Part shown: piece by piece, positions 1 through 64,000 of the stretch
How positions within the stretch are numbered: position 1 is the first letter of the stretch
Layout of the letters: every line of letters begins with the position of its first letter
Source: a virus
Virus record (IMG/VR): IMGVR_UViG_3300010396_000006
Location: 41,648 to 105,647 of that record
Reading direction: 5' to 3' (one strand)
Length of the DNA stretch: 64,000 nucleotides
Made by a program: the position numbers and the translations under genes
Notes under the pieces: generated by a model
The model's input: only the letters and a program-made list of their open reading frames with translations
Database searches by the model: none
What the model was told of the DNA's origin: nothing

Positions 1-84
1 TCTTCTCAGATTGTCGATTCCAAAATATCTGGCTAGACTGCCAGTCGCTTTGAGCCTCTCCATTCTTCACAAAGGGAATTTACT

Positions 85-456
85 GTGGCAGAAAAAATTA
101 CTGTTGATTTCGGTGTGACCGCTCTGAACTTCGATGGGAAGCCATTGGACTTCCCGACCGGAACTCGGAACCCGCAAACCGGTCAGCCCGACGTTGAAAG
201 CAAGACTCTAGCATGGTGGCTGGCCAATAATATTCTCGCTGGGAAAACTGACGGCCCGGCAATGACAATTCTTCCCTGGATGTTCCGCCTCGGGGAAGTG
301 CCGCCAGCACCATTGGAATTGAGCGTTGCCGACTATGATTTGCTCGACAGCATCGTCGATAAATCAGGAACCGCATTGCTGCTCCGTGGACAAGTTCAAA
401 AACTCATGAGTGATGCCCGCGCCGCATCAAAGGCGGCTGAAGCCAAGAAAGATTGA
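85..456 (+). CDS. hypothetical phage protein (possibly tail-fibre associated)
   Basis: 123-aa ORF preceded by AAGGGA; no recognisable motif. Confidence 0.5.
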   Translation: MAEKITVDFGVTALNFDGKPLDFPTGTRNPQTGQPDVESKTLAWWLANNILAGKTDGPAMTILPWMFRLGEVPPAPLELSVADYDLLDSIVDKSGTALLLRGQVQKLMSDARAASKAAEAKKD

Positions 457-457
457 C

Positions 458-1234
458 ATGGCGAACAAGTACCTTCAGGACAACATCCCAAACGGGAATG
501 GCACGCTGACATCAAACGTCTATGACTTCAATGGGAACCTGTTGAATGTGTCAGGACCGTTGTCCTGGGTACAGTTCGGCGACAATCCATCGAATCGGCG
601 GGCGCTCATGACAGACCCCGCAACGGGAACCTGTCGCGTCGTTCAATATCGGAATGGTGGAGAATTTGCGAATTGGAAAGTCGATTTCCCGGCAGTTGAG
701 ACAGCCGGCGTCTACTCTTTACAAGAGTCTCCTACGGCCGCAGAGACGGCTGTCAAAGTCGGGAAAATTCAGGTCCAACCGGTCCTTGCCATCAATACTC
801 AACAGGCGAGAGCGGCATTGAGTCCGTTGACGCTGGGGATTGTTCGCGGCGATTTCTACGCGCAAGCACTTCCCGGAGCGCTTGGAACGATTGTCGGCCG
901 AAGCGGACTCACGCTCACGGCAAAAGAAACGTGGCTCACGCAGCAACCGGGTGATACGGATTCTCAGGCCACGTTCCAGATCACCGAAGCCGGTGGACTG
1001 ATCATTCTCAACGGTTCCACATCTGGAATCCAAAGCAATTGGGCCAGTTTGGTTGTCACAGATGAGCAACAGGGAACAGCAATTCTGACGATGAAAGCGG
1101 ATATGACATCACAACTCGGATTGCTCGATCTAACATGGGATGTGCAGGTTCAAATGCCGAACGGCCCATCATCCCCAATTCTGAATGGCAGAGTCTCATT
1201 GGCGTCTGATGTGACTCAAAAGATCGTTGCCTGA
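458..1234 (+). CDS. putative virion/baseplate-associated beta-rich protein
   Basis: ATG at 458 directly follows the previous stop; C-terminal 'LTWDVQVQMPNG...ILNGRVSLASDVT' resembles BppU-like/Ig-like phage tail domains. Confidence 0.4.
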   Translation: MANKYLQDNIPNGNGTLTSNVYDFNGNLLNVSGPLSWVQFGDNPSNRRALMTDPATGTCRVVQYRNGGEFANWKVDFPAVETAGVYSLQESPTAAETAVKVGKIQVQPVLAINTQQARAALSPLTLGIVRGDFYAQALPGALGTIVGRSGLTLTAKETWLTQQPGDTDSQATFQITEAGGLIILNGSTSGIQSNWASLVVTDEQQGTAILTMKADMTSQLGLLDLTWDVQVQMPNGPSSPILNGRVSLASDVTQKIVA

Positions 1235-1255
1235 AATTTGCGCCATGAAATAGAA

Positions 1256-1325
1256 AAATCTAGTTGATTTTCCGAAATGATGTCGATAGAGTCAGATCAC
1301 GCCGCTGATTCAGTAACATCGCGGT
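1256..1325 (+). promoter_or_regulatory. promoter module 1: AAATC-N5-GATTT operator, TTGATT-17-TAGAGT promoter, hairpin with TCAGTAAC loop
   Basis: Operator 1256-1270, -35 at 1264-1269, -10 at 1287-1292, hairpin 1301-1325; same layout recurs four more times. Confidence 0.65.
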
Positions 1326-1358
1326 GAACTTCTGAATCATTCTTGAAAGGAAATCGCC

Positions 1359-1640
1359 ATGTCTTTCGTTCTTAAACTCATTTCTTGGCCATTCAAGATT
1401 GTATTCGGAATCAGTCCGTTCGCGGGAATCGTTGTTTCGATGATATTGGTGGCCTATTTGTCAAAATCCGGCGCGGAGGTTGTGGCAATGCATCGAGAAA
1501 TGGCAGCCGCTGATGCGTGCGCTGAGCGAGAAAAACTCAGAGAAGATGAGAGGCGTCAGCAAGCATTGGACAATTGGCGACGGCGAGAAAACGAGACCCC
1601 CTCTTCTGATGATGGATATTCTGGATTGCATGATCGGTAG
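1359..1640 (+). CDS. small membrane protein
   Basis: Hydrophobic N-terminal segment, charged C-terminus, AAGGA RBS. Confidence 0.55.
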   Translation: MSFVLKLISWPFKIVFGISPFAGIVVSMILVAYLSKSGAEVVAMHREMAAADACAEREKLREDERRQQALDNWRRRENETPSSDDGYSGLHDR

Positions 1641-1651
1641 TTCACTGTAAG

Positions 1652-2230
1652 ATGAGACATCCTCAAGGAGTCAAGTCAGTGGCCGATTCATGGAACAACT
1701 GGGTAACCGAAAACATCCCCTATATCCGAAAGCAGTTGCTTTTAATCTGGGATAAAGCGTGTTTTGTCCAGAAGAAAGAAAGCGAATTGGAAGATCGCTT
1801 GGCCATTGACGAGCAGAAAGAGCAGACCGAGCAGGCGATGTTGCAGGCTCAAATCGACGAACTCAGTAAAAAGGTAGAAATTCTTATGACCGGACAAGCC
1901 GATTTCGCCGCCCAGCAAGCCGCCGTCGACGCGACGATGGATGCCTGTGCCACATTGCTTGGACAGACCGTGACGTTGCTGACTGGATTGGGATCTCTGA
2001 TCATCGGACTGCAAACGACCGTGACCAATCTTCAGTCGCAAGCGACCGAAGGCACGCAAGCGGATGCCGTATTCGAAGCCGCCGCCGTCGATCTCGGAAC
2101 GCACAAAGCAACTCTGCAAACCGCCCTCGACAATGCTCAGGCCGCGCTCAATACCGCCAGTTCGTTCGTTCCGCCGGCCCCACAAACCGATCCGAACGCT
2201 CCCGCAAACCAGAATCAATCGAGTACCTGA
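1652..2230 (+). CDS. coiled-coil hypothetical protein
   Basis: 192-aa Ala/Gln/Thr-rich helical ORF followed by a terminator. Confidence 0.55.
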   Translation: MRHPQGVKSVADSWNNWVTENIPYIRKQLLLIWDKACFVQKKESELEDRLAIDEQKEQTEQAMLQAQIDELSKKVEILMTGQADFAAQQAAVDATMDACATLLGQTVTLLTGLGSLIIGLQTTVTNLQSQATEGTQADAVFEAAAVDLGTHKATLQTALDNAQAALNTASSFVPPAPQTDPNAPANQNQSST

Positions 2231-2282
2231 ACGGTGCGCCCGGCCTAGATGCTGGGTGGCTTACTGGCTTCGGATGGCCAAG

Positions 2283-2322
2283 AATAGCGGGCTGAGAACT
2301 CTCCTCTTCAGCCCGCTATTTT
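2283..2322 (+). terminator. intrinsic terminator
   Basis: AATAGCGGGCTGA / TCAGCCCGCTATT inverted repeat followed by TTTT. Confidence 0.7.
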
Positions 2323-2349
2323 CACATCGGTACATCGAATGGATTCGCC

Positions 2350-2709
2350 ATGAACCCAAAGCGGGAATTGCTTCATCACCTTCATGCTGGCCGCTGTTTG
2401 TGGTGTAACTGCCAGACAAAGCTGGTTCGGCCAAAATGTTTTCACTCGCTTAAGGCGAATGCGTCAACGATCGATCATCTGATCAATAAGCTGGACAGGC
2501 CAGACCCGATGCAAGACGTGATCGTCAATGCCTGCAATCGTTGCAATGAGAGGCGTGGACGAGAGGCTACGCGGACTCAAACGGTTGAACAGCAGAAAGC
2601 ACGGGTCGCGTTAGACAAAGCCCTGTATCAAGCATGGCTGGCTCGCAACGATGTTCGGATGGGAGCCGTTGACACAGATCGGGAAAAACAACAAAGGGCC
2701 ACTGCATGA
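2350..2709 (+). CDS. HNH endonuclease
   Basis: CxxC...TIDH...ACxxCN motif; lies ~2 kb upstream of the terminase genes. Confidence 0.8.
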   Translation: MNPKRELLHHLHAGRCLWCNCQTKLVRPKCFHSLKANASTIDHLINKLDRPDPMQDVIVNACNRCNERRGREATRTQTVEQQKARVALDKALYQAWLARNDVRMGAVDTDREKQQRATA

Positions 2710-3203
2710 CGTTCAAAGTCGGCGATTTGGTTGAATGCATCGATAAAGATGCAATTCACGGCGTTGGGAATCGGTTCAATATTCTCGAAGTCAGTCCGGA
2801 CGGCCTGCACATTCGGATCGACGGAACTGGGCTCTGGTTGAAATCCAGATTCAAGCTTATTGAACCTAGTGAGAAATCCAGAGGGCAGCTTGCATGTGAG
2901 GCATTCGCGGCCCGGCGAAGAATTTCCGGGCATGACTATAGCGGCTGGAACCATCTGGATGTCAGCGAACAAGAGGCATGGGAAGCCGCCGCGATCGCAA
3001 ATCGAGAGATTCCCTCTCAATCGATCACGAAAGAGGAACTGGACGTCGTCGCGGCATTGAAGAGTGCCTACAACGCATACCAGAAGCTTGATCAACGCGA
3101 TGCCGATCAAGACGAGCATTTCCTACAGTCAATGGAAACATCTCTCCGGATCATCACGTTCCGCATCGCCAAACGAGTCAACCCAGAAGTCTGGGGTGAC
3201 TGA
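2706..3203 (+). CDS. hypothetical protein with an SH3/KOW-like 'FKVGDLV' N-domain
   Basis: Overlapping start/stop with the HNH gene; motif shared with ORF 9930. Confidence 0.55.
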   Translation: MTFKVGDLVECIDKDAIHGVGNRFNILEVSPDGLHIRIDGTGLWLKSRFKLIEPSEKSRGQLACEAFAARRRISGHDYSGWNHLDVSEQEAWEAAAIANREIPSQSITKEELDVVAALKSAYNAYQKLDQRDADQDEHFLQSMETSLRIITFRIAKRVNPEVWGD

Positions 3204-4175
3204 CAAAACCGAACCCCTTAAATCAAAGGGCAATTTTATGACAGAAATCGACGTTAATACTCTGTTCGCAGTTGGGGCCACTGTTCATCCGAAGGAAACC
3301 GGATTTGGATTGATTGCAGGTATACCGTATGGAATCGTGACTGTGACGCCGGAACCGACCGCACCGGGCGGCGCTGTTCTGACGCTCACGGGAATGGAGG
3401 CCGAAAAGCCATATTCACCGCATCTATTCATGGAATACGATCTGTGGCTCGCTGGAACCGAGAAGAAAAAGGCGGCAGACGCAAAACCAAAACTTCCCCC
3501 TATCCAAAAAATCGCGCAAGCGACTGGTTCACAACGATCCGTTGTGTTCGTCAAACTCGATACCGGTGTTTTCAAGGATGACCTATTCCCATCGATCCGA
3601 GCCGCAATTCAGCAGCAACTGATTGGATCATGCCTCGAAGGATGCGTGGTTATTGTCTACTCGCAAGCTGAAATCGCGATCGTCAGCGAGCATGCCGAAT
3701 CTGAGATCAAATCTGAATTCGACGAACCGTGGTATCCAATCTATAAATTCGATGCGCCACAATGGGAACACGTGTGGGTTAGATGCGAAGATGGAACAAC
3801 TCAACTGGCCTATTGCACGGGGGATGATGAGTTCATGACTCTCGAATCGAATATCGCAGCGCCAGATCTGATCAACGAAGTCACTCACTGGTCTAAATTC
3901 ATCAACAAGCAGTTCACGGAATAGATCCGATGGCCAAAATCGATCTGACCGACTTAGAGCAGATCCGGACGTCATGCCCGGTCTGCCTGGGTCGAGTCCA
4001 GAACTGCAATCACTGCGGCAATACGGGAAGAGTCTCATTCAATTCGGATGCTGAATGGCTTTCGGCACGTCGACGAGTCATCACCGATGAACAGCGGCGA
4101 CAGATGGACATGAGGCTCGGTCAACTGGCCGTTGTCGCCTATCTGACCGACGAACTGTATCAGTGAGGCTAATTC

Positions 4176-4463
4176 ATGCCGTTTCCTCAAATATCGCATC
4201 TGCAATTCAAAGTGCTGGCCTGCCTGATGAAAGGCGAGATGCACGGAAAGAACATTCGTCAAGCGATCGCGGCTGAAGGAGTGAAGCAGTCTAATCCAGC
4301 GTTCTACCAATTGATGGCCAGAATGGAGAAGGCTGATTACGTATCCAGCAGATATGACCAATCGATACACGATGGTATACCACTGACGGAATGCGTCTAT
4401 CGTATCACCAAAACAGGCCAAAAGACGGCCGAGTCAACCATCGAATTCTACTCCGCCAAGTAG
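4176..4463 (+). CDS. PadR-like winged-helix transcriptional regulator
   Basis: 'EMHGKNIRQAI...FYQLMARMEKADYVSS...VYRITKTG' matches the PadR pattern. Confidence 0.75.
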   Translation: MPFPQISHLQFKVLACLMKGEMHGKNIRQAIAAEGVKQSNPAFYQLMARMEKADYVSSRYDQSIHDGIPLTECVYRITKTGQKTAESTIEFYSAK

Positions 4464-4469
4464 TTAGAC

Positions 4470-4499
4470 TTGACGCAACCCCAAATACCTGAATAGAGT
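4470..4499 (+). promoter_or_regulatory. sigma70-like promoter upstream of terS
   Basis: TTGACG-18-TAGAGT. Confidence 0.55.
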
Positions 4500-4511
4500 C
4501 TGCACATGTCC

Positions 4512-4604
4512 ACCTGAAAAGGTCCGACACAGAACTCCTGAAAAGGACTTCGCCAAAGAACTCCCGAAACGGACTTCAACAGCAAGGGAACTCCAGAAAT
4601 GGAG
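4512..4604 (+). repeat. four tandem GAAA-loop mini-hairpins
   Basis: ACCTGAAAAGGT, GAACTCCTGAAAAGGACTTC, GAACTCCCGAAACGGACTTC, GAACTCCAGAAATGGAG. Confidence 0.8.
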
Positions 4605-5426
4605 GATAAGCTATCGTCTGCGGAGCGAAGGAAGCTCAGAAGGCAGTTAAAGGAACAAGGCGAATCAATACCCGCTGACCTAACGCCTAAGCCCAATCGT
4701 AAAGCCCATCTGGATAAACTCCCCAATACGGAAACAAAGACACCGAAGACGGAGAGTAAACCAAGGGGCCAAGCGAAGCCAAAGCCCAAAGCGAAAGCCA
4801 AGCCCAAGCCAAGAAAGACTGAGACAACACCGGCCGGTAATGAATCAGTCGATCAACAGAACGAGACGGAACAACCCAAGCCAGTCACGGTAGAAGCGGT
4901 CCCCGCTCCCGAGTCTGAAATCTCACCCGAATCTGTGTCGGGGGGATGGGGGGACGGTGGCAAATATGGTCCATCTGGTCTGACGAAAACGCACGAACAG
5001 CGGATGGTTGTCAGTTCATTCAATTGGCAAAACCGCAATCGATTCCCGCTGGAAAAGGCTGTTGACGAAAACCTGAAGATCGTTGATGCGGTTGATGGCA
5101 AGTCGGATGTCTATCAGGAAATCCTGACCACGACTGTCGAGATGATGAGATCGAAGTCGGCGAGGTCAAAGGGCATTGGATTGCGGGCCGGCGTTCAACT
5201 CGTGACGGCCGTGCAAAAAGACGACCATGCCAAGTTGAGGGCTGAACTGCGTCCGATGGTATTCACTCCTCCCTCCCCTGCGCCAGAGATGCCGGCTCCC
5301 GCAGTTCCGGCCCATGTCGACCAAAGCATGAACATCGATAACAGCCATCGCGTCGTGATCTTCAACATTCCGGATAACGGACGAGATCCACAATTGAAGG
5401 CGCAATTGACTGGGGCCGCTCAATGA
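4599..5426 (+). CDS. putative terminase small subunit
   Basis: Overlaps the terL start; ends with the 'VVIFNIPDNGRD' motif typical of TerS C-termini; Lys/Pro-rich N-terminus. Confidence 0.6.
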   Translation: MEDKLSSAERRKLRRQLKEQGESIPADLTPKPNRKAHLDKLPNTETKTPKTESKPRGQAKPKPKAKAKPKPRKTETTPAGNESVDQQNETEQPKPVTVEAVPAPESEISPESVSGGWGDGGKYGPSGLTKTHEQRMVVSSFNWQNRNRFPLEKAVDENLKIVDAVDGKSDVYQEILTTTVEMMRSKSARSKGIGLRAGVQLVTAVQKDDHAKLRAELRPMVFTPPSPAPEMPAPAVPAHVDQSMNIDNSHRVVIFNIPDNGRDPQLKAQLTGAAQ

Positions 5427-7150
5427 GTTCCGTTCTCGAACAGTACGGACCAAATGCGACGATCGTAGGACCGCAACCGGGTCCCCAGACTCAGGCCATG
5501 CAGAGCGCTGCCGATATCGTGATCATGGGTGGGGCGAACGGAGGGGGCAAATCGCATTGGATTCTGCTCGAAGCAGCGCGTCATGCCCGAGTGCCAGGAT
5601 ATCGAGCTGTCGTGTTCCGGCGTGAATCGACTGATATCACTGACCCCGGCGGACTCCAAGATACGTCGATGACGATCTATCCCCAGCTTGATGGATGGTT
5701 CCGATCCAACAAACTGGATTGGATATTCGATCCGGATGCTCGCATTTCATTCCGAGGACTGCCGCACGCCAAGGATGCTATCTCGTGGGATGGAAAAGAA
5801 CTGGCGTTCATCGGCTTTGATGAATTGCAATTGTTCACCGAATTTCAATTCTGGTATCTGTTCAGCCGCATGAGGTCCAGTTGCGGCGTCAACCCCGTTA
5901 TTCGAGCGACATGCAATCCCGTTCATGAGGAAGATCCGACCGGCGGATGGTTGAAGATCCTGATTGGCTGGTGGCTCAACTGGGAAACCGGGTTTCCAAT
6001 TCCAGAGCGATCCGGGAAAGTGCGATGGTTCGTGCGGTTGAACAATGAACTTCACTGGGGCGATTCCCGCGAAGAACTGATTGAGCGATTCACCGATCCG
6101 GACAGTAAAGAGGAAGGCCCAACCGTCTTTCCGATGTCGATCACGTTCATCCCGTCGAAGTTACGGGACAACCCGATACTGATGAACTCGTCGCCCCAGT
6201 ATCGAGCCAGCTTGATGGCGTTGCCGGACTATCTGAAGAAACAGAAATACGAAGGCAACTGGAACGCGAAACTTCAGGCCGGAACATTCTTCAAGATTGG
6301 TGTGATGGGCCGCAAAGGTCAGATCATTCCGATAGAGGAACTGCCGGCGATCGGCCTACGTTATTGCCGTGCCTGGGATCTGGCATACACGGAAGGGGCT
6401 GGAGACTGGACCGTTGGTGACTTATTGGCGACTGATGGGAAAGGAACATTTTATCTCATTGATCAAGTTCGTGGACAATGGGAATCAAGCAATCGCAATG
6501 ATCGAATGTTGGCAGTCGCCGCTGACGATGAAGAGAAATACGGTCGAGTCAAGATCTGCGTTCCACAAGATCCATCGGCCGGAACTGAAATTTGTGAGCG
6601 ACTGCTGAAAATGTTTGCCGGTTATTGGGTTGTCGGTCGAAGGCCAATCAAGAACAAGGCAGAGCGAGCGTCGGCTTATTCGTCGTCATTCAATGGCGGA
6701 AATGTGAAGTTCGTCAAAGCGCCATGGAATTCCGGATTGCTTCAACGAATGGATTCATTCCCGACGAAAGATATCCCAGATGATGAGATTGACGCATCTG
6801 CGGACGCCTATGAAGAACTCAGAGGCCCATCGCCTGGGGGAGCAATGGCTGATCAAAGTGCCGTTGCCAACCCGACAGAGAAGGAAAACGTCAATCCGTT
6901 CCGCGGGTTGCTGGAAAGCTATGTTCGCGAATTCTGGTCGACCATGTCGAAGAATGAACCAACCTGTCCCGAGTGGAAGGGATCGTTGGCAAGATTCGTT
7001 GATGATGTCGGTGAGCGCCCAAGCGACGATCACAAACTCGCAAGACGCGATCGCAACGAACTATGGGGTCCAGCAAACTTCTACTGGCAACTGGGCGATG
7101 AACCGCCTCCACCGATCAAAAGAGGCTGGGGCAAGGCAATGGCGGATTGA
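5423..7150 (+). CDS. terL: terminase large subunit (with C-terminal degenerate HNH-like extension)
   Basis: Walker A GGANGGGKS, Walker B FIGFDE, 'RATCNP', nuclease 'RAWDLA' and 'DDEIDASADA'. Confidence 0.95.
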   Translation: MSSVLEQYGPNATIVGPQPGPQTQAMQSAADIVIMGGANGGGKSHWILLEAARHARVPGYRAVVFRRESTDITDPGGLQDTSMTIYPQLDGWFRSNKLDWIFDPDARISFRGLPHAKDAISWDGKELAFIGFDELQLFTEFQFWYLFSRMRSSCGVNPVIRATCNPVHEEDPTGGWLKILIGWWLNWETGFPIPERSGKVRWFVRLNNELHWGDSREELIERFTDPDSKEEGPTVFPMSITFIPSKLRDNPILMNSSPQYRASLMALPDYLKKQKYEGNWNAKLQAGTFFKIGVMGRKGQIIPIEELPAIGLRYCRAWDLAYTEGAGDWTVGDLLATDGKGTFYLIDQVRGQWESSNRNDRMLAVAADDEEKYGRVKICVPQDPSAGTEICERLLKMFAGYWVVGRRPIKNKAERASAYSSSFNGGNVKFVKAPWNSGLLQRMDSFPTKDIPDDEIDASADAYEELRGPSPGGAMADQSAVANPTEKENVNPFRGLLESYVREFWSTMSKNEPTCPEWKGSLARFVDDVGERPSDDHKLARRDRNELWGPANFYWQLGDEPPPPIKRGWGKAMAD

Positions 7151-7210
7151 CAACGAAAATCTTTATGATTACCGTTGACGCCGTTCAGTTTCACCTCAAA
7201 GGGTTGCGGC

Positions 7211-7828
7211 ATGACAGGCGAAGAATACGACTTTGCTGATCGAGCGCTCAGTTTCATGGGCCGTTTGGATGCGTTACAAGCCGCTCAGTCGGAATGGTCT
7301 CAGCGAACATTCGGGTCAGATGAGAAGAGAGGTCCCCGCGGCCCGTTGCTTCATCTCGCCAAGGAGGCCGACGAAGCCGCTCAAGAGGAGGTCGGATCGG
7401 CCAAGCAACTGAAGGAATTCGGAGACGTATTCCTGTTGACCCTTGAGTCATTCCGGCGCGGAAAAAGAACGATCGATGAAGTTCTGGAAGCCGCAATTGC
7501 GAAGCATGCCGAAAACAGGCTTCGCGTATGGAATGTGATCGATGCGGAAGAACCAATCTTCCACAAGAAAGAACCGTCGTTTCGGATCAAGCCACTCGAA
7601 TGGCAGGATTCTCAGTTCGACGTCAATCTTAAAAGAGCCGAAACGATATTTGGATTCTATTGGGTGCAATACAATCCGATGTTTGAAACCGATTTCGCCT
7701 GGGGATTTCATTTCCACGATTTCACCGATGAAGAACAGCACTGTTGCATGTCGTTTGATCAGGGTAAGCAACTCGCCTGGGAGAACTGGCAGGAACGAAT
7801 CAAAAGCGCATTGATCGAGGCCGAGTGA
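7211..7828 (+). CDS. dATP/dGTP pyrophosphohydrolase-like (DUF550/MazG-like) protein
   Basis: 'EWSQRTFG...GPLLHLAKEADEA...EFGDVFLL...AKHAENRLRVW'. Confidence 0.75.
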   Translation: MTGEEYDFADRALSFMGRLDALQAAQSEWSQRTFGSDEKRGPRGPLLHLAKEADEAAQEEVGSAKQLKEFGDVFLLTLESFRRGKRTIDEVLEAAIAKHAENRLRVWNVIDAEEPIFHKKEPSFRIKPLEWQDSQFDVNLKRAETIFGFYWVQYNPMFETDFAWGFHFHDFTDEEQHCCMSFDQGKQLAWENWQERIKSALIEAE

Positions 7829-8183
7829 CGGCACTAATGCAGGAGACCGGAATGAGTAAGAAGCTGGACCGAGATCTATACACAGTGATCAAAATCATCA
7901 CGAATTTCTTGCCCGATGATGAATTGGGGCGGAAGATTGAAGGCGAATTGACTGATGTTCTTGAAAACACGAGATGGATTCCTCCAGAACTCCGATGGGA
8001 ATCGTGGGGAGAACTGATGTCCTGCCTAGATCGCAATCTGACAGGAAAATTTGAGACAGAACCTGTTTGGGTTAAAGCGATCCAGTCTGTCTGTAATGAC
8101 ACAAAGTTCATTTTGGAAAGCTAGACAAATGAAGCCGCTACTGAAATGGCTCATTCAGTTATTGGGTAGTTCCAAGTCATGGG

Positions 8184-8738
8184 ATGACGAATGGGATTCA
8201 TCGCTTGTTGACTGAACAATATCTTGAACTCAAAAGCCGTGTCGCGGCTGAATACAGTTCTGAAATCGAGTGGGCGGCAAATCTCAAGCTGTGCGCCGAC
8301 TCGCTTCGATTCGCCTATGAAACGATCTGGGTCATTCTGAACGCCGGGATGAAGATGCAGGTTGCTCGACAGATCGAATCAAAGATCCTGCCGACACTGG
8401 CCAAAGGCGAATCGGCATCAATGGTATTCGGTCACAAACTGAAATGCCGGGCAATTGATGATGTCTGGAAGAATCGAGTCAAACTGTTCAGCGAGTACCA
8501 ATCGGCAAATGACAAGCTGGAATACCTCGAAACACTGCCGCACATTGGGCCGATCACCAAATTCCATCTGGCTCGAAATCTTGGTTTAGACTTCTGCAAA
8601 CCAGACCGTCACTTAGTTCGTATTGCAGGAGATGAGACGGCGTCAGTAATGTGTCAGCGGCTGGCGGACGCGACTGGCGATCGAATTGGCGTTGTTGATT
8701 GTGTGATCTGGCGAGCCGCAAATCTGGGGTGGGTGTGA
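8184..8738 (+). CDS. HhH-GPD superfamily DNA glycosylase-like protein
   Basis: HhH 'LETLPHIGPITKFHLARNLG' followed by 'KPDRH'. Confidence 0.65.
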   Translation: MTNGIHRLLTEQYLELKSRVAAEYSSEIEWAANLKLCADSLRFAYETIWVILNAGMKMQVARQIESKILPTLAKGESASMVFGHKLKCRAIDDVWKNRVKLFSEYQSANDKLEYLETLPHIGPITKFHLARNLGLDFCKPDRHLVRIAGDETASVMCQRLADATGDRIGVVDCVIWRAANLGWV

Positions 8739-9530
8739 TATGACAATCTTCGCCGCGCTCATAATCGGTCAGATGATCCAATTCCAATCAGACCGAGGCT
8801 ACGCCGAATGCGTTGGAACAAAGGAACAAGTCGCCTCGTTCTACGTGACTTGGAAATTCTGCTGCGATCCAAATTGCCAAACGACCAACAAAGCTACCTG
8901 GGATAGATGGGATAAGCTGTGGGCCGATAATCTGTCAGAGACAATGCTGTTTCAGAATGACCGAGCGACACGGCTTGGAATCGCCAAGGCGGTCTTCTAT
9001 CGCGGCTTGTGGGTGAGGTTCAGAGTTCGTATTGACCCGTTCGGATCGTTTTGGGTCTACTATTCACCGTGGGTCCATGTCGCGGCCACAATTGGTTTCC
9101 TGTTGGGTGTGATCTGGTGGCTGAAGCGAAGGATGAATCGTCAATGCAAAAGTTCGCCTGCCTGAAATGCGGCAACGTGCAAGAGATCAACAGCGAGGAA
9201 GAACACTCGGTCCGTTGCATCAAATGCAATCACGAAACAAAAGACGTACGGTCAATGGTGCGGTTGGACAGTTCAAAAGAGTTTCTGAAAAACTGGAAAC
9301 CTGTCGAATATAAGGACTGATGATGCCCGTCAATGGACCGCCTCCCAGGGGACAATACTGCGGACCGAGGCCGCTATCGCTGATTCCATATCCCACGTCA
9401 CCGCCCGCGCCGCCAAAGCGGTATGTTCGAAGAGAACCGGAGCAACGCTGCGAACCTCCAGCCGAGAAGCCAGACAATAGCTGGATGATCCTCGCCGGTC
9501 TGTTCGGCCTGCCGTTCTTATTCGGCAGTT

Positions 9531-9764
9531 GTGAAAATTCCTCAAGCGACGAATGAGGCCAGCTTGAACGAACGGCAATACCCGCTGAATGTTCTCGCCA
9601 TCGCGAAAGACGGTGAACGGTTCTTGTTCTTGTACGATGACGACAGTGTCGAGGAACTGATTCGCGTTCTTGGCCAATACGCCGCTGATACTGAACTCAA
9701 CTTCTCATGGTATGACGCCGCCCTTCTGAGTAAGCGAATTAAAGATCGCCGACCCGCCGATTGA
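9531..9764 (+). CDS. small conserved protein of a type recalled from Planctomycetota
   Basis: 'NVLAIAKDGERFLFLYDD...LGQYAADTELNFSWYDAALLS'; true start may be downstream. Confidence 0.6.
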   Translation: MKIPQATNEASLNERQYPLNVLAIAKDGERFLFLYDDDSVEELIRVLGQYAADTELNFSWYDAALLSKRIKDRRPAD

Positions 9765-9818
9765 ATCTGTCAGTCCGCTATTGCAAAAATCAGTAAGATT
9801 TCACAAGATGCCAATTAA

Positions 9819-9913
9819 CCGATTGTTGGGCAATCGGACTTGATAGACGCGGCTTGTCTGTGTCGGCCTGTCGTAATACTGCCCAACGGTATTGCGACAG
9901 GCTTTTTCTTTTG
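9819..9913 (+). ncRNA. kissing-loop terminator/attenuator RNA 1
   Basis: 5' hairpin carries GTTGGGCA; terminator GCCTGTCGTAATAC/GTATTGCGACAGGC+TTTTT has loop TGCCCAAC; operator at 9787-9801. Confidence 0.6.
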
Positions 9914-9929
9914 ATCAAAGGGCAATCAG

Positions 9930-11678
9930 ATGACAGTCTATGGCAGTGTGTGCGTGAGTGTTCCAACCGGTCCATCGTCAACGAAAAGCTTCTCGTTTGG
10001 GGTCCCAGGCGAGATCGTGGATCGGATGTGTGCAAGACCGGATATTGAATGGGAACCCCAATTCAAGGCGATGGTCAACAAGGCAATCAACGGGCCACCG
10101 ATCGAATCAGACAATAAGGAAGAACTGAAACCGCCATTCGTTTCCGGCCAGAAAGTGATCTGCGTTCTGAACAGCAAAAATCTCGGCGGATTGACTGTCG
10201 GTGAGGAATATACGATCTGGAGATGCTTGAAGGACTCGATGATGTCGAGCGGCTTCAAATGCGAACTCAAGGAAAAGATGGTGGGCCAGATGTATTGTGC
10301 ATCGCTGTTCAAAGCGAAGTCGGAGTCTGGAAAACTGTCAAACGATGAACCACCATTCCAAGTCGGCGATCATGTTGAGATGCTCAAAGAGAGAGATCAA
10401 AAACCAACCGGGGTTGCCAGTCTCGTAGTTACGGGCGTTCGTTCACCGGAGCAGATGGCGGGGCATTGGACGCTTCCAGGCGTCAAGGCAAACGAAGGTG
10501 AGTGGTTTGTGTCGTGCGATCCAAAATGCACTGCATGGGGACCGGCAGGATATTTTCGCAAGGCGTTCTTACCGCCATTCGCAGTCGGTGAGGAAGTGTT
10601 GGCGAATTACAACTTTTGGTCTGACTTGAATACGCTGGCTTCTGCAATCCAGATCCACGAGAACAAGCCATATCGAATTAGAGCAATCCAAAAGGAAGTC
10701 GACTGCAATTCCGGTTGGAAAGTCTGGGTGGAAGGACAGCAAGGCGGTTGCGATGCGTCGAAGTTCAGGAAGATGGATTCAATCGGAGAACAAATACGAA
10801 AGTCGCTCGAAGGAACATATCGCAATGCCCAGGAACTTATTGATTTTGAAGTCGGCCATGAAGCGGCAATTGCGAGAACGAACTATTTCGCATATCACGG
10901 ACCGTTCGAAAGCGGCGATTTGCGATGGGGCCAAGTCAATATTGGCGAAAGACGTCGATGGTTGAACGCCGCGAAAGCTGTCGAAGCAATCGTGAAAGAT
11001 TGTGACGAATTTCGTATCGCCAATTCGATCGAAGAACTGATCCAGCAGAACAGCGGACCGGAAGATCTGAACCTCGAAGCTGGCGTGAACAAACTGGAAC
11101 TGGCGTTGCAGTGGGTGAAAGATCGGATTGTCCACGAAAAGGCGAAGATCGCACCGCAACCGTTCCAAGTCGGAGAAGTAGTTCAGGCTGTTGAAAACGT
11201 GATGAGCGGAAACGGAAAAGGAACTGTCGCCGCTGGTTGTCATATCAAAGTATCGGCCTGCGAACGACGCAACCCTGATATCTGTCCTTCAGGCTGGATC
11301 GTGTATGCCGAAGATTGTGACCACTGGGGCGGATTCGATTCAGCGAAGTTCAAGAAAGATCCGATTGTTAATCCGGTCTCGACAGATCAATGGAAATTGC
11401 CCAATTCAGGGACTGTCAAATTCAGTCCCATCATTAATCCAAAACCAGGACAGATCCCCATCTACAGGGGTGATGGTCAAGTTGAATGGATTGATCTTCC
11501 GAAAGATCAAACAAGATCGATAGCGTGGGAATACAGAGTAACTCCATGTCTGGATGTCATTGATGAAGGATTTGATTCTGGCGTTGTCGACAGATTGAAT
11601 AACAGCGGTGAAATCGGCTGGGAATTTGTAGCGTTCACTCCTATGACAGGACGAGCCGTATTCAAGCGCAGGAAGTGA
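9930..11678 (+). CDS. multi-repeat protein (four SH3/KOW-like 'PFxxGxxV...FxK' modules, C-terminal DUF4177-like)
   Basis: Repeats visible in the translation; C-terminal 'WEYRV...LNNSGEIGWEFV'. Confidence 0.6.
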   Translation: MTVYGSVCVSVPTGPSSTKSFSFGVPGEIVDRMCARPDIEWEPQFKAMVNKAINGPPIESDNKEELKPPFVSGQKVICVLNSKNLGGLTVGEEYTIWRCLKDSMMSSGFKCELKEKMVGQMYCASLFKAKSESGKLSNDEPPFQVGDHVEMLKERDQKPTGVASLVVTGVRSPEQMAGHWTLPGVKANEGEWFVSCDPKCTAWGPAGYFRKAFLPPFAVGEEVLANYNFWSDLNTLASAIQIHENKPYRIRAIQKEVDCNSGWKVWVEGQQGGCDASKFRKMDSIGEQIRKSLEGTYRNAQELIDFEVGHEAAIARTNYFAYHGPFESGDLRWGQVNIGERRRWLNAAKAVEAIVKDCDEFRIANSIEELIQQNSGPEDLNLEAGVNKLELALQWVKDRIVHEKAKIAPQPFQVGEVVQAVENVMSGNGKGTVAAGCHIKVSACERRNPDICPSGWIVYAEDCDHWGGFDSAKFKKDPIVNPVSTDQWKLPNSGTVKFSPIINPKPGQIPIYRGDGQVEWIDLPKDQTRSIAWEYRVTPCLDVIDEGFDSGVVDRLNNSGEIGWEFVAFTPMTGRAVFKRRK

Positions 11679-12192
11679 CGCCATGATCGATGTCACCGCA
11701 ATCCAATGTCCAGAGTGCGATCATCTCCCATTGAAGATCATCCATCAGTCGGAAGAACAGATCGTCGCCAAATGTCGCAATTGCGGGAATGACTGGATCA
11801 TCACGGTCAAGACGGTCGTTTTATCGGAGTCGGAAATTGAGGCCGGACAAGATGATGCTGTTGAAATCACAGACATGCCGTTCTGAGAGGGAGAGTGAAT
11901 CATCTGCGACGAAATGAGTTCCGAAGAACGCTACGCCATGCATGAGGATATGGCGGATAAAATCACCGATGCATGCGCCGAATTGTTCCCCGAAGATGGA
12001 ATGTGTGCTGATGTTTTATTCGCGTTGCTGACGGCTGCGTCATGGGGAGCGTTATTTCTCATTGATATGCCGCCGGATCAAAAACAAAGGTTCGTTAATA
12101 ACGGCGTCGTGCCGGAACTCGTTGCCACCGCTTCATGTGCGATACGAGAACGATTAGAAAAGATGCGTGTTGCTGACAATAGCCGAAACTAA

Positions 12193-12927
12193 ATGAGGAG
12201 TGAATTAATGGGAACGCAAGTTTGGAATGTGGCATCGCTGCTCGTCATGACGTCTATGTTCATTGGCTTGGCGACAATGCTCTATCGAGCATTCCGTCAT
12301 CAACCGGACGTGAAGACTCCAGAAGATCCATACGGATTCGGTTGCAAGCCAACGCCGATTCAATTGAGAGTCCTGAAATCAACGGCTGACATCGTGATCT
12401 ATTGCGGGCCTGCTGGATCTGGAAAGAGCATGCTGATGCGAATGGCCGCAATGATGCGAGCCAGGTTGTATCCGTCACAGCCTATCCTCACGTTCTGGTT
12501 TCAGCAGCGAGAAACGTGGGAAATGTTGGACAAGCACATTCCGTCAATTCGCGTGATCGGCCTCAAAGGCATCAATGAGGCTTGTGATCAATTTGCGGGA
12601 GTTGCGGCCCACACGATTTGCATCGACGGGATTGACTGGATCAGGGAAGAGTCGTTCTGGTTTCTGCTGTCGCGGTTGCGATCGAACGATTCGAACGTCA
12701 ATCCGCAAATGTTCTGCTCAATGGATCGTCTTACAGATCCAAAGCCGCTATGGCTCGCAAAGCTGGTGAAGCATTGGGAGGAACCAGCAGACGGAATCGG
12801 CATTCGTGGAAAGCGGAATGGAATCCGTCACTTCCAAAGGATTGACGGCAATTTGCATCTTGTGGATATCACAAAGCATGATGCGTTGCTCAGCAAGCCG
12901 ATCTCGATCGAATACATCCAAGGATGA
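12193..12927 (+). CDS. degenerate terminase-ATPase paralog with N-terminal TM helix
   Basis: Colinear similarity to the TerL ATPase half; Walker A GPAGSGKS kept, Walker B DE changed to DG, no nuclease domain. Confidence 0.75.
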   Translation: MRSELMGTQVWNVASLLVMTSMFIGLATMLYRAFRHQPDVKTPEDPYGFGCKPTPIQLRVLKSTADIVIYCGPAGSGKSMLMRMAAMMRARLYPSQPILTFWFQQRETWEMLDKHIPSIRVIGLKGINEACDQFAGVAAHTICIDGIDWIREESFWFLLSRLRSNDSNVNPQMFCSMDRLTDPKPLWLAKLVKHWEEPADGIGIRGKRNGIRHFQRIDGNLHLVDITKHDALLSKPISIEYIQG

Positions 12928-13412
12928 CTAATCAGGGCACGATGCCATCATCAAACCAATAACAGGAGAATCACAAGATGGGATTAGCGAGACGATGGAT
13001 GCGCAAAGTCGAACACAAATTTGCCGATCAATTTCAGGAAGGGGAATTCTTCGACAAACGACAGAAACACGCCAAGCCGCAAGTATTCAACACTCGGATC
13101 TACTTCCAAGATCCAGAATCGGAATGCGTTCAAGTGTCTCGGATCATGGGAACCACGTCTGTTGCTCATCGCCTCAAAGGCCACATGGACCGCAACCCGA
13201 CATGTCGAATCTTGCAGGTGAAGAACACGCCTCATAAACGATGGACAAAGCCAGAACATCCTCTGGTCGCTCGCCGCAAGATGGCAAAGGCCAGAGCTGA
13301 AAGGCTCAAGCGTCAAATCCCGGTCAAGAGATAATCGTTACCGGTCCGTGAATGGGTAATTGTGCCGCCAAGTTTTAAATACTCCTACGAATGTTCAAGA
13401 AAGGCTGATTTG

Positions 13413-13889
13413 ATGCCGGAGAATTTGACGATCGAGCAGAAGGCCACTAACAACGACACATTCCGCCACATTGAACGGGTGAGAAATCTGATCAATACTT
13501 GCGTGACGGATCTACTTCGACGGGGAGAAAGACACGATCAAACGAAACTGGAATCACCAGAGGTTGAACTGTTCACAGAATTCACGCCAAAGTTGGCTGA
13601 GTGTACTTACGGAAGCGCCGAGTACGAGGGATTCCGGAAAGCAATGGGGCCGGCGCTCGCTCACCACTATGCGAACAATTCGCACCATCCAGAGCATTGG
13701 AAGAATGGCATTGACGACATGAGCCTGCTGGACATTGTCGAAATGTTGTGTGACTGGAAAGCAGCGAGTGAACGCCATAACGATGGAAACATCCGGAAGT
13801 CGATCACGATCAATGCCGACCGATTCAAGATGTCGCCGCAGTTGGTGAAGATTCTGGAAAACACAGCCGACTTGCTGTTCTCAGATTGA
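13413..13889 (+). CDS. DUF5662-like HD-type protein
   Basis: 'HIERV...HDQTK...HHYANNSHHPEH...EMLCDWKAA'. Confidence 0.75.
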   Translation: MPENLTIEQKATNNDTFRHIERVRNLINTCVTDLLRRGERHDQTKLESPEVELFTEFTPKLAECTYGSAEYEGFRKAMGPALAHHYANNSHHPEHWKNGIDDMSLLDIVEMLCDWKAASERHNDGNIRKSITINADRFKMSPQLVKILENTADLLFSD

Positions 13890-13947
13890 GACCGCTGGCA
13901 ATGTGCTGACGGCAAACAGACCGTAACTCAAGTTTCAGGAGAAATCA

Positions 13948-14241
13948 GTGAATTCAAGACCATTGGCCGATCAGGTGATCATCAAGCGAGATGACGCCGA
14001 AAAAGTGACTCAGGGAGGAATCCACCTGCCGGATCGAGCGCAGAACGTCCCGCGAAAAGGAACTGTCCTCGCCGCAGGACCTGGGCGACTTCTGGACAAC
14101 GGAACCCGCGGAGAAATGGAACTGAAAGCCGGGGATCGAGTCTATTTCTCAGCTTACGGCGTTCAGGAAGTGGAGATTGACGACGAAAAAGTCATCATCT
14201 GCCGGGAGGCGGATGTGTTAGCGGTGATCGAATCTGAGTGA
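13948..14241 (+). CDS. groES: co-chaperonin GroES
   Basis: 'RPLADQVII...TQGGIHLPD...GTVLAAGPG...LKAGDRVYFSAY...EADVLAVIE'. Confidence 0.93.
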   Translation: MNSRPLADQVIIKRDDAEKVTQGGIHLPDRAQNVPRKGTVLAAGPGRLLDNGTRGEMELKAGDRVYFSAYGVQEVEIDDEKVIICREADVLAVIESE

Positions 14242-14278
14242 TCTGCCGTCGCAAAGCCCTGTCTGATATCGATTTCCA

Positions 14279-14320
14279 AGGCTGAGTTGACTATTTTGTT
14301 GACTCAGCCTCTTTCGTTTT
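14279..14320 (+). terminator. intrinsic terminator after groES
   Basis: AGGCTGAGT / ACTCAGCCT stem with T-rich tail. Confidence 0.55.
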
Positions 14321-14329
14321 CAGGCAAGG

Positions 14330-17300
14330 ATGTCACAAATCATGAGCCGACGCCGCAACCGCAACCGTCGCGTTGAGAACTATCGCAAGAATTCGGATCG
14401 GGTTGTTGAGCATCCAAATGTTCCGGCCCCCGAACTGAACGACTCCCAAATCAAGTCGATGGCGTCTCAGATGCGGGCGGCTCTGGCCGGAAGCTTCGGC
14501 GGCGCTCAAGTCACGAATCACCGCGAAGAAGCTCTCCACTATGAGGGCAATAGCTACGTCAATATCGCGGCCATCTGCGCCCAAATGATGATGGTGACGA
14601 TAACAGCCTATGTCGACGGATCGAACCAGCTTCGACAGCAGTCGGTCCGGAAGTCGCTGCGAGGTCTCGTCGGAAGCCGATGGAAGTCTCAATATGGGGT
14701 TGATGAGGCATCGTCGAAGCAACTCGAATCAGACCATTACCTGATGCGATTGCTGTCGAAGCCAAATCCGCACGAACCGGGCAGCATGTTCCGGTATCGG
14801 CAAACTCTTCAACTCAGGCTCACTGGAGGTGCGTTCCTGTGGAACGTCCCAAATATCAACGGCCGGACGTGCGAACGGTACGTCATCCCCACCACATGCC
14901 TGACGCCGGTCTATCCAGACAACACGTTGCCGTACGGTGGTTATCGCGTTCAACCAAACTGTATGCGATGGATTCCACTGGTTGACGATGGATTCGTGAT
15001 CGGGACCCCGGCCCTGATGCGAGTGTTGGGCATGATCATTGATGCCCGAGAAATCCAAAAGGTTGGCTATCCACATCCGATCTGGCTGGATGACTTCCAA
15101 AGCCCGATGTCTGCTGGCGCTCAGTGGGTCGATGCCGAACGATCGATCAACATCGCACGGGCAATGGGCATCAGCCGCGGCATGAATCCGAGCGGTTTCC
15201 TTGAACTATCCAAAGAATACATGGGCATCGAACAAGATGCGCTGAACATCACTCAGCGGAAACTCGATCGACAATATGGCGGCGTCAACAACACGGGCAA
15301 GGTCATTGCCGTGGCTCCCGATACCAAGTTCACCGGATACGATCGAAGCCCGAAAGACATGGAATACCATGAAGGGTACTTGGATCACCGGGAAGCGAAT
15401 CAGTCTCTACACGGCGTTCATCCGATCATCACTGGCGGACAGCCCCCCGGCGCATACGCGGCCTACTACGCCGCCATGCGAGCATTCGACAACAACACGT
15501 TGACTCCCATTTGTGACATGCTGGCGGAATCAGACACGTTCCACATTGCACCGCAATTCGGCGAAGGGATCACGATCGAGATCGAGCCAAAGCCGATCAA
15601 CGATGAGGACGAACTGAATTCACGTCTCCAGGTCGATGGTCAATTGGGGATCATCAAGGTCAATGAAGCGCGAGCATTGCGAGGAATGCCGCCATTGGAC
15701 GGAGCGCAAGGAGAAAAGCTGTGCGGACCGACTTCAAAGGATAAGGTTGGTCAGGATCAAGACAGCGACAATCCATCCAAGCCGAAGAAACCAAAGCAGT
15801 CTGGCGATGCGCCGTCAACTCCCGAGGTCCAAGAAGCCGAACAAGCGGACGTCCCCAAGGCTCCCGAAAATCCCATCGTCGGCAAGAGTGAATCAAAATC
15901 ACTTCAAGCCGCAATGGAAGGGATGAAGGAGGCGGACGAAGACTACATTCAAGAAATAGTTGCCAAGGCGTTGGATTCGCGACTGAAGGCGATGCAACCT
16001 GCCGAGAAGCCAAAGCGGAAGTATTCCTCGACGCAGTTTGATCTGCCTGCCGGTCTCGCCGAAAAAGTGCAGGAGATGGCAGCCCTGATCAATCCGGCCG
16101 ATCTCGCATCGGATGGAATCGAAGAAAATCCGCACGTGACTTGCTTGTACGGGCTGACCGAAGAATCACCCAATGATGTCAAGAAAGCCGTCAAGGGAAT
16201 CTCGGCCGGTCCGATCGTTCTTGAATCGCTGTCGTTGTTCCCGGCTGGTGACAAGCTTGCTCAGCATGGCGGCGAACAGTTCGACGTTTTGAAGATCAGC
16301 ATCGGCGGAAAGTTCATTCACGAGATTCACAATGCGATCGCAGAATCGTGCGAGTATGAAACCGATTATGCCGACTATTCTCCTCACTGTACGATCGCCT
16401 ACTTGAAGCCGGGAAAAGGCCGCAAGTATGTGACGATGAACAATCCAGTGGATGGGATGACGTTCATTCCTGACAAGCTGATCTTCAGTAGCAAAAACCG
16501 AACGGTCTCGGCAATTCGATTGAGCGTTCTGAAATCAGTCGAAGAACAACCATCAGAAGCTCAGATTACTGCCGGCAATTACAAAAAAGATCACATCACA
16601 ATTCAGGGGCTAAGGATCTCAATCGAAAATCCGAAAGGATCTGTTCGAAGTGGTCGTGACGATGATGGCAATGAGTGGTCAACGAAAATGCGGAATGATT
16701 ACGGCTACATCAAAGGAACGAAATCAGATTCCGATGGTGATCACATTGATGTCTTCGTTGGGCCAAATCCAAGTTCAGAATTGGTGTTCGTAATTGATCA
16801 GGTCAATCCGCAAAGCGGGCAACATGACGAACACAAATGCATGTTGGGATTCGATTCGAAAGATCAAGCGAAGTCTGCCTATCTCGAAAACTATTCCAAG
16901 GGTTGGAAAGGCTTCGGCGGCATTACTCCAATGCACATGGATCAATTCAAGGAATGGCTAGACAGCGGAGATTCATCAAAAGGAATCGCGAGAAAATCTC
17001 TCACGGCAGCATTCTCCGAATCAGAAATGAAGGGCCACAATCCAATCAGCGACATCCAAGCCATTGGAAAGAGACTCGCTGAATCCGATTGTGGAATGCC
17101 CGGATACGGTCAGATCTTTATCAAGGAAAACGGATCTGGCCAAGCATGGTATGTCGGTGGCGACGGAGATGAACGAGGATTCGATAAGACTGTCATTCAA
17201 GAACTGAAGAAAGTCACGGGGATTGACGAAGTTCGTTATGAGTCTGAATCGTTCCCGCCCGATGGGGAAGGATGGATTCAGGTCTATCCGAAAGTGTCGA

Positions 17301-20300
17301 AGCGTAAATCTCTCGGCATGTCCGAAGGGATCGGGTCAGATGGAGGATTCGCCGTCGCTTCCGAAGACGAACGATGCCCAAAATGTCCCAAATGCGGATC
17401 ACGGGAAACGCATCATGCTAGAACTGATGGCACAGGGAACGCGATCTGTAGCAATTGCAAATCAATTTTCACTGATCCTGATTATGGAAAACAGAAATCA
17501 GTTTCGTTTCCATCGTCAGAAGTCGTACCGGGCAACAACGGCCATCAATTCCCCAAGAACACATTGATTCTTGGTGGGGATCAAGTTCTGATGCCACCAG
17601 AGTCAGAACTCAAATCCAAATGGATCACGATTCATCCTGGGGGAGACAAAGACGCAACTGGCATTCACATCCTGATTGACGAAGACGGCGAAATCAAAGG
17701 CGGTCCGGCCGAACTGCGAGACAAAGGCATCCGCAAGATGTCTGACTTCGGGAAAGAAGACCTGAAGCCAGTCAAACCAAAAGACAATCACGAGAAGGCC
17801 GCATTCAACGCCAGCAAGCGAGCCGATCAAGCATCCGCCGATGCTAAAGAGTCGGGCGACCTGTTCGACCATATTGCGGCTAAAGAAGCCCACATGCACG
17901 CCGCAGCCCATCACAGCAAAGGCGGCAATGAAGATCAGGCGTCATATCACAGAAAGGCGGCTCAACAGCACGGTTCAGCCGCGACACCAACGGCTCCAGC
18001 GTCAAACGGACAACTGAGCGACGAAAAGATCATCCAGGCAATGAAGCCATCCGTTGATCGCAGCGGCATGGTTGAGGCCGAAGAACTGCGATCGATGCCA
18101 GAATTCGCTGGGATGTCGAAAGAGAAATTCGACCAACGAATGATGGACATGGCCAAAGTTGATCAGCCGGGCGGACCGAAGGTCTCGTTGCACCGATACG
18201 ACCGAGCCGAATCGCTGTCAGCGGACGATAAAAAAAAGATGATCTTCGATCCGGATGCGCCGGCACGATTCGAAGATGGACAAAAGGGAGCGTATTACAA
18301 TGCGGTCTCCATCCGCAAATCGTTGTCAGAAATGAAATCGCATTGGATTACGATCCATCCTCATGGCGATGAGCATGATGGAACGCACGTTTTGATCGAT
18401 GGAGAAGGGAATATCGAAGGCGGTCCCGAAGGACTGGCGAAACGTGGGATTCACAAGCTGTCCGACTTTGGGAAAGGCGGCGAATCAGCAGACAAACCAC
18501 ACGAAACCCGTGAAGAGTGGGCGAAGAGACATTCCGATGCCGCCGATCATTGGTTACATGGAGTGAACAATGATCTGGCAGCCGTGCATCAAGAACACGG
18601 CGACTTGATCACAAAAAAGCACATGACGGACAGCTTTCGAAATCACGTCAATACCGGAAGAATGACCCCAGATCAATATGAGGATCATGTTTCTAAGGGA
18701 ACCATTCTCGGTGGACACGATTACGAACGCGCTCAGCATGTCGAGCAGAAAATCCATGAGATCAAAAATCGTCCGCTAACTGTCCCGGAGCCAGATGGAA
18801 AGCATCCATACGTTGAACCGCCCGCCAAGCCGCCGGAAGAAAAGCCAGAAATCCGACCAGACATCGACGCTCCGATCAGCAAGAAAGACACGCCTCGCGA
18901 AACGGCGGCAAAGCAAAAGAAGATTGACGATGATTATGCGTTTGCTCGCAATTCATCCATCCCGAATGTCGGCGAAGATGTTGCCGATTCGGCTCGTCAC
19001 AAGCGAAATGCTTGGCGTGGATTGGAAGATGCGGAATCCAATGGAACCGCCGAATCAATGGTGACTCGTGATAATCTGCTCAAGGCCGAACCGCACAACT
19101 TGATGTCTCATGCCGGAAAACATCCACTGACATCACTGGCCATGCATTACGCGATGAGATCGTTCCCAGCGAAACCATCCAGCAATCGCGAAGTGGCCAA
19201 TGCCAGCGATCGGAAGGACTATCACGAAGCGTATCAGAGCATCAAAGCAAAAGCCGAGCATCTGGCGGAAACAGAATCCGATCCACGGGCAGCCGCAGAG
19301 AAGCTACGAGAACACGTCGGCAATCATCTGAAGGGATTGAGGGAGCGGAAGATTCCCGGACCCACAATTCCCGTGGCCGATCGATACAACAAGACCGCGA
19401 ACAATTTGGTTGGAATGCACAAGGCGTTACGATTCGCCAGCTACGGCCGACCATCGGCAAATAGCGTTCATGGCAAGATGGAAGAGTTCTCAAAGGCGAT
19501 GGCCGGGAAATATGGACTTCCAGAAAAGTATGAACCTGAAGCGGCCAAGCAATTCGCCTCCCATATTGAGACTCACGCCAAGGACATTATTGACGGGAAA
19601 TCGCTTCCACAGTCATTTGGCATTAAGGGAGAAAAGAAAAACGAATTTAATCCTGCCGATCGATACGTCAAGCATGCTGAACGAGCCGGGGGCAAGGATG
19701 TCAGTCACCAAACCGCAACGGGAGTCTCGGCGGCAAACTCCGTCGTAAACGACTTCGGGATGCGTGGCGTCCAATGGGGTAACAGCGTCACTGACGACGA
19801 ACGCCATCATCACGCTGCCAAGGTTGTCGAAGCGTTGACCGATCTGGCCGATACTCTCGGCATCAAGCCGGCTGATCTCAGTCTCGGCGGAAAGCTGGCC
19901 TTGGCCATTGGCGCTCGCGGTAAGGGAACTGCCTCGGCTCATTACGAACCGCATACCCAGGCCATCAACCTGACGCGGGCCAGCGGAGTCGGTACTCTCG
20001 CCCATGAGTGGGGACACGCCTTTGATCATTCACTGGAGAATTTCGCGAATCGTGCGACGAGTGCGGTCTATCACAGCGAAAACTATCGATCCAGTCCGGC
20101 AATGCAAAAGCTGACATCCGATTTCCGATCATCGGGATTCACGAATCGAATTCATAGTGAGGTTCGTGATATGGTGCGTCAGGGCCTGATGTCGAAAAAG
20201 AAAGCGGAATACTGGCTATCAACCAGAGAACAATTCGCCCGTTGCTTCGAGAGTTATGTTCAACACAAGCTGGCTGACACGAATCAGAAGAATACGTATC

Positions 20301-21037
20301 TTGCTGGTCTGATTTCGGACGGCGGCTTGTGGCCGACCAAGGAAGAAACGGCCAAGATGGCCCCCGCTTTTGACAGTCTGTTCGCTGAATTCCGCAAACA
20401 AAAGTATGGAAGCGAAAATCGGATTGATCAGTCTCGATCGGAAATCAAATCGGCAGTCTTGGATTTGGTTGGTCAATCCGTCTTTAAATCGTCGCGATGG
20501 ATCACAATCCATCCGCACGGTGAAGACGCGAAAGGCGTCCATATCCAGATCAATGACGACGGCGAGATCCTGTCAGGTCCCGCACATCTTCGCGACAAGG
20601 GAATTACCCACATGGGGGATTTCGCGAAGCGGGGAAGCAATCAAGCGGCCGTGGACGAACTGAAGCCTCACGCTCTCGAATTCCTGACCGAGCAACACAA
20701 GCTGAGAGAACATCACAAAGCCGAAGCTCGCAAACTGACTGGCAAGAATGCCGGCAATCTGGCGATGTCGGAAAACAGCTATCACGATCATTCGGATGCT
20801 CATCGATTCGAGACCGCCGCTCGCACATTCGCCCGAGAGAATCCCGATGCTGGATTGAATCCAGATGCTCACGACACGCCGGCCAAAGTCTGGGAGCTAA
20901 TCCGGGAGGGCAAGAAGAAAGCCCCGCTGATCAATTCGAAGGAAGTCCACGAGACAGCCAGAGCCTGGGTGAAGAATCACCGAACGAAGCGTGCGCCGGT
21001 AGGCACATACGAACACGATTCCGATTGGAACTTCTGA
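14330..21037 (+). CDS. portal protein fused to multiple effector domains (polyvalent protein)
   Basis: HK97-type portal N-terminus ('LLSKPNP...LRLTGGAF', 'GKVIAV', 'VNEARALRGMPP'); 2H domain (PHVT...PHCT); 'AGNYKKDH...IENPKGS...DYGYIKGT...DGDHIDVFVG' pyrophosphatase-like domain; Zn ribbon; three WITIHP repeats; 'GVQWGN...LAHEWGHAFD...EQFARCFE' LPD/metallopeptidase-type domain. Confidence 0.88.
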   Translation: MSQIMSRRRNRNRRVENYRKNSDRVVEHPNVPAPELNDSQIKSMASQMRAALAGSFGGAQVTNHREEALHYEGNSYVNIAAICAQMMMVTITAYVDGSNQLRQQSVRKSLRGLVGSRWKSQYGVDEASSKQLESDHYLMRLLSKPNPHEPGSMFRYRQTLQLRLTGGAFLWNVPNINGRTCERYVIPTTCLTPVYPDNTLPYGGYRVQPNCMRWIPLVDDGFVIGTPALMRVLGMIIDAREIQKVGYPHPIWLDDFQSPMSAGAQWVDAERSINIARAMGISRGMNPSGFLELSKEYMGIEQDALNITQRKLDRQYGGVNNTGKVIAVAPDTKFTGYDRSPKDMEYHEGYLDHREANQSLHGVHPIITGGQPPGAYAAYYAAMRAFDNNTLTPICDMLAESDTFHIAPQFGEGITIEIEPKPINDEDELNSRLQVDGQLGIIKVNEARALRGMPPLDGAQGEKLCGPTSKDKVGQDQDSDNPSKPKKPKQSGDAPSTPEVQEAEQADVPKAPENPIVGKSESKSLQAAMEGMKEADEDYIQEIVAKALDSRLKAMQPAEKPKRKYSSTQFDLPAGLAEKVQEMAALINPADLASDGIEENPHVTCLYGLTEESPNDVKKAVKGISAGPIVLESLSLFPAGDKLAQHGGEQFDVLKISIGGKFIHEIHNAIAESCEYETDYADYSPHCTIAYLKPGKGRKYVTMNNPVDGMTFIPDKLIFSSKNRTVSAIRLSVLKSVEEQPSEAQITAGNYKKDHITIQGLRISIENPKGSVRSGRDDDGNEWSTKMRNDYGYIKGTKSDSDGDHIDVFVGPNPSSELVFVIDQVNPQSGQHDEHKCMLGFDSKDQAKSAYLENYSKGWKGFGGITPMHMDQFKEWLDSGDSSKGIARKSLTAAFSESEMKGHNPISDIQAIGKRLAESDCGMPGYGQIFIKENGSGQAWYVGGDGDERGFDKTVIQELKKVTGIDEVRYESESFPPDGEGWIQVYPKVSKRKSLGMSEGIGSDGGFAVASEDERCPKCPKCGSRETHHARTDGTGNAICSNCKSIFTDPDYGKQKSVSFPSSEVVPGNNGHQFPKNTLILGGDQVLMPPESELKSKWITIHPGGDKDATGIHILIDEDGEIKGGPAELRDKGIRKMSDFGKEDLKPVKPKDNHEKAAFNASKRADQASADAKESGDLFDHIAAKEAHMHAAAHHSKGGNEDQASYHRKAAQQHGSAATPTAPASNGQLSDEKIIQAMKPSVDRSGMVEAEELRSMPEFAGMSKEKFDQRMMDMAKVDQPGGPKVSLHRYDRAESLSADDKKKMIFDPDAPARFEDGQKGAYYNAVSIRKSLSEMKSHWITIHPHGDEHDGTHVLIDGEGNIEGGPEGLAKRGIHKLSDFGKGGESADKPHETREEWAKRHSDAADHWLHGVNNDLAAVHQEHGDLITKKHMTDSFRNHVNTGRMTPDQYEDHVSKGTILGGHDYERAQHVEQKIHEIKNRPLTVPEPDGKHPYVEPPAKPPEEKPEIRPDIDAPISKKDTPRETAAKQKKIDDDYAFARNSSIPNVGEDVADSARHKRNAWRGLEDAESNGTAESMVTRDNLLKAEPHNLMSHAGKHPLTSLAMHYAMRSFPAKPSSNREVANASDRKDYHEAYQSIKAKAEHLAETESDPRAAAEKLREHVGNHLKGLRERKIPGPTIPVADRYNKTANNLVGMHKALRFASYGRPSANSVHGKMEEFSKAMAGKYGLPEKYEPEAAKQFASHIETHAKDIIDGKSLPQSFGIKGEKKNEFNPADRYVKHAERAGGKDVSHQTATGVSAANSVVNDFGMRGVQWGNSVTDDERHHHAAKVVEALTDLADTLGIKPADLSLGGKLALAIGARGKGTASAHYEPHTQAINLTRASGVGTLAHEWGHAFDHSLENFANRATSAVYHSENYRSSPAMQKLTSDFRSSGFTNRIHSEVRDMVRQGLMSKKKAEYWLSTREQFARCFESYVQHKLADTNQKNTYLAGLISDGGLWPTKEETAKMAPAFDSLFAEFRKQKYGSENRIDQSRSEIKSAVLDLVGQSVFKSSRWITIHPHGEDAKGVHIQINDDGEILSGPAHLRDKGITHMGDFAKRGSNQAAVDELKPHALEFLTEQHKLREHHKAEARKLTGKNAGNLAMSENSYHDHSDAHRFETAARTFARENPDAGLNPDAHDTPAKVWELIREGKKKAPLINSKEVHETARAWVKNHRTKRAPVGTYEHDSDWNF

Positions 21038-21144
21038 TTCATCAATAGCCAGACAGTTGCGGAATCTCTAAGATTTCTGCGATTGATCTGGTCCCGTTGA
21101 TGGAGCATGAAGATGATTCAACGCATGCAAGAAAGGTTTTCAAA

Positions 21145-21831
21145 ATGGAGATGAATCGACGCTCACTACTCGGAATGATCCTTGGTTCGGCTTGCTCGTT
21201 ATTATTGCCAACTAAGTCGATATCCGCTGGTTTGAAGTCACTGGAAATTCCGGTCGATGCGAACGGCATCCCAATTCACTGTTATGTCTGGAACGTGCCA
21301 AACATCAACGGCCGGACGTGCCAGAGACATATTATTCCTGTCGACGATCTTGCATTGATTAAAGCGAATACGGAGTTGCCTTATAGTGGGTATCGTATCA
21401 GCCAATCCCCCAATCGATGGGCATCCATGCCGCTTTATGGGGAAAGCCCGGTTGAAAATCCATCATTGCGAGTCGCTGGATATATCATTGATGACAGGCA
21501 AGTAGAACGAATCTCTCCATCGAATCCATTTCGGCTGAAGTTGCTTTACCATCATGACGTCGAGGTATGCTTTATTGACGGGTCTGCCGATGACTCGATC
21601 GCCTTCTATCTCGCATGGCAAAGATGCCGCCAAACTCCATCGCAAGAATCGGAGTTGCGAAAACATTTAGCGAATGGCGACGGCATTGCGATTGGCTTTC
21701 GCAAATCAAATTTGATGTCTTTTGTGGCAATCAACCAAGCGGTTATGGACTGCGGTGTCCCATGCTTTGAGACAGACAAAATGACAGAAAGCGAAAATCG
21801 ATGCACGCGGACGTATGCTCACGTCAGCTAG
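21145..21831 (+). CDS. protein with twin-arginine-like leader and an ~80-aa portal-derived segment
   Basis: 'MNRRSLLGMILG'; 'WNVPNINGRTCQRHIIP...LPYSGYRI...RVAGYIIDDRQVERI' matches the portal segment at ~14840-15063. Confidence 0.7.
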   Translation: MEMNRRSLLGMILGSACSLLLPTKSISAGLKSLEIPVDANGIPIHCYVWNVPNINGRTCQRHIIPVDDLALIKANTELPYSGYRISQSPNRWASMPLYGESPVENPSLRVAGYIIDDRQVERISPSNPFRLKLLYHHDVEVCFIDGSADDSIAFYLAWQRCRQTPSQESELRKHLANGDGIAIGFRKSNLMSFVAINQAVMDCGVPCFETDKMTESENRCTRTYAHVS

Positions 21832-21840
21832 GGAATCGCA

Positions 21841-21926
21841 AAATCTTACTGATTTCAGTTGACATCCTTGCCGATATCTGGATAGCATTCTGAACATGTG
21901 AGCGGGTTGAACCAGTAACTCCCCGC
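21841..21926 (+). promoter_or_regulatory. promoter module 2
   Basis: AAATC-TTACT-GATTT, TTGACA-18-TAGCAT, imperfect hairpin with CCAGTAAC loop. Confidence 0.7.
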
Positions 21927-21963
21927 GAAATTCTCTTGTTCCTGCTATCAGAAGGTGCGACGT

Positions 21964-22347
21964 ATGGCAACGAAAAATGGTCCCGAGAATATGTCTGAGT
22001 ACATCCGAGGATTGTTGAAAAGCGATCCAAGTCGAACGATGTCGAATGTGGTCGAGTGTCTGGCCGAAGACTATCCAGGCTACAAGGCCAACAAAGGAAG
22101 CCTGTCGGTCGGCTTTTACACGATGCGAAAGAAGCTCGGTATCACGTCAGGGCGCAAGGCTCGCGGCAAGTCACAACGGAAGCCGATCAAGGTTCATCGA
22201 CCAGTATCCATTCGTGGAGGGACGATAACCGGAGTCCGTCTTTCAATCGATCATCTGGCGTCTGCCGCAAAGTTCGTCGGTGAAGTCGGCGGGTTCAAAG
22301 CCGCGATTGAATCCGTCAAGCAAGTCCAGACGGTTCAGGTTCGCTGA
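21964..22347 (+). CDS. basic putative DNA-binding protein (planctomycete-type)
   Basis: 'MSEYIRGLL...' N-terminus, Lys/Arg-rich linker, C-terminal 'LASAAKFVGEVGG'. Confidence 0.55.
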   Translation: MATKNGPENMSEYIRGLLKSDPSRTMSNVVECLAEDYPGYKANKGSLSVGFYTMRKKLGITSGRKARGKSQRKPIKVHRPVSIRGGTITGVRLSIDHLASAAKFVGEVGGFKAAIESVKQVQTVQVR

Positions 22348-22363
22348 TCATTGGTTGGTTGTG

Positions 22364-22392
22364 ATGGAGCAAGGAGGCTCCATTTTCTTTTG
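22364..22392 (+). terminator. intrinsic terminator
   Basis: ATGGAGC/GCTCCAT stem followed by TTTCTTTT. Confidence 0.55.
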
Positions 22393-23803
22393 GAGAGATT
22401 CGAATGTCGGATGATCTATTCCGCATCAATCCAAATGCATTCGACGATCCAGCGTTGGCGGCATGGCGTGACGAACTGATCAAAGTCGGGCCGATGCGAG
22501 TCGGGCTGCCAATCAAAACAGAAAGTGAAACCATGCCGAAATATGCATACAGAGCATCCAGCGGTGACTGTGAAATCGGGCATCATGTGACATGCGATCA
22601 GGACAAGGTGATCAGCCATGTCGTAAGCATGGTTCGACATTCGCGTTATCCAGATCGATCAGACGCCATTGAGATTCACAACGATTCTACCGGGGAACAC
22701 ATCTGCATCTTGGCGTTCCACAAATCGCGGGTGATTGCGATCTATCCGAATTGCGTAACGACTTGGGCCAACGGATCAGAGTTATCTCTTAAATTGTTGG
22801 ACGAACCAGTATCAGTCGATGCCAAATTCCACGACAACCGCATTGGGCAAAAGTGCTGGTATTATGTCTATGATTTCAAAGCCAGAGCCGCCGGCCCGTG
22901 GCTTCAAGGGTTCCTTCGCATGTGGGGAACCGACTTCATAGAGTTCGAAAGTGGTACTGGATTGTTTCCGATTGCCGTGATCGAGGATGATGAAACCGGA
23001 AAGTGTTGTTCTGTTCCGGTGGATCAAGTTCATTTCTCAGCAACAAAGCCAGAAAACGAGACGCCATGAACAAGGAACAGCGGGACGCATTGAAAGAAAA
23101 GATCGAAGAATTCGATGATCGAGAGAGGCGAATCGCGATCATCAAAGAAATCTTTCGACAATGCGAAGGTTCATCGCATTGCATGCACCTCAAGGATATG
23201 ACGGATTTCTTGCGTGAGTGTGCGCCGGAGGAATCGGTCATGTTGGCCGTAGTCGCCTTGCGTCCGATTCTCCAGGCGATCTTGGAACGCGACATCAAGG
23301 CGATTCAGGAACTCCGTCCGGAACTCTGAAAGGCGGATTGCAGGATGCTCAATCGTTTACTCGCATGGTTCAGGCTGAATGGATCGAAAATCGGAACCTA
23401 TTCTGAGTTTGAAGATTGCTGGCTCGGCTATTATGGAAAGCCGATTTATGAGCCACCGGCCATGATCGAAGCCGCAAAACAGCAGATCATCGACCGAGAC
23501 GGCACAATCAACGAGATTCGCAATCTGTATGGATTGCCGTCATTGATCCAATTTGAAAGGCCTTATTCGTCATGTGGGACCGAGATCGCATCAGACAAGC
23601 CGCAATGAAGCTCTGTCGCATCCGTGGCCTCAATCCGAACGAAGTGATCCAGGCCGCATGCCCAGAGATTGAGAACGACAAGAACGTCTATATGTGGGAA
23701 TCGGTCGTTGGTGAGATCCGCCGAGCCGTGGAAGTTCAGGAAGCAATCGAGTTCGCGAAAGGCCTGTAACTCAATTGCGTCATCTAAAACAGGAAAGATT
23801 CCA

Positions 23804-24478
23804 ATGTACGAACGATTCACGGATCGGGCCGCGAAAATAATGCAATTGGCCAATCAAGAAGCCCAGCGATTCAATCATGAATACATCGGGACCGAACATA
23901 TTCTGTTGGGACTCGTGAAAGAGGGTTCAGGTGTTGCGTCAAACGTCTTGAGAAATCTGGACATCGACTTACGCAAGATCCGCTTGGAAGTTGAAAAGAT
24001 GGTCGGAAGCGGTCCCGATATGATCACAATGGGAAAGCTGCCTCGGACGCCAGGGGCGAAGCGGGTTGTTGAACTGGCGATCGAGTCCGCGAATGCACTC
24101 GGGACAAATTACGTCGGGACCGAACATCTGTTGCTTGGTCTGATCGGCGAGAGTGAAGGCATTGCGTTCCAAGTGTTGCAGAAACTTGGTGCTACAAATG
24201 ACAAGGTGATTGCCGAGTGGGAATCGCTGATGGGCCAGACAGCGCCCGGCAGATCAACAAAGCCAGTTCGGGAACCACTGGCGTTTGTTTTCGCGAATTA
24301 TCCCCAAGCGTACGTTCCGATATTCGATACGCCGCGGAGCATGCCTCCGGTCATGGAGGAAGTGATCACGATTCTCGGCGTGTCCATGTGGAACGGTCGG
24401 GAATGGGTCTCGCGCTTCGGTGCCAAATGCGACCAGAAGTTGATCAAATGGTGGATACCGTTGTTCAATGTGGTTTGA
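23804..24478 (+). CDS. stand-alone ClpC N-terminal (Clp repeat) domain protein
   Basis: 'MYERFTDRA...EAQRFNHEYIGTEHILLGL' and second repeat 'YVGTEHLLLGL'; no AAA+ domain follows. Confidence 0.85.
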   Translation: MYERFTDRAAKIMQLANQEAQRFNHEYIGTEHILLGLVKEGSGVASNVLRNLDIDLRKIRLEVEKMVGSGPDMITMGKLPRTPGAKRVVELAIESANALGTNYVGTEHLLLGLIGESEGIAFQVLQKLGATNDKVIAEWESLMGQTAPGRSTKPVREPLAFVFANYPQAYVPIFDTPRSMPPVMEEVITILGVSMWNGREWVSRFGAKCDQKLIKWWIPLFNVV

Positions 24479-24995
24479 TCGTCGCGTCGAAAGGATTGGT
24501 GATGCGCAAATACATCGTATGGAGGCGAAAGAACGATCAGGCCAAATGCACAAAGACCGGGCATGACGTCAAGGCCCTGACGCAATCCGAGGCCGACACG
24601 AAGATGAGGCGAATGCTTCAGAACCTGGGCGAAGTGGCTCAGTTGATCGCAAGACCAGTCGGTGTCGATCCGAACGACAAGTAAATCGGAAAATCATGCA
24701 ACCGATCGAACTCAGAATTGCCGTCGTCCTCGCCGCATGCGATTCGCCATACAGTTATGGCTACATCGACACAAAATGGTATGGGTCAAATCGATTCCGC
24801 CAAGGCATGCGATACTTTTGGAAGTTCACGAATAATGGCTGGCGGTTCATCAGTCGATTTCGAGCCGCTGATTCAATGCAAACACGGAAGCTGCCTGAGT
24901 GGCAAAAGAACTCGCACGATCGGAGGTACGTCAGACTGCCATCGACGTATGGTTAGCGACAAGACAACTGTCTCCAGAAAGTGATTCTCCGTGGC

Positions 24996-25029
24996 AGACC
25001 GCTCGACCCACTAGCGAGCGGTCTGTTTC
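24996..25029 (+). terminator. intrinsic terminator
   Basis: CAGACCGCTCG / CGAGCGGTCTG followed by TTTC. Confidence 0.6.
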
Positions 25030-25051
25030 ATTGGTCGAAAAGAAATTATAG

Positions 25052-25157
25052 AAATCTTTTTGATTTTCCGATAAAATCGACGCCTCGATCTTGAATAGGA
25101 AAATCTTTCTGATTATCATCGGCCCATCGCAACGCGACTGATGACAGTAACCATCAG
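25052..25157 (+). promoter_or_regulatory. promoter module 3 (two operators)
   Basis: Operators at 25052 and 25101, TTGAAT-17-TATCAT, hairpin CTGATG-ACAGTAAC-CATCAG. Confidence 0.75.
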
Positions 25158-25199
25158 AAACGCTGATTCTTGCGAAGAGATCTCTGAAGGAATTCGACT

Positions 25200-25946
25200 A
25201 TGTCTGAATCAACTCTCATTCTGCATCGTGGGGCCAAGATCGTCAGCCGTGAACAAGTGGCCGCTGTGCCTCTGATCGAATCGACCGATACCTATTTTCC
25301 GACGCCACATATCGAAGTCTTGGAAACCGCAGAGCGAACATTGAAGACCGCTGGATTCGAAATCAGCAAAAGCCAGTTGGCCTTGAGTGCTGACGGAGCC
25401 AGATTCTTCGGTACACTGGATCTGCAAAGTTCGATCGTCGAAGGCGTCTCGCTGGCGATAGGCGTTCGCAACTCGATCGACAAGATGTTCCCGATCTCCC
25501 TGACGGCCGGCTCCCGAGTGTTCGTTTGTGACAATCTGGCCTTCAGTTCAGAAATCTATGTGGCCAAGCGTCACACGAAGTTCGGGAAACTGCGATTCGA
25601 CGAAGGGATTGCGAAATCGATGCAATCGCTCGGTCAGTTCAAGCAACTAGAAGCGAAGCGGATCGAGCATTACCAAGCCTGTGAGATGACCGATCATCAG
25701 GCTGAATCATTCCTGTTGCGAGCGTATGAAGCCGAGATCCTGACTCACTTCACGTTGCCAACCGCGATCAAGGAATGGCGCAAGCCGAGTCATGAGGAAT
25801 TCGCCAAGCGAAATGCGTGGTGTGCTTTCAACGCGATCACGGAAAGTCTGAAGGTACGACAGAGCAATCCTCAGAAGTTCGCTGGCCTGACGATGAAGCT
25901 ATACGGGTTGCTTGATTCGACGGTCGGATTCAGTACTGCGATCTAG
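25200..25946 (+). CDS. DUF932-family protein
   Basis: 'DGARFFG...IGVRNSIDK...AGSRVFVCDNL...KRHT...NAWCAFNAITE'. Confidence 0.8.
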   Translation: MSESTLILHRGAKIVSREQVAAVPLIESTDTYFPTPHIEVLETAERTLKTAGFEISKSQLALSADGARFFGTLDLQSSIVEGVSLAIGVRNSIDKMFPISLTAGSRVFVCDNLAFSSEIYVAKRHTKFGKLRFDEGIAKSMQSLGQFKQLEAKRIEHYQACEMTDHQAESFLLRAYEAEILTHFTLPTAIKEWRKPSHEEFAKRNAWCAFNAITESLKVRQSNPQKFAGLTMKLYGLLDSTVGFSTAI

Positions 25947-28768
25947 TCGCGGCCTGCTGCTCTCCCCGCTCAATTGTGGGCGGGGACTGTTGTGCGCCGA
26001 AAGACAATCTTGAACGGAGAGAACACAATGCCGCGAATCTACTCATCTGCCAATGATCCGCTCGACTTCTGCAAACGATGCTTTCCAAAAACCGAATCCG
26101 CCGCCGAGAAGAAATACGCTCAAGACGGACCGGGTCCGGACAATCGTGGCAATTGTTTCACCTATGATGCTGATCATCCGCCCTATGAATGCGAAGATTA
26201 CAGGTGCCACAAATGCAACAAGCTTCTGACCGAGGTCGATAATTACACCCAAAGCTGAGTGATCCTTGCAAAGCGAATGGTGTCAGTATTGACGAACATG
26301 GAAAGGTTCGTAGGACTGGAGACATCCAAATTATGATCAAACGCATTACGGTACAGGATGAATCGGAACGCTGCGGCTATTGTGGCTCGAAGTGTTCTCA
26401 GGGCGAAATCATGTGGCGAGACGATCAGACTGGCGCTGTCGGTTGCAGTCGTCGTTGTTGCGTGGATGCCGCCGGAGCTAAAACCCAAGTCATCCATCGT
26501 CAGCAATTAATCAGCGGACTCGGCCCAACGTATTCGCTTCTGGTCGGGAATTGATATCCTGTTGAGGCATTGAACCATGTCACCGGCGGCAGGGGAGTGG
26601 CGAAATATACTCCCCTGCCGCTCCCGCCTCTCAAAAGGAATTGAACTCGATGAAAGTGATTGAAACACTCACGCTCGAACAGAATCAGCAACTGGCGTTA
26701 ATGCTCAAGATGACGGCTGCTATCTCAACGCGGTTCTCAGAGTTCGAATCGACCGAACAGCAGATGATCGAAACGCTCGTTCTGAGCGGCATCAGTGGTC
26801 TGATCGGCCTTGGTTCAAACACGGAGATTCACAATCAGACCATTCGAAGCGGAGCGTTGTTTCGAATCTATGATGAAGTGATGTCGCTGGTGAAAGAGCG
26901 GATTGAGGCCGCGATCTTCGAGGCGACACCGCTGGACACGTCAACAGAAATATCGACCATTTCATCTTTAGAAACAAGGGCCGGCTAATGGGCAGATCTG
27001 CACAGATCATATTGAAGTCAACCCGACGATCGGCATCGGCCGTTATCGGCCTGCTGGATCTTCTGGGAATGTTTTGTCGATCTGAAAAGGAGTTATTGAC
27101 TTCGTCGACAGTCTTGCTGATTTCGGAGATATGCGCATCCCTGGAACTGCCTCTCGAACTCATGAAGGGGAAATTGACCGATCCAGACGTCGTCGATCGT
27201 ATGGCCAACGATATATTTGAATTCGCAAAAGAACGGATTGAGAAAGAGGCCAGACAGGCAACATCCAGCAATTGATTCGGAACGTGGACAGTTCCGACTG
27301 AGGGTTAATTGATGTGCAACTTCGTCCAGTTTGTTCGGTGGCACAACTGCACTGAATCTGAGTCGCTGGAGCTGTGGCAGCATCTGGGAACGAGGAGATT
27401 TTTGAAGATGATGAAAGATGGTCCTCCAAAGGCTGAAGTGATTGCCGGTGTCTGCCCGAATTGCGGGGAGAAATTCGCTGAGTTGAAAGACGGCAAGATT
27501 CCAACCCACGACTTTCCCCGGCCGTGCCGAGCAGTGTGCCGAGGGTCTAATCAACAGCCGCGGCATCCCGACGACAAGTCGCTGTTGTGGTGCGATGGTG
27601 GCCAATAACTGCGGGTAATGACTGAGTTCTGACGGCTGTTTTGACGGAACATTTCGCATTCTGTGAGGAGGAATGATCGGTGAGACAGGTTGTTGACCGA
27701 ATTACCTGCGATGACTGCGGTCGAGTCTACGAATTTGAGGCACTACGTACCGGCACGTCGCCCATCATCGCTCGATTTGATTCTCTCACGGAATGGCTAA
27801 AGCGACTCGGTTGGAATTGCCGGCCAATGGAAAACAGCCGATTTGCGTTTGAAGACAAGTGTCCCGACTGCATCCAGAGAAAGTGAATGGAGGATTGATG
27901 CGTTTTTTGGCGGCATTCTGGGGATCATTTGCAGTCGGTTTTTTGGGCTGCATGGCGTGGCTGTATTTCAGTCTTTTTGACTCATCTGATCCGTCGTGGA
28001 CAGACAGCTTCGGCTTCGGCGTGATTCTGATCTGCCCATTGGCAGGCGTGGCCCTCGGGGTAATTGCGACGGCCGTCGATCTGGTCGCCGTCGTTGCTTC
28101 GAAGTATTCGAGGAGAGGCTAAATGGATGACAAAAGGGTCGTGCGATTACTTGGGTTCTTGATGATTGGTTTGGCGATAGTCGCCGCAGCAACTTGCAGC
28201 AGTGGCGGATTCTCGGGAGGAACGTCCGGGCGGCTGAATAGGACGGCAATTTGGCCCGGCGGATTCGATCCGGGCAAGACGTGTCTTCCGTAACGACGCA
28301 ACTAATCAGGTTCTATGAAGGGAGTGCGAACGTCGGCCACTTGGGCGGAATACGTGTGGTGGTGAGGGATCAGTCCATTGAGCACGTCGCGAACTTCAAT
28401 AATCGACCCAGAGACGTGACAGGCCGGAGAGACGGCCAATTTGAATTCATGTCCCGACCTGGGAGGGGAAGAGCGATGAGTCTCACGGCGTTGGAAAAAT
28501 GCGATATTCGAAAATCGAACGCGGAGAGGATTCGCACCTTGTGGAGGGCGATGACGCCAGTCCAGGGAGAGCAGCGAGTCATCTACCAATGTGGCGACTG
28601 CAAGAAATTGTTCGGCCGTCGCTTCGTTCCGTATGGCCTTGGCTACGGGCTTACTGTTGGGTCGTGCGTATGCCAGTTGACTGGTCATCGTCCGATGCAT
28701 GAAGTCGCTTCAAAGAATCCGTAGACGATAGCTGTTTGGTTCTGCGATCGGTTTTAGAGGGTAACTGA

Positions 28769-29212
28769 ATGATCAAATCCATTCCGAATATGCCGAAGCA
28801 AACCACGCCCACGAACTGCTTTTCGGCGTGTCTTGCGTCCGTCCTGGGCTGCTCGATCGAGAATGTTCCGTCAGGTGCCGACGGCGCGTCGTGGGATTGG
28901 GACGCCGTTCAACTGTGGCTTGCTGCCGAATTCGGTCTCCAGTTGCTGGAAGTGACATTCGGCGAAGGCGGGACGATCTATCCGATACCGGTTCGCGTGC
29001 CGTGCATCATTACTGGAAATTCGCCGCGTGAGTGCGTTACCGGTCGGCACGCCGTTGTGGCTGAAGCGATTGGTCTGGATGGATTCTGCGTGATCCACGA
29101 CCCGCACGCGTCTAACGATGGACTGGATGGCGAGCCGACGCATGCGTGTTTCTTCGTTCCGATCAAGGTGACGGACGTATTCATGCACGAGCGAGAAAAT
29201 GTTGAGCGGTAA
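28769..29212 (+). CDS. papain-like (C39-like) peptidase
   Basis: 'QTTPTNCFSACLAS' ... 'HAVV' ... 'IHDP' (Q-C-H-D). Confidence 0.6.
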   Translation: MIKSIPNMPKQTTPTNCFSACLASVLGCSIENVPSGADGASWDWDAVQLWLAAEFGLQLLEVTFGEGGTIYPIPVRVPCIITGNSPRECVTGRHAVVAEAIGLDGFCVIHDPHASNDGLDGEPTHACFFVPIKVTDVFMHERENVER

Positions 29213-29237
29213 ATTTCGCATTCTGATTGGAGGATTG

Positions 29238-29750
29238 ATGAAAAAGCTGTTGAGTGTTGTTTGTGTTTTTGGATTGTGCTGCGTGGTCTTCGGTGAAGGC
29301 GTTGGCCGCACAATCGAGGAAGACATGGGGCTTCCGCCGTTGCCAAAAGCAGGGAAGGCCACTGAGCAGGAAGCATTGAATTATCGCCGCTGGGAAATTG
29401 TCGAAGTCAATGGCAAAGATCGATACAAAGCGAAATGGCTGGAGAAAAAATTAGACGACATTCGACCATATCTCGAATCGAATACCGGCGGTGTGTACGT
29501 CGACATCGAACATGGGACTACTGGACTGCACAACGTCTCAGCGATTCTGGTCCAATACGACAAATTCAAGGACCATCGAAACTTGGCCGTGTTCAACAAA
29601 TCCAAAAATATCGCTCTGCTGGCGTTCGACAGGTGGAACACGTGCTGTTTGGGCATCGCCTCTCCCGACGCTGACGAAATTATTCGACGGCACGGATTTA
29701 AATGCTCGGCGTTAGACGTGGCTCGAATGCTGAGGCTGATGGAGGAATGA
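29238..29750 (+). CDS. exported/membrane hypothetical protein
   Basis: Signal-like MKKLLSVVCVFGLCC after GGAGG RBS. Confidence 0.55.
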   Translation: MKKLLSVVCVFGLCCVVFGEGVGRTIEEDMGLPPLPKAGKATEQEALNYRRWEIVEVNGKDRYKAKWLEKKLDDIRPYLESNTGGVYVDIEHGTTGLHNVSAILVQYDKFKDHRNLAVFNKSKNIALLAFDRWNTCCLGIASPDADEIIRRHGFKCSALDVARMLRLMEE

Positions 29751-29772
29751 CGGAACTAATCAGGCACCCGCT

Positions 29773-29949
29773 ATGGAAAACGAAATTCGCCGATGCGACT
29801 ACTGTGGAGCGCCAATCGACCCTATTGATTGGTGTTATGGGTGTATGCGCGGCGAGAAGTGCCACAAGCGTCGTCGCAAAAGGAAAGACGCCAGGCATTG
29901 CAGCAGCGAATGCCAGAGGGCCGACCATCGCGACAAACGTAAGTCTTGA
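29773..29949 (+). CDS. small Zn-finger protein (below the ORF-track length cutoff)
   Basis: Translated by hand: MENEIRRCDYCG...CYGC...RKDARHCSSEC...KS*. Confidence 0.55.
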   Translation: MENEIRRCDYCGAPIDPIDWCYGCMRGEKCHKRRRKRKDARHCSSECQRADHRDKRKS

Positions 29950-31601
29950 ATTCATGTCCCGACCTGGGAGGGGAAATCGATGCCAGAGAAGCCAACATTC
30001 ATGACGGCCGATGAATATGACGCCATCGTTCAGGCGGATGGAGCGACATGCGCATGCTACGAGGGATTCAGCCGGATGATGGCAGTTTGGCGCTACGAGA
30101 ATCCCGACGACGATCGAAGCGACTACGAGATTTTAGAATCGCCGGAGTTTCAGAAATGGAACACGCCGGCTGAAACGCGATAGCTGTTTGGTTCTGCGAT
30201 CGATACTTAATGGAACACAACCGCATTCTATTCGGAGATGACGATGCGAGGTCTTTTGTTCTTCATGCGTTCTGAAAAGGTCGATCACCAGTATCGCAAT
30301 CAGAACGAGGCAAAGCTGGCCAAAACACTGAATGAAGCGAGGGCAACCTTGGCTAATTTGGTCAATACCTACATCGGCCGATTGTATGAGTTCCGGACGC
30401 CGGAAGATGTTTGGATTGATGTCGATCCTGACGTCGAAAATGGAAAGCGGCTCGGTCTCGTGTCGAAACATGGTGAAGGCCATCAACTCATTATCCGCGA
30501 TGGTGAGGACGATCATGGATTGCACGAACTGGATCATCACGAATTGACGGAACTGTTCGAGCGATTGCCAGAACTCAAACGGGAAGTCATCAAGGCATCG
30601 ATTGATCACCTGGGCGAGATCCAATCGGCAATCGCATTCTTTCGTGAGAATGTTCTTGGCGTTGCTTCTGACGAGGAAGAGTGAATGTCGCCTGAAGAAC
30701 AAGAATCAGTCAGGGCAGAAGAAAAACGTCACTACGAACTCGGCGTGATGTTCCTGTTTGATATTGCCGACACCATCGACATAGAAAAGCCAAGCACCGT
30801 CGATGCCGAATTTGGATTGTTCAATACCGTGGCGATGCTGATGATTCGATTAAACCAGCATCTTGACGGGCCGACAAAAGACCGCATGCGTGATGACGGT
30901 TCAATCCAAAAGATGGTCTCTGCTGGGGCTATGGCGATGATGGACGAATTCAAGCGAATCCGCGAGGAAGATCTGAGAAAGAACTGAATTATGATTATCA
31001 GTTTTTATGAGATGCAATTGTTCTGTGATGCACAAAATCATGTGAATCCAAAAGGTCCGTCGCAGAGTTCATTCACTGGAACAACAGTAGAGTCAGCCAA
31101 GCAGCATGCTGCCAGATGCGGGTGGACAATCAAAAATTATCGCAAGAGAGAAGTTTGCCTATGTCCGAAGTGTGGTCCAAAGGCCAAGATCAAATGAAAG
31201 GCGGTCCAATGTCTGAACAAGACGAAATGAAACAGTTGCTTCATGACATCGGTTGCCGTTGCCGTCATCCGAATTCAAGTCAGGAATGGTACATTCTGGA
31301 CGGCATTTCGATTGATTTCTACCTGTTGTTTGACACGTCACTGGACGATGAAGAACCAAAGCCGGGAACTTGCGACGTCTTTCTACTCGAAACCGGGGAT
31401 GTTCCGGGGTCGCATGATTGCCGAATTGCCGCTGATTTAATTCCGAAACAGATCATCGCGTTGCTGCGATTAATGAATCTGCCGTTGCTGAAAGAACGAG
31501 TCAGAGACGTGCTGGAAGTCAGGGCCGCGATCTACGGTCTGGTGTGATTCCGATTCCAAGGCCAAATCAGACCTGTTAGATTCCGGCCAAAGGAATCAAT
31601 C

Positions 31602-33095
31602 ATGGAACTGCCCAATCGGGACGATTTGGAAGCGAGATTCGCGAAACGGTTCGGCAAGGTCGCCAGAAGGCACATGAGGCAATTCAGGAAGTTGCTCGGC
31701 AATCCACCAGATCTACGAAACGTCCCCGAAGATTTCTACGAACAGATGCAACGGGAAGTCGATAACGAGCTGTATGCGATCCTGTTGCTGATCTTCGACG
31801 AATCGGCCCTGTATCACGGCTGGAGTGGCACAGCAGCGAACCTCGCAGCCTATGGGTGGGCGCACAAGCGAGCGATCGACTTCTCAAAGTATTGGGTTGA
31901 TTCATCTCGATCGATCCTACAAACCGGATTCGACAAGCTGAATGAATCAGAGCCAGTTCAGGAACGGACGGTTGAGGAAGCCAGGGAAGCCGCACGGCCG
32001 AAAGTCGATGAAGGCGTTAAACTGCCGACCAAGGAAGAAATCAGTAAACTCGTCGATAAGGTATTCGGGCCGCATCGCATTGCCGTGGTGGCTGTCGACG
32101 AGACAACGCGGGCGCAACATGCCGGGGCAGAATCGGCGGTTGACGCGACAGTCGGACTATCGACGGATGATCTGTGGCGAGTTCAGGAATCATCCCCAGG
32201 TGTTCCGGATGAAAAAGTTTGTCCATTGTGCCGATCCGTGAATCGAGTGAAGCGGAAAGATTGGCCGTGGCGACTCAGCGAAGGTCCGCCCTGTCATCCA
32301 AACGACCGTTGCTATGTGGAATATGTCAATGTGCCAGTCAAGGAAGCCGTTGGCCGAATGTTGGAAGATTCCGATTACAAAAGCCTATCACTTCATCGCG
32401 AATCATTCGATCTCAACGCATGGTATCGAACAGCCGCAAACGCTCCCGAGTGGCGGGCACACTGCCGAAAGAATGAAATCGAGATCGACGATCTGACAGC
32501 GTTCAAATCGTTCAATCCGAACGAGCCAAGGGCAAAGGATGGCAGGTGGATGTCAGGGGGATCAGATCATGACCCATCCGCAAATGATAAGTATGTCCTG
32601 AGGAGAACATCTAACCCTGACGCAGATCTCAAGCGAGGATGGTCAGCATGGGGCGGAATCTACACTGATTCGCCGCTCGACAATCCGGAAGTCGATAACA
32701 AAATGGCGGAAGAAGGGAAAGACGTCTACGACATAATCAACGCCATCGGTGACGACAATACGCACGAAACAGAAGAAGGCTGGGAGATCAACGACACTCC
32801 AGAGGCAAAACAAGCCGTCGCTGAATGGATTGATGAAGAACTGGGATTGGATATGCGCAAAGATCCAACAAGCGGCAAGTGGGCTCTATTTCATCACCAT
32901 GGCCTTTCGTCGTACGAATTGGAATCAACCCATCCTGACGCCGCCGTTAATGAGGGTCGAAGGAAAGTCACTAGCGGAGAGCATGACTTCCTCACAGGTG
33001 GCCACACTGGAATCGATCCAGTTGCGTATCACCACGTTGGCGATGACAAGTATGTGTTTCGCGTTCGAGATACTGGCATTCAAAGGGATTCTTAA
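31602..33095 (+). CDS. MuF-like minor head protein with C-terminal extension
   Basis: 'VAVDETTRA...VCPLC...PPCHPNDRC' MuF motifs; then 'FKSFNPNEPRAKDGRW' and an acidic unknown domain. Confidence 0.8.
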   Translation: MELPNRDDLEARFAKRFGKVARRHMRQFRKLLGNPPDLRNVPEDFYEQMQREVDNELYAILLLIFDESALYHGWSGTAANLAAYGWAHKRAIDFSKYWVDSSRSILQTGFDKLNESEPVQERTVEEAREAARPKVDEGVKLPTKEEISKLVDKVFGPHRIAVVAVDETTRAQHAGAESAVDATVGLSTDDLWRVQESSPGVPDEKVCPLCRSVNRVKRKDWPWRLSEGPPCHPNDRCYVEYVNVPVKEAVGRMLEDSDYKSLSLHRESFDLNAWYRTAANAPEWRAHCRKNEIEIDDLTAFKSFNPNEPRAKDGRWMSGGSDHDPSANDKYVLRRTSNPDADLKRGWSAWGGIYTDSPLDNPEVDNKMAEEGKDVYDIINAIGDDNTHETEEGWEINDTPEAKQAVAEWIDEELGLDMRKDPTSGKWALFHHHGLSSYELESTHPDAAVNEGRRKVTSGEHDFLTGGHTGIDPVAYHHVGDDKYVFRVRDTGIQRDS

Positions 33096-33600
33096 AAAGG
33101 AAGATCAATGATCAAGTCAGTGTTTGCGGGAGAAAACGAAGAGACCGGAGAAATTATCAATGGATGAGCAATTGAGATTAGAGAAGGGGTGCTACTTGCT
33201 GATTCTGAAAAGAAAAAACGCGCCCTGAGATTCGAAACAAAAATTCAAGCAGACGCGGCTATCTCGGCACTGGCTGAACACGGTATTTTTACTTTTGACG
33301 ACATTCAGTCTGTATTGAGAGAAGATGTTGTCTCGATATGCCGGAATGCAACCGCATGACAATCCTCAACCAAATCTATCCGCATCTCAAGATCCACAAC
33401 CAAACAAGACCGGGCACGTCAGTATCCTATGGGGCCGCAAGATCCCTGGAATTCTGCCTACAGGAACGAGAACGCCAAGCCGAGCGCCAGCGGCAATTCC
33501 GCGACGTGTTCTCAAGAGCATTCCCCGGATGCAATCTGCTGGCCGTTGATGAACTGATGGAAAAGCTTGACTTTTGAGCAGGCCGAATCGGGATTTACAG

Positions 33601-33683
33601 AAATCTTATAGATTTCCGTTGACAGAATGCCGATCCAAGATTAGGATCAGGCCATCGCGACTCAGTTGACAGTAACCAACTGA
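33601..33683 (+). promoter_or_regulatory. promoter module 4
   Basis: AAATC-TTATA-GATTT, TTGACA-17-TAGGAT, hairpin TCAGTTG-ACAGTAAC-CAACTGA. Confidence 0.8.
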
Positions 33684-34880
33684 CGGAATCGCCTCTTAAA
33701 AACAACGGAGATCTGAATCATGATCACGACTCAAGCCGAGCCAAAATTCTGCGTTGGTGACGAAGTGAAGCTTCCTAACGGTCAAGTCTGTCCAGTCGCC
33801 GAAATCGAATTTGATTCGGTTCTCGGATTCCGATACTGCGTGGTTCTGTTCGGGACCGATGACGAACCGGACGAACGAGATTGGTACGGCGAAAAGCGTT
33901 TGAAGCTCGCTTGATTCGATTAATCTCACTCACAAAGGTCAATGAATGCTCCCCGAAGAAATGGAATTCCACCGCAACTATCCGTTCATGCTGGTCGACA
34001 GGATGTGTCCAGGCGTGATCGTCGATCGATGCCGGTCATTCTCAGAAGCGACTGGACTGGTGAAGTCAATGGGCGCTCATGTGGTCAGTCTCAACGGATG
34101 CGTCGTGACGTTTGAAAATGTCGCCGCTGTTCGGAGTTCGTTCATCTCGAAGCCACACAAGGATCAATCATGCCGCGGATCTCACTCGTCAAATATCGTG
34201 AACTGATTGAAGACTGTTGGGCGAAAAGGCGTGAGCTGACGAATGCCGTCTCGTCTCATGATCAGCGGGTCGCATGGATGTGGTGTCGAGATGCGACCGA
34301 TGCCCTGAAGTCAGCCAGAACGGCGTTTCCCGCGGAACGAGATTCACGCCGGGCCGCGTTTGTGATCTCGACCAATGAGATTCTACTGGCTCGCAAGAAA
34401 GCGGAATTCGACGCCGTAGATGTGCTGATTACAAAACTGGCATTTGGAAAAGGTCCGTGAAATGGCTGTACTGATTCAGAAATGGCAAGCGGCGGACGGC
34501 TCCGAGTGGAACACTCTCCAAGCGGCGGAAGGCCGGGAACGATTGTTGAGTGAAATCAACATCGCCATGTCGATACTGAGGATTGTCAAAGTCGAACGCG
34601 GCAAGTTCTATCAGCATGATCTGCCGCTCGTGAGATTGGCTCGCCGGCGTCTGGTGGAAATCATCAAGCGTGAACGATTGCAGCATTGGCCAGAGCATCA
34701 AGCAAGAGACGCCGATGAGTTCCATCCCAACGGAGGACTCGGGCGAATTCTTGATGATCCAGGAGATCCTCTTGCGTCAGCGTGGGGACGATTCGGCAGC
34801 ATTGACTTCGAAACAGGCCGTCAATACGACCAGCCGTACACTGCAATGCACCCCGAAGAAATGGCAAAGGCTGAACCGCA

Positions 34881-35102
34881 ATGAACACTCTCACCGTCAA
34901 AGAAGTGGCCAAACTCTGCCGAGTGACCAATCAGACGATCAAGCGATGGTTTGAGAAAGGGAAGCTCGAAGGATTCCGAAATCAAGAGGAGCAAATCCGA
35001 TTCTGGATTTCGGACGTCAAGATCTTTATCCGTGAAAAAGGACTGCGATACCCGAAGCGGTTCGAACCATCAGGCTTTGATTGCATTGAACTCGGTTGCT
35101 GA
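34881..35102 (+). CDS. excisionase/MerR-like HTH DNA-binding protein
   Basis: 'LTVKEVAKLCRVTNQTIKRWFEKGKLEG...IRF'. Confidence 0.8.
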   Translation: MNTLTVKEVAKLCRVTNQTIKRWFEKGKLEGFRNQEEQIRFWISDVKIFIREKGLRYPKRFEPSGFDCIELGC

Positions 35103-35511
35103 AGGAACTCATCGTGCAGAAGTGGGAATACAAAGTCGAAGTTGTTACCGGAGAGGCGGACTCGGTCGACTACTTGAACTCACGAAGCAACGACGGCTGG
35201 CAGCTTATTCAGATGCAATTTCCGCAAGTCGGAGCTACGGCTTTGTGTTTCTACATGCGGGAAAAGAAAGAATCGACAAAGCCGGCTGAATGGCTCGACA
35301 AGCCCGATTCTTACGGTCTCTGGTTGTTCGCGGGAAAGAAACCAATGATCGGTTACTACGATGGATTGCCGTTCGAAGTCTCTTCTGACGGAGGCAATCT
35401 GCCGAAGATGATTGCTCGCGATCTGTGTGCCCGTGGCGACTACCGGCCGATCACCGCATTCGTTGGCAAGTGGAAAAAGATGGCCTATGAAAAACCTCCC
35501 GAGGATCAATC

Positions 35512-36073
35512 ATGAACTTCATCATCGTGGATACTGAAACTTCGGATCTTCCCCTACAGGGCTCCTCCATCAGCCGTCGACAACTGGCCGCGAATCGTAA
35601 CGATCGCATGGCACATTCACGCTGGCGATTGGGATGTCTCGCACTATCACGTCATCAAACCAGACGGCTGGCGATCGACTCTCAAAGCTCTGGACATTCA
35701 CAAGATCACCCATGAGGAAGCCGAGGTAAAAGGCGAACCTATCAGGGACGTCCTGACGTCCCTTGCGGCGGACGTTGCAAAAGCTGATCGAGTGATCTGC
35801 CACAACACGGAATTCGATCTGAAAGTCATTTGGGCCGAACTGATCCGCGTCCAGATGCCAGACATCTTCAAGGACAAGCAATTTCTTTGCACGATGAAGT
35901 CGACAACGAACTACTGCCGCATCCCAGGACCTTACGGCAACAAATGGCCAAAGCTGGAGGAACTGTACTTCAAGTTGTTCGGTGAGAAGTTTGAAGGTCA
36001 CAACTCGTCTGGAGATGTTGCCGCGACGTTGAAGTGCTATCTGAAGTTGATCGAACTAGGGCTCATCCAATGA
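35512..36073 (+). pseudogene. DEDDh 3'-5' exonuclease interrupted by a +1 frameshift
   Basis: 'IIVDTET' in frame 0; 'YRAPPSAVDNWPRIV...CHNTEFD...FLCTM...HNSSGDV' in the +1 frame from 35555. Confidence 0.75.
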
Positions 36074-36711
36074 GATGCGACGAATGCCGATTTTGGAAGA
36101 GAATTGAATTAGGGGACGAACCGGCTGCTGACGGAGAAAGCGGGGAGTGTCGCATTAATCCGCCAAAAATCATTGGCGTGATTTCTATCGCTGCCAATAG
36201 GCAATCGTCTGAACAAGCGGGGATTCCTGTTGAGATTGACGACTTCTGCGTTAACAAGGGACGATTTCCTAGAACTTACAACGATTGCTGGTGTGGGAAA
36301 TTTGAGGCGATTCGATGATCGATCAAGAAAACCTCGACATGGCCATCAAGGTAATGGATTGGGCGGTAATCGCGTTGCTGACATTATTGGTGATCCTGGG
36401 CGCATTCGTGATCTGGAATTTTGATTGTTGGTACAGAAATGAAAAAACAAACGAAAAAAGAAAGTCCTGAATTTCCGCGTCCAGAACTGTACGCATTCCG
36501 TGAGGAACACGGCGGCGTCCTGTGTGAGCGACTTGAGAATGGATGCTGGGTTATCTGGGGCGGTCAACCCAGTCGATTCGGTACTAATCGCCAGGCGTGG
36601 GACGGCCACGGATTTGAATGGACAACTCGACCGGCGGAATTCACAACGATGGAATTGGCTTGGCACGAATTCATTCAGAAGATCCAAGGAAAACACTGAG
36701 CGAGATCCAAA

Positions 36712-37263
36712 ATGCGACCGAAACACTTCTACCATGTTTCGAGCCAATGGCTCGGCAACGAGTTCCAGCCAATCCTACGAACGCCAAGCGACATGGCGAA
36801 GAAAGAACCGCCGACACCCAGGCTCTGCGTCTGTCCGACAATCGCGGCCTGTTTCGCGGCCAGACTGATGGCCAGTCATCGAACAGCATACGTCTACAAA
36901 ACCGCCAAGCCTTATCGCGGCATCGCTCCCAGGTCAGTCTGGGACCAGATCATTACTGGCGAAAAGTGGCTCATCCCTCCCGTCAAACTGATCCACGTGG
37001 CGAACATCAATGCGCTAACGGTCGACAAGATTCAGTCAGCCGTGATCTATTACCACAAGATCACAAAGCAGAATTCTGGGCATCTGGTGAGATTGGCGCA
37101 GTACGCTCGCGCCAACGAGATAATCGGCGGTCCCGAGTGGGAAGAACGGCTGATCAATCGGTGGCTACGTCGGTTTGACATTTTCGATCCAGAGCGATTC
37201 TTGATCATGAAAGCGATGGAATATCGTCGCAAATCGATTCTCGCAGACCTGCGATTGTTTTGA
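36712..37263 (+). CDS. conserved phage protein, possible ADP-ribosyltransferase-like fold
   Basis: 'FYHVS...TPRLCVCPTI...DQIITGEKWL'. Confidence 0.4.
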   Translation: MRPKHFYHVSSQWLGNEFQPILRTPSDMAKKEPPTPRLCVCPTIAACFAARLMASHRTAYVYKTAKPYRGIAPRSVWDQIITGEKWLIPPVKLIHVANINALTVDKIQSAVIYYHKITKQNSGHLVRLAQYARANEIIGGPEWEERLINRWLRRFDIFDPERFLIMKAMEYRRKSILADLRLF

Positions 37264-37388
37264 AAAGTCATCGCCGAAAATCGGTTCATAAACCGGTGAT
37301 GACTATTAAATGCCTGCCGTGCCATTGCCGGTCGGAACTTTCCGTACCAGTCCGGTCCTTGACTCGCCCGGACACGCCTGCCGTGCCA

Positions 37389-37480
37389 CGAAAAAGACCC
37401 GCCTCCAACCGGTGACAGCGGTCGAAAGCGGGCCAAACGAACATCAAATTAAAACCAATTGCAGGCTGTCACCACTGCGT
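37389..37480 (-). ncRNA. kissing-loop terminator RNA 3 (minus strand)
   Basis: Minus-strand promoter TTGATT-17-TAGGAT (37516-37488); 5' hairpin loop GGTGACAGC; terminator carrying GCTGTCACC, then TCTTTTTC. Confidence 0.6.
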
Positions 37481-37646
37481 TGCGAGCATCCTAGACAGAT
37501 GATTTAGGAAAATCAACTAGAAAAAACTATAAGCGAATAGAAAAGCCAGTCTTCGCATTGAAAACAGCTTGCTGTTGATTCCTCAACCAGAATAAGCCAA
37601 ACTGGTTACGTTCTACTCCCAAGTAATCGCCCGTGCGAGGAACGCC

Positions 37647-37898
37647 ATGTTGGTCAAGGAAGACACAAGCCGTCAGGCCAAGCGCCTGCAACGAATCCGG
37701 TGGCGTCGACTGCCGGAAGCTCCCATCTGTCCAAAATGCTCTGTCGCCTGTCTTCAAGGGTCGACACAAAAACGAGCTGACGGCATCACGATTCAGTATC
37801 GATACTGTCCTAAGTGTCGCTATTCGATGCCGACTGAAGTTGATCCGCTCGTTCTGATGACGAGACGCGATCGACGCAAAAAAGTTTCGTTACAGTAA
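37647..37898 (+). CDS. Zn-ribbon protein upstream of the head operon (possible late regulator)
   Basis: CPKC...QYRYCPKC. Confidence 0.55.
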   Translation: MLVKEDTSRQAKRLQRIRWRRLPEAPICPKCSVACLQGSTQKRADGITIQYRYCPKCRYSMPTEVDPLVLMTRRDRRKKVSLQ

Positions 37899-37954
37899 GA
37901 ATCGATTCGCTTCGATATTCTCAGAACTCTGCCGTGATTCTCTAATCGTCCGGC

Positions 37955-39379
37955 ATGAGCAGTCTTGCACCAAACCTTATCGACTCGCTGAATGCATTTG
38001 ATGAGTACCGAGGTGCAGGACGGTTCTACAGACTGAAGTCCAGCGACGGTCAAGATGCTCTCGCCCTAGACAGAGTTCTTACGAGATCTTCGATTGACCC
38101 GACCCGGATGTATGTTCAAGCCGTTGTTAGCAACACAAATCCCGACGATGTCGGCGATATCCTGCAACCAAGAGGGTTTGATCTCAGTCGCTACGAATTG
38201 AATCCAGTTTGGCTTTGGGAACACGGATTAGATCCGGCCATCCCGTTGCCAATCGCCAGCGCGGAAGGGCCTGACGGTCGACTTGATTTGCAGATCAGCG
38301 AAACGGAAGTCACAGCCGGTTCCTACTTCTCGCAAAGCTACCCTGCCGCAGTCCAGATTTTTCAACTGATCGATGAAGGAATTATCCGGTCCGTCAGCGT
38401 TAGGGAAAAGCCTCTCGTCACTCCTCGACAAGTTTTGAAGTCAGGTCAGTGGGTCAACATCGTTGATCGGTGTTTACTCGAAGAGATCAGTTGGTGCCGT
38501 ATGGGCGTCAACATGACGGCTGTTCGCAAATGCCTTGATCGAAACAGACTCGACGGTCGGCCAATTCTCGAACCAATTTTCAAATCCTTGTCCGCTTGTG
38601 TGCCGCGTCAATCGAAACCCGGAATCGGATGGAAGTCAAAAATGCGAATGCCAAACGACATGGATGACGACGGCGAAACAAAAGATGTGACCGCAGCGGA
38701 GCAAGCCAAATTGTCAGCCAAAAAATCAGCCGACGCGGATGGCAAGGAAAAAGACGCCGAAACGAAGCCTGCTGATGAAGTCGCGACGGGCGATGCAGAC
38801 GGACCAACGCCGGAACCTGAAAGCATGGACCCAAGCCAGCGCCCACTCGGCAGCCAGATCCTGAAGTCGATGCATCAAGGCATCAAGGACGTTTGTAAAG
38901 CGGCGGAATCCTGCACCGGACCCATGCTCGAACATGAAGGCGTCAAGAAAGACGCGACCGACATGTGCGGCGAATTGCGGTCTCATCTGAAATCGCTCGA
39001 AGGTTCGCACGCCAAACACTATCCGAAAATGAAATCCGACCTGAAGTCGGACGACATGGATGATGAAGGCGGTGACGATGAAGGCGGCGATGACTCCGCG
39101 ATGAAGTCGTTCTTGGCTCTGTCGGTCTCGCATCAACGATCCGTGGGCGGCGTCACATATCGCCTCAAATCACTGCTGTCCGAGGCCAACATCACTCCAG
39201 ACCAAAAGCGAATCATCAACAGCGATGTCAAGTTCCTTGAACGTCTGGAATCAGAATCAGAATCGCTGCACAAATCACAATTGAAATCCAAGTCCGCCAA
39301 TTCGGAACCTGAATTGACTGCCGAGCAGTTGAAGGAAGCCGAAGAACTGATGGCGAAACTCAGTCCCGCAAAATCTTAA
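37955..39379 (+). CDS. HK97-type prohead protease with long C-terminal scaffold-like region
   Basis: 'DDVGDIL...NPVWLWEHG...IDEGIIRSVSV...LEEISWC...GVN'; directly upstream of the capsid gene. Confidence 0.85.
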   Translation: MSSLAPNLIDSLNAFDEYRGAGRFYRLKSSDGQDALALDRVLTRSSIDPTRMYVQAVVSNTNPDDVGDILQPRGFDLSRYELNPVWLWEHGLDPAIPLPIASAEGPDGRLDLQISETEVTAGSYFSQSYPAAVQIFQLIDEGIIRSVSVREKPLVTPRQVLKSGQWVNIVDRCLLEEISWCRMGVNMTAVRKCLDRNRLDGRPILEPIFKSLSACVPRQSKPGIGWKSKMRMPNDMDDDGETKDVTAAEQAKLSAKKSADADGKEKDAETKPADEVATGDADGPTPEPESMDPSQRPLGSQILKSMHQGIKDVCKAAESCTGPMLEHEGVKKDATDMCGELRSHLKSLEGSHAKHYPKMKSDLKSDDMDDEGGDDEGGDDSAMKSFLALSVSHQRSVGGVTYRLKSLLSEANITPDQKRIINSDVKFLERLESESESLHKSQLKSKSANSEPELTAEQLKEAEELMAKLSPAKS

Positions 39380-39461
39380 GTCGAGCGTTTTGTTTTTGAT
39401 TGTGGCCGAATGGCCAGGATGGTTTCAGTAAGCCCACGATCCCCAGGAAGGTTGATTCAAC

Positions 39462-40835
39462 ATGCCCGCTCCCACATCTGCCGAACTTCTCGAAATGAGC
39501 AAAACCGCAATTCAGCGAGCTGAAAAGGCTGAATCGGCGTTGAAGTCGTTGCAAGACAAAGTCGAAGCGACTCCGTCCATTCATGCCCACGGTTCGCGCG
39601 ACAATGGCGCTGAAGGCTGGTGGGAAGAAGCCGGTGCGGATTCACCGGAACTGACGATGCTTTCCGGCTATCAAGGCCGTGTTCCGCAGGCGAGTCCGTC
39701 TCGTGGTTCCATGAAAAAGTCGATGTCGATTCTGAAATCGATCGGCTATCGCCCGGCCGGCCGTCAGGTCAGCACATTCAAATCGATCTCCGACTGGATT
39801 CGCCAGGGGATGCAAAAGGACGGCGAAGGGACCGCCAAGTTCCGCGACAACATGTATGCCCACATGAAGGAATACGATTCCCAAATGAAGGCATTGGGAA
39901 TGTCGGAAGGCATCGCGTCTGACGGCGGATTCGGTGTGATTCCCGAATTCAACCTGAAGATTCACGAGCATCTTTACAGCAACAACATCCTTTCCCGCAC
40001 GGACGGCTATACCGTCACCGGGAACAACATGGCGTTTCTGGCGAATGCCGAAACCAGCCGCGTCACCGGCAGTCGAGCCGGGGGTATCCAAGGCAATTGG
40101 GTGGGTGAAGGTGGAACTTATTTGCCATCCAAGCCAACCGTCCGTCAGATCAATCTGCGTTTGCAGAAACTGCAAGTGCTGGTCTATCTGACCGACGAAT
40201 TGATCAATGACAATTCCATCGCGCTCGAACAATACGTGATGCGGAAGGCGTCCGAGGAATTCGCTTGGCTGATTGCTGATGCCATCTTCAACGGCAATAA
40301 CGTCGGCAAACCGCTGGGAATCCAGAATGCCCTGTCGCTGCTGGCAATCGCCAAGGAAAGCGGTCAGGCCGATACGACCATCGTCGCTCAGAACATCATC
40401 AAGATGCAGAATCGGCTGTTCGCACCATACATGCAGAATGCATCGTGGTTCGTGAACCAAGACACGATTCAGCAGTTGATGCAACTCACCTTGGCAACCG
40501 GAACCTATTCCGGCCAACTGGTCTACCAACCGCCAACCGGGCTGGCTGGTCTGCCATACGGTACGCTCGGCGGTCGACCCGTCGAACCGATCGAATTCGC
40601 CAAAACGCTGGGGACTCAAGGCGATATCACGCTGGCCGATCTCAGCCAAGTGTTGTCGATCAGCAAAGGCGGAATCGAACAGGCCACGTCAATGCACGTC
40701 GCGTTCTTGACCGACGAAATGGCGTTGCGGTTCACGATGCGTATGAACGCGATGCCGTGGGAAAACAGCCCGATCACCCCAGCCAACGGAACGAACACCC
40801 AATCGTCATTCGTCACCTTGGCTAGCCGTCCATAG
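39462..40835 (+). CDS. major capsid protein, HK97 fold
   Basis: 'DGGFGVIPE', 'WVGEG', 'KLQVLVYLTDELIND', 'AIFNG...KPLGI', 'TLGGRPV', 'FLTDEMALRF'. Confidence 0.95.
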   Translation: MPAPTSAELLEMSKTAIQRAEKAESALKSLQDKVEATPSIHAHGSRDNGAEGWWEEAGADSPELTMLSGYQGRVPQASPSRGSMKKSMSILKSIGYRPAGRQVSTFKSISDWIRQGMQKDGEGTAKFRDNMYAHMKEYDSQMKALGMSEGIASDGGFGVIPEFNLKIHEHLYSNNILSRTDGYTVTGNNMAFLANAETSRVTGSRAGGIQGNWVGEGGTYLPSKPTVRQINLRLQKLQVLVYLTDELINDNSIALEQYVMRKASEEFAWLIADAIFNGNNVGKPLGIQNALSLLAIAKESGQADTTIVAQNIIKMQNRLFAPYMQNASWFVNQDTIQQLMQLTLATGTYSGQLVYQPPTGLAGLPYGTLGGRPVEPIEFAKTLGTQGDITLADLSQVLSISKGGIEQATSMHVAFLTDEMALRFTMRMNAMPWENSPITPANGTNTQSSFVTLASRP

Positions 40836-40898
40836 TTCTTTTGGTTGTGGAAGAATCTCAGTCTCAGTCGGCGGTTTAACCGCAACGGAAAGAAAACC

Positions 40899-41408
40899 AT
40901 GATTGCAGCCCAGAACGCCGAATTCCTCGAATACAACGATATCGTTCCGGCATTCGTGCCGATCGATATGGAAACGGGGGCGAACAACGGCCAGTGGATC
41001 AATATGAAGTTCATCGAGCGTCTGGTCTGCGTCCTGTTCAAGGCGGCTGGCACGGCGAGCGACGATCCGGTCTTCACGCTGAAGCAGGCCCTGACGAGTT
41101 CGGGCGGAACTCCCAAGGCGCTGAACTTCACGCGAATCCGACAAAAGATTGGTGCGATCGCATCGACCAATCAATGGACGATCATCACCCAGGCCGCTGC
41201 CGGGACGTATACGCCAACGTCCGCGGCGAGTCAGGCAGTGATTGCCGTTGAAGTCGGTGCACACATGCTGGACGTCAACAACAATTACAACTACGTGCAA
41301 ATGTCGATTCCTGACACGGGTTCGGCAGGCGCTCAATTGGGTTGCGGTTTCTATATCGCTGCCGGCCTCAAGTACGCTCAGTCAATCTGTCCGAACCTGC
41401 TGGCTTAA
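40899..41408 (+). CDS. putative capsid decoration/cement protein
   Basis: Beta-rich ORF directly after the capsid gene, followed by a terminator. Confidence 0.5.
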   Translation: MIAAQNAEFLEYNDIVPAFVPIDMETGANNGQWINMKFIERLVCVLFKAAGTASDDPVFTLKQALTSSGGTPKALNFTRIRQKIGAIASTNQWTIITQAAAGTYTPTSAASQAVIAVEVGAHMLDVNNNYNYVQMSIPDTGSAGAQLGCGFYIAAGLKYAQSICPNLLA

Positions 41409-41433
41409 TCGTCAGTTGGCTAGTTGAAAATAC

Positions 41434-41466
41434 GCGGGCTGATTGGTTTCAGCCCGCTTCTCTCTT
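41434..41466 (+). terminator. intrinsic terminator after the capsid genes
   Basis: GCGGGCTGA / TCAGCCCGC followed by TTCTCTT. Confidence 0.6.
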
Positions 41467-42664
41467 GCTCGAATTTGCGAAGGTTCCATTATGGCCGAGA
41501 ACGAAACCGCAGTTGTCGACAGCGATGAATCACCAAGGGGTAAAGGCAAGAAGCCGTCCAAGGGCAAGACCATTAGTCACGCTCGCGACATCTTCACGGC
41601 CACCATCGCTCATCACGGCGGCACGACGAGTCCCGAAGGCTTGGCGATGCAATGCTTCGTCTACGCGGCGGCGTTCGAGAAGGCGGAAGGGCAGTTTCAA
41701 AACGACACGCTGATTCTGCCACCAAAAATCGACGTCTTCGACATTGCCCATGCGCCCAATCTGCCGGAAACCCATCCGACCAATATGGTGTCCCAAAAAT
41801 ACGGCAAGATCGAAGACATCTTGGAAACGATGGACGATCTGTCGAAGCTGGATCGGACCGACTGGGGCAAGGCGTCATCGGACACCGTTCTGTATCCGAA
41901 GCGGAAATGGACGCGGCCGATGATCAACCAAGCCGAACAATTGTTTCCCGGCGTGTTGACGCGGGCCGAACGATTGAAAAAGGCTCAACAGGAAGTCGAC
42001 GAACAAGCCGCGGAAACCAAAGCCGCGGCCTCGAACTGATCGGTTGATTCCGGTCTGATGGCGTTGAATTGACCAAGAGGAAATCCTGCAAAGCGAGTTG
42101 ATCATGGTTGAAGTGAAATCCGAGGCCGATGCGGTTGTCGTTCCGCCTCCAAAGTCACTCGGTCAAATCGCCTATGAGGCATGGTGTGCCGTTCACGACG
42201 GCGCTCAGATGAGTCAGTTCGGGCATCCCGCTTGGTCGGTCACAGACGACAATGGGATTGTGAGAAACAACCCCGCGTTGCCGTCAATTGTGCGTTTGTC
42301 ATGGGAAGCCGCTGCGATCGCTGTGCAGGATGCGGAAAAGCCGACAACGACTCTTCAAGACGTCTCGCCTCATCAAGCGGTTGTGTCCGTCAGCGAAGAC
42401 CTGAAGGCCAAAGCGGACGCCTTGAAAGTGGCGATGAAAGCCACAATCGAAGTTCCGGAAGTCCCCGTGACGATCGAGCCATCTAAGCCGGCAGATCATC
42501 AGGCCGTTGTTACGGCGAGCGAAGATCTGAAGTCCAGCGCCGACGCAATGAAGGCCGCGGCTGAATCGGCTCCGTCCGAAACGCCGCCGGCTGAAAAACC
42601 CGCGGTGTCCGCTCCGTCCCGTCCGGGTGCGTCAACGCTCAATTGAGGGAGGATCTGAACTCCT

Positions 42665-43318
42665 ATGAGCTTGACGACCGTTGACTACGTGAAGGGTCTG
42701 GCTGGTCCGACTCTGAACGCGACTGACACGCAACTTGAATCGTTGATCGCCGGCACGTCGGCGCACATCGAACAGGTATTGCACCGCACGATCTGGAAAA
42801 AGACCTACACCGAATATCTGACGGGTGACAATAGTTCGGTTCTGCAACTTTCGAACTGGCCAGTCATTTCCGTATCCCGCGTCAATTTTGATGACGATGG
42901 GAACTTCGGACAAACGGCAGGATCATTCGATCCGTCGAAAGATCTGGTTGCCGGATCAGACTATTGCATCCTGGCCGGCGAAAGGGGCATTGGCTCGACT
43001 GGCCAATTGAAGCGAATCAACTTCGTCTGGCAGAACAACCATGTCTGGTCGCCGGGAAAAGTGGCGATGCAACCGAGTCCGCCTCGGGGCAACATTCTGG
43101 TGATTTATACGGCAGGATTTGCGCCAGTTCCGATGGATATTCAGTATGCCGCGGCAATGGCCATCATTCGAGCAGTGGCCGGGATTCCAACAGGCGGGGC
43201 ATTCCAATCGGCATCGTATGAGGATGGCTCGGTCTCAATGATCAATCCAAACGATTTGACTTCGCTGATCGGTTCAGTGGAACGAATTATTGCTGGTCGA
43301 AAAGTTCCCGTAGTGTGA
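42665..43318 (+). CDS. head-tail connector (adaptor) protein
   Basis: 'LTTVDYVK...DTQLESLI...LSNWPVISV...YTAGF..VPMDIQYA'. Confidence 0.8.
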   Translation: MSLTTVDYVKGLAGPTLNATDTQLESLIAGTSAHIEQVLHRTIWKKTYTEYLTGDNSSVLQLSNWPVISVSRVNFDDDGNFGQTAGSFDPSKDLVAGSDYCILAGERGIGSTGQLKRINFVWQNNHVWSPGKVAMQPSPPRGNILVIYTAGFAPVPMDIQYAAAMAIIRAVAGIPTGGAFQSASYEDGSVSMINPNDLTSLIGSVERIIAGRKVPVV

Positions 43319-43328
43319 ATGGTGAAAC

Positions 43329-43691
43329 TTGTTCACAAGAGCGATGGCAACGGCGATTCGAGGTCTGGTGATCCCAGAACGGGGACCCGCCACGATCACG
43401 ATGAACCCGAACAATTCGTCAATCACAGTCACGGTAACAGTTGAGGGTTGCTGGATTAAACCGATCAAGAGCGGATTGCAACGTTATGGTCAAATGAATG
43501 TCCAGGCCGATCAGACATTGGTCAAAGTTCCGGCGGAAGGATTGAACCCAACGGGTGCGACAAACTATCAGATTCGAACCGGCGATCTCATTGTCTTCAA
43601 CGGACAAACCTACAACGTGACCGCGGCGGGGACGACAGTCAAAACGGTTCTGACTGTTTGGGAATGCGTCTGCAAATTGGTGATCCAATAA
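43329..43691 (+). CDS. putative head closure/stopper protein
   Basis: Position after the adaptor; 'GDLIVFNGQTYNV'. Confidence 0.55.
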   Translation: MFTRAMATAIRGLVIPERGPATITMNPNNSSITVTVTVEGCWIKPIKSGLQRYGQMNVQADQTLVKVPAEGLNPTGATNYQIRTGDLIVFNGQTYNVTAAGTTVKTVLTVWECVCKLVIQ

Positions 43692-44140
43692 TGTTCAAAT
43701 CAATCGCATTACCAATGGTCCGAGGGGGCCGCATCAAGTGCATGACCCCCGACGAAATCAAAAGTTTCGCGGAAGTGTCGCAATCGATTCAGGACAAAGA
43801 AGGTGTCTCGAAAAAAGAAGCGGATGCGATGGCCGCGGCGGCTGGTCGGCGAGATCTCGGTCAAGCGGAAATGACCCGCCGAAGCGAGGAAGGCCGCAAG
43901 GAAAGCGAATCCAAATCGGCTGTCACAACGCAAGAACTCGAAGATACCGGCGGATTGGTTGTCGGTTCCGAATTGGACATGGCCATTCAAGATCTGTCCG
44001 ACGTGATGTCCGGTCTGTCGACTGTTGATATGGATGACGTGATGAAGTTCATCCAATCGGAGATTCCCAAGCGAGCGACGTTTAAGGCCAATTCTGTCAA
44101 AAAATCGGCTGACACCGATGTTCAAAATCTGGATGAGTAA
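43691..44140 (+). CDS. hypothetical head-associated protein with Lys-Ser sites
   Basis: FKS, IKS, SKS sites; 'KSAVTTQELEDTGGLVV' resembles a capsid N-arm. Confidence 0.45.
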   Translation: MFKSIALPMVRGGRIKCMTPDEIKSFAEVSQSIQDKEGVSKKEADAMAAAAGRRDLGQAEMTRRSEEGRKESESKSAVTTQELEDTGGLVVGSELDMAIQDLSDVMSGLSTVDMDDVMKFIQSEIPKRATFKANSVKKSADTDVQNLDE

Positions 44141-44148
44141 ACCTGATC

Positions 44149-44640
44149 ATGGCCGGGATTTCCAATCATTTTGATACGATGACTTTCATCAAGTCCATCG
44201 TGGATGGTCTGGAATTGCCGGGCATCATGGGTTCGTTGATTCAGGAAATTCCTGAATACCAAGACGCACAAATCGCACCGCTGACGTTGCCGTTTATCTC
44301 GATTGCGCCGTGGGGAACTGAGGATCTGAATTCCGATCCGAAAACGCCAGTTGATAAGGATTCCGTTTTCTATCCGACAACCGTGATCATCTTCGGAAAA
44401 GTCGTGACAGGTGACGGATTCCTAGCAGCATTCGAACAACGGCTTGGTTGGCGACAATGCATCCGTCGCAACCTGAATAACCGTCGCATTCCGGGATTGA
44501 CGCAAAACTGGAATCTGGTCGTCAAACCGGGCAATATCGTCGCTCCTGGGATTCGTTACGACAGGGTAGCATTCATGTCATCCATGATCGTTCAAGCGAA
44601 GTTCCAAGAACCGAGGGAGACGCCGTGGGGAACTCCTTAG
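44149..44640 (+). CDS. putative tail terminator
   Basis: Position in the neck module; 'LPFISI' motif. Confidence 0.5.
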   Translation: MAGISNHFDTMTFIKSIVDGLELPGIMGSLIQEIPEYQDAQIAPLTLPFISIAPWGTEDLNSDPKTPVDKDSVFYPTTVIIFGKVVTGDGFLAAFEQRLGWRQCIRRNLNNRRIPGLTQNWNLVVKPGNIVAPGIRYDRVAFMSSMIVQAKFQEPRETPWGTP

Positions 44641-45149
44641 ACGATCTGGAATCAATGGTTGGCAGGGTCCAGACGGCTTTAGAACAGGCTGATTATTCCA
44701 GCGAGATGAAAGGGACCGCCGACTATTTGCGAGTGATTCATGCTGAATACTTCGCCGACGAAACGGGACCGAGCGGTGAAAAATGGACGCCGTGGTATTT
44801 TAAGCGTCCGGGAGCATCGGCGGATCACAAGACTCTGGACGATACGGGCCGGTTGAAAGAGTCTGTGATTGGAACCAGTAGCGAACACATTGAAGACATT
44901 TCGGCAAAATCATTGATCTGGGGAACATCGGTCCCTTACGCATGGCAGCATGAGATTGGCGGCAAGTTCACTGTTGAGGAATTCCTGATCGGCAAAAGAG
45001 GGCAAACGAAGCATCCTGGCGACACTATCAATTTGCCAAAACGTGAGTTTATTGGTATTAATACGGATCATGTGGATGCGATTGTTGGCACAATAGCTGA
45101 CGCGGCGCAGGCAGTCGTTTTAGATGCGATTGATGGGAAGGGACTCTGA
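44625..45149 (+). CDS. phage virion morphogenesis (tail completion) protein
   Basis: 'F..ETGPSGEKW...TLDDTGRLKES...GTSVPYAWQHEIG...LPKREFIG'. Confidence 0.85.
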   Translation: MGNSLDDLESMVGRVQTALEQADYSSEMKGTADYLRVIHAEYFADETGPSGEKWTPWYFKRPGASADHKTLDDTGRLKESVIGTSSEHIEDISAKSLIWGTSVPYAWQHEIGGKFTVEEFLIGKRGQTKHPGDTINLPKREFIGINTDHVDAIVGTIADAAQAVVLDAIDGKGL

Positions 45150-45849
45150 TCATGCATATCGACGCCTGCCATGTTGTGGCCAAGTGGAATCCAGATGGCG
45201 TCGAGGGGTTTACGCTCATGGCAACCCGCTGGGTTGGCCATTCTGATCCCGTCGAACAGGCTGCCGAAGGAACGCCATCGGTCACAAAGGGGCCGTTCTA
45301 TTCACATCAGGAAGCGATTGACTACGCGAAGTCGTGGAAGGACGCCGAGAAGCCGCCGCCGATTCCGCCTCACCAGCCACTGGAAATCAACGGTTGTTCT
45401 GTGACCGCAGAAGTCTGCGAAACCGCTCCCGATGGCTATCAGTCGAGCGTCAGCCGCGAAATCACCGAGACAGGCGAAGTTCCAGCCGGATCACCCGAGG
45501 GGACGCCATCGCCGGTGACAATAAGGAAGATCACGCAAGGGCCATTTGATTCGGCAGAGGCTGCGGTTGCCTATGCTCATTCATGGGAAGATCCGGAGCA
45601 TCCACCTGCGATGCCGGTGAAGTCATCGAGTGAACCGCCAAAACAAGAATCCAAGCCTGATGGCGATACGAAACCGATCAAGCCGCCGCATACCGAATCA
45701 GACGATGGGAAGTCGGCCGATCAACCGGATACCGGTGAGCAGGCCGAAGTCACGACAACGGGCGAAAAAGCCGCTCAGTAATTGATTGGCAACAAAACGG
45801 ATTTTGAATCGCCGCACAGATGATGCGGCATTGTTAGGGAGTCTCGGCC

Positions 45850-46707
45850 ATGACCGAATCAATGGGCTATGCATGTGGCGTGAGCGTCGGATCGAATCCG
45901 ATCGCGTTCCTGTCTCACAGCATCAAAGAAACTCGTCCCGTCATCAATGATGAAAGTCTACGCGGAACTCGCACGCGACCCAGTGAACGACTCCGGCAGG
46001 GAAATATCTCGGTTGCCGGCGCACTGAAGTTGCAACCGACTCCCGTTGAACTGGGAGAGATTCTGAAGTTCCTGTTGAACTCAGCATCGGCATTGACGCT
46101 GACAGATGCAATGCAGGACGTGACGGTCGTCACCAATACGCCAGCCGCAACAGCAACATTTCTCGGCCGATTCACGAAAGGCACGTTCAGTTGCGCTCCG
46201 GGTGAGAAGCTGGATCTGGATCTCGATTTCATTGGCAAGACCTGCACCATGACAGGCGGAGCCGCCGCCAGTGCGACAGATCTGACGACGGCCGGTTATG
46301 TGATGTACGATCTCGGCAGTGGCGTCACGATTGACGGCGTGGCCTATGCAATCGATCGATTCGCGTTGTCAATCGACAACAAGATCAAACCGACTTACAT
46401 GATGGGTCAGACTGCCACGGATCTGGAACCGACAGACCGAGTCATCATGTTGAGTATTGAAACGAAATACACGGCAACTGAAGCCGGCCTCTTGACGCTC
46501 AACCAGACGGGTCCGACCATCGGAGCGCCGATCACGGCTTCGCTCGCATTCACCAACGGTTCGAATTCGATCACGTTCACGTTCGGAGCCTTGGCCGCAA
46601 CCAGCGAGACGGTTATCGTTCCAGGCCGCGATCACCTACGTCAGCCGTTGAACTATCAGGCTTATGGAATTTCGACCACAAAAGAAATGATCACAACCAA
46701 CGCTTAA
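45850..46707 (+). CDS. major tail tube protein
   Basis: 'SLRGTR...VAGALKL...FALSIDNKI...DRVI'; Thr/Ala-rich; upstream of the chaperone and tape measure genes. Confidence 0.75.
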   Translation: MTESMGYACGVSVGSNPIAFLSHSIKETRPVINDESLRGTRTRPSERLRQGNISVAGALKLQPTPVELGEILKFLLNSASALTLTDAMQDVTVVTNTPAATATFLGRFTKGTFSCAPGEKLDLDLDFIGKTCTMTGGAAASATDLTTAGYVMYDLGSGVTIDGVAYAIDRFALSIDNKIKPTYMMGQTATDLEPTDRVIMLSIETKYTATEAGLLTLNQTGPTIGAPITASLAFTNGSNSITFTFGALAATSETVIVPGRDHLRQPLNYQAYGISTTKEMITTNA

Positions 46708-46765
46708 TCCCGGTCCCAACGGACAAGACGCCGCTGCGGACTCCTCAATGTGGATTGAACCGACG

Positions 46766-47059
46766 CTATTTCGATTGGCGTCCATCGAAATCGTCATCGT
46801 CGACAATTTCGACACCGGATTCCGGCACATATGCCGTGACGGTCCCGTTACCCAGGGCATGCACCAAATCGCGGTAGCTGTCGGCCAAACGAACCAGATG
46901 CATGGCAAGAAGACGTTCGATCGGCGTTGATGACTCGCTGGCGACGATTTTATTGAGTTCGACGCAAAAGTCTGGTGGTAAACCAGTTGCATCGGCTTCA
47001 AGATGAAACTTGTGGAATTTCATTCCCATAGATTGGCCCTTTTGTGTGAGTGGCAACAT
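46766..47059 (-). CDS. small reverse-strand gene inserted in the tail operon
   Basis: Fills the gap between tube and chaperone genes; composition looks protein-like. Confidence 0.45.
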   Translation of the reverse strand: MLPLTQKGQSMGMKFHKFHLEADATGLPPDFCVELNKIVASESSTPIERLLAMHLVRLADSYRDLVHALGNGTVTAYVPESGVEIVDDDDFDGRQSK

Positions 47060-47101
47060 TCATTGTAGTGTTCGGAAAATCAAAAAGAAAGAAAAATTGA
47101 G

Positions 47102-47539
47102 ATGGCGACTTACATCGAAGACGGGTTTACGCGGAATGATGGATATTTGGCGGCAGCCCCAAAGGAGAAAAACGGCGAGATTCTCTATGACGCCGTTCGG
47201 TTCTCTTACCGTCCATGCACACGACTGGAACTGCTGAAACACGATGCCGCAATGGCCGTGGCATTGGCGGACCAGTACACAAACACCGAGGCGAGAGAAA
47301 AGGCCGACAAGATTTCTTGTCAGTTGATTATCAGCAAGCTGGTTTCGTGGGACATCAAAAATAGCAAAGGCGTCGTCCCCATTACCGAGCATTCCCTGCA
47401 TCGGATTAACGAACTGGTTTTCCAAGCGATCGACAGTATCATCCGCGGCCGACAGGTCAGCGACCCGATTCCCGGTGAAGAGAAAAAGCCATCCGATGAG
47501 GCGCAGCTAAAAAACTCCGATACGGTCTCGAACTCCTGA
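47102..47539 (+). CDS. tail assembly chaperone (gpG-like)
   Basis: 'KLVSWDI' motif; position before the tape measure gene; slippery site near its end. Confidence 0.75.
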   Translation: MATYIEDGFTRNDGYLAAAPKEKNGEILYDAVRFSYRPCTRLELLKHDAAMAVALADQYTNTEAREKADKISCQLIISKLVSWDIKNSKGVVPITEHSLHRINELVFQAIDSIIRGRQVSDPIPGEEKKPSDEAQLKNSDTVSNS

Positions 47540-47913
47540 TTCTGAATCAGAAAGTCGCAGACCGAGATTGTGGTGTTTGTCAGAAATGGCAGTTTGACGA
47601 AAAGACGGGATTGCGGACAAAAAATCTCAAAGGCGATCCAGAACTCCGTCACTTTGGTTGCCCGCCGCCATGTCGAACGAGAATCGGTTGTGCGAAAGGA
47701 ACTCCCGAAAATCCAAAATCATTGAGTGAGGAAAATCAGATTTGTTTCCAGCACTTCAAGGAGTGCAAAGTAACCGGTCACTGGCCGGATGACGCGGTTG
47801 TCAGACGAAACGCGGCTGTGATTCAGGAAGTGATCGACGACTGCGAAAAATTCCAGTTGGTGTCATTCCGTAAACGGATGATTGAAATTGGTGAGGCTTT
47901 GATTCATGCCTGA
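47102..47913 (+). CDS. tail assembly chaperone, -1 frameshift product (gpGT-like)
   Basis: A AAA AAC at 47509-47515; the -1 frame is open from there to 47913. Confidence 0.8.
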
Positions 47914-50161
47914 CGACGTCACTAAAGAAGTGTCCATTAAGGTTTCTGTTGTCGATGGCAACATGAAGCTTGGACCGATCGATACGACCGCGGCGATGGC
48001 ATCCATCAAATCGGTTAGTGATGCGTACGCTGCTGCATTGAATCAGACGTCATCATTTAGCGGAACGGGATCATTCTCGGTTGGTGCGCCCGGTTCATCC
48101 GGGGCGATGTCTGGAAGTATGTTCCATACGGCTCGTGTCCGTCGTGGCAACATGGCCGGCTCGACAATGGCTCAGCAAATTGCCCAGCAGGCGATGGAAG
48201 CCGGCGGCGCTCAGAATGATCTTGATGATTATTTCGCGTCTCAGGGAGCCATCTATCCGACGGCGGCAGAGAAAAAGAAGCGGATGGCCGCGGCGGTAGA
48301 AGCCCAGAAGCAACGAGACGCTTCTCACAAAGCCTACGTGGACGCCGAAAAGAAGGCACGGGCCGACAAGGAAAAAGAGCAACAGTCCACAATGGATCAG
48401 TTCGTGGCTCGGGCTGTCCAGCAAACCAATAAGGAGAAAAAAGCCAATCTCGCCAAGATGAAGGGCGGTTCAGGAGCAGATACGACTGGCGATATCGAAC
48501 GGCAGGCAGCAGCGTTCGGACATGCGGCGACTTCGGCTCTGTACTTCGCCAAAGGATTGGCGTTAGTTGCCACTTCGTCCGATGAAGAAACCGCGTCCAT
48601 GATTAAGACCGTGGTGGCCATTCAAGGCTACATGGACATGGCTCGTGGAGCAACTTCACTCGCTACCCAATTGGCCGCGGCACACAAAGCATCAGCCGCG
48701 GCATCTGCTGCTGGTTCTGCATCTGGAGCCGGGGGCGCGGCTGGTGGAGCATTGGCCGGAATCGGGACCGTTGCGTCTGCTGGATTCCTTGCCGCCGCAG
48801 CAGCCATCGGAACGGCAATAGCGGCATTGGTGGCGTGGCGGACGTATGTGATTGAGACGCGGCGTGTTACCGAATCTTATTACGACATGCTGATCGGGAA
48901 GTCGACAGCGGCGGCTGAGGCAACTTCTCGTGGTTCGTCGATTCAATCAAGACATCTGGCGCGGATGACTGCGATCAACGAACTGATCTCCAGTTCGGGG
49001 CAAGAGGCTCGCCGGAGCCTGACGAACATCAGCGGACGCGAAGCCACTGAATCCGGGGCGAGAGCCTATGAACACGACATGAATCTGTCGCCTGAATTGA
49101 AACATCTGCATCGTCAGCGTCTGGAAAACTCTCAGCGATTCTCCGAGACGCAAGGGGCATTGTCAGACCGGCTGACGACGCTGCGAGGTCGGCGAGGAGA
49201 TATTGAAAAAGGATTGGCGGCAGAAGCCGAGAACCGTCAGCGAATGGCGGCATCGCGAGCCAAGGAACAGGAAGCGATGCGGAGACAGCAAAGCAGTCTT
49301 CTGCAAAACGCTGGCGCATCCTATCCAACAGTCGGGTATCGCGGCATTACATCGGCCGTCCGTGGGTTCTTCCGTGGCGATCCTAATCTCGGCATGGGCG
49401 AATTGATCAATGGTCGGATGACTTTGACGACGGCCCAACGTGAAAAACACGCCGAATTGGATGCCAAGATTAAAGGCAGTCAGGCGGCGGGAGCATCCGA
49501 GCAAGACGAGAGTGCTCGCAAGACCGTCGAACTTTCAAAAGAGCGGCTTCAGAACGAACAGGAAACACTTCGAGTTCTGGCCGAGCAAAACAAGTCGGTC
49601 CGCGAATATCAGAACGAGACTCACAAGATCGTTCAACAAGTGAAGGAAAAACAAAAGTCATTCGAAATCGGGGCCGGCTCCGAAAACTTCGGTTCTCAAA
49701 ATCGTAAGCTGATGATTCAGGAAAAACACGATCGAATCGTTGCCCGGAAAGCTAAGAATAAACGTGAAGGGCGAGACGAATGGGAGGGCGTCGAAGAGTT
49801 CACCCAAGAAGAAATTCAATTGACCGGTCACGATGACGCTGCGTCCATCAGCACGGAGGCCCAGGCACAGCGGACGGCTCGAAAGAGCGGTCGCCGTAGC
49901 AGGGCACAAGACGAAGATCATCTTGCTATCGCAGAAGCGGAACAAGCCAAAGCGGACGCATTGCCGACGCAACCGGGGAAGGCTGCCATTGGCAAAAGCG
50001 GCGATGACATCAGAAAGATGGGCGAGGAATTGGCACAGGCCGCAAAAGATGCTCTCAACCTCGAAGAATACACAAACACCGTCAAGCAGAAGTTCGACGA
50101 ATTAAAAGAGGAAATCCAACATTACATCGTGCAGATCCAGACGTGGAGTCCCCAGCTTTGA
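47906..50161 (+). CDS. tape measure protein
   Basis: 751 aa, helical and Ala-rich with a central hydrophobic segment; follows the chaperone pair. Confidence 0.8.
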   Translation: MPDDVTKEVSIKVSVVDGNMKLGPIDTTAAMASIKSVSDAYAAALNQTSSFSGTGSFSVGAPGSSGAMSGSMFHTARVRRGNMAGSTMAQQIAQQAMEAGGAQNDLDDYFASQGAIYPTAAEKKKRMAAAVEAQKQRDASHKAYVDAEKKARADKEKEQQSTMDQFVARAVQQTNKEKKANLAKMKGGSGADTTGDIERQAAAFGHAATSALYFAKGLALVATSSDEETASMIKTVVAIQGYMDMARGATSLATQLAAAHKASAAASAAGSASGAGGAAGGALAGIGTVASAGFLAAAAAIGTAIAALVAWRTYVIETRRVTESYYDMLIGKSTAAAEATSRGSSIQSRHLARMTAINELISSSGQEARRSLTNISGREATESGARAYEHDMNLSPELKHLHRQRLENSQRFSETQGALSDRLTTLRGRRGDIEKGLAAEAENRQRMAASRAKEQEAMRRQQSSLLQNAGASYPTVGYRGITSAVRGFFRGDPNLGMGELINGRMTLTTAQREKHAELDAKIKGSQAAGASEQDESARKTVELSKERLQNEQETLRVLAEQNKSVREYQNETHKIVQQVKEKQKSFEIGAGSENFGSQNRKLMIQEKHDRIVARKAKNKREGRDEWEGVEEFTQEEIQLTGHDDAASISTEAQAQRTARKSGRRSRAQDEDHLAIAEAEQAKADALPTQPGKAAIGKSGDDIRKMGEELAQAAKDALNLEEYTNTVKQKFDELKEEIQHYIVQIQTWSPQL

Positions 50162-50176
50162 CGGATCAAAGACGCT

Positions 50177-50938
50177 ATGGCAGCTAGTACGCAATTTTTC
50201 TACGGTGACTTCTTGCATCAGGACAAATCCACGAACTTCAACGGGATTCAGCGGAATCTCGTATTGGGGCCGAACGGACGCGCCTATCTGATGCAAGAGA
50301 CGTGGAATGTCTTGGCTCGCTGGATTGATTTGCAAGGCGGTGGGGCTGACGAACTCCAAGGTTATCTGGGTGAGATGCGACAAGCCTATTCGCGGAATGG
50401 GCAACCTTGCGGATTCGCCGGCACGAACTGGCTTATGGACCCCGCTAGATCAGTTGGGGGACCAGTCGTTCTTGGTCAGCCAGGTCATTCGATGCTACGC
50501 GGCGTCGACGGTATCAACTATCTCGAAGTCACCGTTGCGATTCAGAATACAACGCTATTCCAAGATTCCTATCCGGGAGCATCGCCAGGAACTTTGACGT
50601 CCTTTGAGGAAACAACCTCGTTTACAGACAATGCCGGACTGCCGATCTTCGTTGAGCGAATTCCGCAGAATGGTCTGCCGATACTGCAACAGGTCTCGAC
50701 CAATTCATGGTACTTCGGAACGCAAGCCGGATCGGCGACATCGACAGTAACTTGGCCATCACCTGCGGCGGCTTTATTTCCAGGGGCGGCGAGAACTTCA
50801 GGGAATGCTGCTCAGGGCGTCACCTACAAGAGTCCAAAAATGATCCGTGGCGTGCCAGTCGAATATACGACGACTTGGAAGTACGAATACATTTCCGCAA
50901 CACCGTTCCTCAGCCAACTGCCAAATACTCAAGGATAA
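50177..50938 (+). CDS. putative distal tail protein
   Basis: Position directly after the tape measure gene. Confidence 0.45.
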   Translation: MAASTQFFYGDFLHQDKSTNFNGIQRNLVLGPNGRAYLMQETWNVLARWIDLQGGGADELQGYLGEMRQAYSRNGQPCGFAGTNWLMDPARSVGGPVVLGQPGHSMLRGVDGINYLEVTVAIQNTTLFQDSYPGASPGTLTSFEETTSFTDNAGLPIFVERIPQNGLPILQQVSTNSWYFGTQAGSATSTVTWPSPAAALFPGAARTSGNAAQGVTYKSPKMIRGVPVEYTTTWKYEYISATPFLSQLPNTQG

Positions 50939-50941
50939 GCG

Positions 50942-52198
50942 ATGACAGTCAAACGATGGCTCGGCGCTGCAAATGCGGTCAATGATCTCTGGACAATCTC
51001 CCTGTCAGGGACCGTGATCAGCCAGACGTATACTCTGACGATCAACGGCAAATCACTGGCCTATGCCGCCAGCGGGACCGATACCGTCAATTCGATTTTG
51101 ACGGCGATTGTGGCCGCATGGAATTCACTGACGGCTCCGGTTCCACCGCCGGAGTTTCAGGAACTGACCGCAACGGCATTCCCGGTCGCCGGGCCATTCA
51201 CCACAATTCAACTCAAAGGTGACGTGGCAGGCAATCCGACATTGCCGTCTGTGGCCACCAGCGGCGGCGCAACATTCTCGATTGCCAACACGACTCCGGC
51301 CACGGGTCCCAATGACTTCGCGAATGCGCAAAACTGGTCTGGCGGTGTCGCTCCAGTCAATGGCGATACGCTGGTCTTTGATAATGGTTCAGTGGCTTGT
51401 CTGTTCAATCTGTCGACGACATTGACTGGCATCACGGTGATTGTGAATCCAGGATTCACCGGCACGATTGGACTGCCACTGATCAACACCAATTCACCGA
51501 CGAGCTATGCCGAATATCGTACGACGTCGCTCACGCTGGTTGGCGGCACAGCGACAATCAACGGTCCCGCATTGCAACGGTTCAATATTGCCTTTGGGGC
51601 CAATACGTCGACGGTTCGTATCATGGGAACCGGAAGCCGTCTGGACCGTTACACTCCGGTTGTGTTGATCACTGGCGGCAATGGTTCCAGTGAACTCGAT
51701 ATGACCAAGGGTGATGCGGGGTTGGCGTTCTATCTCGGCACAACCGCAAACTTCCCGACAATCAAGACCGGATTTCTCAACAACGCGACAACCGATGTCA
51801 GCTTGATCTGCGGGCCGGGGACAACGCTAGGAACGATCAGTCAAAACGGTGGCAACATCACATTCCAAAGCGCGGCGACAACAGCCAATCTTGGACAAGC
51901 CGGCGGCTCGATGACGATTCAAGACGGATCGGCAACAACTCTCAATGCCTTGAACGGCACGGTCTACCAAAACACGACTGGCACAATTGGAACGGCCAAT
52001 CTCTACAACTCCGCAACGCTGAACTGCGACGGGGACCCGCGTAGCAAAGCGATCACGACGCTGAATGTCTTCTCGTCATCGGTGACGGTGATCGACAATC
52101 AGAGAACGGTCAACAGCGGCACGATCACGGCTGTCATGGACAACCTGACCGGCTTCAACATTCAACATGGCGGTTCAACTTCTCTCGTCATCACGTAA
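50942..52198 (+). CDS. Thr/Gly/Asn-rich beta-helix-like tail protein
   Basis: Composition; 'NWSGGVAPVNGD' motif; tail module context. Confidence 0.55.
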   Translation: MTVKRWLGAANAVNDLWTISLSGTVISQTYTLTINGKSLAYAASGTDTVNSILTAIVAAWNSLTAPVPPPEFQELTATAFPVAGPFTTIQLKGDVAGNPTLPSVATSGGATFSIANTTPATGPNDFANAQNWSGGVAPVNGDTLVFDNGSVACLFNLSTTLTGITVIVNPGFTGTIGLPLINTNSPTSYAEYRTTSLTLVGGTATINGPALQRFNIAFGANTSTVRIMGTGSRLDRYTPVVLITGGNGSSELDMTKGDAGLAFYLGTTANFPTIKTGFLNNATTDVSLICGPGTTLGTISQNGGNITFQSAATTANLGQAGGSMTIQDGSATTLNALNGTVYQNTTGTIGTANLYNSATLNCDGDPRSKAITTLNVFSSSVTVIDNQRTVNSGTITAVMDNLTGFNIQHGGSTSLVIT

Positions 52199-52204
52199 TG
52201 AACT

Positions 52205-54013
52205 ATGACAACAATTAACTTTGGCGCATGGGAATATCCCGGTATCCAAGTGTATGACTCCGTTCGATTCACGGACGTCAGCGGGATCTCGCCATCGGTT
52301 TGCGTCGTGCGAGTCTTTCCGCAATACGGCTGGCCTGATCGCATTGGTGACATGGTTTTCACCTACAACGCGAATCAGATCGTGATTCCCGGATGCACAA
52401 TCGACAATGCCTCGTTCCAGCGAAACAGCGGCGGAAAAATTGTCAGCGTCCGCATTCTGGACTCACGCTGGCGATGGGCCTACGGTCAAATCACGTTGCG
52501 AGCCAATGTCCGACTGCCGAATAACTTCGTTGATCCATTGCATGAGAAGACGCCACAAGAGATCGCGACACTCTGTTTCATTGCGATGGGGGAAACAAGT
52601 TTCGACGTCTCGGCATTGCCATCGGATGCCCGGCCCGATATCGACTGGGAATCGGAAAATCCCGCTCAGTGTCTGGCACAGATGTGCGATGACCTGGGCT
52701 GTCGGATTGTGCCGCGCAGGTCTGATGCAACCTGGGTGATCTGCCAGACGGGCGTCGGAAATCCCTTACCGGATAATCTTCCGTATCAAGACGGCGGCGA
52801 TGGCATCGACCCGAAAGAGATTCCTGATTTTCTCCAGATTGTGACGGCTCCCGTGAACTATCAGGTCGCTTTGCCGATGGAACCGATCGGTCGTGACTTA
52901 GATCAATCGTGGCTTCCGGCGCAGGAACTTAGCTACTGTCCGAATCCAGATAATACCTATGACGTGGCTTACGGGTATGGGTTGGAACCGTCGACGATGT
53001 GCAACCTCAGCAATACGCGGGTTTTGCAAGCGGACGGAACGGCTGTTAGCGCCCGCGAAATCGCCCGTACCTATCTCTATCGCTCGTGGAGGATCAAGAC
53101 GCCGTTTTCGAATGGACAGCGACTCATCCTTGGTTTCCCGACCATGTATATCAACGGATACGATGGTTACGTCTGCCGCAAGCAGATCATCCTGACCGAC
53201 AAGTTAGCTCAGTGCTACACCGATGAACGCGGCGAGATTCATCCCCGGCCGGCCTATATGTTCGGCGAATTTGAATCCCGCGTCTCACCGCAGATCAATT
53301 ATCCGCCGGGAACACGCATCGACTATCAATCACCCAACGTCGACAAGTATCCCGAGGAACGGAGTTCCTTCAATCTGAATGCCGATCCACTGGATACGGA
53401 CCGCTCGATCGTCACGACGTCCAGGCAAATGACGTTCATCACAAAGAACATCGCACAGCCAGATGGCACGACACGAACTCGATATGACTTCGCGAAACTG
53501 TTCTACGTTTGTGCGATCCAGATCCGAGACCCCGACACATGGCAACCGATCCGTTATTTCCGTTTCCGACAGATCAGCGACAGTCCGAATCCTGATCCGA
53601 CCAACGTCGCTACGATCGTCAAGAACGACATTCAGCCGTGGTTCATCAATCTCTACAACCCGGACGGAACATGGTCATCGAATACCAACAACAGCGATGA
53701 CGTGAATAATCAATGCGATTACTACCTTGATCAGATTCAGCAGACGTTCATGACGATCTCAACGCAAACGCGAACCTATATCGGCCTATTCCCGATCGAC
53801 ATGGACGGAGCGATTCAACAGGTGACGTACGAGATCGGCAAGCAAGGCACAAACACGATCGCGTCGAACGGCACGGAACATAATTTCGACATTCCAACGT
53901 ATGCCGAACGGCGACAGCGCGACGGTCGTCACAACATTCAGCAGAAGTTGCGATTGAAGGCCGAAATTGAATCCCGGCGTCAAGCCACGAAAGGCACGTT
54001 CAACACGTTGTAA
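52205..54013 (+). CDS. putative tail tip/hub protein
   Basis: 602 aa; 'ILDSRWRW', 'PDIDWE..NPAQCL', 'DGAIQQVTYEI'; tail module context. Confidence 0.55.
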   Translation: MTTINFGAWEYPGIQVYDSVRFTDVSGISPSVCVVRVFPQYGWPDRIGDMVFTYNANQIVIPGCTIDNASFQRNSGGKIVSVRILDSRWRWAYGQITLRANVRLPNNFVDPLHEKTPQEIATLCFIAMGETSFDVSALPSDARPDIDWESENPAQCLAQMCDDLGCRIVPRRSDATWVICQTGVGNPLPDNLPYQDGGDGIDPKEIPDFLQIVTAPVNYQVALPMEPIGRDLDQSWLPAQELSYCPNPDNTYDVAYGYGLEPSTMCNLSNTRVLQADGTAVSAREIARTYLYRSWRIKTPFSNGQRLILGFPTMYINGYDGYVCRKQIILTDKLAQCYTDERGEIHPRPAYMFGEFESRVSPQINYPPGTRIDYQSPNVDKYPEERSSFNLNADPLDTDRSIVTTSRQMTFITKNIAQPDGTTRTRYDFAKLFYVCAIQIRDPDTWQPIRYFRFRQISDSPNPDPTNVATIVKNDIQPWFINLYNPDGTWSSNTNNSDDVNNQCDYYLDQIQQTFMTISTQTRTYIGLFPIDMDGAIQQVTYEIGKQGTNTIASNGTEHNFDIPTYAERRQRDGRHNIQQKLRLKAEIESRRQATKGTFNTL

Positions 54014-54021
54014 ATTGAACT

Positions 54022-54714
54022 ATGAGTGACTTAGCGCCAGTTCGCGGAGTGATGATTCAGAACGATTCGGGGATGAACATTCCACCGAATTCGGTCGTTG
54101 TTGTGACGTTCGTAGAATACACGACTGGAGACGCAAACAACGATCCGGAAGTGATCCATCATGTCACGCAATACAGCGGACAAAGCGGGAATTTTCTCGT
54201 TACGGGCGATACAGACATTCCGGCAGGGGCAACTGGCGGCACATCAGGTGACGCTGAAGAAACTCCGCGTGCGTCGCTATCGAGAGCCTATTCCGACTCA
54301 TTCATCTATGTGGCAATTGACCCCGGTGTCGCGGTTCCTACTGCTGGAGAACAATGGTCCCCAGTTAGTGGGAAATGGTATTTAAGCAGGGGTGGGAGTG
54401 GTTTTAATGCTCAAGGTGGCGCGTTTGGACCATCAGGAAATCAGATCGCAATCTTCAACCGCATTGCGGCGGCATCTCAAGGACAGATATTCCACGGCGA
54501 ATTGACATCAACCTGTTCGGTGGCGACCAATTCCAGGAGTGGTTCTACGACCTGCACCGTCCAGGCATATGTTGGCACGGGTTCAACGACGCTAAGCGGA
54601 ACAGACATCACCGTCACAAATCGCTCCCTGACAATGAATGGATTGCCAGGTGCATATGCATTCTGGACCCAGATTGGCAGCGAGACAGTGCTATTGGGAG
54701 TCGATTGCCCATGA
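54022..54714 (+). CDS. putative tail-associated protein
   Basis: Context; Gly/Thr/Ser-rich. Confidence 0.45.
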   Translation: MSDLAPVRGVMIQNDSGMNIPPNSVVVVTFVEYTTGDANNDPEVIHHVTQYSGQSGNFLVTGDTDIPAGATGGTSGDAEETPRASLSRAYSDSFIYVAIDPGVAVPTAGEQWSPVSGKWYLSRGGSGFNAQGGAFGPSGNQIAIFNRIAAASQGQIFHGELTSTCSVATNSRSGSTTCTVQAYVGTGSTTLSGTDITVTNRSLTMNGLPGAYAFWTQIGSETVLLGVDCP

Positions 54715-55721
54715 TGGGATTTGGTCAATGCTGCGGCTCCTGCGGTAGCGGCGGAGGTGTATATAATGTGATGAAGATCGATCCTTCAAACGGCTCGATC
54801 ATTTGGACGTCTTTGGCTGTTGGAACCAGTCCCGGCGCTAAACGGGCCTTCAGGGTGCTACCGCTGACCGGCACTAACGATGTCATGGTCAGTTGCGACG
54901 TCAACGCGATTTGTCGCATGGACAGCACCGGCGCTGAGATTTGGCATTACGACGACCAGTTCTCGGACCCCGCGAGGCGAACATTCTCAGTTGATACATC
55001 GCTAGGCCGAATAATTGGGCTCAATGTTTACCCTGCCAACTTCAGTTTCTCTCAAGGGTTTTACAGCATTGATTTCAGCGGCGTAATCGATTGGAAGATG
55101 AGTTACACCGGATCGGTTGCCATCAATAATGTGATGTCGGTTGTTGCGGCCGGAGGCATCGCGATATTTTGCACAAATGAAACCTTTGGCCAGTATTTCG
55201 GGGTTGCGACCGCAACTATCCCTCAACTGTTCACGAATTCTGTCACCACACTTTATTCTACGCCAACCCCAGGGATATTCGCCTATTGTTGTTTTGATGG
55301 TTCCGGCAACGCAGTCGCCACGAACGCGACAGTCGTTCCATCGACCGGAGTTGGGACGTTTTTTTCTCCAGCAACAAACAATCTAAACATCCAGTCTGGC
55401 GGCGGTAAGTTTAGCGCCAACAGCCCCAACGCGATCTCTGCACCACCCCTTTTTCGCGGCGGATCGTCTCTTCCACTCCTCTCCGGGACGGGTCCGGGCG
55501 CAATTGGCACAAGCACTACAAACCCGACCGTATCCGATACGTGCTGCGATTCGGCGCAATATTACTTTGTCACGTCGCCGATGGCCGGACTCGGCAATAT
55601 CATCGCACTGGATTCGTCGTTTAATCTCGTCTGGTCCCAAACGTATGGCCCGACAAGCAGCCACAACCCTACCGGTTGCTGTATTTCCGATGACGGATAT
55701 CTCTATGTCTGCGGAAATTAA
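54705..55721 (+). CDS. beta-propeller (PQQ-like) protein, candidate receptor-binding protein
   Basis: Repeated 'D..G.I(I/D)W' blades, 'DGYLYVCG' end, Cys-rich N-terminus. Confidence 0.55.
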   Translation: MPMMGFGQCCGSCGSGGGVYNVMKIDPSNGSIIWTSLAVGTSPGAKRAFRVLPLTGTNDVMVSCDVNAICRMDSTGAEIWHYDDQFSDPARRTFSVDTSLGRIIGLNVYPANFSFSQGFYSIDFSGVIDWKMSYTGSVAINNVMSVVAAGGIAIFCTNETFGQYFGVATATIPQLFTNSVTTLYSTPTPGIFAYCCFDGSGNAVATNATVVPSTGVGTFFSPATNNLNIQSGGGKFSANSPNAISAPPLFRGGSSLPLLSGTGPGAIGTSTTNPTVSDTCCDSAQYYFVTSPMAGLGNIIALDSSFNLVWSQTYGPTSSHNPTGCCISDDGYLYVCGN

Positions 55722-55917
55722 GCAGCGCATCGATCGCGGACCCTGCGGTCATCGCGGCGAGTCATTCGACTCCGAGGTGTGCGATTTGTGCGGGATCAAG
55801 GGGCAGATTGTCCCGATCTTCTCATGCGATCGATACACGAAATGCGTCCTGAATCGCCATCGCCAGCGACAACTGATCCGCAATTGTTTACTTTGCGATG
55901 ACTTTGAACCAACCTAA
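55705..55917 (+). CDS. small Cys-rich protein ending the tail operon
   Basis: 'CGHRG...CDLCG...C...C...CLLCDD'. Confidence 0.5.
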   Translation: MSAEIKQRIDRGPCGHRGESFDSEVCDLCGIKGQIVPIFSCDRYTKCVLNRHRQRQLIRNCLLCDDFEPT

Positions 55918-56039
55918 CCATCACCTCAATGCTGCCTTTGAGTAGGCAGCCCAGCAGCCCCGCAATGAGGATTATGGCCAGAAATCACGATTTTCAGAGA
56001 ATTGCTTGAAAATTCACACGAAGTCTGTTTAGACTCCCG

Positions 56040-56147
56040 TTGCAATCTGGTGCCTCAGACTGCAAAATACCTTTCGAATACCGGGTTCGCCCGTGTTCAA
56101 TAAGCCGTTTCAACCTGAGGCACCGGGTTGTACGGCTTTTTTCTTTT
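56040..56147 (+). ncRNA. kissing-loop terminator/attenuator RNA 2
   Basis: Promoter TTGAAA-18-TAGACT (56006-56035); 5' hairpin with GGTGCCTCAG; UUCG hairpin; terminator carrying CTGAGGCACC, then T-tract. Confidence 0.65.
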
Positions 56148-56987
56148 CTAGCCATCACAGATCAACCAGATGTCGCGTGCGACGGATCTTGATCGTGACT
56201 CTGTGGAATCGAATCCAGCCAAAGCGATGGGAACTGGGTTCGCGGTAAAACGGGTGCAATCCCCTCCCGTTGGATGGTCGCTCGTTGCATCCAACGAATC
56301 CGCCTGCTGGATGGCCATACGGTCTGATGCGGAAAAGTTCACAGTGAATCCCCGCTTCCATCCATCTTTATTGATTGGAGGGGAGGGGGAGGAACTGTGG
56401 AGACAACTGGACGTCCACCGATCGCTGCGGAATAGTTTGTGGTAGTCTTTTCTCCGAATCTTTCTTCTCTTCAAAGAAGATCAATGATTCCAGTTTGATT
56501 AGGGAAACAACCAGATGGCAATTGAGATTACAGAACAATGGTTGATGGACAATCGAACCGAACGTGGGGCATGGACTCGGGCGCAACTGAAAATCATTGG
56601 CGTTGGATGGCCACCAACGAACGGCTGGAAAAAGCGTGTCATCGGAACATTGATCAGCGACATTGAGGCAAAAGCATTTCGAGATTCACGGGCGATTACT
56701 GGAACGAGTCGCGAACGTCGGAGAACGTGGAGATCACTTCAGTCGACATTGCCAACGGAGCCTGAAGTAAAGCCGAACATTCCGGGTTCTGAAAACATCC
56801 AAGCCAAAAAGACACGAGTCAGTCTGGCCGTTAAAGAACTCCGGTTGGCGCTCGCTGACCTGGGGTCTCCGGATATGAAATTGATCGACGATATGTTGAT
56901 GGCCGTTTTAAGATGGTTAGTCAGTCAAAGACCGACGACTGTTGGCAGGCCAGAGATTTCCATCAATTCACATTCGGAGCAGAGAAA

Positions 56988-57221
56988 ATGAGCCAATCCG
57001 AAGATCTCGGCGAAACGGTGATTCCATTCGGCAGACACAAGGGCCAGAAGATGTCGGCAATTCAGCGTGACTATCTGGAGTTCATCGTTGAGAATAAATA
57101 TGGACCGCCTCACTGGCTGAAAAAGATTGCGGCGTTTCTGTGGCCGGAAGAAACTGCAAAGTCAGGTCGCAGTCAATCCGAGCGAGACATGGACCGCGAA
57201 TTCAAAGGGATCATCGGATGA
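56988..57221 (+). CDS. DUF3820-like 'PFGKHKG' protein
   Basis: 'IPFGRHKGQKMSAIQRDYLEF'. Confidence 0.7.
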   Translation: MSQSEDLGETVIPFGRHKGQKMSAIQRDYLEFIVENKYGPPHWLKKIAAFLWPEETAKSGRSQSERDMDREFKGIIG

Positions 57222-57863
57222 GAAAATGGAAAACGTGGATCAGGAAACTGCTCAGAAAGCGCCGCCGGCCATTCGCCAAAGGTGATTTCGTTTGGCATCG
57301 CGAATTGGGCCACGGCGGCAGAGTTCAGAGCGCCCTATTGGACGAGGGCAATTGGTACTATTGCGTGGAAATACGATGTCATCCGAGATCAATCCTGGGA
57401 GCCGGTTCGAAAATCGTTGACGAGTGGCGAGACTCGGAGATCCTTTAAAAGCATCAAGGACATTTCGGATGACACAAGACCTATCAACAGCCGTTCAGAC
57501 AGAAATCAAGGCAATCGACAGCGAGAAATTCTTTCAAGCCATCAGGCTGAAAGATTACGTCTGCGTTCAAAACATCGCTGGCGACATCATGATGGTTGTG
57601 TCGAGGGAAGAGTTCCGATTTCAAGGCTGCGACGTCGTAGCGTTTTCTCTGTCGCCTGAACTATTGTTGTCAGTGGGGCCGATGCGAATTCAGTGCAGTT
57701 CGATAGAAACCGCCCGGCAAGTTGCTTCGGAGATCTGGCGACAACTTCAATTCGCGAATGGGACCCATCCATCGCAAACCGTGTATCGAACCGATCGAGG
57801 GAAAGAATTCTCGTTTGATCAACTTCGCCAAACTGGACTGGCTTCGATTCTGTATTGAAAAAT

Positions 57864-57935
57864 GCGAGAGTAGCTCAATGGTAGAGCAGGCAACTCATAA
57901 TTGTTTTGTTGGAGGTTCGAATCCTCCCTCTCGCA
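57864..57935 (+). tRNA. tRNA with CAT anticodon (elongator Met or Ile2)
   Basis: Acceptor GCGAGAG/CTCTCGC, D-arm GCTC/GAGC, anticodon loop CTCATAA, T-arm GGAGG-TTCGAAT-CCTCC; CCA not encoded. Confidence 0.92.
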
Positions 57936-59210
57936 ATCGACTCGGGAAGTCTCGTTGCTCGTCAGTGCATCGAGTTTGATCCATGTTGGTTCAATTGGCG
58001 AGACTTCCCTTTTGAAATAGAAAGCTGATTCGATGAACTACTTGATCGGCGATGTTGTCACATGGCTTGAGAATCCGCATCCCGGCCTTGCGGGAGGAAG
58101 CAACATAGAATTCTCGGGGCGAGTGATCGGACTGGATCGTGAAAATCTCATGCTATCAGTCTGGCCATCCGAAGACTGTTCAATCATTGATCGAGACGTC
58201 GTCGTGTTCTTGAAATGGGTCGGCGATCACTTTGAGAGATTCTGACCGTTTTTGTGTCCCTTGTTTCCCTTTCTTGTCTCCCTTGTTGGAAAATCCAAGA
58301 AAAAGGCTTGCAATATGCCGGATAAATGGCCAGACAAACCAGACGGTCCCGGATGGTTCTGGGTGGGAAGTTCACCCGCGACTCAACCGGTTATCGTTCG
58401 AGTGTTCGAGACATCTCGGGGCCTGATGTTCAATGACACGGCTCATGGCGGTGGACACGTTCAAGATCTGTCGTGCGCCAGATGGAAGCGAATTCCACAA
58501 GAGGAATTTCAAGAATGACTGAAGATCAAGATCAAGAACACGAATTCGAAATGGTAATGCCATTCTGGATTGATACGGATGCCTATTCTCAACGAGATCG
58601 AGAGATGTTCACCGCGGGCGTTGAGTTCGAACAGGTTCGTCAACATTTCAGCAATCCGTCATTCACTGGAACAACGATCCTGAGAGAAAACGAGTCTCGG
58701 ATTCGGATGATGGCCGGGCACCTCGGCAGAGCGGTCAAGATCAGTCCATGCGAACCGGAGCATGATCCAGATGGAACATGGTCATACCTAGAAGTAGCGC
58801 CTGATCTGCAAGAAGGAAAATCAGATGATTGAAATCGGGTTCGTGTTGTTGCTTGTCATCGTCTGCGGAATCGTCTGGCTCAAGTTCCGCAAACATCCTC
58901 CAATGTCATTGGAAGATCAGATTGAAGAAGCGATGGTCTTAGGGTGCTGGCGCACCGGCAAGACGCTCATTGGCAATCTGAATGATCGCGGAGAACTCAA
59001 GATCACTGTCATTGAGGATGACGAATCGTGACGATCCAAGAAGTTCTTGACGAGATCGAAAAACAAAAACGGACCTATCGGCAATCGATGGCCAATAAGT
59101 CCGCTGATGAGCAAGAATATTTCAGGTGTTCCTGCGATGCTCTATTGAGAATTGAGAACTGGATCACGGAACAACTGAGAGTCGAGAAGCTTCTGGAATC
59201 GTTGCCGTGA

Positions 59211-59393
59211 TCACTTACCGTCGTTGATCTGTGCCGACAGTACGTCGTGTTTCTCTTTCCATCGGTCGGCATTCGCCTGGGCAACGGCCGCATCCGCTTT
59301 CGCCTGATCCGCTCCAATCTTCGCAATCGTGATATTGACGCTGTGATGAACGACTCCCGCCACGACAACGCCAATCAAAATCCCTGTCAACAT
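59211..59393 (-). CDS. small reverse-strand membrane-anchored protein
   Basis: N-terminal TM helix plus short coiled coil; GGAGG RBS on the minus strand. Confidence 0.5.
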   Translation of the reverse strand: MLTGILIGVVVAGVVHHSVNITIAKIGADQAKADAAVAQANADRWKEKHDVLSAQINDGK

Positions 59394-59511
59394 GAAAACC
59401 TCCCATTCGCTTGAGTGAAAACTGAAAGCCCGGCAAGATTCTACGCCAGCCGATGGACGCCTGCGAACTGAAATCGACGTCAGAATCCGGCATCCCGAAA
59501 GAAATTTACGA

Positions 59512-59592
59512 AAATCAGTAAGATTTCAGTAGACAGAATCAAAAACTGTCGATAGACTCTGAATCAGTTCGCGGTTGTCAGTAACCAGCCGT
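59512..59592 (+). promoter_or_regulatory. promoter module 5
   Basis: AAATC-AGTAA-GATTT, TAGACA-17-TAGACT, hairpin CGGTTG-TCAGTAAC-CAGCCG. Confidence 0.75.
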
Positions 59593-59874
59593 GTGACAAA
59601 TCTGACCGCCTGAGAGTAGGCCATAAACTGGAGTCGTGAATCATGTCGACAACCGTTTCTTCCGAACAAGCCACGGTCGAAGTTTCATTTCCGAAATTGG
59701 GGTGGATTCGATTTTCTGCCGGAGATGGGATGTATAACCGCTGCGACCTGATGATCAAGAGAGCGGCGTTCATTTGGAAATGCGTTAAGAAACACGGCAA
59801 CTATGTGATCGTCCCCAGCAAGTGGGAATGAATCCGAGTCGTCAGTTTCTATTCAACACCAAAGGAATCAATCC

Positions 59875-60600
59875 ATGTGCGCCACTGAAAAGATGGTTGT
59901 CGTTCACAAGTGGGAAGACAAAGGCGTCGGCAAGGCCCCCTTCCGTCTGGTTGGCTTCATCTCGATGCCTAATCTCGAATCATTTGGGACGAATGTCGAA
60001 GGCTACAACAATGCGATGATCGAAGCATGGCATGTCGCCAGATCGCACGGTGTTCGACTCGGTTCTTGCGACGTCTGCGGAACAGGGATTCACAATCATT
60101 ATGTGATCCAAGAGGCTGGCGGCAAGCGATTCGTTGTCGGCTGCGATTGCGTGGCGAAGACCGACGATTCCAAACTGATCACCGCTGTTGAAAATGACAG
60201 GCGAGTTCGCGATCGAGCCAAACGACGGGCTGCCAGTGAGGTCAAGTATGCCGCTGAACGTCAACGACGAATTGATGCCGAACAGACCGAACGGTCCGCG
60301 AACGGCGGCAAGACTCTGCGAGAAATCGATGAAGAATCACGACAGGCCGCATTGATCGTTGCTCGCGAAAAGTATCAGAAAGAAAACTGGTGGCTGATTC
60401 ATATCATCCAAGGCATGTCGGGCGAGTTCATTCAATCGATGACCGATAAGCTCTGTGAAGGTCCAATAAGTGGCCTGTCTGACCGATGCGTCTCGATCCT
60501 GCGAGATATCTACGGCAAAGCCCACGGACGATCGAACAGCAAGAAATACGATGCCGCTGTGGAAGTCTTCAATTCTTATCTGCCGGAGTCCGTGGAATGA
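59875..60600 (+). CDS. Zn-binding hypothetical protein
   Basis: 'CDVCG...VGCDC' followed by a coiled coil. Confidence 0.6.
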   Translation: MCATEKMVVVHKWEDKGVGKAPFRLVGFISMPNLESFGTNVEGYNNAMIEAWHVARSHGVRLGSCDVCGTGIHNHYVIQEAGGKRFVVGCDCVAKTDDSKLITAVENDRRVRDRAKRRAASEVKYAAERQRRIDAEQTERSANGGKTLREIDEESRQAALIVAREKYQKENWWLIHIIQGMSGEFIQSMTDKLCEGPISGLSDRCVSILRDIYGKAHGRSNSKKYDAAVEVFNSYLPESVE

Positions 60601-61236
60601 AAACCAAAGCGACTCATACCGGAACCTGTCAAATCTGTGGACGAACGCAAAAGCTTCCCAGTGGAATGTTGTCGCTGCACGGCTATACGAAGGAATGGGG
60701 ATTCTTTTCCGGCACATGTTCCGGATCGTCTCACCTGCCGTTTGAACAGTCGATCTCATTGATTGCCGATGCCATCGAAAAGGCGTCGAAGCAACTTAGT
60801 GATCTGTCGGCCGAAAGTCTCGCTTGGAAGAACGGGAAACAACTCGATGGGAATCTGGCATGGAAGCATGTTTACGTCTCTCGCAATCGATTCGAGAGAG
60901 GTCAATACGTTTGGCAGCATGTTCAAGTAATCTCGGAACAGTTTAAACCGATTTCGTTCTCCGGTAATCCAGTGACGCTTTACAGCTATGCGGAAATTGA
61001 CGCGGACGGTAAACCCGGCAAGCCGGAGCGGTTCTATCCGAGCGGAGTGGTGGAATCGATCGATGCTGTACGGCGGCAACTCAATTCCCAATATGCGGAG
61101 CAACATCTCGACAAGCGAGTCGCGGGTCTTGATCGATACGTAAAATGGCAGCAAATGAGAATCAAAGACTGGAAACCGTCTGAACTGAAGCCAGTTGAAT
61201 GACATCCGCTGTGGAAGTCTTCAATTCTTATCTGCC
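60554..61236 (+). repeat. 31-bp direct repeat flanking ORF 60597-61202
   Basis: CCGCTGTGGAAGTCTTCAATTCTTATCTGCC at 60554 and 61206. Confidence 0.9.
60597..61202 (+). CDS. hypothetical protein with N-terminal Zn-binding motif
   Basis: 'GTCQICGR...HGY...CSGS'. Confidence 0.6.
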   Translation: MKTKATHTGTCQICGRTQKLPSGMLSLHGYTKEWGFFSGTCSGSSHLPFEQSISLIADAIEKASKQLSDLSAESLAWKNGKQLDGNLAWKHVYVSRNRFERGQYVWQHVQVISEQFKPISFSGNPVTLYSYAEIDADGKPGKPERFYPSGVVESIDAVRRQLNSQYAEQHLDKRVAGLDRYVKWQQMRIKDWKPSELKPVE

Positions 61237-61564
61237 AACCGAGGAAGAATGATGACACCGGAAGACATTATGAGAACGGTTGATGAAGTCGAAAGGCGAT
61301 GGCGAAGCCGTACCCCGGCAAGATCGGTTCTTGATGCCAATGCGTCATATCGGGTGGCGATGTCTGAGACGATTCAATGGGGAAATCAAAACGGAATCAA
61401 AGTCGACAGGATGGACATCAATCTACAAGTCGAGATGACGAAGATGTTTTTTCGATTGCGTCGGGAATTCCCAAATGAGGTATGGGATCACTTGAACGCG
61501 GCGACAAGGACATTGTGTAAGCGACATGGAATTCCAATCCCAAGAAAATCAAATCGAGGCCCAC

Positions 61565-62131
61565 ATGCGAATCATCAATGAAACGAAGTGGAAGACGGAA
61601 CATCTGCGAGAATTCGTCCGGCGCATCGTCCCGAATGAACTCGACCCCGAAAAGCGAAAGGGTGTCGTGATCCGGTTCGTGAACGCCAGAAACCGCGGCG
61701 TCTCAGGTTGGGCCTACCGTAACAGCCGAAGATGCCGGATCATTGTTCCAAAGCCGGGGAGCAAGATTGAACATCTCAAAGAAGCCTTGGCCAAGGTCAT
61801 CGCCCACGAACTGGCTCATCTTCAGGGCCGACCCGGTGGACGTTCCAGTGAACTTAACATGCGAGGATCAGACCGCTACGGCTATCGCGGCGATTACGTG
61901 ACGTATTACGCATGGGCGAAGGAACTGCCGCTAGAACCGCAAGAGGAACAACACAAAGCGAAGCCGGCGACAGACGACAAGTACGCTGTGGAAATCGCTC
62001 GGATGGAGAAGCTGATGTCTGGTTGGGAACGTCGCAAGAAGCGAGCAGAAACCGCGATCAAGAAATATGCTCGCAAGATCAAATATCGACAGGGCCGATT
62101 GGCGGCGTGTCGATCAACGAAGGCGGAATAA
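61565..62131 (+). CDS. HExxH zinc metallopeptidase-like protein
   Basis: 'VSGWAY...VIAHELAH'. Confidence 0.65.
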   Translation: MRIINETKWKTEHLREFVRRIVPNELDPEKRKGVVIRFVNARNRGVSGWAYRNSRRCRIIVPKPGSKIEHLKEALAKVIAHELAHLQGRPGGRSSELNMRGSDRYGYRGDYVTYYAWAKELPLEPQEEQHKAKPATDDKYAVEIARMEKLMSGWERRKKRAETAIKKYARKIKYRQGRLAACRSTKAE

Positions 62132-62366
62132 TGAATCCGAACAATGGGAATCGTGGCGGCTGTTATCGGACAATCCGGCAACAGTCGCCGCTGATGTAAG
62201 TCGTCTCGTCCTGTCTGTGCGGCGCGTCGAGATATACCGGCTACATTCCCAAATGCCGAAAGCTGATCCTGTCTTGTGGCCATGTCGCCTATCAGAAGGC
62301 CAGCGTTCCAGTTCAAAAACGAGTGCGGTGTCGAGACTGCCTCAATAAGAAATCAACCGAGGAAGA

Positions 62367-62681
62367 ATGATCATGCCGAAAAAAGAAACAGCCGAGGCAA
62401 AGCACACAGCCGGCCCGTGGTTCTTCAAGGAAGGGAATCGCGAAAATCATGCGATGTCAACAATCGTCCTACAGAAAGACATGGATTTCCAAATCGGATT
62501 CGCCATCTGCGAATCAAGGAACGCGAGCCAGCGAGCCGAAGACATCGCCAATGCCCGACTGATGGCGGCGTCACCTGATCTACTCAAAGCCTGTCAAGAA
62601 GTGATGCCAGCCCTGCAACGGGCGAAGTTGAGTGTTCTGGCCTGTTTAGTTCAGGACGCCATCGACAAGGCGACGAAATAG
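62367..62681 (+). CDS. common small phage protein ('HTPGPW...ANARLIAAAPDLL' type)
   Basis: 'KHTAGPW...ANARLMAASPDLL'. Confidence 0.7.
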   Translation: MIMPKKETAEAKHTAGPWFFKEGNRENHAMSTIVLQKDMDFQIGFAICESRNASQRAEDIANARLMAASPDLLKACQEVMPALQRAKLSVLACLVQDAIDKATK

Positions 62682-62693
62682 GAATCTCAGATC

Positions 62694-64000
62694 GTGTCAG
62701 AAATCACAATCGTCGAAACGACAGCCAAAACCGAGCGCATTCCAAATCCCGATGATCTCGATCAGATCAAACTCGGCGATTGGTATTGGTTCAAGCCGGA
62801 TGGAGACGACGAAACAGAATCCCTTTGGTGCGTGACGCATGTGGGCAGCAACTTCGCGGAGATCTCTAATCCTGACACTGAGTACAACAGCACATGGAGG
62901 GTCCACGTCAATGAATGGGACGCCAGATGCCGATATGAACCCAATCCCCAAAAGTGGTTCGACTTGTGGTCTGACGAAGAGAAGAAAGCGATTCGCCGCA
63001 TCAATCAAGAGATCCAAGACATCTGCACTCGCCTGGGCGTCAGTCCCGACAACAAACGAATCACAGGCTCTGTGAGTGGCAGCAATCTCTCGTTGATCAG
63101 TTCAGCATCGAATGCCGACGAATACAAAAATGCTCTGATCAAGGCAAAGGAAAAAGAGCTGCCCGCTCTGTTCGAAGAAATCAAGGAACACAGTTCACAG
63201 TTGAAACGCTGGCTCAAGGCGTCATCCATGTCGCTCCTGGCGCAATGCGGTGACATGCAAGAGACGATCGGCATCGTGAATGATCGAATCTTCATGGTTT
63301 CGGTCTATGCCGGCCTCGTCGAGAATGTGGAACTCGTGCGGGAAGGTAAGCCAGCCGAACACGACGAAAAGTTGAGGCTAATGCAAGGCAAGCTGTTCAT
63401 GGATGAGGAGTGCTTGCTGAACTACTCACATGGCGGCATGGAATTCAAGGATGTTTCCGAGTTCGATGCGTGGCTCGCAAAGCCGGGAAACTGTGATCGC
63501 ATCCTGCCATTCCCACGATGCATGGTGGCCTTCCAAGTTCGACGGTTCAAGAAACATCGTGAGAGTGACGGGACACTCGCAACCGCTTGGATCAATTTTC
63601 AATTCGAGCAAGAAGACAAACTGACATTTCTCTACATCCGCAACGGCCAACGTCTCTATCGTCTGAATACGGAACTGGAATTTGGCGATGAACTATTCGC
63701 CGATCAAAACGAGTTCGTTTTCGAACAGGTGATGGTCAACGATTACGATAGTGATCATCCGACGATGACCGTTCGGGAATATGAGGATCGAGTCGCGGAA
63801 CACAATCAGAAGGTGAAAGCCCACAAGGCAGAATTGGCGCTGTACCGCAAAAGGCATGCGGAGTTCAAGCGATGGAAAAAAGAAAATCCGAAAACGGATG
63901 AGAACAAATCGGGATTTGAGTTCAAGTTTCGAATGCAGATGGAACCGTATTTTTATGGTGATTTCGATCCAGAAAGATGGTCGCTGCTGAATGACTCGAA
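62694..64000 (+). CDS. large phage hypothetical protein, truncated by the window end
   Basis: Open frame from GTG 62694 to the window end (absent from the ORF track); 'YAGL.E', 'LFMDEE', 'RILPFPRCMVAF', 'FLYIRNG'. Confidence 0.7.
   Translation, partial: MSEITIVETTAKTERIPNPDDLDQIKLGDWYWFKPDGDDETESLWCVTHVGSNFAEISNPDTEYNSTWRVHVNEWDARCRYEPNPQKWFDLWSDEEKKAIRRINQEIQDICTRLGVSPDNKRITGSVSGSNLSLISSASNADEYKNALIKAKEKELPALFEEIKEHSSQLKRWLKASSMSLLAQCGDMQETIGIVNDRIFMVSVYAGLVENVELVREGKPAEHDEKLRLMQGKLFMDEECLLNYSHGGMEFKDVSEFDAWLAKPGNCDRILPFPRCMVAFQVRRFKKHRESDGTLATAWINFQFEQEDKLTFLYIRNGQRLYRLNTELEFGDELFADQNEFVFEQVMVNDYDSDHPTMTVREYEDRVAEHNQKVKAHKAELALYRKRHAEFKRWKKENPKTDENKSGFEFKFRMQMEPYFYGDFDPERWSLLNDS

Follow-up and report, generated by a model that had tools for sequence, protein, structure and literature searches.

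Lambdoid nut sites consist of a boxA and a boxB RNA and are read by the N protein together with Nus factors; boxB itself has a short stem capped by a GNRA-like pentaloop (GAAAA, GAAGA, GACAA). Stem-loops at the 5' end of a message, e.g. in the ompA and T7 phi10 leaders, block 5'-end-dependent decay. The c4 RNA of bacteriophage P1 is encoded in the leader of an operon that it regulates. Loop-loop antisense control is represented by ColE1 RNA I/RNA II, R1 CopA/CopT and P1 c4 (reviews: PMC7357161, PMC2879510). The PeSL cassettes of the T4-type phages RB49 and phi1 combine a sigma-70-type promoter with a stem-loop and precede mostly orphan genes; their stem-loops possess conserved G-run/C-run stems, occupy variable places relative to the -35 and -10 boxes, and terminate upstream transcription (PMC2839356).

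The locus described here comes from an uncultured ~106-kb soil phage, whose host is probably a planctomycete. The window, i.e. the whole stretch of 64,000 nucleotides that was analysed, makes up the right-hand 64 kb of the phage record, which has 105,647 bp (genome bases 41648-105647). A leader hairpin with a CAGUAAC loop is confirmed as a genuine tag that each of the phage's eight complete promoter cassettes carries; five of these lie in the window (Table 1) and three, of the same build, upstream of it (genome 1359, 13669 and 20075). At each site an inverted repeat AAATC-N5-GATTT is followed by sigma-70-type -35 and -10 boxes and then by the hairpin, with CAGTAAC 18-25 nt 3' of the -10 box in all eight cassettes. 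The first-pass annotation had reported a constant CAGTAAC loop downstream of five -10 boxes, which is borne out on the + strand; the positions it took for the -10 boxes themselves (1301, 21902, 25138, 33662 and 59571) are actually the 5' arms of the hairpins, and the genuine -10 hexamers of the window cassettes (Table 1) are sigma-70-like.

The raw number of CAGTAAC copies is unremarkable (10 forward in the whole genome vs 8 and 10 for the reversed-word control), and the non-randomness resides in the context, not in the count: 8 of the 10 forward copies are found in promoter context, while a sixth window copy (50745) falls within coding sequence and lacks both promoter and hairpin. The distance from the loop to the ATG varies between 23 and 163 nt (38-48 nt in five of the eight leaders; 23, 57 and 163 nt in the other three). 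Since the spacing to the -10 box is constant and that to the ATG is variable, the element is tied to the 5' end of the transcript and not to the ribosome site. The hairpin starts only ~2-12 nt from the predicted 5' end of the message, and in none of the leaders does it extend into the Shine-Dalgarno sequence or start codon.

Table 1. Tagged promoter cassettes and terminator-like hairpins in the window (window coordinates)
Feature	Position	Strand	Details
Cassette 1 inverted repeat GAAAAATC-TAGTT-GATTTTC	1253..1272	+	overlaps -35 TTGATT, 1264-1269
Cassette 1 -10 TAGAGT	1287..1292	+	spacer 17 nt, read from sequence
Leader hairpin 1: CCGC-u-GAT / loop UCAGUAAC / AUCGCGG	1302..1324	+	CAGTAAC at 1311; -10.8 kcal/mol, shuffle p 0.008; 25.4 bits
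ATTCTT motif 3' of hairpin 1	1339..1344	+	first ORF ATG at 1359
Terminator-like hairpin GCGGGCTGAG..CTTCAGCCCGC + TATTTT	2287..2316	+	strong, intrinsic type; two ORFs past tagged promoter 1
Terminator-like hairpin	14279..14310	+	20 nt 5' of portal polyprotein gene
Cassette 2 inverted repeat AAATC-TTACT-GATTT	21841..21855	+	
Cassette 2 promoter TTGACA-18-TAGCAT	21859..21888	+	
Leader hairpin 2: GCGGG / large CAGUAAC-holding loop / CCCGC	21902..21926	+	CAGTAAC at 21913; -7.9 kcal/mol, p 0.08; 25.2 bits; weakest of the five window hairpins
ATTCT motif 3' of hairpin 2	21930..21934	+	
First ORF of tagged operon 2 (P0124)	21964-22347		basic 127-aa protein
Terminator-like hairpin + TTCTTTT	22363..22384	+	directly 3' of first ORF in tagged operon 2
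Cassette 3 upstream inverted repeat AAATC-TTTTT-GATTT	25052..25066	+	
Cassette 3 promoter TTGAAT-17-TATCAT	25091..25119	+	second inverted repeat 25101-25115 within spacer
Leader hairpin 3: CUGAUG / ACAGUAAC / CAUCAG	25138..25157	+	CAGTAAC at 25145; -10.7 kcal/mol, p 0.002; 29.2 bits
ATTCT motif 3' of hairpin 3	25166..25170	+	DUF932 gene ATG at 25200
Cassette 4 inverted repeat AAATC-TTATA-GATTT	33601..33615	+	
Cassette 4 promoter TTGACA-17-TAGGAT	33619..33647	+	
Leader hairpin 4: UCAGUUG / ACAGUAAC / CAACUGA	33662..33683	+	CAGTAAC at 33670; p 0.008; 32.5 bits
Cassette 5 inverted repeat AAATC-AGTAA-GATTT	59512..59526	+	
Cassette 5 promoter TAGACA-17-TAGACT	59530..59558	+	
Leader hairpin 5: CGGUUG / UCAGUAAC / CAGCCG	59572..59591	+	CAGTAAC at 59579; one U.G pair; -13.0 kcal/mol, p 0; 28.1 bits

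For seven of the eight hairpins the folding energy is -7.9 kcal/mol or lower, a value of -6 being reached at just 7.7% of random genome positions, and all eight loops, 8-15 nt long, hold CAGUAAC. In a fixed-register alignment 67.9% of the cells are paired, compared with 43.7% after shuffling; the stems score 0.546 for covariation vs 0.159 in shuffles, with none of 500 shuffles as high and slid registers giving 0.03-0.18; the earlier observation that the stems differ yet stay paired thus holds. A covariance model, which had been proposed as a check, was built from the eight sites; it recovers these at 18.7-32.5 bits and no further site in the genome. In a ~90%-identical strain from another soil sample the loop is kept and one stem pair is changed from U-A to U.G, which points to + strand RNA. 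In the same strain, seven of the eight paired-position changes in the structured leader adjoining the tag at genome 20075 keep the pairing, four of them via G.U; because G.U pairs work on that strand only, these also indicate + strand RNA. As no relative bearing the element was found, the covariation rests on the paralogous copies within the phage plus this one low-depth strain. These results support a leader element that is transcribed, varies in its paired stem and keeps its loop constant, a combination that is the signature of a single-stranded hairpin loop recognised by one sequence-specific partner.

Searches for further instances were carried out in several databases. Rfam at the gathering score reported only a tRNA in the window, and the Rfam E-value search with the genome-20075 leader gave nothing better than E ~1, in agreement with the initial impression that the element is of an unrecognised type. 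Megablast of 25 kb against the INPHARED phages yielded no match. None of the nearest capsid relatives exceeds 66% identity; they comprise a 76-kb contig from IMG/VR, a prophage of Schlesneria and a Planctomycetaceae MAG, and all three are devoid of CAGTAAC hairpins, of the inverted repeat and of any other enriched intergenic 7-mer. Other members of the capsid cluster are a near-identical contig of 105,665 bp and a variant of 2.2 kb. Relatives of the helicase (52-69% identical) were identified at 21 IMG/VR loci and 37 metagenome loci, and such a leader was absent from the 20 IMG/VR upstream regions that were read; the comparison with related genomes suggested in the first-pass annotation revealed no carrier of the element among the three capsid relatives or these 20 regions. 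Scanning of IMG/VR with a pattern of operator plus CAGTAAC returned at least 118 single chance matches, and with a 19-mer of the structured leader one chance match, in coding sequence. The covariance model found three single matches without context in 151 Planctomycetaceae genomes. None of the listed sequencing runs provides RNA data with the phage.

Comparison with lambdoid nut sites reveals a similar general plan: a promoter-proximal leader hairpin with a constant loop and a free stem, a linear motif nearby, and terminators shortly past the promoters, so that the logic of a nascent-RNA tag and a modified polymerase fits the anatomy. The first-pass annotation had proposed a leader element analogous to boxB; the transcribed leader with its variable stem and constant loop agrees with that proposal; the loop and the failure to find N, Q or NusG families speak against it. 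The CAGUAAC hairpin is not a boxB family member, having an 8-nt N-CAGUAAC loop in place of the GNRA-like pentaloop. The hairpin precedes the linear motif, as in rrn leaders, whereas in nut boxA precedes boxB, and there are eight sites per genome instead of two. A six-frame search of the phage genome found neither NusG (PF02357) nor Phage_antitermQ (PF06530), and the Sigma70_r2, Hfq and ProQ families were likewise not found in the phage genome; for N, the small early proteins gave no family match. The repeated composite cassettes with a strong sigma-70-type promoter and a stem-loop also resemble PeSLs, and a contig that joins two cassettes at a shared repeat recalls PeSL-mediated recombination; unlike in PeSLs, the stem varies, the loop is fixed, and the hairpin is always 3' of the -10 box with no U-tract after it. 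The missing U-tract also led us to reject an intrinsic terminator. Other rejected candidates are a -10-like pause element (TAACNN lacks T at position 6), an integron attC core (the sequence does not conform to RYYYAAC) and pairing of CAGUAAC with the host 16S RNA (the complement is absent from the Schlesneria 16S loci).

The sole recurrent linear motif, ATTCT, is located 10-21 nt 3' of the loop in five of the eight leaders (background 5%, p 1.7e-5); boxA (CGCUCUUA or the host rrn boxA) was not found 5' of the hairpin. The similarity of ATTCT(T) to the rrn boxA of Schlesneria, the presumed host's group, is weak (GATCTTTGAAAAC; p 0.02, confounded by start-codon contexts), with p 0.05-0.2 for the E. 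coli and lambda boxA, and ATTCT does not make a convincing boxA.

Lambda-style antitermination is, by analogy, the likeliest job of the tag, a tentative assignment that we hold with well under even confidence. Host sigma-70 RNA polymerase would initiate ~7 nt past the -10 box, as predicted from the promoter consensus, and nt 2-35 of the message would fold into the hairpin, with CAGUAAC presented in its loop and a stem that is free to vary. A single sequence-specific reader, in all likelihood a protein that the phage encodes, would bind the loop as the polymerase extrudes it, with ATTCT as a putative second, linear part of the site. The most likely outcome would be terminator-resistant transcription in the fashion of lambda N/boxB, so that tagged transcripts could pass the strong terminators one or two genes downstream and that before the portal gene. 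The circumstantial arguments for this are that strong terminators follow two of the tagged promoters, that another lies within the leader of a third (the replication operon, genome 20075, which contains an internal terminator-like hairpin) and one before the portal gene, and that a second linear motif follows the hairpin. No consensus promoter was found after the terminator that precedes the portal gene. A T7-type RNA_pol gave no match in the phage genome, an uninformative result, as the control gave no signal anywhere either; with no phage sigma factor or T7-type polymerase found, the host polymerase would have to be directed by other means. With three contextless single matches in 151 genomes, the host family does not make use of the CAGUAAC hairpin, which favours a phage-encoded reader.

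Several observations count against antitermination, among them the 8-nt loop, the failure to find the N, Q and NusG families, and the weak likeness of ATTCT to boxA. Terminator-like hairpins are overall no more numerous than in shuffled sequence, and no strong terminator lies close to five of the eight tagged units. Moreover, the small proteins encoded downstream of the tags are orphans: Pfam and PHROGs searches with 20 proteins from there identified only DUF932 and PHROGs of unknown function. According to the Atlas look-up, P0124 groups with Planctomycetota-wide hypothetical proteins and has a weakly HTH-like N-terminus; P0125 has no usable Atlas match, and its Arg-rich N-terminus, a trait to look for in an N-type antiterminator, is doubtful since the Atlas record begins at residue 31. 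The initial description of what lies behind each tag, small non-structural genes in a cluster, is broadly correct, except that the operons continue into the terminase, portal and capsid genes.

An RNA partner for the loop, a possibility absent from the first-pass annotation, is also encoded in the genome. The + strand of the 105 kb has just two copies of GTTACTG, one of which is placed in the 8-nt hairpin loop AGUUACUG, 50 nt 3' of the CAGUAAC hairpin in the replication-operon leader, upstream of the window. This leader is ORF-free and very stable (-80 kcal/mol, z -6.1). In the ~90% relative both 7-mers are intact within a stretch of ~130 nt that has 11 listed substitutions and a deletion of one base, the closing stem of the GUUACUG loop shows a compensatory change (G.U to C-G), and the unpaired eighth base of this loop is changed from A to G; in each of the two loops the fixed positions are precisely the seven complementary bases, with the additional 5' base free to vary. 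In the full-length ensemble both loops are for the most part unpaired, and two stable hairpins present the complementary bases in their loops, the structural arrangement expected of kissing-loop antisense RNAs. If antitermination operates, GUUACUG and the internal terminator-like hairpin may act as a cis anti-tag, which would compete with the reader and set a threshold for read-through.

The same elements admit a reading in which RNA, not protein, recognises the CAGUAAC loops: a leader or small RNA from the genome-20040 promoter would pair in trans with the tags of the other seven operons and alter stability, translation or elongation, like ColE1 RNA I/RNA II or P1 c4 RNA. The conservation and exposure of both 7-mers, the compensatory change in the anti-loop stem and a rough chance estimate of ~0.005-0.02 for the coincidence speak for it. 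As in loop-loop antisense systems, two hairpin loops have seven perfectly complementary bases, and the leader of one of the operons to be regulated encodes the anti-loop RNA, as with c4. Nonetheless, we consider such RNA control unlikely, because there is a single anti-loop, identified after the fact, with no extended pairing after loop contact; the closest tag available to it is that of its own molecule, and in the leader form that ends at its own terminator the minimum-energy fold pairs the 7-mers in cis (-42.9 vs -40.6 kcal/mol), which would mask a trans-acting loop. In addition, the 7-bp duplex amounts to only -6.7 kcal/mol, the phage genome shows no Hfq or ProQ family member, and one RNA would need to titrate seven abundant messages. 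Its extended form, an RNA-only regulon in which a small RNA from the replication leader kisses the tags of all other operons and its own tag masks it in cis until processing, is still less probable.

Rather more plausible than such RNA control, if also improbable, is a function in mRNA stability or translation, in which the hairpin would shield the message from 5'-end-dependent decay and a protein bound to the constant loop would mark phage mRNAs for protection, ribosome loading or timed repression, with the T4 gp43/RegA and MS2/PP7 coat-protein operators as working analogies. The proximity of the hairpin to the predicted 5' end is the position for blocking such decay, and the similar loop-ATG distance in five of the eight leaders also speaks for this reading; however, stabilisation alone does not need an invariant 7-nt loop, the start-codon distance is not fixed, and the Shine-Dalgarno sequence and start codon lie outside the hairpin. 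A DNA-level site, i.e. CAGTAAC as an asymmetric, strand-oriented target just 3' of the start site in double-stranded or non-template DNA (like the mycobacteriophage L5 'stoperators' or ops/RfaH), with incidental complementarity of the flanks, is in our view highly improbable. The motif is strictly orientation-specific and promoter-proximal, and with the inverted repeat these cassettes already possess one DNA operator; but such a site fails to explain why the flanks form stable hairpins with differing, compensating sequences in seven of the eight cassettes, or the U.G pairs, workable on one strand only. The hairpin (20-25 nt) also exceeds the single-stranded part of the transcription bubble, and the NusG/RfaH family was not found in the phage.

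Should the tag recruit an antiterminator, it would constitute a nut-like system outside the lambdoid phages, with a different RNA code, in every operon, and in a host from Planctomycetota, a poorly studied phylum. If instead the GUUACUG RNA is the reader, the phage would possess a genome-wide kissing-loop regulon, and if the RNA-only regulon is true, one riboregulator would time its entire transcription programme. On either reading, the hairpin provides a defined 20-nt bait for its reader.

The heptamer CAGTAAC lies in the loop of a hairpin, on a different stem each time, at all five promoter-linked sites of the window, 18-25 nt downstream of a -10 hexamer (TAGNNT or TATCAT) that is itself spaced 17-18 nt from the -35 element. 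The first-pass annotation had described five promoters followed by hairpins with an invariant loop, and these were borne out at every window site; three cassettes of the same build outside the window extend the set to eight in the genome (coordinates marked "genome" refer to the whole record). The number of bare CAGTAAC 7-mers is unremarkable, and it is the context that stands out: the copy at window 50745 lies in coding sequence without promoter or hairpin, the rest of the genome holds one more contextless copy, and neither of the two yields a fold. With the 7-mer constrained to stay unpaired, seven of the eight promoter-linked copies have folding energies between -7.9 and -13.0 kcal/mol, while -6 kcal/mol is reached by only 7.7% of random positions. 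A fixed-register alignment puts the three sites with wider loops at a disadvantage, yet 67.9% of its cells are paired vs 43.7% in shuffles. The further claim that the stem changes yet stays paired was upheld by the covariation score (0.546 vs 0.159 in shuffles, with 0/500 shuffles reaching it; slid registers: 0.03-0.18). A covariance model built from the eight matches only those eight in the genome, the evidence base for the element being eight paralogous copies and one strain.

Coordinates of the tag hairpins, inverted repeats and other features
Feature	Coordinates	Strand	Remark
CAGTAAC, promoter-linked	window 1311, 21913, 25145, 33670, 59579	+	
CAGTAAC, contextless	window 50745	+	
Further cassettes	genome 1359, 13669, 20075		outside window
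Inverted repeat at tagged promoters	window 1253-1272, 21841-21855, 25052-25066, 25101-25115, 33601-33615, 59512-59526		
Inverted repeat without clear promoter	window 7154-7172, 9784-9802, 21060-21077		
Structured ORF-free leader	genome 20088-20230		outside window; between hairpin 20075 and SNF2-like helicase gene
Strong terminator-like hairpin	window 2287-2316	+	two ORFs past tagged promoter 1
Strong terminator-like hairpin	window 22363-22384	+	one ORF past tagged promoter 2
Strongest terminator-like hairpin of genome	window 9865-9903	+	17 bp, -22 kcal/mol, T-run
Strong terminator-like hairpin	window 14279-14310	+	20 nt ahead of portal gene; no consensus promoter found behind it
Strong terminator-like hairpin	window 41434-41457	+	after capsid gene
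tRNA-Val (cac)	window 42159-42241		ARAGORN; not confirmed by Rfam at gathering score
tRNA-Met (cat)	window 57863-57936		ARAGORN; confirmed by Rfam at gathering score

The inverted repeat (G)AAATC-N5-GATTT(C) is present at every hairpin promoter (in two copies at the window-25145 promoter), and since its copies sit 3 nt before the -35 element, over it, or inside the spacer, its placement suggests a genome-wide repressor-type operator. At the three other repeats (near window 7158, 9788 and 21063) no good -35 and -10 elements were found by eye; the hairpin is thus present wherever the repeat accompanies a complete promoter. One of these orphan repeats lies <=65 nt ahead of the strongest terminator-like hairpin, just upstream of a 582-aa gene, and this region (window 9784-9903) may be an operator-plus-terminator checkpoint or attenuator. 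The repeat spacer reads AGTAA on one strand or the other in four copies, giving TCAGTAAG, which is oddly similar to the loop TCAGTAAC. In the source run, a single contig passes from the repeat of the genome-13603 promoter (genome 13617) directly into the window-59530 promoter (59529), the two promoters having an 18-nt GAAAATCAGTAAGATTTC in common; the junction reflects either branching of the assembly or recombination of two cassettes, and recalls PeSL-mediated shuffling. The tag hairpin itself differs from PeSL cassettes, whose conserved stems function as terminators (PMC2839356).

Two other promoter-like regions were observed. TTGACG-18-TAGAGT (window 4470-4598), with neither repeat nor hairpin, has a leader with three ~24-nt direct repeats (AACTCCTGAAAAGGACTTCGCCAAAG-like), a possible small-terminase or pac recognition array, and then an ORF preceding the large terminase. 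At window 55982-56150, the half-sites AAATC-AC-GATTT (2-nt spacer) are followed by TTGAAA-18-TAGACT and a ~110-nt ORF-free stretch in which TGGTGCCTCAG pairs at long range with CTGAGGCACC and a hairpin precedes TTTTTTCTTTT; this is a candidate small RNA gene.

The IMG/VR record measures 105,647 bp, of which the window covers 41648-105647; it has a 123-bp terminal repeat and comes from a soil metagenome. Long ORFs all lie on the + strand, and products of the window include a T4-type large terminase, an HK97-type capsid protein and a portal protein of 2235 aa joined to polyvalent-protein domains. A planctomycete is the probable host, because prophages of Schlesneria sp. T3-172 and of a Planctomycetaceae MAG are among the closest relatives of the capsid protein (<=66% identical). 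The element was found neither in INPHARED, nor in IMG/VR by protein or pattern (among the matches listed), nor in 151 Planctomycetaceae genomes, and helicase relatives from JGI metagenome contigs share only 52-69% identity.

A site recognised in DNA is a highly improbable explanation of CAGTAAC: stems unlike in sequence and nonetheless paired need a single-stranded hairpin. The hairpin at window 59572..59591 has one U.G pair, and a ~90%-identical strain, present at low depth in a second soil run, keeps CAGTAAC in the genome-20075 leader, where U.G replaces U-A at one stem pair. Within the structured leader next to it, 7/8 paired-position changes among the differences listed keep pairing, four via G.U and one pair by a compensatory G.U -> C-G change, the comparison being of one contig at a depth of about 4. 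As G.U pairs function only on the + strand transcript, we infer that the tag and the adjoining leader are a selected RNA structure. The distance from the loop to the promoter is constant, in contrast to that from the loop to the ATG (23 to 163 nt), which assigns the element to the transcript 5' end rather than to a ribosome site. An mRNA stabiliser or a translation operator would also act through a leader RNA, and we regard this as somewhat unlikely. Less likely still is kissing-loop control, with the tags read by an RNA. GTTACTG, the complement of the tag loop, has two copies on the genome + strand, of which that at genome 20125-20131 is the 8-nt hairpin loop AGUUACUG, inside a 140-nt ORF-free domain with a 19-bp closing stem (-80 kcal/mol, z -6.1) and without an Rfam match. 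The compensatory change of the strain sits in the stem closing this loop, the 7-mer is unaltered and the extra loop base is changed (A -> G). The leader also contains an internal terminator-like hairpin, then UAUUUUCU. In the full-length form CAGUAAC and GUUACUG are both mostly unpaired loops, and in the form ending at the internal terminator the minimum-energy fold pairs them in cis (-42.9 vs -40.6 kcal/mol); because of this predicted pairing, GUUACUG is more likely a cis anti-tag than a trans-acting regulator.

The best mechanism, tentative as it is, would be a nut-like antitermination tag. In lambda the layout is pL-nutL-N-tL1, and the placement of the strong terminator-like hairpins resembles it. 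However, terminator-like sites are no more frequent than in shuffles, and in five tagged units a strong terminator is absent nearby. ATTCT occurs 10-21 nt past the 7-mer in five leaders (background 5% per window, p 1.7e-5), with GTCTTTC or CCTCTT in its place in two further ones, but its likeness to the Schlesneria rrn boxA (AGATCTTTGAAAACA) is weak. Neither NusG, Q and sigma families nor Hfq and ProQ families were found in the phage, and the proteins encoded behind the tags are orphans. Tagged promoter 2 is followed first by an ORF (window 21964-22347), with a terminator directly 3', that encodes P0124, a 127-aa protein (pI about 10.6) with a basic linker RKARGKSQRKP, a weakly HTH-like N-terminus and look-alikes among hypothetical proteins across many Planctomycetota genomes; DNA binding is its more likely role, and it is a candidate regulator that may act on the inverted repeat. 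The proposed likeness to boxB thus survives in part: loop type, boxA order and boxA sequence all differ from nut/boxB, and no N homologue was found, but the tag would work like a leader operator of that type, read by a protein that is probably phage-encoded.

Follow-up and report, generated by a model that had tools for sequence, protein, structure and literature searches.

The phage genome studied here encodes two proteins related to the large terminase subunit (TerL). One is the complete terminase, and the other is a short protein that we regard as a true, diverged paralog of this TerL, reduced to the ASCE ATPase core. It carries an N-terminal hydrophobic helix, predicted to anchor it in the inner membrane, and it has kept the residues that hold nucleotide while those needed for hydrolysis have been lost. 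As its motifs are read here, the short protein is not a terminase: it is without the catalytic glutamate, motif III, the lid and the nuclease domain. A role as an accessory factor in the phage's own packaging or head-assembly module is tentatively preferred.

The short gene and its surroundings

The window, i.e. the whole stretch of 64,000 nucleotides that was analysed, comprises bases 41648-105647 of an IMG/VR virus record. This record is complete (105,647 bp) and has direct terminal repeats. The source virus is an uncultured phage of ~106 kb, in which the + strand carries nearly all genes. The following features locate the short gene:

5423..7150, + strand: full-length large terminase TerL, 575 aa; Terminase_6N at residues 35-292, Terminase_6C at residues 317-464, phrog_979 E 1.5e-121
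9865..9903, + strand: terminator-like hairpin (17-bp stem, then a T run) upstream of the block with the short gene
12208..12927, + strand: short TerL-ATPase-like gene, 239 aa from ATG 12208 (244 aa from ATG 12193); phrog_979 E 1.3e-15
14279..14310, + strand: terminator-like hairpin 3' of the GroES gene, the downstream border of the co-directional block

An earlier note on this DNA had described the frame at 12193-12927 as intact, and it was found open throughout (244 aa). Translation likely starts at ATG 12208, since an AGGAG sequence (12196-12200) is located 7 nt 5' of this codon and the resulting 239 aa equal the length in the database gene call. The alternative ATG 12193 directly abuts the stop of an upstream 92-aa ORF at 12192. 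In GC content and codon use the short gene resembled the other genes of the phage. A recent foreign acquisition was considered and rejected because the codon use is native-like.

Between terL and the short gene, which is found 5 kb further downstream, there are at least seven ORFs, so that the two genes are not adjacent, although they share the strand and the gene run. Downstream of the short gene follows that of the portal polyprotein (14330-21037), the portal N-terminal domain of which is encoded at 14330 to ~15800. A candidate TerS is encoded at 4599-5426. The block between the two hairpins encodes, in order, a 582-aa protein, a Zn-ribbon protein, a 92-aa protein, the short TerL-like protein, a basic 118-aa protein, a DUF5662 protein and GroES. 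A PADLOC check of the block neighbours revealed no known links to defence, and the short protein matched no PADLOC or anti-defence family.

Three observations concern the nearby genes themselves. The DUF5662 protein (E 7.5e-38) and the GroES/Cpn10 homolog (E 5.3e-28) are encoded at window positions 13362-14241 (+), just 5' of the portal gene. The portal fusion protein (14330-21037, +; 2235 aa) contains three copies of a ~45-residue module starting with W-I-T-I-H-P. A further ORF at 21145-21831 (+) is a second partial copy of a packaging protein: 88 of its residues are 42% identical to portal residues 168-253 (E 8e-19), and this portal-like segment is preceded by a leader with a Tat-like N-R-R-S-L-L sequence, a hydrophobic core and an I-S-A cleavage-like site. 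No homologs of this ORF were found in a word-indexed search.

Relationship to the terminase of the same phage

The colinear similarity to TerL on which the earlier note was built was recovered by BLASTP (28% identity over 205 aa, E 5e-14), TerL residues 16-243 being covered, and every motif quoted there was present at its place in ORF 12193-12927 and ORF 5423-7150. In the short ORF the Walker A segment is found at nt 12385, the FW..SR.RS segment at 12655 and the terminal strand at 12898; the corresponding positions in TerL are 5510, 5849 and 6131, respectively. The two proteins share the family phrog_979, 'terminase large subunit', with the E values listed above. Pfam gave no terminase hit for the short protein, which stayed below the Terminase_6N threshold, and the generic P-loop signals were sub-threshold as well. 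In the complete 105.6-kb genome there are exactly two TerL-like places. A split terL gene was excluded as an explanation because a complete TerL is encoded in the same genome.

Maximum-likelihood phylogeny placed the TerL of this phage within the ordinary TerLs, the nearest of which is 53% identical to it. The short protein and its closest relative, P0002, form a clade with a support of 99 and a stem of 3.69 changes per column. Based on the position of the own TerL among ordinary TerLs and on this very long stem, the short proteins are considered an old or fast-diverged paralog family and not the product of a recent duplication. The own TerL also has a C-terminal extension (residues 515-555, window 6965-7087) with weak similarity to HNH endonucleases (phrog_3377, E 1.4e-4).

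ATPase motifs

For the comparison of motifs the short proteins were aligned with 37 full-length TerLs of the same family. Four segments of the short gene were of interest:

12361..12429, + strand: Q motif (Gln57) and Walker A (Gly72 to Ser79), nucleotide-binding elements that are kept
12613..12630, + strand: Walker B strand T-I-C-I-D-G; Asp145 kept, Gly146 in place of the catalytic Glu, Asp148 at +3
12670..12684, + strand: S-R-L-R-S motif; Arg161 at Walker B +1 plus 15 residues
12715..12729, + strand: degenerate motif III, C-S-M-D-R compared to A-T-C/T-N-P in TerL, i.e. Asp-Arg for Asn-Pro

The residues of the nucleotide pocket were retained. Gly72, Gly77 and Lys78 occur without exception in the short proteins and the TerLs, Ser79 is also present in the short protein, Gln57 of the Q motif is matched in 36 of the 37 TerLs, and the Walker B aspartate, Asp145 in the short protein, is found in all 37. 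Arg161 is shared by all short proteins and by 36 of the TerLs; Ser160, Arg163 and Ser164 were also kept, and the S-R-x-R-S segment is the most TerL-like part of the short protein (52% identity). In the D6E TerL, R158 is a biochemically proven trans-arginine finger and E143 is the catalytic glutamate (PMC5727402). The equal 15-residue spacing and the position after helix alpha3 suggest that Arg161 corresponds to R158 of D6E.

The elements of hydrolysis were lost. Every one of the 37 TerLs has a catalytic glutamate in one of two forms, either Glu at +1 from the Walker B aspartate (30 TerLs) or Gln at +1 with Glu at +3 (seven TerLs). The short protein has neither; the loss of the Walker B glutamate that had been noticed earlier, I-D-G in the short ORF compared to F-D-E in TerL, was thus borne out by the larger alignment. 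Motif III (T-x-N-P), by which hydrolysis is coupled to translocation, has Asn in 37 of 37 TerLs and Pro in 36, compared to S-M-D-R in the short protein and Asp-Met in P0002. The F-R-R strand, the first Arg of which occurs in all 37 TerLs, is absent from the short protein together with ~30 residues beyond it. The nuclease domain was also missing, as had been claimed: the short protein stops at the strand aligned with TerL residues 237-243, and the lid is gone too, whereas TerL continues to residue 575 and is the only one of the two with Terminase_6C.

It appears from these motifs that ATP is bound by the domain with little or no hydrolysis, and that DNA can be neither translocated nor cut by it. 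The domain would therefore have to act by binding. The description of the protein as 'catalytically dead' in the earlier note holds as far as the loss of the hydrolysis motifs is concerned, and is well founded, but the word 'dead' is derived from motifs and not from a measured activity. With respect to the full-length TerLs, the D-Q-x-E form of Walker B in seven of the 37 looks like a catalytic glutamate shifted by two residues, which matters when D-E alone is used to call a protein dead.

Predicted membrane anchor and fold

The N-terminal part of the short protein contains the following feature:

12220..12285, + strand: N-terminal hydrophobic helix, predicted single-pass anchor, residues ~10-31 in 244-aa numbering

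The N-terminal transmembrane helix proposed from the letters was supported by a Kyte-Doolittle 19-residue mean of 1.87 at residues 13-31 and by AlphaFold2, which placed a helix at residues 6-35 (block pLDDT 84-89). Neither the own TerL nor the 37 aligned TerLs have a counterpart of this helix. Some TerLs contain internal hydrophobic stretches of comparable score at the Walker A strand, and the case for an anchor therefore does not depend on the score alone but on where the segment is located, on its predicted helix and on its conservation.

Positively charged flanks of membrane helices are generally on the cytoplasmic side (the positive-inside rule). In the short protein the net charge before the helix is zero, and Arg32, Arg35 and Lys41 follow it. 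These flanking charges suggest that the helix spans the membrane once, the N-terminus being outside and the C-terminus inside, which would place the ATPase-like domain on the cytoplasmic face of the inner membrane. Such a location fits the conserved nucleotide pocket.

The AlphaFold2 model, made from 42 aligned sequences, had a mean pLDDT of 81.5 and a pTM of 0.74. The long helix at residues 6-35 is connected by a linker of low order to an alpha/beta ASCE core, which is complete and extends from residue 50 to the last residue. The predicted fold identifies the protein as an ASCE ATPase, and it is the sequence that identifies it as TerL-like. With this model the best matches in a BFVD structure search were terminases (E 8.5e-13), and in the ESM Atlas TM values of 0.66-0.70 to TerL clusters were obtained. 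In the PDB, Foldseek ranked mainly KaiC structures at the top, with low TM scores; the long helix was the probable cause, and the comparison was made with an exhaustive aligner. A profile search of PDB sequences gave matches to nuclease domains only. When a complex of TerL residues 1-300 and short-protein residues 45-244 was predicted, the score was 0.01, a value that is not taken as evidence on binding in either direction.

Relatives and maintenance of the gene

An exhaustive HMMER search of 1.84 billion cluster representatives returned one close relative of the short protein, P0002 (270 aa, E 1.7e-39), which is 40-45% identical to it, with 40% over 255 aa in BLASTP (E 1e-43). P0002 likewise has an N-terminal hydrophobic helix (KD 2.55 at residues 4-22) followed by a positively charged flank. 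In its core Walker A is intact, Walker B is Asp-Gly with Asn at +3 and motif III has Asp for Asn, and its C-terminus is the same strand with which the window protein ends. The family consists of these two clear members. The other HMMER matches, besides the metagenomic proteins P0005 and P0006, were full-length TerLs, the best of them with E ~1e-8.

P0005 (215 aa) shares the deletion of the window protein but is without an anchor, and its Walker B reads D-Q-L-E. It was first read as dead, but this reading was dropped, and the protein may be active, since D-Q-x-E occurs in seven of the 37 real TerLs. A tree with P0005 forced into the clade of the short protein and P0002 was not rejected (p-AU 0.80) and scored above the quick free tree, although the long branches make this placement unsafe. 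The placement of P0006 is unsafe as well. P0006 (314 aa) has Asp-Asn in Walker B and His-Asp for the Asn-Pro of motif III, retains the F-R-R strand, and has a non-hydrophobic N-terminal extension of ~60 residues. P0002 and P0005 originate from contigs of 1.6-1.7 kb and P0006 from a contig of 5.5 kb. The 50,697 phage records searched with tblastn contained no match to the short protein, a word-indexed search of proteins returned nothing but the short protein itself, and a profile of four sequences found no additional relatives. Scans of viral, metagenome and genome collections with the protein, the alignment, P0002, P0005 and P0006 returned full-length TerLs or nothing. Five phages with TerLs 29-37% identical to the own TerL were inspected and contained no second TerL-like gene.

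As P0002 shares the anchor, the Asp-Gly Walker B and the C-terminal end, the short ORF is judged to be a maintained gene and not debris. In a substitution-only simulation of drift to 45% protein identity, the frame remained stop-free in 2 of 2000 cases, with a mean of 7 stops. Another assembly of the same virus has a broken version, P0056 (157 aa), in which one G is lost from the GGG run at 12597-12599 and the frame shifts by +1. This is either a sequencing or assembly error or a natural null allele, in which case the gene would be dispensable. The frameshifted version, the other partial duplications in the genome and the very small number of homologs would all fit a functionless remnant of a partial terL duplication that is still open by chance. 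We consider such a remnant very unlikely, since a homolog at 40-45% identity is still open and has retained the anchor and the residues that bind nucleotide, since a neutrally drifting frame so rarely stayed stop-free up to this distance in the simulations, and since the ribosome-binding site of the gene is good and its codon use native.

Conservation between the window protein and P0002 was uneven. At the upper end were the last strand with 67%, Walker A with 57%, the C-terminal hairpin with 56% and the S-R-x-R-S helix with 53%, and at the lower end motif III with 38% and the beta2-beta3 region with 26%; the Walker B strand had also diverged. The C-terminal hairpin and last strand are 56-67% identical between the family members, compared to 36-47% among TerLs, which suggests a new functional surface. 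The TerL fold might have been reused for an unrelated membrane task, for example as a nucleotide-gated switch that acts on the timing of lysis, on DNA entry or on the remodelling of the envelope, with the link to the terminase gone. Besides the new surface, the very long stem branch, the newly acquired anchor and neighbour genes of no known function are in line with such a reuse. However, the gene is still located in the packaging module, and its most TerL-like segment is the inter-subunit helix with the arginine motif. All considered, we find the reuse of the fold somewhat unlikely.

Comparison with known truncated TerL proteins

Stand-alone truncated paralogs of the TerL ATPase are a known class, and the short protein, an ATPase-core-only TerL homolog encoded alongside a full terL, belongs to this class. 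What is new is the conserved membrane anchor together with the lost hydrolysis residues. None of the other short TerL-like proteins examined (P0005, P0006 and the CHA_P1 protein) has an N-terminal anchor. In the comparison with phrog_15848, the described truncated-TerL family covered by sequence, the window protein did not belong to it: there was no match at E values up to 1, and with P0002 the window protein forms a clade of its own.

One such case is vs.8 of phage T4, a stand-alone homolog of the T4 TerL ATPase domain with conserved Walker motifs (Evans et al. 2026, Nat Commun, PMC13601566). Like the window protein, vs.8 is a short, nuclease-free homolog of the ATPase domain of the own TerL and coexists with a full terL. 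Compared by description, the window protein differs from it by the missing catalytic glutamate and motif III and by the N-terminal anchor. Co-expressed vs.8 activates EcAvs2, and the isolated ATPase domains of five terminases strongly activate both EcAvs2 and Upx (PMC13601566). The ATPase domain by itself is bound by EcAvs2, which senses the ATP held there as well as the active site (PMC13601566). The role of TerL-like activators that are not terminases was left by Evans et al. as an open question, with the suggestion that they may be anti-defence proteins (PMC13601566).

An incomplete TerL gene, CBB_274, was described by Buttimer et al. (2017, PMC5259590), who noted similar genes in other Rak2-like phages and in phiM12 and phiN3. 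As in the window, these phages have a second gene with an incomplete TerL domain in addition to a full terL, which was noted as unusual. The CBB_274 group is of the T4 gp17 branch and directly adjoins terL, whereas the window gene is of the phrog_979 branch, 5 kb downstream of terL, and encodes an anchored protein.

A further group was found via the BFVD match. Nankokuvirus phages of Pseudomonas (KPP10, CHA_P1) encode a 272-aa ATPase-only TerL paralog, phrog_15848. In CHA_P1 (KC862295) TerL is at 1-1419 and the short protein, CHA_P10165, annotated as 'hypothetical protein', is at 86858-87676, two genes upstream of terL. Around 41 records had two matching places each; in the sister group around PAK_P1 only TerL was matched and no second place was found. 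The phrog_15848 proteins are, like the window protein, ATPase-only paralogs of a phrog_979-type TerL beside a full TerL, and they have a degenerate motif III. Unlike the window protein, they have kept the Walker B Asp-Glu and the arginine pair and have no hydrophobic N-terminus. The CHA_P1 protein and the window protein share only 25% identity (E 6e-5), and the two were probably derived independently.

With the TerL ATPase domains of known structure (D6E 5OE8, P74-26 4ZNI, Sf6 4IDH and T4 gp17 2O0H) the window protein has the ASCE fold and the motif order in common, the catalytic glutamate, motif III, lid and nuclease being absent from the window protein. Membrane-anchored DNA translocases of the FtsK/HerA type and coupling proteins resemble it in having an anchor, but the window protein is without the catalytic glutamate, and its sequence affinity is to TerL and not to FtsK/HerA.

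Possible function

The earlier note had gone beyond the structural description and proposed that the protein is a decoy for Avs immune sensors. The structural part of this reading was sustained, i.e. a membrane-anchored TerL ATPase core that has lost the nuclease domain and the hydrolysis residues, with P0002 alike. The decoy function was not: it received no support from any computation, and the nearest experimental precedents (vs.8, TerL ATPase domains and Ksap2) activate the sensors. A decoy would bind sensors of the Avs1-3/Upx type through its ATP-loaded domain, hold them at the membrane and block the assembly of oligomers on the real TerL. Several observations would fit such a decoy. Avs1-3 sense the TerL fold by direct binding (PMC13581612), EcAvs2 reads a bound ATP and active site that a non-hydrolysing copy would show permanently, and an anti-defence role of TerL-like activators has been suggested by Evans et al. 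(PMC13601566). In addition, the short gene is probably co-expressed with terL, and the portal, another target of Avs, also has a partial second copy in this phage (42% identity over 88 aa). Both Avs targets, TerL and portal, being duplicated in one genome is suggestive. However, an exported portal fragment would miss cytoplasmic sensors, and with its Tat-like export signal the fragment would leave the cytoplasm, where Avs acts.

Ksap2, which is weakly similar to TerL ATPases, activates KpAvs2 (Bechon et al. 2024, PMC11564622), and so far every look-alike or isolated ATPase domain tested (vs.8, the five ATPase domains, Ksap1 and Ksap2) is an activator. Since isolated ATPase domains, vs.8 and Ksap2 activate sensors, a TerL look-alike would by analogy more likely be a trigger than a blocker, unless the tether stops sensor oligomerisation. 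Tethered proteins are concentrated in the two dimensions of the membrane, and tetramerisation need not be prevented by this. The anti-Avs proteins known so far (the ORF55 ligase and ORF83) are not mimics, and the missing match to PADLOC and anti-defence families also speaks against a decoy, which we regard as unlikely. The more specific version, in which a membrane-tethered and permanently ATP-loaded TerL mimic captures Avs1-3/Upx-type sensors at the inner membrane, perhaps alongside the exported portal-fragment copy (21145-21831), appears decidedly unlikely. If this were true, it would be the first example in bacteria of a pattern-recognition target being imitated by a viral decoy.

The protein could also be directed against competing phages, which was the second idea of the earlier note (a dominant-negative inhibitor of their packaging). 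A membrane-tethered poison or titrating mimic might enter or cap the terminase rings of co-infecting relatives, or bind their TerS or DNA, while the own TerL would have diverged to escape. Ring-interface elements, here the nucleotide pocket and an arginine at the finger position, retained without catalysis are what is expected of a classic dominant-negative ring subunit, and the rarity and fast evolution of the family suit a conflict gene. Many exclusion proteins are membrane-anchored, as the short protein is predicted to be. On the other hand, the short protein is 28% identical to the own TerL and does not resemble any other of the TerLs found more closely, which leaves it without an apparent target, and its gene is located among late packaging genes and not among early or lysogeny genes. 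We know of no experiment on, or precedent for, a copy of the TerL ATPase used against competitors. An anti-competitor role is improbable in our view.

The possible explanation that we tentatively prefer is that the short protein is an accessory factor of the phage's own packaging or head-assembly module and acts by binding. Ring ATPases are known to contain subunits that bind nucleotide without being catalytic, for example the alpha subunit of F1-ATPase, which supplies an arginine finger and does not hydrolyse ATP. A binding role towards TerL or its partners is preferred because the predicted capacity to hold ATP and the arginine, which in TerL rings extends into the active site of the adjacent subunit, have been kept without catalysis, as is typical of a non-catalytic subunit at a ring interface, and because the gene is located in the packaging module. 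The retained nucleotide pocket and the arginine-finger face, which are the surfaces of the subunit-subunit contact in the TerL ring, would engage TerL or a TerL partner at the membrane. The terminase would in this way be localised or restrained, and packaging would not be powered by the short protein.

In favour of the accessory factor are the paralogy with TerL, the pattern of motifs retained and lost in comparison with the 37 TerLs, the maintenance of the gene and its constraint profile, its position between the hairpins, and the biochemistry of the D6E enzyme. There are also observations that do not fit well. Gene position is weak evidence of function, the inspected close TerL relatives lack such a gene, and a family as rare as this one, with two clear members, is more readily explained by an accessory or conflict gene than by a core packaging factor. 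The TerL of several phages reaches the portal via its C-terminal domain, and it is this domain that the short protein does not have. The long stem (3.69 changes per column) points to a major change of constraint, by which the original interfaces may have been lost, and the frame-breaking deletion of 1 nt in the other assembly reflects either an error or dispensability.

Since 2017 the terminase ATPase core has been reported as a stand-alone copy in several groups of phages, and the result with vs.8 and Avs2 (2026) has made their role a live question. The family described here adds two constraints that are common to both of its members: the hydrolysis residues are gone while the nucleotide and arginine residues are kept, and the domain is, by prediction, fixed in the membrane. 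Given the lost hydrolysis residues and the membrane fixing, the short protein is expected to act by binding at the membrane. Should the partner be TerL, the viral packaging motor would have a natural regulator or poison in this protein; should the partner be an immune sensor, the protein would represent a new type of counter-defence.

Follow-up and report, generated by a model that had tools for sequence, protein, structure and literature searches.

Sequence comparisons indicate that the open reading frame (ORF) lying just past the portal gene of this phage is a real, lineage-specific chimeric gene rather than noise, because it carries a frame-specific codon signal and because frames of 228 residues are rare on the non-coding strand. 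The encoded protein is, with good probability, a chimera in which a wing sub-domain of the portal has been inserted shortly after the leader of an exported protein resembling p183, an orphan encoded in the same genome. Unless stated otherwise, positions refer to the window, i.e. the whole 64-kb stretch of DNA that was analysed. The ORF and the portal gene are located as follows:

21145..21831, + strand: chimeric orphan gene, 228 amino acids plus stop, with alternative upstream starts at 21097 (TTG) and 21100 (ATG)
14330..21037, + strand: portal fused to a polyvalent protein, 2235 amino acids; Pfam Phage_portal (residues 129–452), InPase, LPD1 and 2_5_RNA_ligase2; PHROG portal families

The phage genome and its portal

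The window comprises the last 64 kb of an IMG/VR virus record of 105,647 bp, and the direct terminal repeats of this record indicate that the phage genome is probably complete; all of its long genes are carried on the + strand. The product of 14330–21037 is the only portal of the phage. Its Phage_portal domain scores 80 bits in Pfam over residues 129–452, the AlphaFold model of the whole portal domain resembles HK97-family portals by structure comparison (E ~1e-12), and downstream of this domain the fusion carries 2′,5′-RNA-ligase-like, inorganic pyrophosphatase, zinc-ribbon and LPD1 modules (Pfam). The true large terminase, TerL, is encoded at 5423–7150 and possesses both Terminase_6N and Terminase_6C. 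Relatives of the TerL–portal module are present in Schlesneria (Planctomycetota) assemblies, mostly as contigs of metagenome-assembled genomes, and the Schlesneria sp. T3-172 chromosome holds two of them; Schlesneria is the presumed host clade, and the virus is presumed to be an uncultured planctomycete phage.

TerL lies immediately ahead of the portal in all related loci, and ~7 kb of other genes separate the two in this phage. This interval (7150–14330) holds a dATP/dGTP pyrophosphohydrolase-like gene, an orphan of 582 residues, a TerL fragment, a DUF5662 gene and a GroES homologue. The GroES (Cpn10) homologue, at 13948–14241, and a protein with two Clp_N domains, at 23804–24478, are chaperone- or protease-adaptor-like candidates for host takeover. 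No tyrosine or serine recombinase family was matched anywhere in the genome, and yet Schlesneria chromosomes do contain relatives of the TerL–portal module; the phage may be virulent, or may integrate via another system. Elsewhere, at L025:1677–2654, a 191-residue protein that has a single membrane helix, at its N-terminus, precedes a 113-residue protein with a classical lipobox (FMAVGC). Both lie in a group of genes for exported proteins ahead of a fibre-like protein of 1731 residues and, judged by eye, look like an inner/outer spanin pair.

A portal fragment within the downstream ORF

The ORF starts 108 nt past the portal stop codon and in a different frame. By BLASTP, ORF residues 46–131 align with portal residues 168–253 at a level far above chance (37/88 identities, 42%; 63% positives; E 1e-18), which bears out the original prediction of a portal fragment right after the portal gene. 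The three motif pairs quoted there are all found as written in the ORF and the portal, and the leader described ahead of the portal piece (MNRRSLLGMILG...) is present at the ORF N-terminus. An hhalign comparison with a 12-portal profile gives E 6e-18 and reveals homology that ends sharply at ORF residues 45–133, equivalent to portal residues 167–255, with nothing portal-like on either side. The corresponding stretches of aligned DNA are:

21277..21543, + strand: portal-derived module, a copy of a beta-rich wing sub-domain, ORF residues 45–133 (BLASTP, hhalign and structure model)
14828..15094, + strand: source segment in the portal gene, residues 167–255, with six strands and two short helices in the portal model

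A 33-nt core of the match occurs at just these two sites in the 105,647-bp genome, where 0 are expected. Pfam returned no match to the ORF even at E 10, the Phage_portal gathering score was not reached, and no family was found for the ORF or its C-terminal part in Pfam, PHROGs, NCBIfam or PADLOC. At the RNA level, a search of 20800–22100 against Rfam gave just one sub-threshold chance match. Two other origins of the ORF were considered and rejected: a frameshift or readthrough fusion to the portal, since the frame of the ORF opens only past the portal stop codon, and a decayed second portal gene, since the flanks are not portal-like and match p183 instead.

The flanking regions resemble an exported orphan

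The protein p183 is an orphan of 183 residues encoded at L025:6726–7277 (33725–34276 of the genome), 7.9 kb before the window start. It opens with a textbook RR-type leader (INRRGIL...KIASA, then S) and possesses six cysteines and a CxxxC motif. No other ORF N-terminus of the genome matches the leader of the ORF as well as the p183 leader does (score 41, next 29); the two read INRRGILGVIIAALFAPLVKIASA, followed by S, in p183 and MNRRSLLGMILGSACSLLLPTKSISA, followed by G, in the ORF. BLASTP of the ORF against p183 gives colinear high-scoring pairs, one over the leader (E 0.012) and one between ORF residues 130–159 and p183 residues 36–68 (E 0.002), the latter containing D.IAFY.AW. The second of these falls at the start of a further region of the ORF:

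21532..21828, + strand: C-terminal Cys-rich region, ORF residues 130–228, related to mature p183 (BLASTP and Smith–Waterman)

This C-terminal region scores 47 against mature p183 by Smith–Waterman, compared with 25.9 ± 4.4 for shuffles. When the portal-like residues 45–129 are removed, the ORF aligns end to end with p183 (66 versus 27.7 ± 4.6), a score that 0/2000 shuffles reach (z ~8). What the two proteins have in common is thus colinear, namely a leader with NRR, a Gly-rich core and K-x-x-S-A, then D.IAFY.AW, and a CxxxC motif at the aligned position in both. They differ in that a stretch of ~100 ORF residues, which takes in the portal module, corresponds to 7 residues in p183, and in their low identity; the similarity is weak, at 36% identity in short high-scoring pairs and with shuffling statistics between two orphans. 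Searches with p183 yielded no relative among 5.8 billion proteins, and neither Pfam, PHROGs, NCBIfam nor PADLOC assigned it to a family. From these alignments, p183 is likely the parent of both the leader and the C-terminal region of the ORF. The earlier description of a portal fragment fused to a leader is therefore correct as to its two parts, both of which are there, and needs revision as to the architecture, which the p183 alignments indicate to be an insertion into a copy of an exported orphan.

The leader and predicted export

The putative signal for export occupies the first residues of the ORF:

21145..21225, + strand: predicted export leader, residues 1–27 (regular expression and hydropathy)

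By rule-based assessment, the leader fits a minimal Tat pattern, defined as Z-R-R-x-hydrophobic-hydrophobic, a moderately hydrophobic core, a basic c-region residue and a small-x-small cleavage site; the respective elements are NRRSLL, a 15-residue Gly/Ser-rich hydrophobic core, and PTKSISA (P-x-K-S-I-S-A) before G. A lipobox pattern is also matched by SLLGMILGSAC, ending at Cys17, under a PROSITE-type rule of no charge over 6 residues, then [LIVMFWSTAG]2-[LIVMFYSTAGCQ]-[AGS]-C, with the Cys at 15–35. Because the hydrophobic run extends past Cys17, cleavage by signal peptidase I at ISA/G would be as good a reading as lipoprotein processing. The portal-derived segment begins ~17 residues after the predicted signal-peptide cleavage site, and the ORF contains 8 cysteines in its 228 residues.

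Tat-signal profiles (Pfam PF10518 and the NCBIfam model, which we take to be TIGR01409) gave no match to the ORF leader, even with the E limit at 10; genuine signal peptides frequently escape such short profiles. Neighbours of the ORF in the ESM Atlas include Tat-signal families at 0.82–0.86, which serves as a lead only. TatC is encoded by Schlesneria sp. T3-172 (E 1.7e-60), whose genome also carries relatives of the TerL–portal module. Hydrophobic N-terminal segments occur in 18/156 ORFs of the phage genome (12%), including the ORF at 21145–21831, the TerL fragment and p183. Taken from the leader sequence, export of the ORF product appears likely.

The copied segment maps to the portal wing

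In the AlphaFold model of the portal, residues 167–255 are modelled at pLDDT 81–88 and contain strands at 167–174, 180–186, 191–194, 204–207, 236–238 and 242–246, the segment being bounded by a helix at 151–165 and a low-confidence loop at 251–253. The ORF model displays the same strand order over residues 46–125 (pLDDT 76–88), with residues 127–228 below pLDDT 50; it rests on an alignment consisting of portals and is not independent of the portal fold. Its best structural match is to residues 112–188 of the HK97 portal (8fql_A), which is weak (Z 4.3, rmsd 4.5 Å, 74 aligned), followed by the RcGTA portal and then by generic small barrels at Z 2–3. The boundaries in the portal model, together with the mapping to HK97 112–188, indicate that the copied piece is a discrete, exposed outer wing sub-domain, as modelled, and neither a buried fragment nor part of the stem or clip. 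As modelled, the piece is thus not a buried region of the kind that had been named in advance as a reason to abandon the original prediction.

The ORF shares with HK97-family portals (PF04860; HK97 gp3, 8fql/8cez; RcGTA, 6te8/6tba) this homologous wing sub-domain of ~85 residues, at 42% identity to the phage's own portal and 29–38% to others of the family, and its module retains the beta sub-domain with the family signature WNVP..G..C.R..P...LP..G.R. It differs from these portals in its export leader and unrelated C-terminal domain, and in what is missing: stem helices, clip and crown are not present, with homology confined to portal residues 167–255 by hhalign and the rest aligning to p183. 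Lacking the N-terminal region, stem, clip, tunnel loop and crown, the ORF product cannot assemble into a portal ring and does not qualify as a portal.

The HK97 mapping bears on one possible role in head assembly. In HK97 Prohead I, a scaffold coiled coil is seated in a groove between neighbouring wings, whose lining combines K156, K160, K161 and K346 from one subunit with D94, D135, D141 and D169 from the other (PMC10275583). The matched range 112–188 takes in six of the eight (D135, D141, K156, K160, K161 and D169). The ORF product could therefore be imagined as a head-assembly modulator, cytoplasmic or at the membrane face, whose wing module would compete for scaffold, capsid delta domain or portal neighbours, and would tune the assembly of its own phage or poison that of co-infecting relatives. 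Such a role would be consistent with a module that maps to the HK97 wing stretch holding most of the scaffold-groove residues (PMC10275583), with the family-conserved residues that it keeps, and with its predicted co-transcription with the portal. However, by predicted topology the module lies outside the cytoplasm, a single module cannot reproduce the HK97 groove, which takes two adjacent subunits, and the structural match is weak (Z 4.3); we consider this role improbable.

Origin and age of the copied segment

A tree built from the segment places the ORF in the clade of the phage's own portal and the portals P0003, P0004, P0006 and P0010 (support 0.975), with a very long branch leading to it (1.3 substitutions per site). 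Among related portals, the residues NINGRTC and their codons are common to the ORF and the phage's own portal only. This clade placement and these exclusive residues and codons point to an origin of the segment within the phage's own lineage. The shared residues form part of a short patch of high identity:

21289..21321, + strand: 33-nt patch encoding WNVPNINGRTC, 31/33 identical in DNA to portal positions 14840–14872

Within the patch, 8/10 degenerate codons are identical, compared with 4 expected (P 0.009), whereas outside it 8/24 codons are identical at conserved residues, compared with 7.9 expected. Synonymous sites outside the patch are thus saturated, which indicates that the copying event is old. 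The patch may be a later, short gene-conversion tract. Constraint on the patch at the nucleotide level was also considered, and was rejected because related portals vary freely at its synonymous sites.

Coding signal, distribution and constraint

The codon-usage log-ratio of the ORF is 0.051 in frame versus –0.27 in the other frames, and its C-terminal 97 codons reach 0.074, the 95th percentile of off-frame windows being –0.099. On the non-coding strand, 3/3521 stop-to-stop frames reach 228 residues. None of the 44 genes used for training scores as low as the in-frame 0.051 (minimum 0.063, mean 0.159), and this poor codon adaptation also fits a young or decaying gene. No terminator-like site was found on the + strand from the portal stop to the end of the ORF, and a promoter-like site follows just downstream:

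21859..21888, + strand: promoter-like site, TTGACA-18-TAGCAT, 10/12 matches

Given the terminator-free gap and this downstream site, the terminase–portal transcription unit is predicted to end with the ORF. Directly after the promoter-like site lies a short hairpin (21900–21925) with CAGTAAC in its loop.

The ORF appears confined to a single genome. Its sole match in a word-indexed search of 5.8 billion proteins was itself, and phmmer against 1.84 billion representative proteins returned the ORF itself and portals of at least 469 residues, matched via the same 85 residues, with no short relative; P0011, also among the phmmer results, was dismissed as a spurious repeat protein. No match was obtained by tblastn of the ORF against 50,697 phage records, or in scans of IMG/VR and metagenomes with the single ORF protein. 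Each of 20 related loci (10 viral contigs and 10 Schlesneria or Dongia genome loci) has one copy of the portal segment, within the portal gene, and none has a second. A fragment both unique and unconstrained would have spoken against the original prediction; the ORF is indeed unique to this genome, but it preferentially keeps the portal-conserved positions, with 14/22 conserved columns retained compared with 19/64 variable ones (Fisher p 0.005), where a conserved column is one conserved in at least 11/12 portals.

These observations divide over the main rival explanation, a non-functional relic, in which illegitimate recombination or a template switch would have put ~270 nt of the portal into a duplicated p183-like gene as a short-lived accident. 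Confinement to one genome, codon adaptation that is the poorest among long genes, a very long branch (1.3 substitutions per site) and the lack of a family in Pfam, PHROGs, NCBIfam and PADLOC are what such a by-product might be expected to show. The event is old, as judged from saturated synonymous sites, yet the 228-codon frame, the canonical leader and the portal-conserved residues survive, and the boundaries of the insert coincide, in the models, with a structural sub-domain and not with a random stretch. We regard a relic as unlikely, although it deserves more weight than any other alternative considered here.

A second partial duplication, of TerL

An additional gene, within the interval between TerL and the portal, is also a partial copy of a packaging gene:

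12193..12927, + strand: TerL ATPase-domain fragment with an N-terminal hydrophobic helix (BLASTP to TerL, PHROG terminase)

The fragment is 28% identical to TerL (5423–7150) over 205 residues (E 5e-14); Walker A is kept, the DE of Walker B is changed to DG, and the nuclease domain is lacking. All-against-all BLASTP of + strand ORFs of at least 50 residues identified two inter-gene paralogue pairs only in the 105-kb genome, TerL with its fragment and the portal with the ORF, so that the partial duplication of both TerL and the portal, as originally proposed, does stand out as involving the sole such pairs. That both copies are envelope-targeted, as further proposed, is a rule-based prediction only. 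Both N-termini are hydrophobic, but by the positive-inside rule the ATPase-like domain of the TerL fragment would face the cytoplasm and the portal module would face outward, and on this prediction the two would not be targeted alike. Co-occurrence in related genomes, which the original prediction had put forward as a check, is negative: a second copy of neither the portal segment nor TerL is present in the 20 loci, where a query with the TerL fragment matches only the relatives' true TerL, at the looser of two E limits and not at the stricter one.

If the TerL fragment and the portal-derived gene nonetheless were a selected pair, they would be envelope- or membrane-directed copies of parts of TerL and the portal, the two packaging proteins most frequently sensed by bacteria. 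Together they might serve as an anti-defence sink, or might exclude related phages. In one scenario for a sink, a Tat substrate, already folded in the cytoplasm, would capture a wing-binding host factor and take this factor along during export as a "hitch-hiker". We hold such a pairing to be quite improbable.

Another reading would have the ORF product and the membrane-anchored TerL fragment soak up or misdirect Avs-type STAND sensors of portal and terminase. The attraction of such a decoy is that the only two paralogue pairs of the genome involve exactly TerL and the portal, that both fragments have hydrophobic N-termini, as do only 18/156 ORFs, and that both are predicted to be transcribed in one unit with their source proteins. 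However, Avs-type sensors act in the cytoplasm, and the ORF is predicted to be exported. From work on Avs1–4, target binding reportedly activates Avs proteins as a rule, rather than blocking them. Neither fragment has a counterpart in related genomes, and the ORF has no PADLOC match. The portal is a known trigger of defence (PMC13581612, PMC12847820), and in its derivation from the portal the ORF does resemble what portal-sensing systems (Avs4, Avs11 and SpbK) recognize. The docking site of SpbK is the portal clip (PMC12847820), and the contacts of EcAvs4 include the portal stem and clip as well (PMC12847820). In contrast, the ORF holds part of the wing only, is without the clip to which SpbK docks and without the stem and clip contacts described for EcAvs4, and is predicted to leave the cytoplasm. 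By these contacts, the copied segment does not reproduce the whole Avs4-contacted surface, and the paired decoy inferred in the original prediction is disfavoured by predicted export, by the wing-only piece and by the negative co-occurrence; we judge it highly improbable.

A model for the chimera and its implications

We slightly favour, as the best account overall, domain shuffling in which a duplicated gene for an exported, Cys-rich phage protein received a portal wing sub-domain and came to encode an envelope-directed accessory protein. A segment of ~85 residues would have been copied from the portal gene of the phage's own lineage into a p183-like gene, after the leader, and would then have evolved very fast while retaining the positions conserved across the portal family. 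The ORF would be transcribed late, at the end of the terminase–portal unit, and its protein would cross the inner membrane via its twin-arginine-type, possibly lipoprotein, leader. Once across, it may act as an accessory protein of the envelope, with the borrowed beta module as its new binding surface.

Some accessory proteins that phages export or make as lipoproteins block receptors or entry, such as T5 Llp, T1/phi80 Cor (also mentioned in PMC13673623) and T4 Imm/Sp. The ORF is similar to this type in its small size, its export- or lipoprotein-type leader and its location beside structural genes, in a phage apparently without an integrase. It is different in having no sequence or fold similarity to these proteins, such that the likeness is one of gene type only. 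By this analogy, receptor masking or superinfection exclusion would be the likeliest job of the ORF product, although this is a guess that we consider doubtful.

The analysis also carries a caution, in that a partial copy of a defence trigger is not necessarily a decoy; the destination of the protein and the surface that was copied both matter. The coincidence of two pairs, with TerL and portal fragments that both begin with a hydrophobic segment, merits experimental study in a planctomycete system that is tractable. If the ORF is functional, it would represent a new exported protein that arose when a structural sub-domain was lifted from an essential virion protein and set into a secreted scaffold unrelated to it, and domain shuffling would have been caught within a single genome in which both parent genes are still present.

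What the first reader, a model, noticed from the sequence alone, without database searches (positions are those of the whole stretch)
27651..30230. Slot-like gene island: five boundary sequences repeat in the same order around entirely different genes
Seen: D(ATTTCGCATTCTG)-E(TGGAGGATTGATG)-C(AACTAATCAGG)-A(TTGAATTCATGTCCCGACCTGGGAGGGGAA)-B(CGATAGCTGTTTGGTTCTGCGATCG) at 27651/27888/28300/28441/28726 and again at 29213/29228/29754/29946/30178, with a partial D near 30222. Slot contents are unrelated between rounds (D-E holds an ORF, then is empty; C-A holds a noncoding element, then a Zn finger; A-B holds two different ORFs). Joints supply RBSs or stop codons. Established: boundary sequences promote mosaicism in lambdoid phages. 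Inference: an ordered cassette-exchange scaffold, integron-like in effect but with no integrase in view.
Basis: partly seen in the sequence, partly recalled or inferred. Interest (0 to 1): 0.8.

Follow-up and report, generated by a model that had tools for sequence, protein, structure and literature searches.

The report
Ordered linker scaffold, repeated, unrelated phage genes
In an uncultured 106-kb phage, the same five short gene-junction sequences occur twice in the same order around completely unrelated small genes, which is best read as two versions of one swappable accessory-gene module joined head to tail; it is a multi-linker variant of a known way phages shuffle genes, and the exchange has not been seen directly.

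Summary
Motifs D, E, C, A and B each occur exactly twice in the window, on the + strand, in the same order. A (30 nt) and B (25 nt) are exact and are two of only four significant short repeats in the whole 105.6-kb genome. A degenerate third D precedes g9. No other adjacent segment pair in this genome comes close: 0 of 486 reach the observed chain.

The joints are stop/ribosome-site/start junctions inside one + strand accessory operon between the portal and MuF genes. They show no promoter, terminator or stable hairpin. Genes in matching slots are unrelated both pairwise and by profile.

The best reading is conserved linkers that survive while the ORFs between them are swapped by short-homology recombination. 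The phage encodes ERF, YqaJ and RuvC. An unequal crossover at D would have put two versions of the module in tandem.

The integron comparison fails on mechanism. The genome has no integrase, resolvase or HNH, and the array has five different joints rather than one attC-like family.

Exchange among relatives could not be tested, because no relative carrying a joint was retrievable. This scan has noted single-linker cassette arrays in other phages. The fixed series of different linkers is what is new here.

The parts
27645..27677 (+). Joint D, copy 1 (exact core 27651-27663), followed by the ribosome site of g1
27680..27886 (+). g1, 68 aa, CxxC..CxxC zinc-ribbon-like; occupies slot D-E in round 1
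27884..27900 (+). Joint E, copy 1: g1 stop, ribosome site and ATG of g2
27898..28293 (+). g2 (74 aa, two hydrophobic spans) and g3 (56 aa, N-terminal hydrophobic span); occupy slot E-C in round 1
   Evidence: both are called genes in two assemblies
28292..28310 (+). Joint C, copy 1, directly after the g3 stop
28311..28440 (+). Slot C-A in round 1: 130 nt with no credible ORF. It has a coding-like base periodicity in the frame that runs open into g4, and a 5-bp GC hairpin at 28422-28437. Possibly a decayed cassette.
28441..28470 (+). Joint A, copy 1 (30 nt, exact): supplies the ribosome site of g4
28476..28724 (+). g4, 82 aa, member of a widespread ~80-aa four-Cys family; occupies slot A-B in round 1
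28726..28750 (+). Joint B, copy 1 (25 nt, exact), 1 nt after the g4 stop
28769..29212 (+). g5, 147 aa, C39-like Cys/His peptidase-fold family (phrog_5845); occupies slot B-D in round 1
29207..29240 (+). Joints D and E, copy 2, only 2 nt apart (empty D-E slot); follows the g5 stop and supplies the ribosome site and ATG of g6
29238..29750 (+). g6, 170 aa, with an N-terminal signal-peptide-like segment; occupies slot E-C in round 2
29746..29764 (+). Joint C, copy 2, overlapping the g6 stop
29773..29949 (+). g7, 58 aa, basic zinc-ribbon-like; occupies slot C-A in round 2; its TGA stop lies inside A
29946..29975 (+). Joint A, copy 2 (30 nt, exact): g7 stop and ribosome site of g8
29980..30183 (+). 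g8, 67 aa, acidic; occupies slot A-B in round 2; its TAG stop lies inside B
30178..30202 (+). Joint B, copy 2 (25 nt, exact)
30212..30237 (+). Joint D, degenerate copy 3 (GGAACA, 4 nt, CGCATTCT, then a ribosome site) before g9; closes the second period
30238..30684 (+). g9, 148 aa, first gene after the array; only near-identical relatives are known
60554..62371 (+). Second locus of the same kind. A 31-nt exact repeat (60554 and 61206) brackets gene X (60597-61202). An adjoining 18-nt ribosome-site-plus-ATG repeat (61236 and 62354) brackets the next genes.

Best explanation
The stretch holds two paralogous copies of one accessory-gene module. The module's frame is a fixed series of five short junction sequences (D, E, C, A, B, then D again). 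Each junction is a translational joint in a polycistronic operon: the stop of the gene before it, a ribosome site, and in some cases the start codon of the gene after it. The ORFs between the joints are interchangeable. In the lineage of this phage they were replaced by double crossovers within the joints between collinear, related genomes, which swaps contents and keeps the order. The likely catalyst is the phage's own short-homology recombination set (ERF annealing protein, YqaJ exonuclease, RuvC resolvase). One unequal crossover between the D that ends one version and the D that starts another then placed the two versions in tandem. Shown: the joints, their order and positions, the non-homology of the slot contents, the recombination genes, and the lack of any site-specific recombinase. 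Inferred: that crossovers happen in the joints, the two-parent origin, and the enzyme involved.
For: (1) The joints are real, ordered and far beyond chance, and a third D closes the period. (2) Interleaved collinear repeats are the mark of a tandem arrangement of two homologous frames. Independent insertions would give nested or separate repeat pairs instead. (3) The contents are unrelated by pairwise Smith-Waterman with shuffles and by profile comparison: g4 family against g8, g5 family against g9, and g6 family against g2 all score below 1% probability. Slot lengths also differ (D-E 237 vs 15 nt, A-B 285 vs 232 nt, measured start to start). (4) Identity of 30/30 and 25/25 nt with abrupt edges, next to unrelated sequence, cannot arise by divergence after duplication. 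(5) The slot genes are real and mobile. g4 has 53 cluster representatives, and g5 has 33 relatives. In the retrieved contigs that carry a g5 relative, no other predicted protein of this window has a match. g6 has relatives of 49-83% identity. (6) The island is hypervariable. The nearest retrievable relative, L007, has about 2.2 kb between portal and MuF against 10.5 kb here, and has none of the array genes there. (7) The phage encodes ERF, YqaJ and RuvC. No PF00589, PF00239 or PF01844 match exists anywhere in the genome. (8) The other two significant short repeats in the genome also sit at gene junctions and bracket accessory genes. An 85-nt repeat brackets a five-gene block that includes a g5 relative in an unrelated phage. 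(9) Recombination between short repeated intergenic cassettes, producing deletions, insertions and mini-circles, has been shown experimentally in T4-type phages (PMC2839356, PMC4122927).
Against: No second genome carrying any joint was found, so conservation of the joints across phages and variable slot contents among relatives remain unobserved. Exact A and B are absent from viral contigs, and the 22-nt A core is absent from metagenome and genome contigs. Near-identical records are withheld by the tools. D, E and C have exact cores of only 11-13 nt, which is short for homologous recombination. Exact direct repeats of 25-30 nt spaced 1.5 kb apart should be lost by deletion in a phage with an annealing recombinase, so either the arrangement is young or both rounds are under selection. 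Perfect identity of A and B could instead reflect strong functional constraint.
Confidence: 0.5

Rival explanations
1. The joints are primarily cis-acting expression elements, for example docking sites for a translational regulator or start-associated sequences like those of Cluster K mycobacteriophages. Selection for that function keeps them identical, and any role in recombination is incidental.
For: A, E and D each carry or directly precede the ribosome site, and A and E lie 0-7 nt from the start codon. A is an imperfect palindrome spanning the ribosome site. A possible third C-like copy follows a stop codon elsewhere in the genome. SAS elements likewise precede genes of different families (PMC3203893).
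Against: Each joint has only 2-3 copies in 105 kb, against the 93 SAS sites identified across the Cluster K genomes. No fold beats shuffled controls. Function alone does not explain why five different elements recur in the same order with a period of about 1.5 kb. This rival does not exclude the best explanation.
Confidence: 0.2
2. The repeats are passive scars of out-of-register illegitimate joins between related genomes. They were kept only because joins at gene boundaries are viable, and they do not guide exchange.
For: The 31-nt repeat at 60554/61206 is the 3' coding end of the upstream gene, duplicated behind an inserted gene. The 85-nt repeat in L004 duplicates an intergenic region plus 17 codons. 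Both look like scars.
Against: In the array every ORF has been replaced while every joint is intact. That requires eight or more endpoints each falling just outside an 11-30-nt joint. Random joins normally leave genes conserved, not only the spacers between them.
Confidence: 0.12
3. This is an integron-like site-specific cassette system whose recombinase is unrecognised or supplied by the host.
For: Cassette-like units with defined ends sit in one orientation, in one operon downstream of a promoter-like site.
Against: No tyrosine recombinase, serine recombinase or HNH match exists in the whole genome. The joints belong to five sequence families, not one. They have no attC-like hairpin, and A and B share no inverted repeats.
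Confidence: 0.04
4. This is an old tandem duplication whose coding parts diverged beyond recognition.
For: The layout is periodic, with offsets of 1340-1562 nt.
Against: Non-coding joints are 100% identical while adjacent ORFs have no pairwise or profile similarity and differ in size and number. g4, g5 and g6 belong to three distinct families, each with its own relatives.
Confidence: 0.03
5. This is an assembly chimera that joined two strain variants in tandem.
For: The genome is a metagenome assembly, and a slightly different strain exists (source 'SRC', 1-4 residue differences).
Against: Two assemblies give the same unique length: 105,647 minus a 123-nt overlap and 105,665 minus a 141-nt overlap both equal 105,524. 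They also give the same proteins. The joints are shorter than assembly k-mers and reads, so every junction must be spanned by reads with unique flanks. The JGI gene call P0042 reads across the junction from g5 through D and E into g6.
Confidence: 0.03

Closest known systems
PeSL (promoter-early stem-loop) cassettes of T4-type phages (Arbiol et al. 2010, PMC2839356; Comeau et al. 2014, PMC4122927)
   Same: Short conserved intergenic sequences flank non-essential ORFs of unknown function in a hyperplastic region. Recombination between them by the phage's own general recombination system explains insertion, deletion and replacement. No dedicated recombinase is involved.
   Different: PeSLs are one family of promoter plus terminator stem-loop plus ribosome site, and any two can recombine. 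Here there is no promoter, terminator or stable stem-loop. There are five different joints in a fixed series, so a cassette would be addressed to one slot. No mini-circles or recombinants have been observed here.
Linker or boundary sequences proposed for lambdoid phage mosaicism, as summarised in PMC3029335 (the HK620-type examples are recalled from memory)
   Same: Short conserved sequences at gene boundaries separate non-homologous modules and keep gene order during exchange.
   Different: Those were defined by comparing different phages. Here the evidence is two paralogous frames within one genome, and conservation across genomes could not be tested.
Start-associated sequences (SAS/ESAS) of Cluster K mycobacteriophages (Pope et al. 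2011, PMC3203893)
   Same: A conserved, asymmetric sequence overlaps the ribosome site a few bases before the start codon of genes from different families. Upstream stop codons sometimes lie inside it.
   Different: SAS is one 13-bp consensus with many copies spread over half a genome. Here each joint has 2-3 copies, and some joints (B, C) follow stops rather than precede starts.
Integron cassette arrays
   Same: An ordered, co-oriented array of small, unrelated, promoter-less ORFs lies downstream of a promoter.
   Different: There is no integrase, no attI or attC, and no single recombination-site family.
Single-linker cassette arrays noted earlier in this scan in other phages (e1-3640981, e1-5915345)
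   Same: Stop-to-ribosome-site linkers separate small accessory genes, and the same PeSL-like interpretation applies.
   Different: Those arrays repeat one linker many times. This one repeats a series of five different linkers twice, in order. The earlier notes were not checked here.

Membership tests
Integron | IntI-type tyrosine recombinase next to the array | tested here: not met
   PF00589 has no match in the whole 105,647-bp genome, while the controls match. PF00239 is also absent.
Integron | One attC family of imperfect palindromes that fold as single strands, at each cassette end | tested here: not met
   The five joints are different sequences. The DNA folds of A and B are weak on both strands: A does not differ from shuffled controls, and the B top strand is only marginally better than shuffles at -4 kcal/mol.
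PeSL cassettes | Sigma-70-like early promoter within the repeat | tested here: not met
   No promoter-like site lies at any joint. The nearest lie at 25049-25119 and 21859-21888. The consensus scan may not fit the host's promoters.
PeSL cassettes | Stem-loop terminator within the repeat | tested here: not met
   The RNA folds of five of the six joint segments do not differ from shuffled controls; the D copy-1 segment is marginal (z -1.98, 8 of 200 shuffles fold as well). The only terminator-like hairpin, at 28422-28437, lies outside A and occurs in one round only.
PeSL cassettes | Recombination between repeats seen as indels between close relatives or as mini-circles | not testable with these tools
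   No close relative was retrievable.
Boundary or linker sequences (modular exchange) | Short conserved sequence at gene boundaries, flanked on both sides by non-homologous genes | tested here: met
   Met within this genome.
Boundary or linker sequences (modular exchange) | The same sequence conserved in different phage genomes | tested here: inconclusive
   Exact-match scans for A, B, the A core and a degenerate D found nothing related. Only exact patterns can be scanned, and near-identical records are withheld.
Tandem segmental duplication | Collinear repeated markers at a constant period | tested here: met
   Offsets are 1340-1562 nt, and the series reads D..B D..B D.
Tandem segmental duplication | Homologous content between the copies | tested here: not met
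   There is no pairwise or profile similarity.
SAS/ESAS | One consensus present in many copies immediately upstream of start codons | tested here: not met
   Each joint has 2-3 copies in the genome, even allowing mismatches.

The most novel reading that the evidence does not exclude
The five different joints act as position addresses. A cassette bounded by A and B can only enter the A-B slot, one bounded by E and C only the E-C slot, and so on. A phage population would then keep a fixed-order rack of expression-ready slots and draw each slot's content from its own pool of genes. Both E-C slots here hold envelope-directed proteins. This would be a natural, recombinase-free, ordered assembly system, with the tandem array being two racks caught in one genome.
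Probability: 0.2. Interest if true: 0.8.

Novelty: new variant of a known kind. Interest (0 to 1): 0.5.

Why it matters
Clear boundary sequences are rare, and most phage mosaic joints show none, so whether linker homology or random illegitimate joining builds phage mosaics is still argued. This genome holds two copies of one frame side by side. That gives internal evidence that short junction sequences can outlive every gene between them, in a phage lineage far from the model systems. It also suggests that different linkers can fix the order of the slots. If relatives confirm the exchange, the joints would be a ready handle for cataloguing accessory genes (anti-defence or host-takeover candidates) slot by slot in metagenomes.

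Tried and rejected
1. Exact scans found nothing: A and B in viral contigs, and the 22-nt A core in metagenome contigs and genome contigs.

2. A degenerate pattern of D plus ribosome site gave two hits, identical in sequence, on unrelated phage contigs with no shared proteins. This is the number expected by chance.

3. blastn of the region against cultured phages gave no match. tblastn of g4 and g6 gave none, and g5 gave only relatives of about 29% identity in Arthrobacter and Pseudomonas phages.

4. Locus searches gave no useful context. Single-sequence queries with g5 and g9 found no viral-contig locus. g5-family profile searches found only distant homologues in unrelated neighbourhoods without joints. 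The g6 family had no locus. The g4 family was absent from three related or long viral records.

6. I used cluster membership as a stand-in for strain variation. The 'SRC' variant is patchy and fragmentary over the whole island, so its missing genes carry no information.

7. RNA element in the C-A slot: the fold has z = -0.2, there is no Rfam match, and no homologue covers its open frame.

8. A longer g4 reading through A was rejected. All homologues match only the 82-aa form.

9. GC and GC3 of the slot genes lie within about 2 sd of the window mean (GC3 0.54-0.66 against 0.57 ± 0.05), so they give no signal of foreign origin.


Full report
CONTEXT. The window is the last 64 kb of a 105,647-bp IMG/VR virus record. 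Nearly all long ORFs are on the + strand. The stretch lies in a 10.5-kb island of small genes between a 2235-aa portal fusion (14330-21037) and a MuF-like gene (31602-33095). That placement rests on synteny with relative L007 and on earlier notes of this scan. Promoter-like sites lie at 21859-21888 and 25049-25119. None lies inside the array, and the gaps between genes are 0-71 nt apart from one gap of 182 nt. The array is therefore internal to a polycistronic accessory operon.

OBSERVATION. D, E, C, A and B each occur exactly twice in the window, all on the + strand and in the same order. A is 30 nt and B is 25 nt, and both are exact with abrupt edges. With flanks, D extends to 33 nt at 82% identity, C to 19 nt at 89% and E to 17 nt at 94%.

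A self-comparison of the whole genome finds only four significant internal short repeats apart from a duplicated piece of portal coding sequence. These are A, B, a 31-mer and an adjoining 18-mer near 60.5-62.4 kb. Short 11-13-mers do repeat by chance in this window. However, a collinear chain of five matches totalling 92 nt is unmatched: 486 other adjacent segment pairs of the same sizes reach at most three matches and 36 nt.

A third, degenerate D precedes g9. It consists of GGAACA, 4 nt, CGCATTCT and then a ribosome site. Three of the five + strand copies of that octamer in the genome are D sites. The layout is therefore D..B, D..B, D.

WHAT THE JOINTS ARE. Each joint sits at a gene boundary.
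- D follows a stop (directly in round 2; 42 nt after the g0 stop in round 1) and precedes a ribosome site.
- E comprises a ribosome site, spacer and ATG.
- C begins at or just after a stop.
- A contains the TGA that ends g7 and the purine-rich ribosome site placed 6-7 nt before the ATG of g4 and g8.
- B contains the TAG that ends g8, and it follows the g4 stop by 1 nt.

None of the joints has a promoter or terminator consensus. Their RNA and DNA folds give no convincing structure: most do not differ from shuffled controls, two (the D copy-1 RNA segment, z -1.98, and the B top-strand DNA, z -2.16) are marginal, and all are weak. Rfam gives no match.

WHAT THE SLOTS HOLD.
- g1 and g7 are small CxxC proteins.
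- g2 and g3 are small hydrophobic proteins, and g6 has a signal-peptide-like N-terminus. Both E-C slots therefore hold envelope-directed products (read from the sequences).
- g4 belongs to a widespread family of about 80 aa with four conserved Cys and no Pfam entry. It has 53 cluster representatives, and all of them match only the 82-aa form.
- g5 belongs to a Cys/His family with a C39-like peptidase fold that is common in phages.
- g6 has four relatives of 49-83% identity.
- g9 has only near-identical relatives.

Same-slot genes are unrelated, both by shuffled Smith-Waterman and by profile comparison, where probabilities are below 1%.

The 130 nt between C and A in round 1 have no credible ORF, no significant fold and no homologue. 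They do have a coding-like base periodicity, so this may be a decayed cassette.

HOW IT MOST LIKELY AROSE AND WORKS. Interleaved collinear repeats mean that two homologous frames lie in tandem. Independent insertions would give nested or separate repeat pairs. Non-coding joints at 100% identity beside unrelated ORFs exclude divergence after a duplication. It follows that two versions of one frame existed with different genes in every slot. The genes were replaced while the joints were retained.

The most economical route has two steps. The first is double crossovers in the joints between collinear relatives. The second is one unequal crossover between a terminal D and an initial D.

The phage has the tools for short-homology recombination. 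It encodes an ERF-family annealing protein, a YqaJ-like exonuclease and a RuvC-like resolvase at genome positions 16767-18936. It has no tyrosine recombinase, serine recombinase or HNH nuclease. Short homology patches suffice for phage recombination systems, and lambda Red promotes recombination between diverged sequences (PMC2839356 discussion; PMC2327257).

SUPPORTING PARALLELS. In the same genome, the 31-nt repeat is the 3' coding end of ORF 59875-60600, repeated just behind the inserted gene X (60597-61202). Removing X through that repeat would restore an overlapping stop/start with the next gene. The adjoining 18-nt ribosome-site-plus-ATG repeat brackets the following genes. In an unrelated 55.8-kb phage, an 85-nt repeat (an intergenic region plus 17 codons) brackets five genes, among them a g5 relative. 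Accessory genes bracketed by repeated junction sequence are thus recurrent.

The island itself is hypervariable. Relative L007 (40-65% protein identity) has about 2.2 kb between portal and MuF and none of the array genes.

WHAT COULD NOT BE SHOWN. No other sequence carrying a joint was found. The tools scan exact patterns only and withhold near-identical records. As a result, neither the neighbourhood of the 83% g6 relative nor recombinant reads could be examined. Exchange in a population therefore remains an inference.

ARTEFACT CHECK. Two assemblies give the same unique length, 105,524 bp plus end overlaps of 123 and 141 nt, and the same proteins. The joints are shorter than assembly k-mers and reads. 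A tandem chimera is therefore very unlikely.

COMPARISON AND VERDICT. The array works like PeSL cassettes and like the classical linker or boundary-sequence model. It is not a PeSL, because it has no promoter, terminator or stem-loop. It is not an integron, because it has no integrase, no attC and five different joints. It is not SAS, because each joint has only 2-3 copies.

Earlier notes of this scan describe single-linker cassette arrays in other phages (I did not check them). What differs here is a fixed series of different linkers, seen as two copies of the frame in one genome. I rate it a new variant of a known kind. Interest is moderate. It would rise if relatives show slot-specific exchange.

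Noticed in passing
window 60554-62371: A 31-nt exact repeat (60554 and 61206) brackets gene X (60597-61202). Copy 1 is the coding 3' end of ORF 59875-60600 and copy 2 is non-coding. An adjoining 18-nt ribosome-site-plus-ATG repeat (61236 and 62354) brackets the next genes. Both the present junction and the junction restored by deleting X keep an overlapping ATGA stop/start.
   Followed up: partly
L004 5965-8489 (same contig as L009): An 85-nt exact direct repeat (an intergenic region plus the first 17 codons) gives two different ORFs (6000-6320 and 8440-8673) the same N-terminus. It brackets five genes, including one that by eye resembles DUF5131 and a g5 relative.
   Followed up: partly
window 28416-28436 and L011 8701-8721: There is a 21-nt identity covering the GC hairpin just upstream of joint A. 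In L011 it lies a few bases before a tRNA-like gene with a ~40-nt insert after the anticodon arm (in the variable-loop region of the Rfam alignment). It may be chance (E 0.004 in a small database).
   Followed up: partly
genome position 26555-26578 (outside the window, about 15 kb before its start): A possible third C-like copy (16 of 19 bases) lies directly after a stop codon.
   Followed up: partly
window 28476-28724: g4 belongs to a widespread family of ~80-aa proteins with no Pfam entry. The family has four conserved Cys and a conserved RRFIPYGLG-like core, and 53 cluster representatives.
   Followed up: partly
window 28769-29212: g5 is a phage-borne family with a C39-like Cys/His peptidase fold. 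In the retrieved contigs that carry a relative, no other predicted protein of this window has a match, and distant relatives occur in Arthrobacter and Pseudomonas phages.
   Followed up: partly
window 63878-64000 and genome 1-123: The 123-nt 'direct terminal repeat' may be an assembly overlap of a circular graph. A second assembly is 105,665 bp, which equals the same 105,524 bp plus 141 nt.
   Followed up: no
L007 8879 and 11392: An 18-nt hairpin with a CAGTAAC loop is repeated on either side of MuF in the relative. This is the same loop motif that other notes report near promoters of this genome. Here I saw it at about 21925 and 25150.
   Followed up: no
window 27898-28293 and 29238-29750: Both E-C slots hold envelope-directed products (two small membrane proteins in one, a signal-peptide protein in the other), although the sequences are unrelated.
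   Followed up: no
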